64,000 nt of DNA from Malacoraja senta (GCA_038087875.1 CM075992.1:7008001-7072000); one strand, 5' to 3'; positions 1-64,000 are shown, numbered from the stretch's first letter. Notes: generated by a model from the letters alone, not told the origin. A program made the numbers and translations.

Positions 1-90
1 CTTGTTGCAAAACTTCCCTCTGCATCCTCTCTTTCTCTCTCTCTAAATTATATCCAGAAAGAACATTCATTCCCCAACCAGTCCACTCAC

Positions 91-600
91 GGCGTTTAAA
101 CTCCAAACAGATCGGCGAGCCACTTTAGACAAACAGTTTAATGTTTGGGGAACTAGCCGACTGCTATTTCTAAAGATACGTCCCGAGATTTTGACTGTAA
201 ACATCCCAAGTTCACTCAAAACATCAAAGGCACAACTGTTTAATATCAACAACGCATCTTAAAGTTATTGCAAAGCTCTGGATAAATTCACGTATCAATT
301 TGCTTCGAAACAAACGGTACTTTTAAAACTTCCACGACTTACATTAAAAGTTGACTCCCCAGCGCCGCAGTCAAATCCTCCTCCTGCTCCGACTTGAACG
401 ATTCGTATTGCAAGCGGCCAATGCCGAGATGGCTTAGGGACTCTCTCTAAATTGCCTCATCTGGAACAAACGCACGACGTAGCCTTTCAGGATCCACAGC
501 AACCAATGCACACGCCTTTTCCAGAGCTCCAAATCCCGGCCCCGTTTTAAATAGAGCTTTCTGTCCAAAAGTAAACATTCAAGGAAGTAAACAATTTCAT
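91..600 (-). promoter_or_regulatory. Candidate promoter and non-coding first exon of the next minus-strand gene (KANK2 expected by synteny)
   Basis: Repeat-free, CpG-enriched; minus-strand TATTTAAAA at 553-545; GTAAACA forkhead motifs at 571 and 587; GTGAGT donor at 90-85. Confidence 0.35.
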
Positions 601-1915
601 TTTAGATTATGTCATGGGATCATAGGGAGATGGAGTACACAAACAAGCCCTTGCCAATTGCATTATTTATATTTACGCCTACATAAATCCTATTTTTAAA
701 ATTATCTCAGCAACTCCCCCTAGATTCTACCTTACACACATGGGCAGTTTATAGCAGTCAATTCGTTTAGTATTAAAGGGTCTGAAGAAGGGCCTTGACC
801 TGAAACGTCACTTATTCTCTTTCTCCCAGACATGTTGCCTGATCCGCTGATTTACTCCAGCAATTTGTGTCTATCTTTAGTTTACTTTTGGTTCAAGTTT
901 AGTTTATTGTCACATGTACCGAGGCACAGTGAAAAGCTTCTTTGCTGCATGCTAATTAGTCAGCGGAAAGACTGTACATGATCACCGCCCATAGTGCACA
1001 GATACAGGATAAAGGGAATAAAGTGTAGTGCAAGGTAAAGTTTGATTAAAGATATAGCCCGAGGGTCTCCATTGAGGTAGATAGTAGTTCAGGACTGCTC
1101 TCTAGTTGTTGGAAGGATGGTTCAGTGGCCTGATAACACCCGAATCTTATATGTTTTAATAAGATCCCCTCTGAATTAAAAAAGAAACTGTCCATGAATC
1201 TGGAGGTGTGCGTTTTCACACTTCGGTACCTCTTGCCTGATGGCAGTGGGGAGAAGAGGGGGTGTCCGGGTGAGATATGTCCTTGATTATCGACCCTTCA
1301 TTAACCAATCAACCTGCACATCTTTAGGTCGCGGGAGGAAATCGGAGCAACCAGGGGAAATCTGAATGTCACATTGAGAAAGCAAGAAGTCCACACAGAC
1401 AGCACTGGAGATCAGGATGGAACCTGGGTCATCATTGGTGGGACTGTGGCTCTACATACTGCGCTGCTGAGGCATTACCATGTGGAATCACATAGGCCAG
1501 CATGATATTTTTGCCCGTCAAGTCCATGCTAGCTTTTTGAAAGATGCAGTTATACCACTATCCTGTCCTTTCTTGCAGGTCCATTTTTTCTCTTTCCAAT
1601 GCACATCTAGTTTGATGATCCCTTCTTCTCCTGGTTTTTGTCTTTCCATGTGTTGTTCACACCGTTTCTCAGCTACCAAAGGGGCCAACACATTTCAAGT
1701 TATTGTCATTTGATCTAGAAGCCAGCCGATAGGTTTGTGCTTCCCACTTGGAAATGCGTGACACTCCATGTTGGGTCAGTAGTCCACTGGTTGGAATGTT
1801 CATCCATGTTCAGAATTCTTTCCATGAAGGACGTTGGTTTCACCTGCAGGAAGGTTGTTGTGCAAGGATATAGTCATAGAATCACACACCATGGAAACAG
1901 GCCCTTCGTCCAACT

Positions 1916-2650
1916 TGCGAGATCTGGGTGTCCTTGTTCATCCGTCAGTGAAAGTAAGCATGCAGGTACAGCAGGCAGTGAAGAAAGCTTCACAGGCATG
2001 TTGGCCTTCATAACAACAGGAGTTGAGTATAGGAGCACAGAGGTTCTTCTGCAGTTGTTCAGGGCCCTAGTGAGACCACACCTGAGTATTGTGTGCAGTT
2101 TTGGTCTCCAAATTTGAGGAAGGACATTCTTGCTATTGAGGGAGTGCAGCATAGGTTCACAAGGTTAATTCCTGGGATGGTGGGACTGTCATATGTTGAT
2201 AGAATGGAGCGGCTGGGTTTGTATACGCTGCAATTTAGAAGGATGAGAGGATATCTTATTGAAACATATAAGATTATTAAGAGATTGGACATGCTAGATG
2301 CAGGAAACATGTTCCCAATGTTGGGGGAGTCCCAAACCAGGGGCCACAGTTTAAGAATAAGGGGTAGGCCATTTAGAACGGAGATGAGGAAAAACGTTTT
2401 CACCCAGAGAGTTGTGAATCTGTGTAATTCTCTGCCTCAGAAGGCAGTGGAGGCCAATTCTCTGGATGCTTTCAAGAGAGAGTTAGATAGAGCTCTTAAA
2501 GATAGCGTAGTCAAGGCATATGGTGGGAAGGCAGGAACGGGGTACTGAATGTGGATGATCAGCCATGATCACATTGAATGGCGGTGTTGGCTTGAAGGGC
2601 CGAATGGCCTACTCCTGCACCTATTGTCTATTGTCTATTGTCTATTGCAT
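1916..2650 (+). mobile_element. CR1/HER1-type LINE 3' fragment with (ctattgt)n tail
   Basis: ORF 2093-2548 encodes the RT C-terminus; 3' UTR and tail present. Confidence 0.9.
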
Positions 2651-3649
2651 CTATTAACCTTTTGTGTTTCATGTACGAGGAACACCAAGTCCATTTGTAC
2701 CACAACATTTTGTAGCCTCTTCTTTTAAATAAATGTTTTTTGTTCATTCTTCGTCCAACTTTTAGGATCCCACATTTTCCCAAATTGTACTTTAGCAGTC
2801 AACCTCTTGCCTGGGTGGTGGGAGAAAGGATGCAGTAAAGAGGCGGGTATCTGGGGAAGTGTAACTATGATTGTCCAGTGCATGGGTGGGGTTGTTGTGG
2901 TGAAGCAGCGTGGGATTAGAAAATGCATTGCCACTAATAGCTGGCTGGAGATGAGCAGGAAATCGCGTACCACCAAATGATGGCAATTCCTGTGGCACAA
3001 ATTAAAGGTAGGAGTCATGGATGTGTCAACATTTTCTTCAGTGTACCTGATCCAGAACAGGAGGGACACAACCTTGGTTCAAACAGAATGGGTGACATTT
3101 CAAAACACATTCTTGCCACCTACACAAGCTGCAAGAATGTAGGGAGCATTGTTTCTGAGGTTACTGAGGCAGAAAGAGAAACCTCCGTGGAAGTTGATTA
3201 AGTGGGAAAATATTACAGTGTAAGAGTGAATAACGCTAAGTAAAGAGAGAGCAGTTTCGATGTCCATGATGCAAACCGCTACATTCTCATCAACTACCAT
3301 ATGCTACTGGATCCACTGATACCAATCTTTTGGTTTCATTCAGACTATGTACAGCTTGTTTTTAGATTCCAATTTGACTTTACCCTGTAACCAGAGAGTG
3401 GGAAGTGTTATATTGTTTACTCGCCTAGCTGTGAAAGATTAGATCTCTTTCTTACCCCAACACTAATCAATGCTCTGAACATAGACTGCCCATGTGGACT
3501 GTGTGGCATGCAGACACAGTAAGGACAGTACCTGGAAACACCAGGGAGGTTCCCATTGTGCCCAGAAGTGTTGACCACATTGCAGCCTTCAAGAGCAAAG
3601 CATCAGAGACTACGCCCCCCCCGTCCCCATCCTCACATTGGAGTCAAAG

Positions 3650-4200
3650 AGTCATAGAGTGATACAGAGTGGAAACGGGCAACTTCGGCCCAACTTGCCC
3701 AACATGTCCCAGTTACACTAGTTCCACCTGCTCGTGTTTGGTCCACATCCCTCCAAACCTGTCCTATCCATGTACCTGTCTAACAGATTCTTAAATGTTG
3801 TGATAGTCCCTGCCTCAACTACCCCCTCTGACTGCTTGTTCCATACACCCACCACCCTTAGTGTGAAAAAGTTACCCCTCAGATTCCTATTAAATCTTTT
3901 CCCCTTCACCTTAAACCTATGTCCTCTGGTTCTCGATTCACCTACTCTGGGCAAGAGACTCTGTGCATCTACCCGATCTATTCGTCTCATGATCTTACAC
4001 ACCTCGATAAGGGCACCCATCATCTTCCTTCCCTCCAAGGACTAGAGTCCTAGCCTACTTAACCTCTCCCCATAGCTCAGACCCTCTAGCCCTGGCAACA
4101 TCCTTGTAAATCTTCTCAGTACCCTTTCCAGCTTGACAACATCTTTCCTTTAACATGGCGCCCAGAACTGAACACAATACTCTAAACTGAACACAATACT
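3650..4200 (-). mobile_element. CR1-type LINE 3' fragment
   Basis: ORF 3718-4038 with RTRGHRFK...FFT motifs. Confidence 0.85.
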
Positions 4201-4375
4201 CTACATCCTCTTAATTAATGCACAGACCCTAGAGAATAAGATTGAGGACTAAAGAGCAAGAGTGTTTCACCAAAGGGACGTGAGGGAATGTTGTGTGGTT
4301 CACAGAGAATGGGCTCACCCACCCACTCCCAAGACTCAGCTCTCCAGCCCAAAGGTTTCTCCATTCATTGCACAG

Positions 4376-5428
4376 TCCCACACCGGAGATTAGTGGCCAA
4401 AATTAGAGCACATGGTATTGGGGGTAGGGTATTGACATGGATAGAAAATTGGTTGGCAGACAGGAAACAAAGAGTAGGGATTAACGCGTCCCTTTCAGAA
4501 GGGCAGGTTGTAACTAGTGGGGTGCCTGGACCACAGCTACAGTATTTACAATATATATTAATGATTTAGATGAAGGCATTAAAAGTAACATTAACAAATT
4601 TGCAGATGACGCAAAGCTGGGTGGCAGTGTGAACTGTGAAGAGGATGCTATGAGGATGCATGGTGACTTGGATAGGTTGGGTGAGTGGGCAGATGCATGG
4701 CAGATGCAGTATAATGTGGATAAATGTGAGGTTATCCACTTTGGTGGCAAAAAGAAGAAGGCAAATTATTATCTGAATGGTGTCAGATTAGGAAAAGGGG
4801 AAGTGCAATGAGACCTGGGTGTCCTTGTACATCAGTCACTGAAAGTAAGCATGCAGGTACAACAGGCAGTAAAGAATGCTAATGGCATGTTGGCCTTCAT
4901 AACGAGACGATTTGAGTATTGGAGCAAAGAGATCCCTTTGCAATTGTAAAGGGCCCTGGTGAGACCACATCTGGAGTATTGTGTGCAGTTTTGGTCTCCT
5001 AATTTGAAGAAGAACATTCTTGCTATCGAAGAAGTGCAGCGTAGGTTCACGAGGTTAATCCCCGTGATGGCGATGGCGGTACTGTCATATGATGAAAGAA
5101 AGGAATGACTGGGCTTGTATTCACTGGAGTTTAGTAGGATGAGAGGATATCTTATAGAAACATATAAAATTATTAAAAGATTGGACATGCTAGATGCAGG
5201 TAACATGTTCCCAATGTTGGGGGAGTCCAGAACCAGGTGCCACAGTTTAAGAATAAGGGGTAGGCCATTTCGAACGGCGATGAGGAAAAACATTTTCACC
5301 CAGAGAGTTGTGAATTTGTGGAATTCTCTGCCTCAGAAGGCAGTGGAGGTCGATTCACTGGATGCATCCAAAATAGAGTTAGATAGAGCTGTTAGGGCTA
5401 GTGGAATCAAGGGATATGGGGAGAAGGC
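4376..5428 (+). mobile_element. CR1-type LINE fragment (degenerate RT with FADD motif)
   Basis: ORFs 4288, 4629 and 5115 are frameshifted pieces of one RT. Confidence 0.9.
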
Positions 5429-7215
5429 CGGCGGTGGCGGCAGTAGGTCCGTGGAAGCGCCATTATCCGGGGATGGCATGGGCAACGTCGGTAGGTCAGT
5501 CTGCTAGGGTGGATATCCGTTATGAAGAAGTCCGTGAAATCAAAGGTTTACTCTTGGACGTAAGCAGATGTACTTTTGAACTGTTACCATTTGTCCTCCT
5601 CAATGAACAACAGGCCATAAAACTAAACTCCAGAATTCAGACATGTTGCAATGGACTGCTGTAAAACTGGAGGAGATTTGACTGATTTTCCAAAGGCAGA
5701 ACCAGCAGCGAGCACTAAACTCCTCATACATGCTGTTTTTTTCTGTTTTTATCCTCCCACAAATATGTAATATGTGAATATGTGATTCTGTTCTATTCTG
5801 TTTTGTAGTTTTTTTGCACAATCCGCAAGCATTGCCACTTTTCATTTCACTGCACATCTCGTATGCCTTTGTGACGAATAAACTTGACTTGACTTGACTT
5901 GACTTGAAATTGTGTGTAGGAAGGAACTGTAGATGCTGGTTTAAACTGAAGATAGACACAAAAAGCTGGAGTAACTCAGCGGGCCCGGCAGCATCTCTGG
6001 AGAGAAGGGCAGTCTGAAGAAGGGTTTTAACCCAAAATGTCACCTATTCCTTTTCTCTAGAGATGCTGCCTGACAAGTCCATCTTCAGACTATGTGCCCA
6101 GCTGTACTGTGCAATGCTAATCTGAACAGTAATGGAACATAGAATGGCACAAGAAGTGGTCCTTTGGCCACAATGTCTGTGCCGAACATGATTCCATGTT
6201 AAACTAATCTCCTCTGCCTGATGTGATCCATATCCCTCCATTCCCTGCCTTTCTAAAAGCCTCTTCAATGCCATTATTGTATCTTCCACCATCTCCACCC
6301 CTGGCAGTGCGTTCCAGGCACCCACCATCCACTGTGTAAAAGACATGTCCCGCACAATTTGTCCCTCTTACCTTAAAGCTGTGCCTTCTCCTCTCTAATA
6401 TTGCATTATTTATGAATTAGTATAAAGTGAACCTCAGAAGTGTGAAGGTTGACAACAATGCTGGAGAAACTCAGCGGGTGAGGCAGCATGTATGGAGCGA
6501 AGGAAATAGGCAACGTTTCGGGTCGAAACCCTTCTTCAGACAGAAGTGTGAAGTCACATCTTCATTAATCACATTCACATTTCTTTACAGTTGTACCGCA
6601 TGTGTGCAGCTGTTAAAAATCTTTACCTCGCCACTGTGCAATGCTACATTAGCTCCTTTCGCTACTTTTATTGCGTTCCCACCCTGTAAAACTGGTTTTG
6701 GTTTAGAACCATATGGTTACGTATCCCGACAGCCTTCCCTTTCAACACACTCCAACTAAAGCAGTGTCGTTCCTTCCTTGCATACTCAGCACTGCCAGGA
6801 TCCCCTGACGTTCTCTGTATTAAGCTGGCCATCCTCATTCATCTCATTATTCTTTTTTGTTTCTGTTTCGGCACAACCCTGCATGCAATATCAGTGCAGT
6901 CCGGGCTCTCTCCTTCAGACCCATTTCTCTCTTTCTCTCCGGTTACTTTCTGGGACAGCAGCCAAACCACTTGGCTTTCTATCTGCTCTGTCAACATCCT
7001 GCTTGGGCAACGCATGACTTCTCGGTATTGACTTCAACTTTCCACTCCTATTACAATGCCCAACATCCTACTCCTTCCCATCCGTTCCAAATGTTTTACA
7101 AATCTCTTGCTTAACCATCATCGGCGATCACTCGAAGTCTAGTGTGTCTGTCCTCCTGGTGGGTCCTTTCTGCGGGTCTTCAGATGGTTGATCCTGGAGC
7201 CACAGACTTTATGTT

Positions 7216-7398
7216 GTTAAAGAAGGAACTGCAGATGCTGGAAAATCGAAGGTACACAAAAATGCTGGAGAAACTCAGCGGGTGCAGCAGCATCTATGGA
7301 GCGAAGGAAATAGGCAACGTTTCGGGCCGAAACGTTGCCTATTTCCTTCGCTCCATAGATGCTGCTGCACCCGCTGAGTTTCTTCAGCATTTTTGTGT
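7216..7398. mobile_element. Penelope-pLTR-derived short palindromic insertion (representative of >20 copies in the window)
   Basis: ~70-bp near-perfect inverted arms centred at ~7326; 17-bp TSD gccacagactttatgtt at 7199 and 7399; same sequence as the 3' end of the PLE at 59490. Confidence 0.85.
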
Positions 7399-10300
7399 GC
7401 CACAGACTTTATGTTCTACCAGGTGGACGCCTGTGCGTGACATCTTTTACCGTGGGGACACTGGTGCACGGACAACCACCACACGGTCCTTGGCAGAGAC
7501 AGACCCGGGTCCAACGGCATGGACTCCACCACCTCTCCTTGCTGCAACCTTGTTCAATCTTCTCAGCTGCTGTGGTGTTCCACACTCCGGCCAGCCTCCA
7601 TCCTCCACCTGTTCCACCATTGAGGTTTAGACAACAGACAATACTGTAGGTTTTGGTTTCCTCCCACAATCCAAAAACATACAGGTTTGTAGGTTAATTG
7701 GCTTGGTATCCATGTAAAATTGTCCCTAGTGTGTGTAGGGTAGTGTTAATATGCGGGGATCGCTGGTCGGTGCGGACTCGGTGGGCCAAAGGGCCTGTTT
7801 CCGGGCTGTACGAGTATCTCTAAAACTAAAATAAAGCATACCTCCAGATTCAGGGACAGTTCAGGCAACTGAACCATCCTCTCACCAACTAGTGTGGTCC
7901 TGACCTCCCATCTACCTTATTTATACATAGATACATAGACAATCGGTGCAGGAGTAGGCCATTCGGCCCTTCGAGCCAGCACCCCTATTCAATGTGATCA
8001 TGGCCGATCATCCCCAATCAGTACCCCATTCCTGCCTTCTCCCCATATCCCCAGAATCCGCTATCTTTAAGAGCCCTATCTAGCTCTCTCTTGAAAGCAT
8101 CCAGAGAACCTGCCTCCACCGTCCTCTGAGGCAGAGAATTCCAGACTCACCACTCTCTGTGAGAAAACGTGTTTCCTCGTCTCCGTTCTAAATGGCTTAC
8201 TCCTTATTCTTAAACTGTGGCCCCTGGTTCTGGACTCCCCCAACAACGGGAACATGGGGTTTAGTTTAGTTTAGATTTTAGTTTAGAGATACAGCGCGGA
8301 AACAGGCCCTTCGGCCCACAGAGTCCATGCCGACCAGCGATCCCCGTGCACTAGCACCATCCTACATACTAGAGACAATTTACAATTTTTACCGAAGACG
8401 AATAACCTACAAACCGGCTCATCTTTGGAGTGTGGGAGGAAACCGGAGCACCCGGACAAACCCCATGCGGTCACGGGGACGAACGTACAAACTCCGTACA
8501 GACAACGCTCGTTGTCAGGATCGAACCCGGGTCTCTACAGCTGCACTACTGTGCCGGCCCTTCTGTTATAAGTGCAACTCTGCTAGATCGATGAAAATGT
8601 CCTAGGAATGAATTTCTATTGATGGAAAATGCCTGAAGAAAAATAGAAAGAGTACTCATTCCGGAAGGAATTATAGTAATTATACTGATCCATAGAGGAC
8701 AGGGTGATCCGGGATTTAATATGTATTCAGTGTTATTTTAGATCATTACACTCAAGCAGTGAATTTGTCATAATTTGTCTGAGTCTTGACAAAAGAAAGG
8801 AAAATGTTAAAGTGTTGGAGTAACTCAGTGGGTCAGAGATGAGTTACTCCAGCACTTTGTGTCTTTCTTTGTAAACCATCATCTGCAATTCTTCGTTTCT
8901 ACAATGGTAAATTTGAGCCATTTCTCCCGATCTTGCTCAGGAACAAGCATGTTCTGTCAGAAAGAGCAACATACCATACTGTGTTAGGATATAATACTCC
9001 TGGCTGCGTAGTGCCCAATGACAAACTGGGTTATATCACCGGGACTTAGTTTAGTGTTACAGCATGGAAACAAGCCCTTTGGCCCACCGAGTCCACGCCG
9101 ACCAACGATCACCCTTACACTAGTTCTAACCTACACCCAAGGGATAATTTACAGAAACCAATTAACCTACAAACCTGCACGTCTGTGGAGTATGGGAGGA
9201 AATCGGAGCACCAGTAGGAAACCCACGCGGTCACAAGGAGTACATTCAAACTATACAGACAGCACCCAAGGTCAGGATCGAACCTGGGTCTCTGGAGCTA
9301 TAAAGCAGCAACTCTACCGCTGCCCCATAGTGCCACCCTAACTTCTCTACAAAGGGTGGGAAATGTGTTAATAATTTTACACTTTACTTAAGTGGATATT
9401 TTGAGACATCCCCCAAGTACAGGGAGGGTGTGGGACCTCATGGGTCACATTTCATTTACTTTTATGGTAGATTATGGAGTTGATATCCCTCAAATAGGCA
9501 GTCTGGATACTTCTGAGTAATTTGACTGTTGCTGAATTTTCCCACCACTGTATTAAACTCCATGTTATATTATTTTATTGCTCTGTGAGAGCAGTATCAA
9601 AAATATTTCAAGCCAATTACCAGCTGTGCAATGTCACAGCAAAATATAAAGGAGTTGCTGTATTAACGTCTTCCAAACGCGTTGAGCATTCCCGGCCCAA
9701 TAAAGCAATGGCATCAGAGAAGGAAAGACTACACTCTCCTCCCATTTCTATGAGAAAACATAGTTGCATTGTTTAATGGCAAGGTTCTGTATATTTTGCC
9801 CAGGAAGGCCACAAAATCACCCAGTTATTCTGCTCAAACCAGGACTAAGTCACTTAAATGGTTGCTGTCTAAACATATCATCCACGGCTACGTCAGTTTC
9901 TCGTTTGGTGTGGTCATTGACTTCAATATCCACCCTTCTACAGATGCACATTGTAACAGCCTCTTATCTTCAGACACTTTGCAGTGCGGCTCCTAAATTA
10001 CTTTGGCTGTGACTTATCACTTTTACCACCAAGGACAAGCAAAGATATCATGTGAGCACAACCGCCTCCAAGCTGTATATCACCCATTTCTATCATGGAT
10101 TATCCAGTAAACATAGAAAATAGGTGCAGGAGTAGGTCATTCGGCCCTTCGAGCCAGCACCACCATTCAATATGATCATGGCTAATCATCCAAAATCAGT
10201 ACCTGCTTTCTCCCCATATCCCTTGATTCCTTTAGCCCCAAGAGCTAAATCTAACTCTCCCTTGAAAACATCCAGTGAATTGGCCTCCACTGCCTTCTGG

Positions 10301-10420
10301 GGCAGAGAATTCCAAATTCACAACTCTCTGAGTGAAAAAGTTGTTCCTCATCTCAGTCCTAAATGTCCTATCCCTTATTCTTAAACTGTGACCCCTGGTT
10401 CTGGACTCCCCCAACATCGG

Positions 10421-11844
10421 GAACATTTTTCCTGCATCTAGCCTGTCCAATCCCTTAAGAACATTTTTCCTGCATCTAGCCTGTCCAATCCCTGAAGAAC
10501 ATTTTTCCTGCATAAACATAGAAACATAGAAAGTAGGTGCGAGAGTAGACCACCAGGCCCATCGAGCCCGCACCGCCATTCGCTCATGGCTGAACACTAA
10601 ACAGACACCCTTACCCACAAACAGTAGACACAAGACACAGAACACAAGACACTACCCTCCCCTTTATATCGCTATCATCCCTCTCCACCCCAAGAACCGC
10701 GTGATCTCCTGGGGGAGGCAAAAAACCGGATAAAAACCCAGGTCCAATTCGGGAAAAAAATCCGGGAAATTCCTCTCCGACCCCAATCCAGGCGATCGAC
10801 ACTTGTCCAGGAGATCACTCAGGTCTTACTATACTAACCATACCTAGGTCCATATCCCTGCCCTCTCCCCGTAGCCCCTTATCCCCTTGGCAGCTAAAAA
10901 ACCATCTATTTTAGATTTAAATATATTTAATGTTTCTGCTTCCACTGCTCCCTGGGGCAGTGAATTCCATAAATTAACCACCCTCTGGGTGAAGAAGTTC
11001 TTCCTCATCTCAGTTTTAAAAGAGCCCCCTCTTATTCTACAACTATGTCCCCTAGTTCTAGTTTCCCCGATCATTGGGAACATCCTCGGTGCATCCACCC
11101 GATCAAGGCCCCTCACGATCTTATATGTTTCAATGAGATCGCCTCTCATTCTTCTAAACTCCAAAGAGTAGAGTTCCAGCCTACTTAACCTTTCCTCATA
11201 TGTCAATCCCCTCATTGCAGGAATTAATCTTGTAAACCTTCGCTGCACTGCCTCCAGGGCCAGTACATCCTTTCTTAAGTATGGACCCCAGAACTGTACA
11301 CAGTATTCCAAATGTGGTCTCACTAATACTGTGTACAGCTGCAGCAAGACCTCCATGTTTTTATACTCAATCCCCCTAGCAATAAAGGCCAAAACTCCAT
11401 TGGCCTTCCTGATTGCTTGCTGCACCTGCATACTAACTTTTAGTGATTCATGTACTACTACCCCTAGATCCCTTTGCGTTGCATTACAACGCAGCTCCAC
11501 CTCATTTAGAAAATAACTTGCCCTATCATTTTTTTTCCCAAAGTGAATGACTTCACATTTATTAGTATTAAATTTCATCTGCCAAGTTGTTGCCCACTCA
11601 CCTAGCTTATCTATATCCTTTTGCACTCTTCCTATCCTCCTCATCCCCTACTTTTCCTCCCATTTTTGTATCTAGCCTGTCCAATCCCTGAAGAACATTT
11701 TTCCTGCATCTAGCCTGTCCAATCCCTGAAGAACATTTTTCCTGCATCTAGCCTGTCCAATCCCTGAAGAACATTTTTCCTGCATCTAGCCTGTCCAATC
11801 CCTTAAGAACATTTTTCCTGCATCAAGCTTGTCCAAACCCTTAA
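10421..11844. repeat. Seven copies of a 38-bp tandem unit at the truncation end of an older CR1 (10110-), split by the nested LINE
   Basis: Unit gaacatttttcctgcatctagcctgtccaatccct(t/g)aa at 10421, 10459, 10497/11672, 11693, 11731, 11769, 11807. Confidence 0.9.
10514..11670 (-). mobile_element. Young 5'-truncated CR1-clade LINE (uninterrupted RT C-terminal ORF 10844-11644, ~330-nt 3' UTR, microsatellite tail)
   Basis: WQMKFNTNKC, RPHLEYC and RTRGH motifs with no stops; inserted inside an older CR1. Confidence 0.92.
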
Positions 11845-13779
11845 GAATCCCTTCCCAGTACTCTAGAATTCGCCTGGTTAGACAACTGCTCTGCTCTTGA
11901 CCACCTGAGTCTGCAGACAGTGGTGAACACAGCCCAGTCCATCAAATGCTCATCACTTATTTCCAACTAGCTCATCTTCACAATACTTTGCATCAGGAAG
12001 GATGGAAGTATCAACGAGAATGCCCATCTCCCTGGTCATTCCTTTTCCTCACTTCTACCCTCTCACCTGTCGCATGAACAATCTTAAAGATCCAGGAACA
12101 TGAAAGCTCTGATGTCCATAGTTAAGAACAGATTCTCCACGGCGATCAGACTCCTGAACCATCCACCTCTTTGGATATGCTGTCCTGCTGGTGCTGCCGC
12201 ATTTATAATTTAACTATTAACTCTACCTCATTCAGATATTCCAATATTATACTTCTTTTTTTGTACTAATTCAGCTGTGACTCCAATCTTGGCACCATTT
12301 TGCTGCTCTAGCATTTGCTGTTGTACTTGTGTGCCTATCTTTATTGGTTATGAGCATCGTGCAACTAGGAATAACTTTGCACCTGCTGTATATGACAAGT
12401 TAATTCATCTGATCTGATCAAAACATAATGGCCAATGTTTAGTGAGGAGAACCCACTTGCTCTACATTGATGGAACAAAAGGTTGAAGACCTTAAAGTTA
12501 TGTCCTCGTGAAGAGTTTCAAATGAAGCTGCAGTTTCAAGATAGGGTCATTGATTTGAAACCAAGGAATGTGGACATTTCTTCTCACAGAACGTAGCAAA
12601 TCTCTGAAATTCTCTATCCCAGGTGTGGAGGCTAGATTAATATAAATGCTTAAAGTGGAGGAAATACTCTTTTTGAAAGATGAGGGAATCTATGAGAGAT
12701 CTGCTATAGAGGAGTTGATGATACTGGATGGTGAGAAAGGCTTGAGAGACCTGATGGCATATTCCTGTCCCTATTTTCTTGCACCACCACCATCTATGTT
12801 GCATGAACAAGCTAGAATATACAAAAGGATGCCTGCTGCTAGCAGTCCAACTTGATTTTGTTTATTCAAAGAACTGCAGTGTTTACAGGTCATATGTAAT
12901 GATTTGTCCAATAACCAAGGAATAGTTGGAAAATCAATTGCAAAAGAACTGGAGGGGGGCATTTTACTCAGTTTTCAGTTTTGTGAATACTCAACCTGGA
13001 ATGGCAGCATCCACAAACCTAAGGAACAATACACAGCAGGAACCTTCAAAAAATAAACTGAAACAGAAAAGTATTTTAGGAGGCAACATTTTTAAAAGAT
13101 CAAAGCCCCAAGCCTTACTTTGCCAGTTTTACTGCAACAGGAATTTGCTGCTTGCATTGAAGAGATCAATAAAGAAATGACTTTATGCAGAGGCTGCAAA
13201 TTGAATGCAGGCAGCCTTGTTTCGCAGATTTCCAGGTTTGGAAGATGAAGCATTGCAGATGGACTATCCACCATGTGGTACCCAGGGTAAGTATTAACTA
13301 AGAAATGTAATTTTCTAAATCAAGTTAATGGTCATAAAATACAAAATAATTAAAATGTTTGCTAGATTTTGAAAGCTTTTAATTTAAAATTTAAGTTTGA
13401 TTCTTTTTAAATTAATTTTTGACTCTTTCTCCTTATCAGAAAAAAATGGATTTTTTGAGGATTTTAACTGTTGGCGAAGCTGGAGAGTGTGGTTTAGCAG
13501 GCTGACATTTTTTAAAACAGTATTTCTGAGAGTGAAGCTTGTTCAGGGCTGGCCGTACAATAGTGATTTATGTCTGGAAGGTCCTGTGCTCTATAGGGAC
13601 TTGACAATGAATCTTTCATTGGATGAATAGTGCTTTATTATCACAAAGTGCAAAACATAGTGGAATTCATATTTTTACTGTCCACCATGTTTGCAGCTGG
13701 AAACATCAAGAGTTTTGACCAAGAATCAGCAGTTTGGTGATGTTCCGAGAAGTGTGGGAAAAAAGTAACCATCACAATG

Positions 13780-16700
13780 ACAGAATTGTTTGGTCTTTTT
13801 TATTGACAACACAGATTATTACAAGTTGAAAGAAAAAAAAATCAATTTCAATAATGCAACACCCCTCACCCTTCTAAATCCAATTCACACCCATTCCTGT
13901 TCCACAACAAATAAAAGTGCAAAGGTTGTCTAGCAAAATACAGAATCAACAAATCAACCTGAGAAAAGTAGGTTGAAGATAAGGTGGGAAACACACAGAA
14001 CTCGAGAACTCCCTGCGACTGGTACTTTGGATATGGCCCGTAGGTTCGTAAACTGAGAGCGCTTGTGTTCCATAGTACAACAGCGTTATCAACAGTGCAG
14101 AATAAAGTCAATCTGCTGTAAACAAAGAGTCCCGTCCCATGAGAGGCTTTCCTTCAATTAAAAATAAATCGGGAACATTAAGGATGAAGTCTCAGTCTGA
14201 CGATATATCCTTTTAGTGTTCTCAATCAGTTGGGGGCTTCTCTTTCATGACTAGATAAGATAGTTAACACATACAAGTGTACATCCAAGAAGCACTGTAA
14301 TGAACGCATATGTCCGTAACTTAATTATTTAATTAAAAAAACAGCTGTCGGAGATTCACGGGAAAATGGTTACACTTTTACCAGGTCTTGAATAATGCCC
14401 CCAGTACAAGGAGTCCAAAGAGCCTTACGAGGAAGATGCCACGTTGGTGCATATCATTCTCGTTAACAGACCTGCAAATGTGTTCATAGAATTTTCTTAT
14501 TTCAGAGTTTCAGTGGTTGCATCCATCAGTCATTGATGTATTTATGAGAGTCTTGTTCACATGTTAATAACATTTAAAAAAATGTAATATAAAAGACTAT
14601 CATAAAAAAAAACAAATTCATAACACAAATTCAGTGTCATCGAGTAGTGGTTTTATGTCAGGACTCGCTAACTCTTCAATACAGCCATTATTATTATAGC
14701 TGACTGATTCGTATCCACTTTCTGCACAATGAGAGACATGCAGAAGAATCCAACATTGCAGGGGTCTCTTATCTCTCGCAGAGTCCAACCAGCACGGGAT
14801 AATTCCCATGGCATTCTGCAAAGGTGCTGCTTTATGATCCTTGTGCTGCTCTGACATTAATAATATTGATCCAAATACCCCCCCCTCCCTCCCTAGTATA
14901 TTATGGTCCTCTAATACTGGCCACAAAGGTTTGGTCACATTTTGAGAGTCTGTGCGTTCATGTGTGCGCGAACGTGTACGTCGCATAGAAAGAGCAGCAG
15001 AACCAGCCAATGTTAATGTGTAAGAAGGAACTACAATGCTGGTTTAAACCAAAGATAGACACAAAAAGCTGGAGTAAATCAGCGGGACAGGCAGCATCTC
15101 TGGAGAGAAGGAATGGGTGACGTTTCGGGTCGAGACCCTTCTCCAATGTTAATACTCATTCCCCGCCATTTCACTGCCACTCGCAGTGGAAATTTGCACA
15201 GTAGTAATTGTGTTTTTTACACTGGAGAATTGCAAATAAGAGTGCCCCCAAAAGGAGTCTGATGACCTGAAACGTCACCTCTCCATGTTCTCCAGAGATG
15301 CTGAGTTACGCCAGCACTTGGTGTCCTTTTTTGTAAACCAGCATCTGCAGTTCCTTGTTTCTACCATAAATACGACTGCTTGGGCACTGTGAACACAGCA
15401 TAGGTAGACTTTCCCTCCTGTTTGAAGAAGCCAGGGCTATGAAATTGTGAGAACATACAAATCTGGTAAATCTTTGGGAGTAGAGAAAAACCCTGGCCTA
15501 ATAAACGACCAAATAAAACCTCTGGATACTGGAATTTTTTAAAGTGTGTCAGACTCACACAGTCTTAAATAAACATGCTCTGTGTAAAATATTCCATTAT
15601 ATCCTTAAATAATCTGAATAAATAAGAATAAATCATGTAAAAAGAGTAAAGACTACAATCACCTCTTTTGAAATTACACAGAAGGATTAGGTTTCAAATA
15701 ACACATGACAGCAACTACAAAGGTTGTACTCCAGAGACAAAGGCAATGTGAACTAAATAGAAAAGTGGTGGGTTTACTCAGCACTGCCTTCTAATCTGCA
15801 TCACATATTGAATAGGGATGGAAAGGAAGCTGCCTCTACCCTGGGCAAGTCAAGAGGTTGCCTCGACTTGGAAACTGATTACAACACGCGATACGAGATG
15901 CCTGTATAAAACATGGCTAAAAATCTGGGAACATGCCGACTTCAGGACCTACCTTTACCCACACGGCAGTTGAGAGAGGAAGGGAGAGCACTGGAATTTG
16001 TACGCTTCTGACAATTACAGACACACAATGTGAAAGAGGATGCCGAGTCTGGAGTGCTTCAGTCATAAAATGTGGCAATGGATTGAAGGGTTAAACTTAA
16101 AGGATTTAACACATATCAATGCACTTGAACAGAGATGCTTGTATAAGGATTAAAGTGAGTTGATATGTTACTGCAGGTACAGCATTAATCATCGGATGCT
16201 TTTATATTTTATTTAGAGTGCTTATTTTGTCAGCTAAGCCCCCGATAACAGGCATGAGCATTAAATAACAGTTACTGTAAGACCATCATGTTTTTGATAA
16301 AAAACATTCTTTAAAAACTTGAAACAGCATTAACTTTACATCACTAATGCTGATCAATCCTCTAACACTGCATTTGGCCATTCCCTTTCTTAACGACAAA
16401 TTAGATGGAAGCAAAGATGACCACCGTAAAGAAAAAGGCCAACTCTCAAGATATGGGTTGCAGCTCCATACATTCTCCTTCTTCCTTCAGGAGTTCTACC
16501 TGGGACATATGACAATAAAACACTCTTGATTTTCCATTTAAATACAATGGCTGCTTGGCTTACCAAAATGTCCCCTCAGCAGGTGACGACACCGTCAAAC
16601 ACCTTCCAACAGGTAGATCTTTAAAAAGGAGAGCTATTAGATTCATGTGCCTATTGAGTTGCAAAGTGAAGGACTGACCTGTCAGACACTCTCTAGTGTC

Positions 16701-17696
16701 ACTTGGTGCTAATCATCCCAAAGATTAAATTATATCATCAAAAACAAAAGAACTCCAAAGAAGGTAAACAGTGTAAGAACTGAGCAGAAACTAAACGTCA
16801 CCTTTCATTAGAAGATAACTGTAGTGATGTCATTCTTTAAACCACTCCAACACATACTTAATGAAAGGGAGTTAACGTTTGGAATGATAGGGTGATTTTT
16901 TAGTCTTTCTTAAAAGGTCATTAGTACATAAAATATGTGCACAACGGGAAACAGTAATAAATTATAAAACAGATATTGGATGACTTAGATTGATAGGCAC
17001 CAGAGTGGTCCAATTTTTTTCCCCAAGTTATTTGATATTGAAGTATTTGATTTTTGTTAGTGTGATGGTATTGACTGAGTATGTGTTAAGTTTCTTGCTG
17101 CCAACTTAAACCAGTGCCAAAGTGCATCCTTCCTGAATTTCAAGATACATTCACGACAAGAAAAGTAAATTTTGAAAGATCGAGCTCACCACCTCTTCAC
17201 ACCTCGTAGCCAGTCAAAGCTTAGCTGCTGCAGGTGGCTTTTAGTGTCATAGAGTACACCAGGTAATACTTACTGTACAGGGCACAAGTGCATTGGCCAA
17301 GGAAAGCTCATCAAATTAAACAACGACGGCCCGTTTCAGTATCGAGGTGCAGACACAAACACATTGAAGAAAATATTGCTTTAAATGTTTGGACTGATAA
17401 AAAGGTCAAATTAATCGTTCAACAAGTAGAATGATGTTCAGGACCACATGAAAATAACTCAGCCAAACTCACGTGGAGCAATGTTTCTAACTTTGACATT
17501 GGTCCGCTGTGACAGGATGGTGGAGGTGAAGACGCAGTCGACAACTGCCTTACGTTGAAGTGGTCCTGAGGAGGGAGCTTTAAAAAGAGCAAACTCTCTG
17601 TCCCTGAACCTTGATCTTTCCTCACTCTTCCTCCATACCAGGTCCTTCATACTCGAGAGTCAAAACAAAAATAAAACCACTACATCCACCAGATCT
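13780..17696 (-). other. DOCK6: Probable ~3.9 kb DOCK6 3' UTR
   Basis: Repeat-poor AT-rich tract after the stop; minus-strand AATAAA at 13799-13804 (alternatives at 16208-16213 and 13634-13639); the 3' end is inferred. Confidence 0.55.
13799..13804 (-). terminator. Candidate polyadenylation signal AATAAA
   Basis: tttatt on the + strand at the distal end of the UTR-like tract. Confidence 0.5.
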
Positions 17697-17739
17697 TCAG
17701 ATTTCCACTTTACGCAAGCTCGATCTGCTGAAGGAATTT
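17697..17739 (-). CDS. DOCK6: DOCK6 last coding exon: NSFSRSSLRKVEI-stop
   Basis: tttcag acceptor; TGA at 17699-17697; resembles the DOCK6/7 C-terminus. Confidence 0.9.
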
Positions 17740-19495
17740 CTGAAATAAAGCACAGGCACAGTTTAATGGCTGTGGGAATGTTACAGCCCACTAATAAGCG
17801 TTGTATTTCCCACGTACACTTTGGCCTCTAAGCTGCACTGAAAATGCTAATTCGCTCACGCAGTACAGCATCTCTCGAGTGATCTGACTATAAGATGCCC
17901 TAGTGTGTTTGTAATCACTGGATATCTTAAAATGACAGACGTGGGAGGAAGAGTCTTTGATCCGCTTCTGCCACTCAATGAGGCAATCTTATACCTCTGT
18001 TTTGCTCTCTGAAAGGGAGCAACTGATAAAGATGAGAACAGGCAGGCCGATGCGTGAGGGGAGTAGGAACTGGCAGGAGAGGAGCAAGAACAGCAAACAG
18101 AGACCCAGAAAAAGTAAGAAACGACAAGATCAGGGGATCAAGGTCTGTGGAATTCTCTGCCTCAGAGGGCAGTGGAGGCGGGTTCTCTGGATGCTTTCAA
18201 GAGAGAGCTAGATAGAGCTCTTAAAAATAGCAGTCAGGGGATATGGGGAGAAGGCAGGAACGGGGTACTGATTGGGGATGATCAGCCATGATCACATTGA
18301 ATGGCGGTGCTGGCTCGAAGGGCCGAATGGCCTACTCCTGCACCTATTGTCTATTGAAAGAGACATTTGGTGGAATGAGTGAGGTTAGTTTAGTTTAGAG
18401 ATACAGCGCGGAAACTAGGCCCTAATGCCCACCGAATCCAGCGATCCCCGCACACTAACACCACCCTACACACACTAGGGCCAATTTACAATTTTACCAA
18501 GCCAATTAGCCTACAAACCCGTAAGTCTTTTGAGTGTGGGGGAAAACCGGAGTTCCAGGAGAAAACCCACGCAGGTTATGGAGAGAACATACAAACTCCG
18601 TACAGCCAGCACCTGGAGTCAGGATCGAGCCCGGGTCTCTGGCGCTGTAAGGCAGCTACTCTACCTCTGCGCCATCGTGTTGCCCCACATTGTGGGGGAG
18701 TCGTTCAATGACATGGGCCTGCAGGTCTGAGGAGGAGCAAGGCTGTTGGTGTTGTGTGTCAGCAGTGGTGTGCAACCACATTGATGTTGAGGGTCAGACT
18801 AATCAGGTTGGTGATATGTGGGGCAGGTGAGAAATCGATGGTAGTTGTTCAAGGAGGAGTGAGGGCTGGGTGAAATGAGATGATCGGGGAGGAGAGTGAA
18901 ATGGTTGGGTCGGGGGAGTGAAGGTGGTGGGTCTATAAGCTCAGTGAATAGACTGGGAGGGCGAGCAAATATCTGGAAGGGTTCGTGAGGAGTCTGGCCT
19001 ACTCTGCCATTCAATCATGGCTGATCCACCTTTTCCTCTCAACCCCATTTTCTGCCTTCTCCACATAACCCCTGACATCCGTACTAATCAAGAATCTGTC
19101 AATCTCCACCTTAAAAATATTAATTGACGGACTCCACAATCTTCTGTGGCAATGAGTTCCACAGATTCACCATCCTCTGGTTAAAGAAATTCTTCCTTAT
19201 CTTCCTTCTAAAGGTATATCCTTTTATTCTGAGGCTATGGCCTCTGGTCCTAGACTCTCCCACCAGTGGAAACATCCTCTCCACATCCACTCTATCAGGC
19301 CTTTCACTAATCGGGAAGTATCAATGGGGTATCCCCTCATCCTTCTAAACTCCAGCGAGCACAGGCCCAGTCAAACACTCATCATATGTTAACTCAATCA
19401 TTCCTGGGATCATTCTCGTAAACCAATTAAAAAAAAATGTAATTAAATCAATGAGGCCATGTTGTAAATGCTGAGAAATTCATGAAGCCCCTTAC

Positions 19496-19663
19496 CGGTG
19501 ACTTGTACTGGGCACGAGGGTCTTGTAGAGCTGGGGGATCTTCATGCTGATCATGGGCTGCAAAGATTCCTTCAGTCTGTGGTAGTTACGCTCCAGCTCC
19601 CTGTGATATTCTTTCTGGTCTGCTCCGATCAGAGTCTTGTTCTTGCGCAAGGCATCATCACAT
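19496..19663 (-). CDS. DOCK6: DOCK6 penultimate exon: [27 protein letters not shown]...PSTSHR
   Basis: tgcag / GTAAGG, 168 nt phase 2-2. Confidence 0.94.
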
Positions 19664-20890
19664 CTGCAGACAAAGCACGGTTTATTCAAGTGCACGCATA
19701 TTTAACCAATTATACAACTACTTTTCATGGCAGTCAATGCCGTTTTGATATTAGTCGCAGCAAGATATGGTATGTTGATGTGGTATTTGCCCTGCACTCC
19801 TTGCCCGATGTGTTCCCGAAATGGGCTGTACATTGCTTACACTGTGAGAAGGTTGGATTGAGAGAAAAAGGCTGTCCGCGACCGGATTACAGCCACTGTT
19901 CATGGACAAACTGCAACGATCGGCCAGAGACCTGGTTCGTTCCTGACTTTGGGTACTGTCTGTATAGAGTTTGTACGTTCTTCCTGTGACCGCGTGGGTT
20001 TTCCTTGGGTGCCCTGGTTTTCTCCCACACTCCAAAGACGTGCAGGGTTGTAGTTGAATTGGCTTTGGTAAAAAAAAAAATTGTATATTGTCCCTAGCGT
20101 GTATGATAGTGGTGTACAGGGATCGCTAGTCAGCTTGGACTCTGTGGGCCGATGGGCCTGTTTCCAAGCTGTATTTCTAAACGAGGAAACACTTTTTCTC
20201 ACAGAGAGTGGTGAGTGTGGAATTCTCTGCCTCAGAGGGCAGTGGAGGCAGGTTCTCTGGATGCTTTCTAGAGAGCTAGATAGGGCTCTTAAAAATAGCG
20301 GAGTCAGGGGAGAAGGGGAGAAGGCAGGAACGGGGTACTGATTGGGGATGATCAGCCATGATCCACATTGAGTGGCGTGCTGGCTCGAAGGGCCGAATGG
20401 CCTACTCCTGCACCTATTGTCTATTGTCTAAACTCAGTGGGTCAGGCTGCATCTATGGAGGGAATGGACAGGCGATGATATGGGTCAAGCCCTCCTTCAG
20501 ATATTAGTACGTAGAAGGATCCCGATCAAAAACATCACCTATCAGTGAAGAAAGGTCCTGACCAGAAATGTTGTCTGTCCTTTTCCTCCATAGAAGATGC
20601 CTCACCTGCTGAGTTCCTCTGGCATTTTGTGCTTTTCACTTGAGATTCCAACATCTGCACATTCTTGATTCTTCCTCTTGATCAGTCTGATGCAGACTTG
20701 TGACTGTGCAGCATGAGAAGCAGGCCCATCAAGCTTGTCTCAGCTGCAGGACAGCGGATTTTGACAGGAATTTAAGGGAAAGTTTAAAAGGGGCATGTCT
20801 TTACGCAGCTGGTGCCTTCAGAGTTAAGGAAGTTGTGAAGCACAACGCAGAATTAATCGGCACAGTTTAGACACAAAGATAATGACATAC

Positions 20891-20997
20891 CGCTTCATGA
20901 AGTCTTTGAAGCAGAGACGGAGCTTGTTGTGATGTCGGAAGAGTTTGGGGTCATCTGGAATGTCTGCCAGGAAAACTTGGGCCACTTCCAAAGGCCC
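20891..20997 (-). CDS. DOCK6: DOCK6 exon: [36 protein letters not shown]
   Basis: ttag / GTATGT, 107 nt phase 0-2. Confidence 0.95.
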
Positions 20998-23125
20998 CTA
21001 AGAGAGTTCCAAGGAGAAACCAGCATTATTTCAATGATACATCTGTTACAACTGTACAAACTCAGGGACTGTTCATTACTTTCAATCACCAGCTGGTTTG
21101 ACAATGTCATATTTCAAAGGTGAAGGGCTATAAGAGGATGGAAGGAAAATGCTCGGAATACACAGGATACAGTTTAAAGGAGCCATAGTTAAATTTCTTC
21201 CCAGCATTTTCTCAGCTGTTTTACCAATACACTAAATCTTTCAGGACATGAATACCAGCTGCTCTTAGTGCAGTCTTTTGACGGGGTCTGTCTTCATGTA
21301 CGAGTGAAGGATTCTGAATGTCAGGGCTATGTGGCTAAGCTCAAACCTGTGCCCATTCAAAAATGACACTGTATAGCACCAGTGCAGGAGGATGAGGGGT
21401 GATCTTTTCGAAGTGTATAAAATCATGAGAGGAATATATCGGGTAGACGCACATCATCTCTTTACGGAATCGAGAACCATAAGGTTTAAGGTGAGAGGGA
21501 AAGATTTATTAGGAATCTGAGGGGCAACTTTTTCACACAAAGGTGTATGGAGCGAGCTGCCAGAGGAGGTAGTTCTGGCAGGAACTATCGCAACGTTTAA
21601 GAAACATTGAGACAAGTACATGGATAGGACCGGTTTAGAGGGATATGTGCCAAACACTGGCAGGTGGGAAAAGTGTAGATGGGACATGTTAGGCGGTGTG
21701 GGCAAGTAATGCCGACGGGCCTGTTTCCACTCTGTAAGACTCTATGACTATGAGTACGTGCTCTTTCCCCTCCCGGCTTGTCATTGAACCCACCCTGTCC
21801 CATTAGAGCCTTCAAGGTCAATTATTAAAATGCCTGCCACTGACCAGCCTGAGATCAAATAACGGAGCAGAGATTGGGAATGTGTGTGCCTGGAATGCTC
21901 AGCACCTCCTCACGCAGTGTGGTTTATCTACACTGTCATTCATGCTTCAACTCTCAAGGGCGAACTGTTCTATTAAAAGATGTACTTCAAACACACAAGT
22001 TTGGTGGGAAAGTAAAACCTTATGGATCAGAATGGGCATTTTACCACTTACGTGGTCAGAAGGCCCGGCTGTGGAACTAACCCACTGTACAGTGGAAGCT
22101 GATAATATGGGGAGTATTCAGGGTGCTGAAGGAGAGAGCAAGACCCTGTGCTGGGGAGGTCCAACCCTGAGGCTCTTGGGCAAGTAGACACAGGAACAAT
22201 TTCAGATGCAAGGGGTGTGAACTCAGCTGGTTTTGGAGAGAAGGCAAAAGCCTCAGTTTACAAGCAGAAGGTTGCCGGGTTTAGCCAGAAGTGACCTTGG
22301 GATCTTTGACTTGAAGAGGGCAGTGGCAGATAAACAAGGAGAACATAACACAACATATTGGGCTGACATTATAATAATACTGATACTTTACATGTTGTTG
22401 GAAGCCGTGAAAACAAAATCAGTAGAAAGCATGTGCAAAGAGCAACTGTTCTATAGCCTGTTTGCTGAAGGTAGCTTAAAATAGCATGGCAGGGAGGTTT
22501 GTGCAGAGACAGTGATGTTTCAATGATCCATAAACCCCTGAGTCAGTACTTACGGTATGATTGAGAAGTGTTGGTTTTGTGCTATGATATTTGATACCAA
22601 TCAGATGTAAAAATATTACAACGATATAACTAACGTCTATGGCTGCCCCGTGTACAGTAAGAAACAAGGTTAGAAAAATAAATAGTCTTCCACTTGCATG
22701 AACTGCACTCATGAATCAAATTCAGCCATGTCATAGCTATAGGTAGCTTTTAATTAAAGAGTTTCAGCAATTTTGAGATGGCATTTTAAATTTATACATT
22801 AAGGTGAAGGGGAAAAGATTTAATAGGAATCTGAGGGGTAACTTTTTCACACAAGGGGTGGTGGGTGTATAGAACGAGCTGCCAGAGGAGGTAATTGAGG
22901 CAGGGACGATGCCAACGTTTAAAGAAACAGTTAGACAGGTAAATGGATAGGCCAGGTTTGGAGGGATATGGGCCAAACGCAGGCAGGTGGGTCTAGTGTA
23001 AATGGGACATAGGGGGCCGAAGGGCCTGTTTCCACGCTGTATAACTATGATTCTTTAGCTGTGAGACCTGATATATGAACTAAAAATGCAAAGTAATAAA
23101 ATCATGACTAAACAATGCTAACTTA

Positions 23126-23451
23126 AAGCCCTGTCCCACGGTACGAGTTCAGTCCAAGAGCTCTCCCGAGTTTGCCCTGATTCAAACTCGGAGATTTACG
23201 GTAATGGCCACTCGTCGGTACTCGGGGCTCTCGTGGACATTTTTCAACATGTTGAAAAATCGTCCCTAGTCTTTCCGTGCTTACCTGCCGTTAGCGAGTC
23301 TTCCCGAGTGCCGTTAGCGATACGAGCCGCTAAGAGACGTCCCCGAGCTCCGACGTACCCGCTACGTTCATTCTCCGTGCTTACCATGAGTTTGATTTTT
23401 TTAAAACTCGGGAGAGTTCTTGGAATGAACTCGTACCGTGGGACAGTGCTA
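23126..23451. mobile_element. PIF/Harbinger-type MITE
   Basis: ~45-bp TIRs (aagccctgtcccacggtacgag...); TTA TSD. Confidence 0.85.
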
Positions 23452-24147
23452 TTAAGAAGCATTCAAGATGATGCACACTTGCATTCGGTTATGAACATGA
23501 ATGCATGTGAACATACAACAGTCGTGGATATTGAGTGAAGTAACTGGTTTATATGGGCCAAAGATCACTTGTGAATAAGAGAACTGCATCAATGGCACTG
23601 AGCTGATGGCAATTTCTCTCAGCTCCTTACAGCTTCTATGTAAAACACATGACATCTATGTCATGCCAACAGCATGTGATCCCATGTGTATAGGCTGCCA
23701 AATAAACTAGACTTGCTCACCACTGAAAAATGCTCCATTCCACTTACTGTTACCCACACTGTAGGAACTGCCAGAACTTAATGAACACAGAATTATTTTT
23801 ATTCAAAAAGGGCAAAAAAAACCCCACACTTATTCCAGTAAAGGAAACATAACACTTTAAGAAACATAGAACATTGGAATGCAGCAACAGGCCCTTTGGT
23901 GCACAATGTTTGTGGCAAACATGAAGCCTAGTTAAACTGATCTCATCTGCCTGTACATGATCCATATCCCTCTATTCCTTTAACTTCCACGTGCCTAGCT
24001 GAAAGCCATCTTAAACGCCACTATTGTATCTGCCTCCTACACCACACCTGGCAGTGCGCTCAAGCCCCCCACCATCCTCTGTGTAAAAGAGTTGCTCAGT
24101 ATATCTCCATTAAAACTTACCCCTCTCACCTTATACCTATGCCCTCT

Positions 24148-24441
24148 TAATAACTTACTTACTGCCTATTATGCCTCCTGGCATGTAGGGCAGCAACGAA
24201 GGTCCTCCACTCAGTAGTGTTGATTCCTTCAGTTGCTGTTTCCATAACATATTTTTTTTACGAGACAGGGTTGTTAGCCCTGTGCTCAACCTCCAACCTG
24301 GAGGGCCAGTGGATCGCTCTTCGTCTCGCCTCTACCCATGGGAGAGCCTAACAGGAGATGAATCTCCCGCTGGCATAGTTCTCGGGGTCACTGAGACACA
24401 CAAGCTCCCCGACCACGACAAGGTTGCAATCCAACGGGGAG
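24148..24441 (-). mobile_element. Bipartite non-autonomous RTE element (5' UTR fused to ORF 3' end), nested in a CR1
   Basis: 11-bp TSD ctatgccctct at 24137 and 24442; RTE-like head gcaaccttgtcgtgg; tail encodes EWRTFVAALHARRHNRQ* followed by taag repeats. Confidence 0.75.
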
Positions 24442-24581
24442 CTATGCCCTCTAGTGCTGGACATTTCCACCCTGGGAAAAAGGTTCTGACTGTCTACCCT
24501 ATCTATGCCTCTCATAATTTTATATACTTCCATCAAGTCTCCCCTCAACCTCTGACATTCCAGTGTAAAAAATAAGCTTTA

Positions 24582-24779
<198 letters not shown>

Positions 24780-25922
24780 TCACATCCTGTCCGTAAAGGC
24801 TTTAAAAATAATTTCTTGCATTTGTGGTGCAACGGTAAAGTTGCTGCTTTATAGCACCAGAGACGCGGATTCAATCCTGATTACGGGTGCTGTCTATACA
24901 GAGTTTGTACGTTCTCCCTGTAACCGCGTGCGTTTTCTCCAGGTGCTCCGGTTTCCTCCCACACTCCAAATACATACAGGTATATAGATTAATTGGCTTT
25001 AGTAAAATTATAAATTGTCCCTAGTGTGTAGGACAGTGTTAATGTACGGGGTGATCGCTGGTTGGCGTCGTCTTGGTGGGCCGACGGGCCCTGTATCTCT
25101 AAAGTCTCCTTGATGATAGCCCATGATAATCAAGTGCAGGGTACAGATAACAGTTATCTTGATAGGATTCACGAGTGGAAGACTTACTACAAGTTTCTGT
25201 TTAGACCCAAAGAGCTGTAGATGCTGGAATCTTAAGTAAAACACTGGAGTAATTTAATGAGCTAGGCAGCATCTGTGGAAGGAATGGGCAGGCGATGTTT
25301 CAGGTCAGAACCCTTTACAGACTCAGGTGTCTGTAGAAACAAAGAACTGCAGATGCTGGTTTCTACTAAAGATAGACACAAAGTGCTGGAGTAACAGCGG
25401 GTCAGCACGGGAAAAAGTCCTGACTTAAACCAGTATAAACCAGCATTTGCAGTTCCTTACTACACATTAATGTCCTCACGTTCACCACTGACCAGAGGCT
25501 CCGCCACATAAATACCATGCCTATTAAAGCATGAAGGGTCTTGACCCAAAACATCACCTATTCCTTTTCTCCAGAGATGCTGCCTGGCCCCGCTGTTACT
25601 CCAGCACCGTGTGTCCATTTTGTCGATGTCAGGGATTGGATATCCTGTGGCAAGTCACACAACTGATGATGCCCCAAGGACATGCCACCATCTCCAAGGA
25701 ACAGCTCAGGAATATTCTTCACCTGTCTGCTTGAATGCAGCTCCTGCAACTCAAGAAACTCAACACCATCTTGTTTGACCCCTTTTTAACCACCTACTCA
25801 CTCATTCCTTCCCCCACCAGCACAGAGTGGCTGCAGTGTGCACCATCTATGAAAGTGCAAATCTATGAAATGTTGCTTCTTTTTTTTTCCGAGTCAGTTC
25901 TTCTCGCACATTTTAGAATTTT

Positions 25923-26901
25923 TTATTTTTTTTAAATTTATTTTTTTAATTTTATTTATTAGAAGTACATTAAATTACAAACAATTACATTAGTACTCAT
26001 CACATATATCTTATCACAATTAATGTACTCCTTCATTTTTTAAAGCCAATAAAAAGAAAAGGTTGAAATTAAGAAGAAAGAGTGAAGGAAAATAGTGATA
26101 GTGTAAAAGCGTGTCAGCAGGAAAGAACAGAGACCCTGTAGAAGAGAAATTAGAGAGACAAGATTAAGAGATAGACCCTAAAGAAGAAAAAAAGAGAAAG
26201 AAGAGAAGAGAGAAAAACAAGTACTCTATTATGAGCATCCTGCAAATGGGATATACCAACTCGCCACCTTTCATCCCCCTTTACCAAGTCCTGACATCGG
26301 TACCTTTTTAAAGTACTTTTGCACCTTATGCTTGTAATAGTTCTATAAATGAAGACCACGTCAGATGGAAGTGATCTAATTTGCCTGCCAGGAGGAGTCT
26401 TATCTCTTCCAGGTGTAATGTTTCAAACATGTTTGAAATCCACATGTTTATAGTTGGTATTGGAACATTTTTCCAAAATTTTAGGATAAGCTTTTTTCCA
26501 GTTATTAACCCGTAATCAAATAGGTTCTTTTGAAACACATTTAGTTCAGGGCTATCTTCCGTTGTTCCGAAGATAATCCATTCTGCTTTTGGTATCAGTT
26601 TTATTTTAAATAATTTTGTAAAGATTTCAAAAAGTTCAATCCAAATTTTTTTAATTTTTGTACAAAAAACAAATGAGTGCGCTATAGTAGTTTCTTGAGA
26701 CTGACATTTATCGCAAATAGGTGATACATTGGGGAAAATTTTACTAATTTTGGTTTTTGAATAATATAATCTGTGTAAAATTTTGAATTGTATTAAAGTG
26801 TGTCTTACATTAATCGAGCATTTATGCACATTTAATAAATGTTCATTCCACCTCTCCTTTGAAATTTTAATAGCTAATTCTTGTTCCCAGTCTCTTCTAA
26901 T
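25923..26901 (-). mobile_element. 5'-truncated L1-clade LINE (ORF2 C-terminal zinc-knuckle region, A-rich tail)
   Basis: QFKILHR...CDKC...H...C; 15-bp TSD acattttagaatttt at 25908 and 26902; TTTT/AA target site. Confidence 0.88.
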
Positions 26902-27406
26902 ACATTTTAGAATTTTAACGCGGTATCAGTGGATACAGCATTGAACCTGGTCTAATGAGTATTAAATTACATCGTTTGGATTTTTGTATACGAGTGCCAA
27001 AATTATAAAGCCATTTCTCTCTCAAAGATGGCAATAACACAGCAAAACTACACATAGATGTGTAGGAAGCAATTGCTGCAGATGTTGGTTTATATCGAAG
27101 ATAGACACAAAATGCAGAAGTAACGCAGCAGGACAGTCAGCATCTCCAGAGAGAAATAATGGGCGACATTTGGGGTGTTTTAGTTTCAGTTTAGTTTATT
27201 GCCACGTGTACTGAAGTACAGTGAAAAGCTTTTGTTGCGTGCTATCCAGTCAGCAGAAAGACAATACATGTTTGCAATCGAGCCATTGACAGTGTAAAGA
27301 TACATGATAAGGGAATGACGTTTAGTGCATGGTAAAGCCAACAAAGTCAGTCCGATCAAGGATAGTCTGAGGGTCACCAAAGGGGTAGATAGTAGTTCAG
27401 CACAGT

Positions 27407-27434
27407 CTGAAGAAGGGTCTCGACCTGAAACGTC
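27407..27434 (+). ncRNA. Minimal type I hammerhead ribozyme-like motif (PLE-associated)
   Basis: CTGAAGA-A-GGGTCTCGACCT-GAAAC-GTC. Confidence 0.55.
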
Positions 27435-27480
27435 ACCCACTCCTTAGTAACTGAAAGCCACGTTGGAACGAATATCTTAC

Positions 27481-27717
27481 CTCCTCCTTGTGAATGACGT
27501 TGATCCTGGTTTTGATGTAGGGGAAGGCGTGCGAGGTGGTGAGGATGGTCTTCCGCTTGTACTGCTCGTGCAGGTCACCGTGAGCACGGCCGTCTAACGT
27601 GAAGGGCGTGCAGTACATGAAGCAGCGCAAGTTATAGTTCTTGTCAAAGTAAGTGATGCGGTCTTTCAATTCGTAGGTGTCGAAGAACGGCTCAACATAC
27701 GTGATCTGGATAAATGC
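27481..27717 (-). CDS. DOCK6: DOCK6 exon: [20 protein letters not shown]...[12 protein letters not shown]...[15 protein letters not shown]
   Basis: ttccag / GTAAGA, 237 nt; DHR-2 hallmark motifs. Confidence 0.95.
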
Positions 27718-28409
27718 CTGGAAAGAAACATGGACACTTCCTAATGGTTACAAACTTTGCAAGTTAAAACGATGATGAAGGAATCAAAACATTGTAAAAT
27801 GTTGATAATCCTCCAGATCAGCATCATCCCACATTCCCGTCACATTCTTCCCCTCTCCATCTCTGTTCCTGTCAGTAATTCTGGTAGTGAATGCTAAAAC
27901 CTCTCCACATTCTTCTCCCCTATTTCCTAAACCTCTCTTCGATGATTCAACAATTCAATTCAATGATACTTTATTGAGTGAGTTTCCTGATGAGTTTCAT
28001 TGTCTGTAACTCGCTTTCATCTAGCCCACAGCTAAGAAGGGCTTGTTTCCTATATCATTGTTACTTTTTTGCATATGTTTCATTCATTTGGGGATCATGA
28101 CAGAAGCCTCCTCGCGGCGATCCCTGGAAGTGACGACACAATGCACTCTGTGACGCGTCGGGAGACAATTCTGTCAACATGTTGGACGACGACAGAAGCC
28201 AACAGCGAGCTACATCGTCTGACACACGAGCGACCGAACGAACGATCCATTTGTTTGAAACGTCTGTATCACCGTCAATATCTCTCGTTTCCCTTTCCTC
28301 TGACTCTGTCTGAAGAAGGGTCTCGACCCAAACGTCACCTATTCCTTTTCTCCAGAGATGCTGTCTGACCCGCTGCGTTACTTCAGCTTTTTGTGTCATA
28401 CTTTATTGT

Positions 28410-28609
28410 NNNNNNNNNNNNNNNNNNNNNNNNNNNNNNNNNNNNNNNNNNNNNNNNNNNNNNNNNNNNNNNNNNNNNNNNNNNNNNNNNNNNNNNNNNN
28501 NNNNNNNNNNNNNNNNNNNNNNNNNNNNNNNNNNNNNNNNNNNNNNNNNNNNNNNNNNNNNNNNNNNNNNNNNNNNNNNNNNNNNNNNNNNNNNNNNNNN
28601 NNNNNNNNN
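28410..28609. other. Assembly gap (200 N)
   Basis: N run; the flanking exons join without missing residues (DPNK|AFIQ). Confidence 1.
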
Positions 28610-29145
28610 GAAAGGTGATGTTTTGGGTTTAAGGGTCTTGACCCTAAACATCACCTAAAATGTTCTCAACTGCACCATCTGAGTTTTAACTGCTCAAATG
28701 CTATGTACTAGGCCTACAGAGTCATACCACACAGAAAGGGGCCCTTTGCCTTACCATATCAGACAGACCATTTTATCTAAGATAGACACAAAATGCTGGA
28801 GTAACGCAGCAGGATAGGCAGCATCTCTGGAGAGAAGGAATGGATGACATTTCGGGTCGAGACCCGACCTAAAACGTCACCCATTCCTTCACTCAGGAGA
28901 TGCTGCCTGTCCTGCTGAGTTATTCCAGCATTTTGTGTCTATGTTCAGTTTAAACCAGCATCTGCATTTCCTTCCTACACATCCCGACCATTTTGGCTAT
29001 CTACTCTAATCCCATTTGTCCGCATTCTTCTACACCTTGCCTATTCACGGCATGAAAGGACGTTGGACTGAGTTAAATACACGAGCAGCAAATTAATTGT
29101 TCACGTTTCCACAGCCAGTAATTTTACCATCCAAGTTGCTGTTAC

Positions 29146-29235
29146 CTTGTTAGGGTCCAGTTTGCCTTTGTCGACTGGATTGGAATCTTTGATAATCTCT
29201 GCAGCCTCTTCCCCAAACCGGTCTCGGTAGAACTC
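29146..29235 (-). CDS. DOCK6: DOCK6 exon: [30 protein letters not shown]
   Basis: cag / GTAACA, 90 nt. Confidence 0.93.
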
Positions 29236-29314
29236 CTGTCACAGCAAGAACAAGAATGTAATATGGAACCCATTTTACCACAGCACCAGTAATGCAAGGC
29301 TGAAATCTTGTTAA

Positions 29315-29620
29315 AGGGCCTGTCCCACTGTACGAGGTAATTCAAGAGCTCTCCCGAGTTAAAAAAAAAAAAAAACTCGTGGTAAGTACGTAGAATGAAC
29401 GTAGCGGGTACGTCGGAGCTCGGGACGTGTCTTAGCGGCTCGTAAAGCTAACGGCAGGTACTCGGGAAACGCGGTAAGCTCGTGAAGATTTTTCAACATG
29501 TTGAAAAATGTCCAGGAGAGCCTCGAGTACCTACGAGCGGCTATTACCGTAATTCTCCGAGTTCGAATCGGGGAAACTCGGGAGAACTCTTGAATTAGCT
29601 CGTACAGTGGGACAGGCCCT
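29315..29620. mobile_element. PIF/Harbinger-type MITE (related subfamily)
   Basis: TIR agggcctgtcccactgtacgag; TAA TSD. Confidence 0.85.
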
Positions 29621-29959
29621 TAAATCCCATCAGCAAAGTGGGGCAATAAAAACTACAGGCTTTGCCACTGTAGCACATAGCAGGGAAGTGCTAAATTCCG
29701 GTTCAACTACAACACCAAGCAATTCTCGCAGATCCATCACAACTCCATTTGCAGCAGCACGTTATATCCTTAGAACCAAAGCGCTATTTTCAACCTTCTA
29801 TAGGAAGACAACTGTCCTCAGTCACTCTACACCGACAGAAGCAGAGTACCGATACTGTGGGGGCATTCCCAGTATACACACACTCTTCAATTAAATTGCA
29901 ATAGTTAGAATTTTTAAAGTCTCAAGTTATAGAACTGTAAGAGATATAGACTTCACTTG

Positions 29960-30260
29960 TGCCTCACTGGAAGAATTCTCAATCCAAGTAAAAGGTCACA
30001 TGTTTCAGCCCCACTCCAAAACATATCACATGAAAAGTAAACAAAAACCAAATGGATGCCAAATTCCCATTGTGCTATGTCTGAAGAAAAGCGAGGGAGT
30101 TTGCCCTACAATCTTGGCCAATATTTATCATTCAATCATCAGCACTTAAACTTTATCTTGCTGATAACACTGCTGTTTTATGTGCAAATCGGCTGTCAGG
30201 CTTCCTATGATACAAGCGTAAATACATTTTACAAATAATTATTTGGCTGAAAATGTTTAA
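29960..30260 (+). mobile_element. Old DeuSINE/SacSINE1-like remnant
   Basis: Degenerate match to the recalled Deu domain (cccatt..gaagaaaagcgagggagtt..tggccaatatttatc). Confidence 0.5.
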
Positions 30261-30935
30261 ACACTACGTTAAATAAAAATCACACAAGTGAGATCCTTTT
30301 TTTTATGCTCATAGATTTGCAGAAAGGGAGCAGTTTGAACCAGTATGTAAAAGTGATCCACCTCGTTCCACTGGCCCAATCTTTCCACACAAATCTACAA
30401 ATCTTTCCTTTCAGATACTTATCCAGTTCACTTTCGAATATCATACTGGAATCTGCTTCCATTGTTACTTCTTGCAATGTGTACCAGACCTGAACGTCTC
30501 ATTGTGTAAAAAAGGATGTCAGGGGTTATGGGGAGTAGGCAAGAGAGTAGGGTTGAGAGGGAAAGATTGAATGGCGGAGTAGCCTTGATGCGCCAAATGG
30601 CCTAATTCTGCTCCTATAACATGAAAATGTTTTCCTCATATCAATTTTGATTATTTTGCTAATCATCTTTATTCTCTCTCTTGACTCTCCACATGGATAG
30701 TTTCTTTCTGTCTACTCTCTCTGCACCCGTGCATCATTTTTAAATATCACAATCAGATGTCCATGTAACCTTCTTGGTTTTTTTGGAACACTGCTTCTCC
30801 AGTCAATCCACATAATTAAATTCCATCATCACCAAAATCATTTCAGTAAATTTCTTCTATACATTCTTGCAAACTTCCTGGAAACATTCACATGATATAC
30901 ATATACCCCTAGGCCTCTTTTCTCTTGCACCCCTT

Positions 30936-31385
30936 AGTTTAGTATGGTTTATTGTCACGTGTACTGAGGTACATTGAAAAGCTTTTGTTGCATGCTAACC
31001 AGTCAGCAGAAAGATAATACATGATTACAATCGAGCTATCCACAGTGTACAGATACATGATAAGGGGGATAACGTAAATGAGGTTTAGTGCAAGATAAAG
31101 TCCAGTAAAGTCCGTTTAAAGAAAGTCCAAGGGTCTCCAATGAGGTAGATAGTAGCTCAGGACTGCTCTCTAGTTGTTGGTAGGATGGTTCAGTTGCTTG
31201 ATAAGACCTGGGAAGAAACTGTCCCTGAATCTGGAGGTGTGCGTTTTCACACTTCTATACCTCTTGCCTGATGGGAGAGGGGAGGAGGGGGAGTGGCCAA
31301 GGTGCGACTCGTCCTTGATTATCCTGCTGGCCTTGCCGAGGCAGCATGAGGTATAAATGGTCAATGGAAGGGAGGTTGGTTTGTG
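30936..31385 (-). mobile_element. Rex1/Babar- or L2-like LINE 3' fragment
   Basis: LPSGKRYRSVKTHTSRFRDSFFP motif; homologous copies at ~898-1290 and 27178-27403. Confidence 0.7.
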
Positions 31386-31707
31386 CAGAAAGGTGTACTC
31401 GAATTTATCCTGCCTCTTCTAACTTTTCCAGTAAAATCAAACACTTTGTATCTCAGCACTAAGATTCACCTGCCACCTATCAGCCCATACACCAATCTGG
31501 CGCTATCTCCTACATCCGGCACTATCTTCTTTATTGTTCACTACACATCCATGTTTAGCATCATTGTCAAGTTTGAGAATTGTACATACATGTCCAAGTC
31601 GCTAAGGAAAGTAATGGTGCTACAGATTCCTGGGCAACTTTGCATAGGCACAAAAAGCTGGAGTAACTCAGCAGGTCACACAGCACCTCTGGAGAAAAAG
31701 AATAGGT

Positions 31708-31735
31708 GACGTTTCGGGTTGAGACCCTTCTTCAG
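31708..31735 (-). ncRNA. Minimal hammerhead-like motif, sense to the DOCK6 pre-mRNA
   Basis: Minus strand reads CTGAAGA-A-GGGTCTCAACCC-GAAAC-GTC. Confidence 0.5.
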
Positions 31736-31877
31736 ACCTATTCCTTCTCTCTAGAGATGCTGCCTGACCTGCTGAGTTGTTCCAGCTTTTTGTGTCTATC
31801 TTCCGTTTAAACCAGCATCTGCAGTTCCTTCCTACACACCTGGGCAACGTTATGTTGGATTTGGCGCACCCACTCAC

Positions 31878-32003
31878 CTCAAGTCGGTATGAAATCTCCG
31901 CCAGTTTGGTGATCGAGGGCTCCTTATAGACAAATTCTTGTTCATCCAGATCTCCAAACTTACAACCGTAGAAACCCACCCGGAAATAAGTGCCAAACAT
32001 CCT
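31878..32003 (-). CDS. DOCK6: DOCK6 exon: [42 protein letters not shown] (alternative acceptor at 32012 adds VTK)
   Basis: Tandem acceptors cag|GTCACAAAG|AGG; GTGAGT donor; 126 or 135 nt. Confidence 0.92.
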
Positions 32004-33154
32004 CTTTGTGACCTGCGGAAATGTTTGAGGAAAGACAGTTAACATATGCCGTAGCAATTCATTCAATCCTCCACCTAACCTCTGCTCTGCTCTTATTTTG
32101 CACTGGTTAGTTAAAGATGCCAGTGGTTTAAAAAAAAAAAGCAGCCTGAATTTAAGTGCAGTTATTCAAAAGCAGCCCCACAAAATGGATACAGATTGCA
32201 ACTTGATGTTAACATACATTATATTTGATCAGACCTCAGACTTTCCTTGGAAGGCCATCATTAGTTTTGTTTTTCCTTGTTAAAATAATCTCACCTCAGA
32301 TTAATTACATATATTAACTCTTTCACCTGGCAGGGTGCTCCTTCAGAAGGCTGTTACCTAATGCAGCAGCATGATTTTTAAATTTCCCACACACTCATCT
32401 TAAACTTTTCCCAAATGCTCCAAATTTGGAGCTGCGTTTGGAACGTCTGGTGTCTAATATCCAGAATGAAGTTGTCAAGTCTGAGGCCGGTTGGTCACTC
32501 ATATCACTGTGGAAAATAATTTGACATAAATAGACACAACAGCTAGGAAATCGTAAGAGAAACATCGGTATCTCATGTTACCAATTTAGAATAGCAACTC
32601 ATGACATGGTGAGGCCAGATCATATACTGGAATAAGTCAGAAATATTTTGAGTTGAGTTAAATGGAGTTGTGGTACAGAGTGAAAGCAACAGGTAGAAGG
32701 ACACACCATTGAAGCCCCATCACCAATATTGAAGATGGAGGGAGAGGGTTAGCGAGTGGAACTGATCGGGAACAGGGAGGTGTGAATGGCAATGCTTCAC
32801 AGTTTAGATTAGAGATGCAGGATGGAAACTGGGCCCATCGGCCCACACTGACCATCGATCACCCTTTCATACCAGGTTGAAGTTATCCCAGTTTCTCATC
32901 TACTCCCTACATACTAGGGGCTATTTACACAGACCAATTGACCTATAAACCCGCACATTTTTGGGGATGTGGGAGGAAACCCATGCAGTCACAGAGAAAA
33001 TGCGCAAACTCCATACAGTGGGTTGTATGGAGATGAACCCGGGTCTCTGACGTTATGAGGCAGCAGCTCTACCAGTTGCACCGCTCTGCCACCTATTGGA
33101 AGTAAAATTCATCATCCAATATTGTGAGGGTAGGCTTCCTTCATCCATAGTATA

Positions 33155-33463
33155 GTTTAGTTTAGAGATACAGCGCGGAAACAGGCCCTTTGGCCCACCG
33201 GGTCCGCGCCGACCGGCGATCCCCGCATATTAACACTATCCTACACACACTAGGGACAATTTTTACATTTGCTAAGCCAATTTACTTACATACCTGTACG
33301 TCTTTGGAATGTGGGAGGAACCGAAGATCTCGGAGAAAACCCACGCGGTCACGGGGAGAACGTACAAACTCCGTACAGACAGCACCCGTCGGGTTGGAAC
33401 CCGGGTCTCCGACGCTGCAAGCGCTGTAAGGCAGCAACTCTACCGCTGCGCCACCGTGCCGCC
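33155..33463 (-). mobile_element. tRNA-derived elasmobranch HE1-like SINE, full length (representative copy)
   Basis: A/B-box head, ggtttcctcccacactccaaagac core, (ctaaa)n tail. Other copies at ~8270-8560, 9050-9340, 18383-18685, 19930-20180, 24830-25102, 32800-33092, 37330-37572, 45688-45998, 52083-52398, 59097-59413, 60917-61208, 61930-62212, 63163-63447. Confidence 0.85.
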
Positions 33464-36400
33464 AAATTGACACAACCCCATCTTTCAACACTTCAACTTT
33501 CCATGTGTGTGATCTATAGATCCAACAGGTCAACTCAAACCTGCACCTAATCACAGCTTTGGACTGTGGGGGGCACCCACTCTAATTGGAGACAACTATT
33601 AATTGGCGTCATATCACAGGACACACAAGGTAGCAGATAGATCACAGCGTTCTGGGAGGGCTTCACATCAAGTTCCACTGATGAAAGGCTGTATATTTAA
33701 TACATCGGGGAGCTTCAAAATTTCTTTAACTCTACTCCATCAAAAGTAGAAACCACCTTTCCAGCTGGAAGGTCAGGTGGAAAACTCTGAGAGAATTTTG
33801 AAAATCAAAGAAATCTCACAGAATTGGAAGTACGAAGCAATTGCTAGAATGCCAGAAGCATTTATAAGTAATTGTCAGTTCATTTTAAGTAATCTTGGGT
33901 GCAAATTATATCTTTAAAATCACAGTAAATTAATAAAATATAGCAACTTACCACAAGGTATAACGAGAGGACAATGTGATCGGCAGCAAGTGCAGTAAGA
34001 GAGAAAGCAGAGAGAGAGAGAATCATTAACTGATAGGCTAAACACAGATCACTGTTATATGTACAGGCTACAGGAGGTCTCCTGTGACACCACAGTGATA
34101 GCACTGCTGCATGGAAAGGGTGAGATTCATGACCAATTATAATACGAACACACATCTCATTTAAGTTAATTCCTCCCACAGCCCACCGTTAAATATGCCT
34201 CAACATAATTCCTGCTGAATGAGCAGACCACCAAGTCCCAAGCAGACATTCAGGCTTCACTTCCTGCTGTTGGGAAGTTAGACCATGCTCTTCAGAGAGA
34301 TGGCATTTTAAGCACAGACCATATTTACTTCAGGCTCGCAGCAGCAGTTTCATCACAGTGGATGTCACCAGGAAACTCCCTGACCAAGAATACAAGGGGA
34401 ACTTTGTTTTACTCAAACATTGGTGGAACACAGACCGGACACATCACAAAGCGCAGGCATCTACACTTGGGTCTGAAATCAGTTTTGAACCAGTGCACAT
34501 TGCAACCCCAAGTTGCAACCCCAAGAAAAGCATGCCAGGGTCCCTGGTGAGCACAATGTCTCTGCAATAACACCCTCAGACTGAAATACAACGCAGTCAC
34601 TCCCTGAACCTTTACCCTCAGCTCCTCCAATTTCTAATATTCTTGGGTTGAGGTAATCAGAAGTGAAGGATGCAACTTTACAAAAGCACATCTCCACCCC
34701 ACAAAGCTCACTTTGTTCAGAATCATATTTAAATGAAATATAGACATACATCAGTAGTCTATAAAAGGGCTGGGCACAAACATGTACAATCCTAGGTTCA
34801 AAATGAACCCAAAGATCTTCTGCAGAACATCCCTGACTGCGTAGGCCTTGGACTCCATCTGAACCATTTATCAGATGATAATTAGTAATTACACTCCATT
34901 GCCCTTTAAACCAGCAGTTTCTGGAGGTGGGATGAAGGTGAGTCAGCAGCTTAATAAAAGAAAGCAACGAACTGCCTAATGCTCAATTCTGACATAAAAC
35001 CTCCTGGTTTCCCTCAATATACTGAAAATAAAAAAACCCTGCAGATATTGAAATCTAATGTAAATTAGAAATTCCTGGAAATATTCAGCAGTCAGGCTGC
35101 ATCTGTGGGATGCAAATCAGAGCTAATGTTTCAGGTCAAAAAGCCTTCATCGGAATTCCTCAATAAATTGCAGCTTCCAGCGGGTCACAGTCAAACAGGA
35201 TGGAAACAGGCTCTTCGGCTCAGCTTGCCCAAGATGGGAACCACTGCACCTGACAGCTGCAGGTTAACGAGTTTGCAAGCTAAGGTCAACGGTTTTTATA
35301 TCTTTAGTTTGTTCACATTCCCACACAGCCATAATCAGGTGACAATCTTTTCTAACACATCTCAGACCTGGATCAAATCTCACGGAATGTTATTTCATGA
35401 GGGTTTAAAATCAATTCAGAATTTAATTCAAGTCAAGAGAGTTTATTGTCATGTGTCCCAGATAGGACAATGAAATTCTTGCTTGCTGCAGCACAACAGA
35501 ATATTGTCATTTCATCCCTTTCTTAGTCAAGTTGATTTTTTTTCCCTGAAGTTTGACAACATGTTTTTCAAAAGCTCAGAAAAGAGAACTCAGCAAACTG
35601 ACTTCTCTGTCCCACTTCCACCTAATTCACAGGAGGACTTCTGTAGTTATACTGGCCGGTGTTCTGCAAACACAACACGTGCATGCCGTGATGGAAGTTA
35701 CTTGGTTATAATATGGCTTGTGTGCAAGAATTATGACTTGTGATCCATTGAGAAACAATCAGTCAGCAAAACAGAATGATCACGGAACGATTAGGCAATG
35801 CAATATTAGCAGCTTTCAGGCAGCCTTCTGCATGAAGTTATTCTCTGAAGAACAGAGGCACGCTCTATGAATCCTTAATGAGAGCTCATTTTTCCACCCC
35901 CGAAAACATGTGACTGGACAAACAAACACCTGCTATTCTGCAAAAAACTTGAGAATTCCCATTATTTCCCATCCGAGCCACTCTCCCGAATCTGAGACGT
36001 GGGGCAGTGCAGCCAGCATTGGATATGCCAATGATGTCTCCATCACGATACTGCTCCCCATCAGCCTGGGTTAGCAGTGCACAAAGGACTTGCCTTTCTT
36101 CTTTCAAAGCTGCAAATGATCTCAACCCTTTGACAGGTGACCTGAGGGTTGAAATGCATAACTTTCAACGGATACCCAAATGCGGATATATATCTGAGGC
36201 TGGGTTCAAACTCGTTCTTTGGCAGAGTGCTCCAACCCTTCTCTCTCAGTCATTCCAAGGCTGAGTAATTTATATTCTTTTGGCCACAGTAGCGTGAGTA
36301 AGGGTTATGAATATTCCAATGCATCACACATTTGCTGGAGGATCAAGAGGACAGCAGCTCTAATTCACTCAAAAGGACACAAAGTGCTGGAGTAACTCAG

Positions 36401-38351
36401 CGGGTCAGACAGCATCCCTCGAGAACATGGATAGGTGACGTTTTGGGTCGGGACCCTTCTTCAGACTTCTAAATTATGAAGGCATTCGTGAGGGGTTGAG
36501 GTCAATTAACATGTAGTTCATTTGGTGATTTTAAGCACATTATTAATGAAAAAAAGGAGGAAAGAAGGTATAAGTTATTTGCCCTCCATCACAGTGGGGA
36601 ATGTGAGGTTGCCGAAAAAACAAGATGGACGTGCTGCCTGCACTGGTGAGGACTCGGAGGGAGTGCCGTGAGTGCATTGATCTTGGTGTTTTGCAGGGAC
36701 ATGGCTCCATGAGAACATCTCGGAGTCTAGTGTGAGTGTGGTCGGCTTTTTGACTGTTCGGGTGGAAAGGGACTGCAGAGAGAGTAACAGTGGTCGGTAC
36801 AACTCTGGTCACATCACGGTGAAGGAGCGTGTGTGTGTGGCCCGGACATAGGACTGATGATTGTAGGCTTATGCTGTGTGCCCTGGGGATTCTCACACGC
36901 CACTGTGGAGCATGTTTAAGAGTATGATTATTTTTTGATGTGGTTATGTATCTTGTTGCTTTTTTGTATGACTGTTGGCAAATCAAATTCCTTGTATGTT
37001 TACATACTTGGCTCACAAATTAATTACAACTGCAATAAACTTCTTTCTCAGATTGAGGAGTGAAAGGAATGAAGAGCATTTTGCTCATGTAGTTTTCATC
37101 TTCTCTCATCGTTTCAAATTAAAGCTCAATAATGAGAAACCCACACTCGCAGACTGTAATGTTGACAAGCTGCTCCCATACAAATCAGAAGTGGGCTGGT
37201 TTAGAGTCTCTGTCGATGCTGAATGTAATGATCTACATCAGATTGTCATGGGGAGTCGAGGGGAGGGGCGGGGGCTGGGGGGCGGAGGCACTAATATTTT
37301 ACTTTACTTTACACACACTGCTAGGAAACATATCCCATGGCCCACCGAGACCACGCTGGCCAGCTAACCTACACACACTAGGGACAATTTTACAACTTAC
37401 CAAAGCCAATTAACTTACAAACCTGTACGTCTTTGGAGTGTGGGAAGACACCGGAGCACCTGGAGAAAACCCACGTGGTCACAGGGAGAAGGTACATACT
37501 CCGTAGACAGCACCCGTAGTCAGGATGGAACCTGGGTCTCTGGCGCTGTGAGGCAGCAATACCGCCGCACCACAGAACTACATCTGCTTAAGTCTCCTTT
37601 GTCTGCGCACAAGCTCTGGAAACTCTTTACTCATGATGAAGCTGGTAAATGAGGACAGCGTACAGTCCTCTCATTTTGCCACTGTAGATTGCTGACAACT
37701 GCTCTACAATCTCACATGAGAAGCATAGCAATATAAGTCATAGAGTCATACAGCTTGGAAACAGGCCCTTCGGCCCAACCTGCCCACACCGACCAACATG
37801 TCCCATCTGCACTAGTCCCACCTGCCTGCATTTGGCCCATATCCCTCTGGACCTCACCTATCCATGTACCTGTCTAATTGTTTCATAAATATTGCAATAA
37901 TCCCTGCCTCAACCTCTGTTGGGTAGGAACTAGGATGTGGGAGAGTTAGTCAGGATGGAACATCAAAGATAAGTCAGTTATTAGACAAATTAAGACAACC
38001 TCTTTAAACTATAGTGGAAGGTCCCTAGAGCTGACTTTCCACTGAATCAAACCAGAAAAGTATATACGAGGAGGGACACACATAGGATGGAGGAAATCAT
38101 TGAAAGAAGGATAAGAATAGAACCAAAAGGTATAAATGAGCTTTCATTCATCCCTCCCACCTGGACAACAGAGGGCTGCCTGAAGTGACGCTGGATGTCT
38201 AACTCAGAGTTAGCTGATGAAACATTAGTGACAACATGGGAGTAGTTCCCTGCAATAGTGTGCGCCATCTGCTCATGTGACACAGGCCGTGACATGCAAA
38301 AGCTCTATCACTGTACAAACAATGCAATCCACACCAGGTCCATGCGCCTAC

Positions 38352-38366
38352 CTCCCAGCCAGAGCT
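38352..38366 (-). CDS. DOCK6: DOCK6 15-nt microexon SSGWE
   Basis: Long pyrimidine tract + catgcag|AGCTCTGGCTGGGAG|gtaggc; human DOCK6 reads HQ-SSGWE-R here (recalled). Confidence 0.85.
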
Positions 38367-38475
38367 CTGCATGTGGACAGAGAGGGGTAAGGGGAGAGGT
38401 AAGGCAAAAGAGAGAGAACATTTACCAATCAATGAACGGTCAAACAGATCCAAGGCTGAGCACACAGTTTTGAGC

Positions 38476-39469
38476 TGCAGAGACCATTGCCGTGACGTTG
38501 CAATCAATGTGTTTGTTTTCAGGTGTGTGTTTTATAAAATTAATCTGGTGCAGAATCTTAAATAAGAATAGAGAGTGTGTGTGGTGCATATCTGAAAATG
38601 TCACAAATCCAGCAAGCACCATGACAAATGAAGATCCCGGGGATCTAGGCATCAGGCAGTCATGGTGACAGGAATGCAATCAGTGACTTTGAGGGGAATG
38701 TGTCAGTGTTGGGAGGGGTACAGTCAGTCAGCGACTGTGAAGGCGATCCTGTCATTCAATGACTGTGAAGGGCACGGACAGTTCGTCAGAGACTGTGAGG
38801 AGTACACATCCACAGTGAGAGGGTACAGTCAGTCAGCAACTATGAGGGATACAGACAGTCAGAGACTATGAGGGGTACAGTCAGTCAGCCAATGTGAGGG
38901 GTATCCTATCATTCAGTAACTGTGAAGGGTACACTGTAATGGATACACAGCATGATAGTGCAGTGTACACAGTTAAATACACTGTCATGGTCAGAGATAT
39001 ACGCCAGTTGTTATTATAAGGACTACAAATCAACAATGTCATAGTAAGGAGTGCAGTCAGTCAGTGTCACAGCCAGTCACTATCACATGCAATCACATGA
39101 CTCAATGTCACAGTGAGAGGTGCACATCAGCCAGCCTCATGAAGAGGGTACATGTCAGTCAAACTCATGATGAAGGGTACCCGTCCGCCACTGTCAGTGA
39201 CGGCATGGTCAATAGTACATGTTAATCCCTGTGAAGGGATCTAATCAATATGTCTGGTACAGGAAAAACAGGAGTGCAAGTTGCAGAGACCATAGCCGTG
39301 ACGTTGCAATCAATGTGTTTGTTTTCAGGTGTGTGTTTTATAAAATTGTGTTTTATAAAATTAATCTGGTGCAGAATCTTAAATAACAATAGAGTGTGTG
39401 TGGATCTGAAAATGTCGCAAGTCCAGCAAGCACCATGGCAAATGAAGATCTCGGGGATCTACGCATCAG
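38476..39469. repeat. ~185-bp direct duplication (38476-38655 and 39282-39469) enclosing a degenerate ~28-bp minisatellite (~38680-38930)
   Basis: Both copies read tgcagagacca..ccgtgacgttgcaatcaatgtg...ggggatcta.gcatcag. Confidence 0.85.
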
Positions 39470-41511
39470 TCACAAATGTTTATATGTCATACAACACCAC
39501 AGCAAGGGGGCACTGTACGTTCTTTTTGAGTCGCTGTGCATTTAGCATTTTCCCCTTCATCAGCAGATGATGAGAGAGCCCTATCCGAGACCAATACCTG
39601 CAATGACTAAGTTAACCCAACAGATCCTTCCATCTCTCCCATTCACCCTGATGTATAACGGATAGCAACCCCATCGAGTTGGGTTAATTTTGCCAGGGTG
39701 CTTCATGTCTGAATGGGTTATACTATGTTTGATTGCAAAACAATGGAGCAGAACATTTTAAAGCAATATTCCAATGTTGCACCCATCTCCACTTCTTCAC
39801 TCAGCTGAGCTGTACTTGAATCCTACAACTCCACAGGAAGAGTCAATTAATATCAGCCAGGACTTAAACGTGGGGTTCCTGGAATTGACACAAAAGAATT
39901 TTAAATGGAGCTCGAACTTCCATTGTTGTTTTGACAGGTCGTCTTATTGAGGCTTGGGAAGGTGACCGTGAGCCTGACTCATGCAGCAGCTCATTTAACA
40001 CATGGAAGAAAATGCTTGTGCACCACCTTGTGGCATGGCTTGGGATCTACAAGCCCAGAGGTGCGGCTTTTTAAATCTGTCCACAGTATTTTCTTTGTGT
40101 TGCACAGCACGAGTGCCAGTGAAGGTTCAGAATGCTGCACCAAGTTTCCGTATCTCTGGTTGCTGGCTTTGTCAAAAGTGTGCAGTCAAATTCATTCATT
40201 TGCCTGTATCAAAATCTGTAACACATCTATCTGCCCATCCTTCTCCTGAGGCAATTCCTGGGCATCGAGAAGACTTCCTCCCCGATGTTGGAAATGCAGA
40301 TTTTTCCACAGATGAGGTAGAAAGTGCAAGACAGGTGGGCAGGTATTTGTGAGGTGTTGCCGTTTACACTGGGCATCTGTGTTTTATTAACACACAGGTC
40401 ATTTACTCAAGGTGTAAGAAGGAACTGCAGATGCTGGTTTAAACCAAAGATACTCAAAAATCTGGATTAACTCAGCGGGACAGGGAGCATCTCTGAAAAA
40501 GGGTCTCGACCCGAATCGTCACCCACTCCTTTTCTCCAGAGATGCTGCCTGTCCCGCTGAGTTACTCCAGCTTTTTGTGTCTATCTTATTTACTCAAGAT
40601 TTGAGTAAAAAAATCTCCTTGCTCTCTCTCCTGTGGATTTCCTCCAAATCCCTGGATGTTTGACTTTCTAACCTTGTGTATCTGCTTTTGGTGGCTGTGC
40701 TGGTAATGCTTGCAACTGGCATGTTCTCCCCAATCTCTCCACTTCACTCTTTACCCGAAATGTTTCTTAAAACCTACATAATATCTCCTAACATGGTTTG
40801 GTATACAACTTTGTTTCGTGTCACTTCTCTAAAACAGCTTGAGGCCACATCAGTTTAAAATTGCTGTTCTGGCTAAAATCCCCTTGCTTAAAAATCGTGA
40901 GGTGTTCAAGAAACTGTACTAATTTGACTCTCCAATGCGCAGGCTAGTGCTGATCAAATATTGCGTGATTTAGGGAGAGCAATTTGGGGAAGTGGCAAAG
41001 GCATGGGTGAGGCTCTTTCCACAATTGTGTGAGAAGGTAAGGAGGGAAGCTCCACTTGCAAAGCACAGCAACCAACTCACAGGAAGCACTAACCAACACT
41101 AAAGGCAGACGTTCTCCTATCTTATTTTAATGTGAACTTTGGGAAGGGCAATGAAAGTGGAGAAAAGTAGATTGGTTGAGAATATCTTTAGTTGGAGGGT
41201 GGTCAATCTGTGGAATTCATTGCCACAGACGGGTCTTTTTAAGGCGGAGATTGGCACATAATTGATTGGTACTTGATTGGTGTCAGGGGTTATGGGGAGA
41301 AGGCAGGAGAATGGGATTGAAAGGGAAAAAATAGATCAGCGATGATTGAATGGCTCAATGTGCCGAATGGCCTACTTCTACTCCTATATCTTATGAACTT
41401 AATTTTCCAGCCCAGCCCTTACCGCTAAATATATTCAGCAAATTTGACAAACAGGTTTCACACACACACTCCATTTCCTAAAAAGGCAGCTACTGTGTGC
41501 ACGTCCAATAC

Positions 41512-41643
41512 CTGATTAGAGATTTTGTTGAAAGCATCCTGTAGTTTTCCGTGGATTGTTGCCAGTTTCTTACTATCCCGGTTGGCTTCATGAATTGGAA
41601 TCAGGATCTTGTAAACTTCATTCACAGCTTCGTACATCCCAGC
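41512..41643 (-). CDS. DOCK6: DOCK6 exon: [44 protein letters not shown]
   Basis: ccag / GTATTG, 132 nt. Confidence 0.94.
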
Positions 41644-43233
41644 CTGGCGGGGATAAAAGAAAATCAGCCGTTCAGTGTTGGGACTGCGCATCGGGATAGC
41701 GATTGCTGATTTTTTTTCCAACAGTGAGTTCATTTGGGAGTACAAGAGCCAATGGTATTCTCATTCTTAAAAACTGCATAACAGGACAGGCAAAAATTTG
41801 TGCTGGAGACAGTCTGCCAAGGTAGATCAGCATTACGTATCTACCTGACAGAGTCTACGTCTGAAGAAGGGTCTCGACCCGAAATATCACCTTTTCCTTT
41901 TCTCCAGAGATGCTGCCTGTGTTACTCCAGCGTTTTGTGCCTGTACTATGTATCTACCCCATGGTTCTAGAAAATGACATTCTGCCTAAAGAGATTACTG
42001 TTACAAGGAATACTTCCTTCACATGTTTATACATGAAGGATGTTTATATATCTTGAAAATCTAGGCTGGTAGTTTAGAAAGTACTCTCTGGGCAGAGGGC
42101 TTGTAGGTTCAGAAGTAACGATGTCAATAGGTAGCCGCATCAAACAGAAGGATGTAAGATTTTCCTACAAAGGAACAATCAGATTGGGCAGGAGAACAGG
42201 AGGAAGTGATGAATCAGGTAGGCTGGAAGTATCACCAAAGATGCCTGCTACTCTTGCTATTCTGTTTTCTCTCTTCCACCTTCTGGGAGAAGATACGGGT
42301 TTAAAAGCCCCGATGTACAGACTTAAGAGCATCTTCTTCCCCACTGCTATCAGACTCCTGAACCAATCACCTCTTTTAATGGTGCAATGGGACTTTATGG
42401 TCACTTGTGCCTAGGTAGTGCCATAGAGTCATTTAAAACATACAGCAAGAACACAGGCCTTTCTGCCCAACTCATCCATGCCAACCAAGATCCCCCATCT
42501 AAAGCTAGACCTCTTTGCCCCCCCCCATTTGGCCCATGAATTCATTTTACAACCATTCCCATAGGTGCTGCCATGTACTCTTCACTCTTAACTCCACCTC
42601 ATTCAGTTATTCTGCAATTGCACTTCAGGTTTTTTTTTGCACTACTTCAGATCACATTACAAACTTGCTGTTCTGAATTTGTCACTGTCATAGAGTGATG
42701 CAGTGTGGAATCAGGCCATTCGGCCCAACATGTCCCAGCGGCACTAGTCCCACCTGCCCACGCTTGGTCCATATCCCTCCAAACCTGTCCTATCCATGTA
42801 CCTGTCTAACTGTTTCTTAAACGTTGGGATAGTCCCTGCCTCAACTACCTCCTCTGGCAGTTCGTTCCATATACCCACCACCATGTGTGTGAAAAAGTTA
42901 CCCCTTAGATTCCTATTAAACCTTTTCCCCTTCACCTTAAACCCATGTCCTCTGGTCTTCTTGTCATTGTGTTTTTGTTGTGTTTACCATATAAGAATCA
43001 TATGAACTACAAACTTCATTGCACCTTGCTGTATAATACAATAAACAATTCTTCATCTGTTCTTATTGAGGGAAATGGAAGGAGTGAAGTACCAGACGCA
43101 GGAAGAGAGATAAAGATGGAGAAAATGCAAGACTCTACGACTATGATTCTAAGAGAAAAATAAAGTCACATTTACAGAATTAGCATAAAATTCCAAAACA
43201 AAAGGGGGAAAGAAGCAAACCATCTTAACGTAC

Positions 43234-43377
43234 CATCGTAAAGGATGCTGCTGCTTGTTCTAACAATCCTACCAGGCCAGCTTCTGTGAAATATTTCCCA
43301 GCACAAATTCCTTCTTCATCTGGAGAAAGAACGTCATCCGATACAGCCGATTCTTCAAGGACGTTTGATGATATATT
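43234..43377 (-). CDS. DOCK6: DOCK6 exon: [48 protein letters not shown]
   Basis: aag / GTACGT, 144 nt. Confidence 0.94.
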
Positions 43378-45099
43378 CTTTATGGAGAGAAGTATGTAAA
43401 ATTACAAATGCAATTTTTTTCCTGGGCTAAATTTAAACATGTTGAAGCATCTCACAGTCACCCACCATTTTAAATGATGGCCTTCCTCATTCTATTCTCT
43501 TCAGACTTAAGGTAATCTAAACTTTGATCCCAACCATACCATTCAGCCATCCCCATGTGGTAGCCCCCATCTAAACAATAGACAATAGGTGCAGGAGTAG
43601 GCCATTCGACTTTTCGAGCCAGCACCGCCATTAAATTGATCATGGCTGATCATCCCCAATCAGTACCCCGTTCCTGCCTTCTCCCCATATCCCCTGACTC
43701 CGCTATCTTTAAGAGCCCTATCTAGCTCTCTCTTGAAAGTATCCAGAGAACCGGCCTCCACCGCCCTCTGAGGCAGGCATGGAATTGAAAATCCTTAATC
43801 CAGTTTTCAAATTCCTCTGTGGTTTCTGTTTTCTTTCTCTACAAACTGCTTCAGCCTGAGAACGTTGAGCGTTGCTGAAATTAATCATTTCAATACTGAT
43901 GGTCTTCTCAGATGCCAAGCGCTGAATTCCTCTGTTTTTGTACATCTCTTTCCTTAGACATTTTAGGAGGGACCTTTCAAGTTGAAAACCTTTCCTCAAT
44001 TCTGACAAAGTTCTGAAACATTAGAGTTATTGTTTCTCTTCCTATAGATGCCGCTTGATCTGCTGCGTGTTTATAGCATTTTCTATTTTAAGTTTAGATT
44101 TCCAGCAACTGCAGCTTTTTGTTCTCCTTTGCTGTTGATTTTTCTTTGACCTGTGAAATACTGGGGATATTGAAAGTGTTATCTAACTGAAAGCTGTTCA
44201 TTGTTCGTGCTATATTAACCACCGCCTCCCAAAAGTTCACATTTATACCAGATATTCATCAGCTGTGTGGGCAGATCAGATTCTTTCATCAAAAAGCACA
44301 CAAAGCCTCAGCGATGACAACAGCACCTTACTGACAATATTACAGGCAAACCTCTTATGATCAGAGATTCTCAGCAGGTTGAAAGAAGATTAAAGTAGGC
44401 ACCAGAACTGTTTCAAATTAACAACACTTTGTCAGATCATGCAGTTCTGCTAAACATTATTCATCTAAAGCAGGTACTATTTAAGAAACATTTAGGCAGG
44501 TACCGGATAGGACAGGTTTAGAGGGATATGGGACAAACGCAGGCAGGTGGGACTTGCGTAGATGGGACATGTTAGTCGGCGTGGGCAAGTTGGGCTGAAG
44601 AGCCTGTTTCTACTCTGTATGACTCTAGGACTCCAGAACAATGTCTGTTTTTTCCCCATTGCAGAGATCCTCCAGCAGTGTGCTCTTTTTAATTCAAGCT
44701 TTCAGCATCTGCAGTTTTGCTCTAAATTCTCTTTGCAGGACCAAACATGGGTAAATAGGACCACATTAGATGGGGTTTCTTGGTTGGAAGGGACGAGTTG
44801 GGATGTCGGACTTGTTTCCGTGCTGCATGACTATGGTTATGGGGAGAAGGAAGGATAATGGGGTGAGGAGGGAGAGATAGATCAGCCATGATTGAATGGA
44901 GTAGACTTGATGGGCTGAATGGCCTTATTATACTCCTATTCCTTATGATCTTATGACCCCACATCTCTCTACATACTTTATCGTTGATGCCAATATGGAC
45001 CACGACCTCTGGCCACTCACCCTCCCCTGTCCTGGCCGACTCGTTCACCCTGGTACCTGGAATGCTGCTCGCTGCTCATTGTCACTGTGCCACTAGCTA

Positions 45100-45318
<219 letters not shown>

Positions 45319-45418
45319 TTAAGGCACAGGCGTTGGCTTAAAGAGCACGTGTTTGGGCTTGGAGAACAGCAAATGCGCGGGTCACAAGGTACGAAATGGG
45401 ACATAAAGATGTGCTGAC

Positions 45419-45519
45419 CTGTACATTAGATCCATCAACATTTCAGGATCCTCCTGGTGCTCCTTCATCTTCACTGTGTCTGTGAGGATCATGTGCAGAT
45501 TGAACACCAGGTCTTGGAC
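45419..45519 (-). CDS. DOCK6: DOCK6 exon: [34 protein letters not shown]
   Basis: ccag / GTCAGC, 101 nt phase 0-2. Confidence 0.94.
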
Positions 45520-46593
45520 CTGGACAGGAAAGGAATAGCACATCAAATCACAACAACATGGACAAACAAAAAAGCCAAGGGGAAGAACATTTTAGACTTT
45601 CTTCCATCAAAATAAAAGTATGCCCTAAATTTGCAGTCGAGAGAGTACTATTTAGTTGGGAATTGCTATTTTGCAATCACCTATTTAGGGCGGCATGGTG
45701 GCACAGCAGCAGAGTTGCTGCCTTACAGCCCTTGCACGCCAGAGACTCGGGTTCGATCCAGACTATCGGAGCTGTCTGTGTGGAGTTTGTACATTCTCCC
45801 ATGACCGCGTGGGTTTTCTCCGAGATCTTCGGTTTCCTCCCTCATTCCAAAGACGCATAGGTTTGTAGGTTAATTGGCTTGGTATAACTGTAAGTTGTCA
45901 TTAGTGTATGTAGGATAGTGTTGGTGTGGGGATAGCTGGCCGCTGCGGACTCAGTGGGCCGAAGGGTCTTTTTCTACGCTGTATCTCTAAACTAAACTTC
46001 AGATTAGACTTCAAAGCCATGTCCCTGACTGCTGAATACATATTTTTCTCACTTCACTTCTGGGACAAAACACTTCACTCAGTTAAGTCCCATTTGGGGA
46101 AATCACTTCAGATAAGAAAAACTATGTTTGAAAAAAATATATGATCTACCTTAACAAGCATACCAAAACCATGGAAGAGCACAATCATAGTTTAGAATGA
46201 ACGCTTTAGAAGAGGTGAAGCCAGAGCGCTATTACTAGGTAGAATCTCAAAGTATAAATTCAAGCAAAATATTCACAAATTAAAAATTGTCAGGATGTTC
46301 TTCATGGAAAGAATGATTACTATTTGGGGCAAAATGGCAGATGAAAGATGCAGAAGGAAGTTGAGGTCTCTCTTTTTTAATGGATGAAATCAAAATGGGT
46401 TAACATGCTCACTTAATCAAATTCATTTTTTTCCATAATTTTATAGATGTCAAAATTAGTTGTATAAGTAATGTTTGAACTGATGCTTAGTCATTTGCCA
46501 GAATGGCCAGAGAGTTGTTCAATGGTGCTTGCTAATTCTCAGGCCATTACTGGCAACTTCCTTCATTTGAAGTAAATCTTTAGGTCCATATTA

Positions 46594-46845
<252 letters not shown>

Positions 46846-47761
46846 TTAGAGGCAAACTCCCAGTAAGTATTATGCTACAGTGGGTGCACGTTCAATCACT
46901 AAGAGTGGATGATCAGGTTAGTTTCTTCTATTAGCACTACAATTTGGGCGATATTTTTCTGCTCTTACCAGAACAATGGTCTCTGCTGTAGAATAAATAT
47001 TGCTTAAGACCTCATCGGCGGCCTCTGTATGACAAAACAGGGCAATGATGAACCATCAGTGGAGACAGTGAGGTGACCAGTGAGCTGAGCTAACTCTAAG
47101 ATATCACTGGATCCTTAAGACTAATGGGACTACAGGTTCGCACTCGAACCTCCTCCTGACTCAAAGTGATGGATTCATTTGTTTAATGCGTCCAGATAAG
47201 TTCATAAATTTACCAGGGATCAGAAAAAAATAGTTTTTAAATACATTGCACCATCGGATCACCCACTCAATTTCTGCTGATCACCACATGACACAAGGGG
47301 GACGAGGTTGGATAAAGGACATGTCGGGGCTTGGCTCCTACCCAACAATGACCCAAAAATAATTTGCGTTGAAAAGCAAAAAAATGTACACATTAGAAAT
47401 CTGATACAAAAGCAGGAAATAGTTTGCAGATAAGGCAGCATCTGTGGTGAGAGAAACTGAATTAATGTTTCAGGTCTTCAGAACTACAATCATGCAACTC
47501 TCAGTTATAAAATGTGCAAGGTTATGTACACACACATTCAAGCTCTTCTGTTAACAATGGAGTGCAGGCAAATTTGCCTTGAGCACTTCCCTGAAATCAA
47601 ACAATTCCACAAAACGAGTGACAGATCAATAGATTGGACAGATTATTAAATATATTCATGCGGTGATTGCTGGTCGGCGTGGTCTCAGTGGACCGGAGTG
47701 CCTGCTTCCACGCTGTATCTCTAAAGTCTGAAAGTCTAAAATTACCAGGGAATTCGATATA

Positions 47762-49378
47762 CAGTGGCTTGCAAAAGTATTCATACCCCTTGAGCTTTTC
47801 CACATTTTGTCACGTTACAACCACAAACGTAAATGTATTTTATTGGGATTTTATGTGATAGACCAACACAAAGTGGCGCATAATTGTGAAGTGGAAGGAA
47901 AATGATACATGGTTTTCAAATTTTTTTACAAATAAAAAACTGAAAAGTGTCGCGTGCAAAAGTATTCAGCCCCCTTTACTCTGATACCCCTAAATAAAAT
48001 CCAGTGCAACCAATTCCCTTCAGAAGTCACCTAATTAGTAAATAGAGTCCACTTGTGTGTAATCTAATCTCAGTATAAATACAGCTATTGGGTGAAGGCC
48101 TCAGAGGCTTGTTAGAGAACATTAGTGAACAAACAGCATCACGAAGCCCAAGGAACACACCAGACAGGTCAGGGATAAAGTTGTAGAGAAGTTTAAAGCA
48201 GGGTTAGGTTATAAAAAAATATCCCAAGCTTTGAACATCTCACGGAGCACTGTTCAATCCATCATCCGAAAATGGAAAGAGTATGGCACAACTGCAAACC
48301 TACCAAGACATGGCCGTCCACCTAAACTGACAGGCCGGGCAAGGAGAGCATTGATCAGATAAGCAGCCATGCGGCCCATGGTAACTCTGGAGGAGCTGCA
48401 GAGATCCACAGCTCAGGTGGGAGAATCTGTCTACAGGACAACTATTAGTCGTGCACTCCACAAATCGGGCCTTTATGGAAGAGTGGCAAGAAGAAAGCCA
48501 TTGTTGAAAAAAAGCCATAAGAAGTCCCGTTTGCAGTTTGCCACAAGCCATGTGGGGGACACAGCAAACATGTGGAGGAAGGTGCTCTGGTCAGATGAGA
48601 CCAAAATTAAAGTTTTTGACCTAAATGCAAAACGCTATGTGTGGCGGACACCTAACACTGCACATCACCCTGAACACACCATCCCCACTGTGAAACATGG
48701 TGGTGGCAGCATCATGCTGTGGGGATGCTTTTCTTCAGCAGGGACAGGGAAGCTGGTCAGAGTTGATGGGAAGATGGATGGAGCCAAATACAGGGCAATC
48801 TTGGAAGAAAACCTGTTAGAGTCTGCAAAAGACTTGAGACTGGGGCGGAGGTTCACCTTCTAGCAGGACAACAACCCTAAACATACAGCCAGAGCTACAA
48901 TGGAATGGTTTAGATCAAAGCATATTCATGTGTTAGAATGGCCCAGTCAAAGTCCAAACCTAAATCCAATTGAGAATCTCTGGCAAGACTTGAAAATTGC
49001 TGCTCACAGACGCTCTCCATCCAATCTGACTGAGCTTGAGCTATTTTGCAAAGAAGAATGGGCAAAAATTTCAGTCTCTAGATGTGCAAAGCTGGTAGAG
49101 ACATACCCCAAAAGACTTGCAGCTGTAATTGAAGCGAAAGATGGTTCTACAAAGTATTGACTCAGGGGGGCTGAATACTTTTGCATGTGACACTTTTCAG
49201 TTTTTTATTTGTAAAAAAATTTGAAAACCATGTATCATTTTCCTTCCACTTCACAATTATGCACCACTTTGTGTTGGTCTATCACATAAAATCCCAATAA
49301 AATACATTTACGTTTGTGGTTGTAACGTGACAAAATGTGGAAAAGTTCAAGGGGTATGACAACTTTTGCAAGCCACTG
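47762..49378 (+). mobile_element. Full-length Tc1/mariner IR/DR DNA transposon, Passport-like
   Basis: TA TSDs at 47760-61 and 49379-80; ~213-bp inverted repeats with inner/outer DRs (tgcaaaagtattca); internal transposase. Confidence 0.95.
48141..49160 (+). pseudogene. DD34E Tc1 transposase, 339 codons, no frameshift; ACG in place of ATG, stops at 48360 and 48861
   Basis: GRPPKL, WSDETK, QDN and [11 protein letters not shown] motifs all in one frame. Confidence 0.92.
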
Positions 49379-50430
49379 TAGAAGTAGGGAGGTGGAGACA
49401 AAAAAGCTGGAGTAACTCAGTGGGACAGGCAGCATCTCTGGCGAGAAGGAATGGGTGACGTTTTGGGTCGAGACCCTTCCTCAGCCTGAAGTATTTTTAC
49501 ACAGAGAGCGGTTGGTGCCTGGAATGCACTGGGTGGTGGAGGCAGATAGGGGAGTGGTCTTTAAAACACTTTTAAATGGTCAAATGTCTTTGCAAATGTA
49601 TAGACAAGAAATGTAGAAGGTCTCGACCCGAAGCTTCACCCAATCCTTCTCTCCAGAGATGCCGCCTCTCCCGCTGAGTTACTCCAGCATTTTGTGTCTA
49701 CCTTCGATTTAAACCAGCATCTGCAGTTCTTTCCCACACATAGTAGGGAGGATATGCTTCAGTTCTATAAAGCTTCGGTGGGATCACATCTGTAGTACTG
49801 TGTATAGGAGTGGTCTCTTTATTTAAGGAAGGATGTTAATATGTTGCCAACAATTCAGCAATTGTTTGCGAGACTAATATCTGGAATGGCTGGGTTGCCT
49901 CAAGAGAAAATGTTGGAAAGGCAATTCATTCAGAAGAGTGAGTGGGGTTTAATTGACACATGCAAGACCTTGGATGTAAAAATTGAATTTCTCCTTGCCA
50001 ATGGTGCTATTTCTAGGGGTGAGTATGTCATTTTACATGCAGACAATGTTCTTTCAGTATCACATATTAATGGTTTAACATATAACATATTAACGCCGCC
50101 GGCTACGGGAGTCAAGATCGTCCCGTCAACGGGGGCTCGAGGCCCCCGACCGCGGGAGAGCAAAGGGAAGAGATTGAACTTTTATTCGCCTTCCATCACA
50201 GTGAAGAATGTGGAGGCGTCTCTGTGATGGATGTTTATGTTAAAATGTGTTTTGTGTGTTCTGTTGCTTTTTCTTGTACGACTGACTTGGCAAAAGAAAT
50301 TCCTCGTATGTTGCAAAACATACTTGGCTAATAAAGTATTATCGTGATTGTGATTTATTTGGATCACCTTCGAATTATAACGAGTTGCTGCCCTCCCATA
50401 TTCAACACCGAAAGCAATTGATGTACTTAC

Positions 50431-50583
50431 ATTGCCAATCTCAAAGTTCTGCCTCATCAGGAGGTAGAGTGAAGCGCTGGCATGGGACCGGATGGTGCCC
50501 ACACAGCTGCTGCAGTGTCGAAGGAGCCGCAAACACAGGTCAGCACAGAGCTCAGTGTCCTCCTCAAACAGCATTTCGGGAAA
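50431..50583 (-). CDS. DOCK6: DOCK6 exon: [24 protein letters not shown]...[10 protein letters not shown]
   Basis: cag / GTAAGT, 153 nt. Confidence 0.94.
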
Positions 50584-50744
50584 CTGTGCAAAGGCATTCA
50601 AAAGACAAATCAAACAGCAGATCACCTCACCATTTTCTGACACAGTACTGACTTAGAACATAGAACAAAATAGCAGAGGAACGGCCCTTTGACATACAAT
50701 GTCCATGCCAAACATGATGCCAGCTTAAACAAATGTCTTCCTAA

Positions 50745-51072
50745 TAGCCCTGTCCCATGGTACGAGTTCATTCCAAGAGCTCTCCCGCGTTTAAAAAAAA
50801 TCAAGCTCGTGGTAAGCATGGAGAATGAAGTACTTATCCGTCGGAGCTCGGGGACGTCTCTTAGCGGCTCGTACCACTAACGGCAGGTACACGGGAAGAC
50901 TCGCTAACGGCAGGTAAGCACGGGAAGACTCGTGAAGATTTTTGAACATGTTGCAAAATGTCCACGAGAGCCCCGAGTACCGACGAGTGGCCATTACCGT
51001 AAATCTCCGAGTTCGAATCAGGGCAAACTCGGGAAAGCTCTTGGAATGAACTCGTACTGTGGGACAGGGCTT
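50745..51072. mobile_element. PIF/Harbinger-type MITE, inverted copy of the 23126 element
   Basis: Same TIRs and internal sequence; TAA TSD. Confidence 0.85.
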
Positions 51073-51697
51073 TAAGGTAAACACAAAATGCTGGAGTAAC
51101 TCAGCGGATGAGGCAGCATCTATGGAGAGAAGGAATGGGTGACGTTTCGGCTCTTGACTCTCCATATAGCTAAAACCTTCTAACCTAATGCAACAACACA
51201 GTGCTTTAATGCCAGAATAGGAATGAATTTCAGCAGCTATCAGTGAAAATATCTTACATTTTAAAAATATCTCCAAAAAATAGTAATTTGTTTTAAACAA
51301 ATAAGTTAACAGTTAGGATTAGAAGCCATAATACAGAATTTACATCATAAATTCTGTGGGGGGGGGGGGGGGGGGGGAGTGGAGGTAGAAAAGGCCAGAA
51401 TATAGCAGGGTCGGCAACAGACGACCAAGTAAGATTGAAGCCCACAATGGCCCATTGTTGGCTGGGGAAGATATGATAACAAGGGAATACAAGGATAGGA
51501 ACAGTGCAACTAGTTGGACAACTGGGGTGGTGGAGGGGGATAGAGAGGGAAACCAGGGATTACTTAAAATTAAGAGAAATCAATGTTCATGCCGCTGGGT
51601 TGAAAACTGGCCAAGTGAAATACAAGGTGTTGTTCCTCCAATTTAAAGTTAAAGCAGTTGTACATAAAGTTTAACACAAGTGAGCCTTGCTACGTAC

Positions 51698-51832
51698 CTT
51701 GAAGACGAGTGCCCGTTGGGTGGCAAAGCAGTGTTGCAGGAAGAGGGCACTCTGGTTACAAGCCATGCTGTGCAAAATGACCTTCAACACTCCCGTCAGC
51801 ACACTTTCTTTAGATTCCGACACCATGACTGT
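51698..51832 (-). CDS. DOCK6: DOCK6 exon: [45 protein letters not shown]
   Basis: ttgcag / GTACGT, 135 nt. Confidence 0.93.
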
Positions 51833-52787
51833 CTGCAAAATAGTACAATCAATGTGAGAGACAGTCTAAACTTGAAAAGCCTATTTCCTTCGCTCGATAG
51901 ATGCTGCTGCACCCGCTGAGTTTCTCCAGCACTTTTGTCTACCTAAACTTGAATTATCTCGTTTCAGCCAAACTGCAATATTTCATTTATTTTAGACAAT
52001 TATTTCTATGTCATTCAGTCACAGATTATTTACCTATCCCAAATTCTTTGTCATCAACCCAGCTTATTACACTTGGATTTATGGCGGCACGATGGCACAG
52101 CGTTAGAGTTGCTGCGTTAGGGTTGCTGCCTTACAGCGCCAGAGACCCGGGTTCAATGTTGACTACGGGTGCTGTCTATATGGAGTTTGTACATTCCTCC
52201 CGTGACCTGCGTGGGTTTTCTCTGGGATCTCCAGTTTCCTCCCACACTCCAAACACGTACAGGTTTGCAGGCTAATTGGCTTGGTATAATTGCAAATTGT
52301 CCCTAGTGCGTATAAGATAGTGTCAATGTGCGGGGATCGCTGGTCAGCGTGGACTCGGTGGGCCGAAGGGCTTATTTCCGTGCTGTATCTCTAAACTTAA
52401 TCGATGCTCTTGATTTATTCTTGCTCATGGCATGGTACGTGGGAACCATTCCTTACTCCTTTCAGACACAGAGCACAGGCTCCTGATCCCGTGATACAGC
52501 AGATTCACTTCAGACTACAATGCTTTCGATTCAAAACATCAACTGCTTTTGAACTCCAACACATCCTAAAAATGACTCAGCATATCTAATTGCATAAAAA
52601 AACCAGATTGTGTCTGTAATTCCAACATTGTAGGTTTTCCACTGACTTTATGAGACATAAAACTGAGATTATTCTCAGCTCCACGTTAGTCTCATGTAAC
52701 TGAAGCACCTCAGATTCAGACGAATGACAGAAGGTAATTGTGCCCATACTATTAGCAATTGCAGTTCTCACTCACCCTACAGCTTAC

Positions 52788-52884
52788 CTGCACAATGATT
52801 TCAAGTATGTCCAAAATCACCAGGTTTGACTCAGTAACCAAGTTCCCGTCCACCAAGGCGTCATGTTCAATTTCAGACTTTGTC
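52788..52884 (-). CDS. DOCK6: DOCK6 exon: [32 protein letters not shown]
   Basis: ctttag / GTAAGC, 97 nt phase 2-0. Confidence 0.92.
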
Positions 52885-53144
52885 CTAAAGTGAGAAAGAG
52901 AGAGTGAGAGAGAGTGTGGGGGGGGGGGGGGGGGGGGGAGGAGAGAGGGAGGAGTGGGGGGGAGGAGAGGGGAGTGGGATTGAGGGAGATAAGCGAAAGA
53001 GGAGATAGATTAAAGTCTATTTTGTTCAGTCCATCCAATTAAAACTGGAATGTAAAAGCGAACAGGGGGATTATACTGTATGGGATGAGAAGCAGATAGC
53101 TTCTCCAGATACAACAACCCAAATCTCAAGAGACTGCCACCTAC

Positions 53145-53229
53145 TTGTCAACCTTATCAGCATTCTGTCTCCAGTGGGTGATGTTCTTCCTCCAGCGAAC
53201 ATTTTCTTGGTTTCCAAAAGGACTCCTCT
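53145..53229 (-). CDS. DOCK6: DOCK6 exon: [29 protein letters not shown]
   Basis: tag / GTAGGT, 85 nt phase 1-2; ERSPFGN is DOCK6-type (DOCK7 has ERSPSGSAFG). Confidence 0.92.
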
Positions 53230-53399
53230 CTACAACAGATTGGAAAACAATAGATCTGGTTCAATTGCCCCATCGACTGCTCTCTCTATTGATCAGTAAC
53301 TGAACAGATTCAACGCTCAAAGGTCCATGATAATTATGGTCATGTGTTTTACTTTCCACTATTCCACCATTTAAAATCCCTTCAGAAAAGATCAGGCCG

Positions 53400-54270
53400 C
53401 ACAGTGTTCTCCCTCATGTTGATACACTGCCGTAGTGCAAAGGGCTTGGATGAACTTGCACAGGTTGTTTGCAGGTTGAGGGATGGGAAGCAAGTGGGAA
53501 GCTTTTAAGTGAGATAGGGAGAATTCAGGGACAGCATGTTCCCATTAAAGTGAAGGATAAACTGGCAGCATTAGGGAACCGTGGTTGATGAGAGATATTG
53601 AGGTACTGGTCAGGAAAAAGTCCCTTAACAGGCCGTATAAGCAAAGTAGGAATGCACATAATAGGGAAACCTGGAGGGCAGAAAGAGGACAATTTTGAAG
53701 ATAAAGTAAAGGAGAATCCCAAGAGATTTTACACATATATTAAGAGCAAAAGGGTAGCTGGAGAGGGGGGCGGGGGGGGGGGGGGTCTGGCTGGTGGAGG
53801 AGGTTTACAAGAATTATCCCAGGAATGAGTAGGTTAACCTATAATGAGCGTTTGTCTGCCCTGGGCCTGTACTCGCTGGTGTTTAGAAGATTGAGGGGGG
53901 GAAACATACAGAATGGTAAAAGGCTTGGATAGAGTGGATGTGGAGAGGATGTTTACACTAGTGGGAGAGTCTAGGACTAGAGGTCAAAGCCTCAGAATTA
54001 TAGGACGCTCTTTTAGGAAGGAGATGGGGAGACATTTATTTAGTCAGAGGGTGGCGAATCAGTGGAATTCTTTGCCACAGAAGGCTGTGGAGGCCAAGTG
54101 AATGGATATTTTTAAGGCAGAGATAGATTTTTGATTAGTACAGGTGTCAGAGATTATGGGGAGAAGGCAGGAGAATGGGAATTGGGAGGGAGAGATAGAT
54201 CATCTATGATGGAATGGCGGAGTAGATGGGCCAAATGGCCTGATTCTATTCCTATCAATTGTGACCTTAT
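53400..54270 (+). mobile_element. Degenerate CR1-type LINE fragments
   Basis: KENPKRFYTYIKSKR and RTRGQSL motifs; CR1 3' UTR. Other CR1 pieces at ~7920-8260, 18143-18356, 18980-19420, 20180-20430, 21385-21750, 22798-23050, 23865-24565, 37740-37915, 41180-41400, 42690-42957, 43575-43775. Confidence 0.8.
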
Positions 54271-54564
54271 GATCTCCGCTAGAGACTCGAGTTAGCATCA
54301 TTGGAGTGTGAAAAACTGCTGAAGATGCTGGCTGTCCACACGGTGACCTTCTCTAGAACTGGAAGAGTGCAGACGTCAAATGAAACTCACAGTTCAGGTT
54401 CGTGCATGGTAAAAACAACTTGAACAAGGTGCAGGGTGACACAGTGGTTTGTGGGAACCAAGTTTAGGATCTTGCACGAAACTACTTTTGTCTACGTGGT
54501 TCGGATTAAAAGATAAATGTTGGAAATGCATATTTACTGGAAAGAATTCAAAGATCGTGCTTAC

Positions 54565-54691
54565 CTCGACTACGCCGCACCATCTCTTGGCGAGCACTTA
54601 CAGTGCCGAGAATGGCCTCTTCTAACCGGGCTTTCATGTCTTGGGATTTCTTAAATGTTAGGCTATTAATCCGTTCAAAAGCTTTCTTACC
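54565..54691 (-). CDS. DOCK6: DOCK6 exon: [42 protein letters not shown]
   Basis: tttcag / GTAAGC, 127 nt phase 0-1; KKAFERINS and MKARL are DOCK6-type residues. Confidence 0.93.
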
Positions 54692-54843
54692 CTGAAACCA
54701 AAACCAAAAAAATACCCTGAAAATCTTAATACTCACAAAATGATTTCCTTCTGCCTTAGTCTTGGCTTGTTTCATTTGAAGAAATGAAGGAGTACATTCT
54801 GCAACAGAGCAGTTGCTTGATATTATGAACTACACAATTCTTA

Positions 54844-55043
54844 NNNNNNNNNNNNNNNNNNNNNNNNNNNNNNNNNNNNNNNNNNNNNNNNNNNNNNNNN
54901 NNNNNNNNNNNNNNNNNNNNNNNNNNNNNNNNNNNNNNNNNNNNNNNNNNNNNNNNNNNNNNNNNNNNNNNNNNNNNNNNNNNNNNNNNNNNNNNNNNNN
55001 NNNNNNNNNNNNNNNNNNNNNNNNNNNNNNNNNNNNNNNNNNN
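54844..55043. other. Assembly gap (200 N)
   Basis: N run; the flanking exons join without missing residues (CFEYK|GKKAF). Confidence 1.
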
Positions 55044-55427
55044 CTGGGGGGAGGGGGGGGTGAACTAGGGGGGGGGGGGGGGGGTATCGCTAGTGTGTGC
55101 GCATTACGCATGCATGGTGCGCGATGACATAGGCAGTGACGCGGCGTCGCAGGATTTTGTGATGTACAAAATCTTTGCGCGCCATCTGCGTGACGCGCAA
55201 ATGACGGCCAAGTGGGACAGGCTCTTTAGTGTGTGGGGATCGCTGGTCGGTGCAGACTCGGTGGGCCGAAGGGCCTGTTTCCGCACTGTATTTCTGAACC
55301 AAACTAACCAGACACAAGGGGGGCATCAAACAAAAATACACCACCACAACTCGATGAAGTAGCTATCTCAGACCTGCCAAATAAAAGGTAGTTATTTTTT
55401 TTAAATTGCCCACAGCTGTGAATTTAC

Positions 55428-55610
55428 CTTGTATTCAAAGCAGGATATGCAGAGGTACAATAGATCAAGCAGGCGGTTTAGCTGGAACACTGAGAGATCT
55501 GTGAACCACTTCTGCAGGATCTCCTCGTCTGCATTCTTCAGGACCCAGAGGAAACAGATGAGAAGGATGCGACTGGATTCAGCTGACAGTGTTGAGTACT
55601 GCCGGCTAGG
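55428..55610 (-). CDS. DOCK6: DOCK6 exon: [28 protein letters not shown]...[15 protein letters not shown]
   Basis: tag / GTAAAT, 183 nt phase 0-0. Confidence 0.92.
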
Positions 55611-56269
55611 CTACAAAGGTACAGAGTATGAATTACAATTCATCCAGCTGTTGCATGACTTCAGGAGGAATGTCTGCAGTTAAACAACAATACGGTTCAT
55701 TAAGTGTAAATCAGTTTCAGTTTGATAACTCTAATTTGGATAAAATATAAATTATTTTTAGTTAAGATAATGTTATTTCCTTTAAGTAGAAATTAGCTTG
55801 TACCAACCACAGTTACATGTGCTAATATTCACGTGTGGCTTGATAGTACAGCGGATTAGTTAATGTTTTTTTCTGTCACTGAAAGGGCAAAATACAATAT
55901 AAATAAGAAACTCATGCATCTGGAAAAATCAACACTCCTCCCATTATAAAATCCAGCTAGACATCCACTTGATTTCAGCATTTCATAACTTCATTGTATA
56001 GGAAGGAACTGCAGATGCTTGTTTACACCAAATATAGCCACAAAATGCTGGAGTAACTCAGTGGGTCAGGCAGCAACTCTGGAGAAAAGGAATAAGTGAT
56101 GCTTTGGGTCGAGACCCTTCTTGAGAAGGGACCCATTGAATTACTCCAGCATTTCGTGTCTGTCTTTCATAACTTCATGGTTCCATTCTGAAGTCCATTC
56201 CATTTGTTAACTGAGAAAATTCCCACTCTGGTTGAAAGCTTGTTTTGTTTTTTAATGACACGCAAGAGG

Positions 56270-57311
56270 TAGGTATGTTACAATACTTACCTTCAGAGGC
56301 GCTGTAATTCTGCCACTGGCCGTGTGCGCGATTTTGGCGCCTTTAAGGGGGGGGGAGGGTTTAAAACGCGGGTTTCTCCTACCTTGTCCTGTATTATATT
56401 TCGTTGGAGTACAAGCGTTTGCTGAAAAATCGTTCCTAGGGGCGTTTTTGTGTATTTTTTATTTTATTAAATCGACAATGTCAGTGCTGGAGTCATTTTA
56501 AAATCAGCTTCTGAAGCCGTCAACGCCGACAACGGGGACGGATTTCACACACGGGACAGGTAAACGAAAGTGGTTTATTTTAATGTATAAAAGTGCTTCT
56601 TAAGAAGCCTTTAATTAATATTTTTTCATGCAAAACGGTTATTTTATTCCCCGAACTAACGGCAGAATTTTTCATGCCGATACGGGGTTAAATTCACCGC
56701 AAATCAACGTTCCAAATGACCGCGTTCCAGAAATCCTCACTCGCAAAATGATTTAAATGCCCATTAATTTGCAGGTATTAAACATTCAATTCCTTCCATT
56801 TTGGCCTGTAAATTCATGACAATGAGATTTAAAAATTATGTGATATTGTGAATTCTTGTGTGAATGTTATTTGGACACAGGCTATTTAAAAATGTTAATC
56901 TATTCTTAAGAAATTGATAGATGTTTAGATCTAGTAATTGAATTTTGTAATTAGCTACAATTGGGTAACAAACTAATTATATGCTTTAATTTCATGTCTT
57001 CTAAGTAAGATTGTTTCATATTTGTTTCAGAATGCTTCAATCTATAATAACTGAAAATTTCTTTCAGTTCTCTTAATTTTTAAGAAAGTTATGGGCTTTT
57101 GACTGTCCTCGATCACAGCTTTTGTTAAGTCAATGGAAAAGCAATAGGGAACAAGATGCTAATTTCCGAGTATGAAAATGGCCATAACATTTTTAATACT
57201 GAAGATATGAAAGTGAATTAGGTGTCAGATTAAAACTTCTTTTTATGCTTTATCTGATGGGATAAATTGCAGACTTTATTTTTAAAATCTCAAAATTTTG
57301 TAACATTGCTA
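56270..57311. mobile_element. Non-autonomous hAT-like DNA transposon (~1.04 kb)
   Basis: Termini taggtatgttacaa / ttgtaacattgcta; caagagg duplicated at 56263 and 57312; no ORF. Confidence 0.7.
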
Positions 57312-58135
57312 CAAGAGGTATCTCCAAAAATCTTTCTTGGACAATTCAAACAAAATATCAAAACGACAGGGCAAGGAAACCTGTCAGTCCCCTCACATGG
57401 GGAATGATATATGGAGGGAAGAGTAAGGGCAGAATGGAACAAGTGAAATGTCCTTCAGAAATCTGATGCCTTTATTTCTACCATATTTCCTCACAATTTG
57501 TACTTTTTTTCAAGGTCTCTGGTATTCATTCCTCACTGAACCGTGGCGATCGTGGCCTTAATATTTAATGTGTGGATAAATTGACTGGAAAAATAAAATC
57601 AGCTACCATCCAGAGCAGAAGAATCGTAGCCAGCTATGATAATGATCGAGGCTAGAGAGATTAAATCCTTGCGACACAATACTGGGTATGTGATTTACTA
57701 ACTCACCCACCCAGTTTACGAGTTTGTCTTTATCTGTAATGAATGCTCAACACAAATAAATAAACCGATGAGCATTAATGGGAATCAGTTCGTTCAACTG
57801 TACACCCATCACCATTTGGTATCTTACCCAGGGCTACCAACATTGGGTGAGAGTTGAGAGGTGAGAAATCTGGACCCACCCTACGACAATGTCTACGACA
57901 AGCTTCCAACTATTCGACGTCGCTGCGACAAGCTACGTCGACCGGCGACACAATTCCTCGCGAATTGGGACGACCACACCTACGACAACACAGGCCGACA
58001 CCTACGATAACCAAAGTCAACTTACGTCCACTCGAGATACGACAAGCTACGACCCTGTCGGCGACAACTGAACACGAATTGCGAGAAATGCATGAGTCTC
58101 ACGCTCAATGCGAGAGAGTTGGCAGCACTGCTTAC

Positions 58136-58290
58136 CACAACAGGGACCTGGAACGGGGCGTTCCTGTTTGGATGGGGCACAGGCGATCCTGCTATTGCCA
58201 TGGCGATGGTCGGACTGATCATGTTGCTGTTCTCGTTGTCCACTTCATCCATCACTGACGCAGCCAGGCGTCCCTTCGGGTTGCCGTTTT
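58136..58290 (-). CDS. DOCK6: DOCK6 exon: ENGNPKGRLAAS...MISPTIAMAIAGSPVP...QVPVV
   Basis: cag / GTAAGC, 155 nt phase 1-0; AMAIAG motif. Confidence 0.88.
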
Positions 58291-59489
58291 CTGTTGAGGA
58301 ACAGAGGCAACGAGTATTTCCAGTCACTTGCACATTACGTTTGCTGGGATCACAACATTATGGGTGACCTTGCAATGGCTCCCACTGGTCGCAAGAATGC
58401 CAATCTCCACATCTGTGAATTACATTTCAACTACTTGCTGGACTTCTTCCGCCTACCCTTTTATGTTGAATTCTTTCATCTTCCCCCTTCCCAAGTTTTC
58501 TTTCAGTCGCTGTTGAATAATCCCGGTATGTCAGAAGGCTAATCTCATATCCCAATGGTGCCTTGATCTTCTCTCTTTCTGTAACTTCTCCAGCTGTACA
58601 GTCCTCAGACATGCATATACCTTCGAATCTCATCTCTTGCCCACCCCTAATGTTACTTGTTTCATTAATTGGAAGCTTCATGTTTAACTACAAGACCAGA
58701 ATCCTGCAATTATTTTCCTAAATCTCTAAAGGGCTCTCCTTCCTCAAGCCATTGCCCAAAATCTGCCTCTTTTTGTGTCATCGGTTGTGGAGAGAAGGCT
58801 GGACAATGGGGTTGTGAGGAAAAGATGATTGAATGGCAGAGTAGACTTGATGCGCCGAATGGCCTAATTCTGCTCCTGTCACATGAATTTATGAACTCTT
58901 TGAGCAAGTTTTTGCTCATCCCTAATGTATGCACCATAAAACTTTATTTGATAACATTGCTGTGAATAGTCCCAGGCTTTTACACTGCACTATGAATGTA
59001 TATAACTGTCATTTTTGCTCCAAGTGTTTTGTGAACAAGTGCTTTGCCTACACTGGGCAAGGCAGGAGGTCACGTCCTTGTAGCACTGTTCTGTTTACTT
59101 TAGAGATACAGCATGGAAAAATGCCCTTCGGCCCACTTTGTTCATGCCGAGCACTGATCACCCATTCCGCACTGCTTTACACTAGTTCCATGTTATCCCA
59201 CTTTCTCATCCAAATCTTACACACTAGGGGCAATTTACAGAGGACAATTAACCTACAAACTCGCCGTTTGGGGGATGTGGGAGGAAATCGGAGCACCCAG
59301 GGGAAATCCTTGTGGTCTCCATATGTGTAAGCTCCATACAGACAGCACCTGAGGTAAGGATTGAAGCCAGGTCTCTGGTGCCGTGAGGCAGCAGCTCCAC
59401 CAGCTGTGCCACCTAATACACTGAACCATGAATTACAGTTAACTTTGATCACCAAGCAATGTTACAAAAGCCCAATTAGGTTCTGTTAG

Positions 59490-60447
59490 ACAAAAATGCT
59501 GGAGAAACTCAGCGGGTGAGGCAGCATCTATGGAGCGAAGGAAATAGGCGATGTTTCGGGGTCGAGACCCTTCTTCAGACTGATGTGGGGGTGGGGCGGA
59601 AGAAGAAAGGAAGAGGCGGAGACAGTGGGCTGTGGGATAGCTGGGAAAGGGAGGGGAAAGAAGGGACTATCTAAAATTGGAGACGTCAATGTTCATACCA
59701 TTGGGGTGTAAACAGCCCAAGCGAAATACGAGGTGCTGCTCCTCTAATTTATGGTGGGCCTCACTCTGACCATGGAGGAGGCCCAGGACAGAAAGGTCGG
59801 ATTCGGAATGGGAGGGGGAGTTGAAGTGCTGAGCCACCGGGAGATCAGCTTGGTTAATGTGAACCCAGCGGAGGTGTTGGGCGAAGCGATCGCCAAGCCT
59901 ACGCTTGGTCTCACCGATGTAGAGCAGCTGACACCCAGAGCAGCGGATGCAATAGATGAGGTTGGAGGAGGTTGCAGGTGAACCTCTGCTGCACCTGGAA
60001 AGACTGCTTGGGGTCCTTGGATTGAGTCAAGGGGGGAGGTAAAGCGACAAGTGTAGCATTTCCTGCGGTTGCAAGGGAAAGTGCCAGGGGTGGTTTGGGT
60101 GGGAAGGGCCGAATTGGCCAGGGAGTTACGGAGGGAGCGGTCTCTGCGGAAAGCCGAAAGGGGAGGAGATGGGAAGATATAGGGATGAATTGACCAGGAA
60201 GTTACGGAGGGAGCGGTCTCTGCGGAAAGCCGAAAGGGGAGGAGATGGGAAGATGTGGCCAGTGGTGGGTTACCCGTTGGAGGTGGCGAAAATCTCGGAG
60301 GATTATTTGTTGTACGTGACGGCTGGTAGGGTGGAGGGTGAGGACAAGGGGGACTCTGCCCTTGATACAAGTGGGTGGATGGGGAGTGAGAGCAGAGTTA
60401 CGGGGTATAGAAGAGACCCTGGTGAGAGCCTCATCTATAGTAGAAGA
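59490..60447 (-). mobile_element. 5'-truncated Penelope-like retroelement (GIY-YIG endonuclease region plus 3' pLTR with hammerhead motif)
   Basis: GTFPCNRRKCYTC then frameshifted IY...YIGET motif; ctgttag duplicated at 59483-89 and 60448-54; internal 76-bp duplication at ~60111-60255. Confidence 0.85.
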
Positions 60448-60466
60448 CTGTTAGTTGCTTTCCTAC

Positions 60467-60637
60467 CTGTGAAGTCGTACAGCTGAGGCAGGGTGTCCAT
60501 CACGATGCCAATTAGTGGTAAATACAGCTTGGCAAACATGAGCTTTGACCTCACTATCCGTGTACCGAGAGTCTGCATCATGACTGCACAGCAGGTTATG
60601 GATTGCGCCAATCGCCTTTTTATGCAGAAAGAACAAA
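60467..60637 (-). CDS. DOCK6: DOCK6 exon: [56 protein letters not shown], containing a +1 frameshift
   Basis: ttccag / GTAGGA boundaries; 171 nt where 170 nt keeps frame; homology is split over two ORF-track frames. Confidence 0.88.
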
Positions 60638-61610
60638 CTGGAAAAGAAAATGTACGCACACACAGAAAGGGTCAGAAACACAATTAACCTTCCTCCTTCA
60701 TAAGCTTCTTTCCATTGCTATGGACTATTCCTTGGTATGTCAGAAGGCTGAACTCAAGTAAATGGTAATAATTTACCACAACTCCCTCTAATAGAGAATA
60801 TTAGTTTGTAATGAGCTGCATCATACCTTCACCCCCACATCACAAGGATGTACATAGAACAGTACAAACACAGGGACAGGCCCTTCTGTGCCAAATATGA
60901 TGCTAAGCTCAATTTTGGAGATACAGCGTGGAAACAGACCCTTCGGCCAACGATTCTGCGTCAACCAGTGATCACCCCATATACTAACCTACACACACAA
61001 GGGACAAGTTTACAACTTACCAAAGCAATTAAAATTACAAACCTTAAACATCTTTGGAGTGTGGGAAGAAACCGCAGCACCTGGGGAAAACCCATGGAGT
61101 CACAGAAAGTATGTACAAAGTCCATACACACAGCACCTGTAGTCAGATCAAACCCAAGGTCACTTGCGCTATTAGACATCAACTCTACCATTGCGTCACT
61201 ATGCCACCCACTAATCCCATCTGCCTGAATATGATCCATATCCTTCCATTCCCTGCATGTTCATGTGCCTGTCTGAAAGTCTCTTAAATGTCACTTACGT
61301 ATCTGCTTCCACCATCACCTGTTCCAGGTACCCACCACTGTGGTGAAAACTGGCAGCTTACTGACAGGTTACTGGCAAATGCCATGTTGGAGTCCATCAC
61401 AGCTGACTTACCCTGTCAGCTGCTCAGAAATGAACTGGACAGTGGATCCTGGGCTATTTACCAAAACACTGATGCTAATCATCTCACCCCTACTGAGTGA
61501 AAAGCCCATCCAAGCAGGGGATTAATAGGGGCTACAGATTAATTTGATGTATCTCCACATAACTAACGGTACCTTCACTCCGTTTGGCAATGCAAATAAG
61601 ATGTTTTTAC

Positions 61611-61750
61611 CCTTCGACGTCTGGTTCCAGGATCAAGGCCAGCTCAGTCAATAGCAGCCCCACTAGAAAGTGCTGCTGTCGAAAAGGCACCGACATCTCA
61701 AACATGTTGGCTATCTTCTGATCTTGGACGAGAGTGGAAAAGCCCGAACT
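61611..61750 (-). CDS. DOCK6: DOCK6 exon: [47 protein letters not shown]
   Basis: tttcag / GT boundaries, 140 nt phase 0-2. Confidence 0.9.
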
Positions 61751-63758
61751 CTGAAAATTGAAGTACAGTACAACATCTGTGTCAGCAGCAAATCAATCAC
61801 AGTTCACAAGCCATTGGTCTTGCAGGACAAATTTAATTCCTTGCATTATTTACATTAAAACATCTGCTCTTAAATAAGAATCCAAGAGATGCTGCATTTA
61901 GAGTTATGAAAAAGTTATAGAACACTTCACAGTTGCTGCCTTACAGCGCCAGAGACCCGGGTTCAATCCTGACCACGGGTGCTGTCTGTGCATAGTTTGT
62001 ACGTTCTCCCCGTGACCTGTGTGGGTTTTCTCTGGGATCTCTGGTTTCCTCCCACACTCCAAAGTCGTACAGGTTTGTAGGTTAATTGGCTTTGGCATAC
62101 TTGTTCATTGTCACTAGCGTGTGTAGGGTTATGTTAGTGTGCAGGGGTCGCTGGTCGGCGCGGACTGGGTTGGCAGAAGGGCCTGTTTCCGTGCTGTATC
62201 TCTAAACTAAACTATCAAATGAAGGGGGCAGATGGCATGGGCGCACAAATCAGCAGACTGAATCAGTCTGAAGATGGGTTTTGCATCACCTGTCCATGTT
62301 ATCCAAAGATGCTAACTGACCCGCTGAGTTACTCCAGCACTCTGTCCTTTTATGTAGTAACTACCATCTGCAGGTCTTTGTTTCAACTACGTACAATGAT
62401 AATACATTGCTCGGTTAAAACTGATAATCGGCAATAAGCATGGATACCATTCTCCCCTGTAAGGTCCATAATAACGAGGGTTTACTGTATAGAACACTTC
62501 ACTGTTAACTATTAAATGAAGGGTGCAGATAGCATGGGCTCACAATTCAGCCTGCACGGCCCTCTAGAAATATCACAGTATCAGACACCATTCAGTTGGC
62601 ATTTTGCACAATCAGATCAAAATCATGTGGAACCTTTACCTCTGGAGTATATGCCAGAATGTTAAAACAAAAGCCATTGTTAAATAAAAGTCCAATGTTC
62701 AATTTTGGCTCAGTGCCAAGCATCTAGATTGGTAAAATTAAAAAATATCTGGGACTTTGACGGCTCCTTGACATCCTGAATGACCCCGACAACAGGGAGC
62801 AGTATTTATCTGTCAAACCATCTCAACGTAAACCAGGCCAGTGATGCACAAATTATGATCCACAATGTGGCAACGTGGGACAGGCAGCATCTCTGGAGAG
62901 AAGGAATGGGTGACGATTCGGGTCGAGACCCTTCTTCAGGCTCCCCTGACATCAGTTTGAAGGAGGGTCTCGACCCGAAACGTCAGCTATTCCTTCTGTC
63001 CAAAGATGCTGCCTGTCCTGCTGAGTTGCTCCAGCATTTTGTGTCTACCTTCGATTTGAACCAGCATCTGCAGTTCTTTCCCTGACTAGATGAGCAGTTT
63101 CCGATACTACTGTGCATAAGGCCTGGGACATTGTACATGATCTTCTTCTTTCATCTTGCAGTAGTTTAGTTCAGCTTAGAGATACAGTGCGGTAACGGGC
63201 CCTTGGGCCCACTGTATCCGCACCGACCCGCGAACCTCGTGTACTAACACTATCCTACACACCAGGGACAATTTTACCGAAGCCAATTAACCGACAAACC
63301 TATAGGTCTTTGGAATGTGGGAGGAAATCGGAGCAAATCCACAAGGCCACGGGGAGAACGTACAAACTCTGTACAGACAACACCCATAGTCAGGATCTAA
63401 CCCGGATCTCTGGCGCTGTAAGGCAGCAACTCTACACCTGCGCCACCATACAAATGATACTATTGACCATTGTAGATGTGCTGAATCTTTGAACGGATGA
63501 TTAATTTAGTGGCATTCTCCTGGCCTTTCCCTGCAGCTCTGCAAATTTCCCCGCATCTTTATCCAATTCCCCTTTGAATGCTGTTCTTCAATTTGCTCTC
63601 ACCATTCTTCCCAGCAGCATATTCGAGATTGTAATAAATGGATGCACAAAATATATTATTTTGTCTCCAGTTTCTTTCACTTGCTTGATATTTGTATCGT
63701 CACTCTGCTGAAAATGTATCACCAGGAGTTGAAGGGGCAGCATTAGAACTGTACTTAC

Positions 63759-63929
63759 CTGGGAGGTAGCTGAGGAGACGGATGGGGATGGAGAGGCAGG
63801 GGGAGATAGTGTGCTGCACGGGAGGTTTAGCGTGATGTAGTGCTCGTGGCTGCAGATGATGCGAATGAAGTCCAGTCGCAGAGCAATAAGGGCATGAGGG
63901 TTCTGTGCTGCCTGCAATTTATTGCTGAC
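63759..63929 (-). CDS. DOCK6: DOCK6 (DOCK-C GEF) exon, first in window: VSNKLQ...[11 protein letters not shown]...SSATSQ; gene continues beyond the right edge
   Basis: AG at 63931-30, GTAAGT donor, 171 nt phase 0-0; matches recalled DOCK6/7 sequence. Confidence 0.9.
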
Positions 63930-64000
63930 CTTCGGATAAAAGAAAACAATGAGAGTATTAATACCAGCCTGGAACAGCATCAGTCAGAGATATCCACATG

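What the first reader, a model, noticed from the sequence alone, without database searches (positions are those of the whole stretch)
782..62984. Dispersed Penelope-derived mini-elements carrying minimal hammerhead ribozyme motifs
Seen: >20 copies of a ~100-200 bp repeat containing CTGAAGA-A-GGGTCTCGACCC-GAAAC-GTC or decayed variants. Near-intact cores lie at 782-809(+), 6512-6539(-), 27407-27434(+), 31708-31735(-), 41861-41888(+) and 59550-59578(-). The same sequence forms the 3' end of the GIY-YIG-encoding PLE at 59490-60447, which identifies the parent. Many copies have their own 11-17 bp TSDs (6435/6541, 7199/7399, 15007/15143, 40401/40588, 55981/56165), so they are independent insertions. 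Known: PLEs carry minimal type I hammerheads (CUGANGA/GAAA/NUH core, palindromic loop replacing stem III) that cleave as dimers. Inference: this is an abundant ribozyme-bearing PLE family in this genome, either retrozyme-like or heavily 5'-truncated. Caveat: predicted stem I is only ~2 bp, so activity is unproven.
Basis: partly seen in the sequence, partly recalled or inferred. Interest (0 to 1): 0.75.

Follow-up and report, generated by a model that had tools for sequence, protein, structure and literature searches.

The report
Penelope retrotransposon stubs carrying hammerhead relics
About thirty short repeats in this skate-like genome are stubby, often mirror-image insertions of the ribozyme-bearing end of a known kind of jumping gene; most of their ribozymes are mutated, but their sharply fixed ends likely record how this poorly understood class copies itself.

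Summary
All six cores are at the stated coordinates, and the five named target-site duplications are real. A profile finds 42 arms in about 30 loci within and around a DOCK gene. The parent (59490-60447) is a broken, 5'-truncated Neptune-type Penelope-like element (PLE).

The hammerhead fold is real at family level: 36 of 76 distant PLE loci carry the same core just after the endonuclease, and stem I covaries. In this window only 2 of 19 full cores are canonical, cores decay as fast as flanks, and stem I is 2 bp.

The copies are not retrozymes. They are short pLTR insertions, single or head-to-head. All 6 inverted pairs bounded by a target duplication have the known ~40-nt 'tail' on one arm only. 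Unexplained: 19 of 23 arms that reach the ribozyme stop at its 5' edge, not at its cleavage site.

The best model is priming of one or both target strands at two internal start sites, with cDNA ending at the ribozyme front. The layout is published, and this scan found the same thing before on other shark and skate DNA. A known kind, with a modest mechanistic clue.

The parts
59490..60447 (-). Parent: 5'-truncated, frameshifted Neptune-type PLE (end of RT thumb/linker, CX4CxxC finger, GIY-YIG with CCHH, 3' UTR, ribozyme, short 3' end); 7-bp TSD 59483/60448
   Evidence: tblastn to P0004 E 8e-47; alignment; Pfam GIY-YIG 20.6 bits, below cut-off 22.6; the 7-bp TSD is not significant alone (P 0.26) but abuts both ends
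59550..59578 (-). Parent's hammerhead core, mutated (extra C, 15.2-16.2 pair broken), about 90 nt after the endonuclease stop
6448..6540 (-). Solo stub, short 3' end, 5' end at -1, canonical core 6512-6539, 13-bp TSD 6435/6541
31639..31838 (.). Head-to-head pair with 10-bp TSD. Minus arm has a canonical core (31708-31735) and a short end; plus arm starts at the cleavage site (+28) and has the tail. The inversion gives the core a long artificial stem I on the host gene's sense strand
7216..7398 (.). Head-to-head pair joined inside stem II (+16/+17), tail on left arm, 17-bp TSD, arms 98.5% alike
28775..28985 (.). Head-to-head pair (+8/+14), tail on right arm, 9-bp TSD
40412..40587 (.). Head-to-head pair (+44/-1), tail on left arm, 11-bp TSD
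55995..56164 (.). Head-to-head pair (-1/+57), tail on left arm, 14-bp TSD
49393..49741 (.). Head-to-head pair separated by about 120 nt of other repeat sequence, tail on right arm, 10-bp TSD 49383/49742
15018..15142 (-). Solo stub with tail, 5' end +1 to +3, 11-bp TSD
51877..51942 (+). Solo stub starting at the cleavage site (+28, two extra bases), 11-bp TSD
41846..41946 (+). Solo stub, core 41861-41888 with AUAU instead of ACGU, 12-bp TSD with one mismatch
780..878 (+). Stub with core 782-809; catalytic bases kept, stem II 3 bp; no significant TSD
27057..27445 (.). Tailed minus arm 27057-27176 and short plus arm 27403-27445 (core 27407-27434, G-U at the base of stem II), separated by another repeat; no TSD
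62878..63088 (.). Head-to-head pair (-3/-12), left arm cut short, right arm tailed; both cores mutated; no TSD
5911..6074 (.). Head-to-head pair (+35/-4), left arm tailed, right arm cut short; no TSD
28278..28397 (+). Arm that runs on upstream into pyrimidine-rich element UTR; G12 deleted; assembly gap follows
8805..8905 (.). Older head-to-head pair without the core
20431..20665 (.). Older composite: inverted arm plus two decayed cores in tandem
25200..25621 (.). Cluster of four arms, including a partial tandem and a pair with long ends on both sides; no TSD
35020..35157 (-). Old, diverged subfamily stub, 8-bp TSD (P 0.08)
36376..36467 (-). Solo stub, G12 mutated
51078..51151 (-). Solo stub starting in stem II (+17)
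62262..62385 (+). Older stub with deletion in the core
15250..15366 (+). Older stub with deletions
19495..50652 (-). Host context: exons of a DOCK-family gene (DHR-2 lobes A, B, C); the stubs within this span lie between its exons
   Evidence: Pfam; PDB DOCK6 E 4e-24

Best explanation
These repeats are short, target-duplication-flanked insertions of the ribozyme-bearing end (pLTR) of a Neptune-type Penelope-like retrotransposon, likely made when the element's protein primes reverse transcription on one or both cut target strands and the copy stops at the front edge of the ribozyme. Positions count from C3 of the core (cleavage site at +27/+28). Shown: two fixed 3' ends (about +90 and +131), 7-17 bp TSDs, head-to-head geometry, a tail on one arm only, a 5' cluster at -6..+5, and family-level conservation of the hammerhead. 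Inferred from the Anolis Poseidon enzyme (PMC11167929: cuts and extends both strands, two internal start sites, predicted dimer): a staggered cut frees two 3'-OH ends, each primes at one of two start sites, and the two cDNAs are joined at their far ends. One priming gives a solo stub; a long run gives a copy like the parent. The least certain step is why cDNA ends at the ribozyme front. I favour run-off at an RNA 5' end there (about 0.45) over an RT stop at the folded ribozyme (about 0.35) or later trimming (about 0.2). The ribozyme is likely functional only in master elements, as a weak, dimer- or protein-assisted cutter; in the stubs it is a decaying passenger.
For: Parent identity. Orientation: 10 of 11 adjacent arm pairs are minus-then-plus (3' ends outward), 1 is tandem, 0 are tail-to-tail. 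All 6 TSD-bounded inverted pairs have one long and one short end (about 0.016 if ends were drawn independently at even odds). In 3 of the 5 directly joined TSD pairs (28775, 31639, 40412) the tailed arm reaches less far 5' than the untailed arm, so neither arm can be a full copy of the other. 5' ends: 19 of 23 arms reaching +5 stop within -6..+5, with 2.3 expected; among arms fixed by a TSD or partner arm it is 8 of 11. Upstream of 11 clustered arms the sequence is 32-64% pyrimidine, against 84% in 2 arms that run on. In run X1, 57 contigs leave the element at -1 and 207 at -2, into heterogeneous sequence (agreement 0.36). In distant relatives 4 of 10 extra or inverted arms also end at -1..+4. 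Neutral decay in copies: non-CpG core 15 of 222 (6.8%) against non-diagnostic flank 80 of 1259 (6.4%), P 0.77. Selection across families: 36 of 76 loci sense, 0 antisense; the first stem I pair holds in 18 of 18 rows with four pair types.
Against: No RNA evidence for any step. The 5' window was chosen after seeing the data and the ends were curated by hand, so those P values are descriptive. Position -2 is also the end of the reference, so the 207 contigs mix true ends with copies that run on. One pair without a TSD (25339/25431) has long ends on both arms. In 55995 the tailed arm reaches further 5', which fold-back would also explain. Hairpin centres can be deleted after insertion, which would shift junctions. 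In D. virilis the start site lies 46 nt before a 75-nt intron (PMC2377424 passages) whose end maps to helix I (PMC4209133), about 120 nt upstream of the ribozyme, which argues against run-off being general. Six of 10 extra arms in relatives end elsewhere. Partner arms rank only 1 to 13 among 24-28 arms by identity, so one RNA versus two is undecided.
Confidence: 0.8

Rival explanations
1. A non-LTR retrozyme: tandem units cut by their own hammerheads into monomers or circles, which are then reinserted by the PLE protein.
For: A joint that goes back 88 bases (59580 to 59493, one unit from the ribozyme front to the short end) occurs in all four runs laid, in 4, 3, 5 and 1 contigs. Two of 42 arms start exactly at the cleavage site. 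One partial tandem lies at 25200-25405. Retrozymes are reported in one chondrichthyan (10.64898/2026.07.22.740005, passages).
Against: No tandem of intact ribozymes in the window; same-strand near-intact cores lie 14-28 kb apart. The tandem joints involve 13 contigs out of 179,772 laid, and the letters between the sides are unknown. The cleavage site is not among the six best-supported loose ends, the smallest of which has 10 contigs (88 rows not shown). Units begin about 30 nt upstream of the cut. The monomer's predicted fold does not form the ribozyme.
Confidence: 0.07
2. Inverted pairs arise by self-priming: one cDNA (or an antisense RNA) folds back at a palindrome near the ribozyme and copies itself, and the endonuclease then trims one end to create the tail asymmetry (proposed in PMC3846280 and PMC8557442).
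For: Junctions show short shared words at some pairs (4 nt at 40492, 2-3 nt at 31736). The 7216 pair has 98.5% identical arms. In 55995 and 62878 the tailed arm is the one that reaches further 5'.
Against: In 28775, 31639 and 40412 each arm holds sequence the other lacks, which a simple fold-back copy cannot give. The 49393 pair has 120 nt of foreign sequence between the arms. In vitro data show two RT start sites matching the tail and extension of both strands (PMC11167929, read parts 1-2 of 4).
Confidence: 0.2
3. The stubs are a self-propagating non-autonomous family (SINE- or MITE-like) copied from short master stubs.
For: Very high abundance (30,452 contigs laid on 133 bases); fixed ends; some junction forms recur with high summed depth (table 5c, kind of joint not shown).
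Against: Each inverted pair in the window has its own junction. TSD length varies from 7 to 17 bp, unlike the fixed length expected of a DNA transposase (own knowledge). Several subfamilies give the same ends, and the same 3' end caps the protein-coding parent. ARAGORN was not run; no tRNA-like head was reported by Rfam.
Confidence: 0.15
4. Some copies are host-used ribozymes or hairpins in the DOCK pre-mRNA; the best case is 31639-31838, where the inversion supplies a long stem I around a canonical core on the transcribed strand.
For: The minimum-energy fold of 31680-31765(-) is a 27-bp stem I enclosing stem II and the open core; the gene is on the minus strand.
Against: The fold follows trivially from an inverted repeat. 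The arms have decayed to 86% complementarity. Stem III still needs a second copy. Cores decay at the flank rate. With 19 cores, 2 canonical ones are unremarkable.
Confidence: 0.04

Closest known systems
Minimal type I hammerheads in pLTRs of metazoan PLEs (Cervera and De la Pena 2014, PMC4209133; read parts 1-2 of 4; figures and supplements not seen)
   Same: Catalytic core, one bulged base before stem II, G10.1-C11.1, palindromic 15.2-16.2 with no loop 3, thousands of dispersed single motifs ascribed to truncated PLEs, pairs on opposite strands; reported in fish Xena, Poseidon and Neptune elements.
   Different: Stem I is 2 bp here (4-5 bp typical there; 2 bp in D. virilis) and stem II is 4-5 bp. 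The parts I read do not map the ends of the short copies. The unseen supplementary alignments may include a cartilaginous fish.
EN+ PLE insertion unit: 5' truncation, adjacent inverted pLTR, 30-40 bp tail on one end, variable TSD (PMC3846280, PMC8557442; passages)
   Same: Head-to-head geometry, tail on one end only, TSDs of similar length, solo pLTRs.
   Different: Here the units are nearly all pLTR-only, 66-211 bp where TSD-bounded, about 30 per 64 kb, with 5' ends at the ribozyme front.
Poseidon of Anolis carolinensis, PAc (Frangieh et al. 2024, PMC11167929; read parts 1-2 of 4)
   Same: Two RT start sites downstream of the ribozyme that define the tail; both strands cut and extended; no reads at the cleavage site; ribozyme not needed for insertion and active only with the protein.
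   Different: Different clade (this parent has the CX4CxxC linker absent from Penelope/Poseidon). In PAc the ORF starts in stem II, whereas stem II has no ATG here.
Non-LTR retrozymes (PMC7229834, passages; 10.64898/2026.07.22.740005, read parts 1 and 3 of 5 plus passages)
   Same: Non-coding, type I hammerhead, PLE-related.
   Different: Defined as tandem repeats with a ribozyme in consecutive units, mostly canonical ribozymes, depleted from introns in Xenopus; here dispersed or inverted, largely intronic, minimal and mostly mutated.

Membership tests
EN+ Penelope-like element, Neptune/Nematis type | C-terminal GIY-YIG endonuclease with CCHH motif | tested here: met
   Two cysteines between the GIY and YIG positions and the downstream histidines are conserved in alignment A1; the Pfam score alone is below cut-off
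EN+ Penelope-like element, Neptune/Nematis type | CX2-5CxxC finger in the RT-EN linker | tested here: met
   C-x4-C-x2-C in the parent's upstream frame, aligned to P0004
EN+ Penelope-like element, Neptune/Nematis type | PLE-type RT upstream of EN; placement by RT phylogeny (Neptune versus Nematis) | tested here: inconclusive
   The parent is truncated before the RT core; the relative P0004 has a weak RVT_1 match; no tree was built
EN+ Penelope-like element, Neptune/Nematis type | Inverted 5'-truncated copy and 30-40 bp tail on one end | tested here: met
   6 of 6 TSD-bounded inverted pairs
EN+ Penelope-like element, Neptune/Nematis type | Variable-length TSD | tested here: met
   9-17 bp in 9 of 30 loci plus one further pair
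EN+ Penelope-like element, Neptune/Nematis type | Full-length partial tandem pLTR-ORF-pLTR | not testable with these tools
   No full-length copy in the window; no genome held
Minimal type I hammerhead ribozyme | Catalytic core CUGANGA / GAAA / UH | tested here: met
   In the family consensus and in 6 of 19 full cores; invariant or nearly so across 18 rows
Minimal type I hammerhead ribozyme | Stem II with G10.1-C11.1 and one bulged base before it | tested here: met
   97% of cells paired, three pairs with double changes; partly by construction, because the scan required 3 bp
Minimal type I hammerhead ribozyme | Stem I of 4-5 bp | tested here: not met
   2 bp in this family; mostly 3-6 bp and covarying in relatives
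Minimal type I hammerhead ribozyme | Palindromic 15.1-16.1 allowing stem III in a dimer | tested here: met
   ACGU in the consensus; 17 of 18 rows pair at 15.2-16.2 (required by the scan for the relatives)
Minimal type I hammerhead ribozyme | Self-cleavage as dimer or with the PLE protein | not testable with these tools
   Needs an assay; predicted monomer and dimer folds of the 6448 copy do not adopt the ribozyme
Non-LTR retrozyme | Tandem units each with a complete ribozyme | tested here: not met
   None in the window; rare 88-nt joints elsewhere, state of their cores unknown
Non-LTR retrozyme | Unit ends defined by the cleavage site | tested here: not met
   2 of 42 arms start there; not among the top loose ends
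Non-LTR retrozyme | Expressed as linear or circular monomer RNA | not testable with these tools
   No raw RNA reads were available for this stretch

The most novel reading that the evidence does not exclude
The stubs are a genomic record of the PLE insertion cycle. A dimeric protein primes both target strands at two different start sites on RNA and stops at the ribozyme's front edge, a boundary shared by skate-like and very distant Neptune-type elements. That edge would be the RNA's 5' end or a programmed RT stop, and the paired RNAs in one particle would supply the second ribozyme that the minimal hammerhead needs.
Probability: 0.3. Interest if true: 0.6.

Novelty: new member of a known kind. 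Interest (0 to 1): 0.3.

Why it matters
The published accounts I read call the origin of PLE tandem and inverted structures undefined, and the role of their hammerhead open. A genome with this density of short, end-defined insertions allows the question to be settled by counting: tail asymmetry, which arm reaches further, and where 5' ends fall. The result that ends sit at the ribozyme's front rather than at its cut argues that cleavage does not make these templates, in line with the Anolis in vitro data. Practically, such hairpins can be mis-called as MITEs, microRNA precursors (the best Rfam hits were of that kind, below threshold) or active ribozymes.

Tried and rejected
Whole genome: none held, so there is no genome-wide count, consensus or empty-site test. 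Rfam: no hammerhead family matched at E up to 10; the best hits were sub-threshold microRNA and plastid hairpin models on the inverted pairs. Exact-core pattern scans of viral and metagenome contigs gave 0 matches. Sequencing runs: no RNA holder listed; X18 is probably DNA. The depth profile along the parent could not be read, because the parent's private changes cause dips and summed contig depth is no copy number. Cleavage-made 5' ends as a main class: suggested by two arms at +28, not borne out. Splice-acceptor origin of the 5' edge (pyrimidine tract plus CAG at -4..-2, as in D. virilis): the relatives generally lack AG there and no shared 5' exon appears in the loose ends; kept only as a side note. 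An initiator-like word at -5..-1 (recalled consensus) is not shared by the relatives. Same-template test for partner arms: inconclusive. Most other palindromes in the distant loci showed no ribozyme core by eye and were set aside. Literature: searches for twin priming with Penelope, for recent mechanism papers with hammerhead (0 hits), for pLTR, hammerhead and truncation, and for PLEs in cartilaginous fish listed no paper that, by title, abstract or the parts I read, reports the 5' pile-up at the ribozyme front. The library lacks most subscription papers and Repbase or Dfam entries, and supplements were not read. A sequence look-up in earlier findings returned nothing.

Full report
Setting. 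The window is vertebrate DNA with exons of a DOCK-family gene on the minus strand from at least 50.6 kb to 19.5 kb (DHR-2 lobes A, B and C; DOCK6 structure match). The nearest named relatives of the repeat's protein are from skates and a bamboo shark, so I call the genome skate-like. No whole genome is held. Positions below count from C3 of the ribozyme core as 0; the cleavage site lies between +27 and +28.

Observation. A profile built from 20 arms finds 42 arms at E<0.01 and nothing better than E 6.8 in the reversed window. I group them into about 30 loci, 6.1% of the window. Contigs of public runs confirm great abundance in this and another organism: 71,060, 37,622, 64,149 and 6,941 contigs were laid on 301 bases. 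These figures are not copy numbers.

Parent. The stretch 59490-60447 (minus) aligns to residues 200-449 of the RT-endonuclease protein P0004 across frameshifts (E 8e-47; the first 20 residues of that match fall in flank and look like chance extension). It has the C-x4-C-x2-C linker finger and a GIY-YIG domain with the CCHH residues, the signature of Neptune and Nematis in PMC8557442 (passages). It lacks the RT core, carries a 74-bp internal duplication, and its ribozyme is mutated. It is a dead truncated copy that identifies the family, not the source of the others. At least two 3' subfamilies and several upstream UTR types are present.

Is the ribozyme real? At family level, yes. I fetched 80 loci encoding distant relatives of the endonuclease (39-56% identity in the best segment). 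Of 76 with at least 250 nt downstream, 36 carry a minimal hammerhead on the sense strand within 400 nt and none on the antisense strand (many loci are near-copies). An alignment of 18 rows (3 from the window, 15 hand-picked from the relatives, about one per family) has an invariant or nearly invariant core and poorly conserved flanks. Pair counts exceed all 500 shuffles and all slid controls on percentage paired and covariation score. Stem II and the palindrome were required by my scan; stem I was not required, only used as a tie-break, and its first pair holds in 18 of 18 rows with four pair types, the second in 17, the third in 12 and the fourth in 9. This is the anatomy described in PMC4209133, which found no monomer cleavage and low dimer cleavage.

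Are these copies active? Mostly not. Of 31 curated arms (11 short or old arms left out), 19 span the core. Six keep all catalytic bases, four also keep stem II and the 15.2-16.2 pair, and two (6512, 31708) are canonical. Non-CpG core positions differ from consensus at 6.8%, flank positions at 12.1% (P 0.018), but at 6.4% once 14 subfamily-diagnostic columns are removed (P 0.77). Selection thus acted between subfamilies, not on inserted copies. Stem I is 2 bp. The predicted fold of the 6448 copy pairs the core with downstream pyrimidines instead (stem II probability 0.01), and a two-strand fold does not give the dimer ribozyme; such predictions ignore tertiary contacts and protein. The exception in layout is 31639-31838, where the inverted arm supplies a long stem I.

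Ten of 11 adjacent arm pairs are head-to-head with 3' ends outward, and none is tail-to-tail. The 3' ends fall in two classes, near +90 and near +131. All six TSD-bounded pairs carry one of each; one pair without a TSD has two long ends. The inverted copy and the one-sided 30-40 bp tail are published PLE features (PMC3846280, PMC8557442; passages), and PMC11167929 shows in vitro that the tail lies between two RT start sites and that both target strands are cut and extended. In three directly joined pairs (28775, 31639, 40412) the tailed arm is the shorter at its 5' side, so neither arm can be a full copy of the other; in 55995 the reverse holds, and in 7216 the arms are level. This favours priming on both strands over simple fold-back, unless hairpin centres were deleted later.

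The 5' edge. Nineteen of 23 arms that reach +5 stop between -6 and +5, against 2.3 expected from the rate further downstream; among arms bounded by a TSD or partner arm it is 8 of 11. The window was chosen after the fact and the ends were curated by hand. Clustered arms are not preceded by the element's pyrimidine-rich UTR. With the 6448 copy as reference, 57 contigs of run X1 leave at -1 and 207 at -2, into mixed sequence; -2 is also the reference's own end, so that number is ambiguous. The cleavage site is not among the six best-supported loose ends (smallest 10 contigs, 88 rows unseen), although 2 of 42 window arms start exactly there. In the distant loci 4 of 10 extra arms end at -1..+4 and six elsewhere. 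The cause is inferred, not shown. Run-off at an RNA start fits the 2-bp stem I and an initiator-like word (recalled), but the one mapped Penelope start lies about 120 nt upstream of its ribozyme (PMC2377424 passages with PMC4209133). An RT stop at the structure fits the recurrence in families with unrelated upstream sequence.

Comparison and verdict. It works like, and passes the testable membership features of, an endonuclease-bearing PLE of Neptune/Nematis type with a minimal hammerhead; clade placement by RT was not possible. It fails two defining features of non-LTR retrozymes (tandem units with intact ribozymes, cleavage-defined ends), though rare 88-nt tandem joints exist. My searches showed no paper reporting the 5' pile-up; unseen supplements and repeat databases may hold this family. 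Earlier agents of this scan reached the same reading on other shark and skate DNA; I had noted mine before looking, and theirs is not independent proof. New member of a known kind; interest 0.3.

Noticed in passing
window 51380-51645 (-): Second PLE fragment of another subfamily: endonuclease C-terminus (65% to P0001 over 26 aa) and a longer 3' UTR ending at a G run; no ribozyme follows directly.
   Followed up: partly
window 60105-60254: 74-bp tandem duplication (95% alike) inside the parent's linker region.
   Followed up: no
window 31838-31877 and 27403-27500: Two ribozyme-bearing arms lie within tens of bases of apparent DOCK exon ends; the 31639 hairpin starts roughly 35 nt into the intron (exon boundary judged by eye).
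   Followed up: partly
window 23114-23463, 29311-29624, 50734-51083: Another family of inverted-repeat elements with 50-76 nt arms about 200 nt apart, MITE-like, unrelated to the PLE stubs.
   Followed up: no
window 886-1092, 27177-27402, 30934-31160: A separate repeat of about 220 bp; at two of three places it directly adjoins or splits PLE arms.
   Followed up: partly
window 48363-48863 (+): Tc1/mariner-type transposase fragment (Pfam HTH_Tnp_Tc3_2, E 8e-22).
   Followed up: no
window 26326-26925 (-): LINE ORF2 C-terminal fragment with weak zf-RVT match; several other LINE 3' fragments (about 2030-2550, 3720-4040, 4830-5510, 10840-11650) look CR1-like by recall.
   Followed up: no
window 59100-59410, 60910-61210, 61930-62210 and others: Many copies of a SINE-like repeat of about 300 bp (HE1/V-SINE-like by recall; not tested).
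   Followed up: no
window 59581-59606 (-): Pyrimidine tract plus CAG immediately before stem I, resembling the D. virilis intron end that maps to helix I; not shared by the distant relatives.
   Followed up: partly
L058:4213-4386; L001:35-112; L054:2-61: Distant PLE families show inverted arms that end at the front of their own minimal hammerhead, as in the window.
   Followed up: partly
L002, L008, L012, L035, L046: 20-110 nt after the ribozyme: Distant families share two short complementary words downstream of the ribozyme (GACAC/GGCAC and GTGTC/GTGCC), suggesting a conserved stem near the RT start sites; the window's short end also falls at a GTGTC word.
   Followed up: no
table 5c, window 6529-6533 to 6499-6501: A recurrent joint between the start of stem II (+8) and +40, where the core's purines can pair with a downstream pyrimidine word as in the predicted fold; the kind of joint is not shown.
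   Followed up: no
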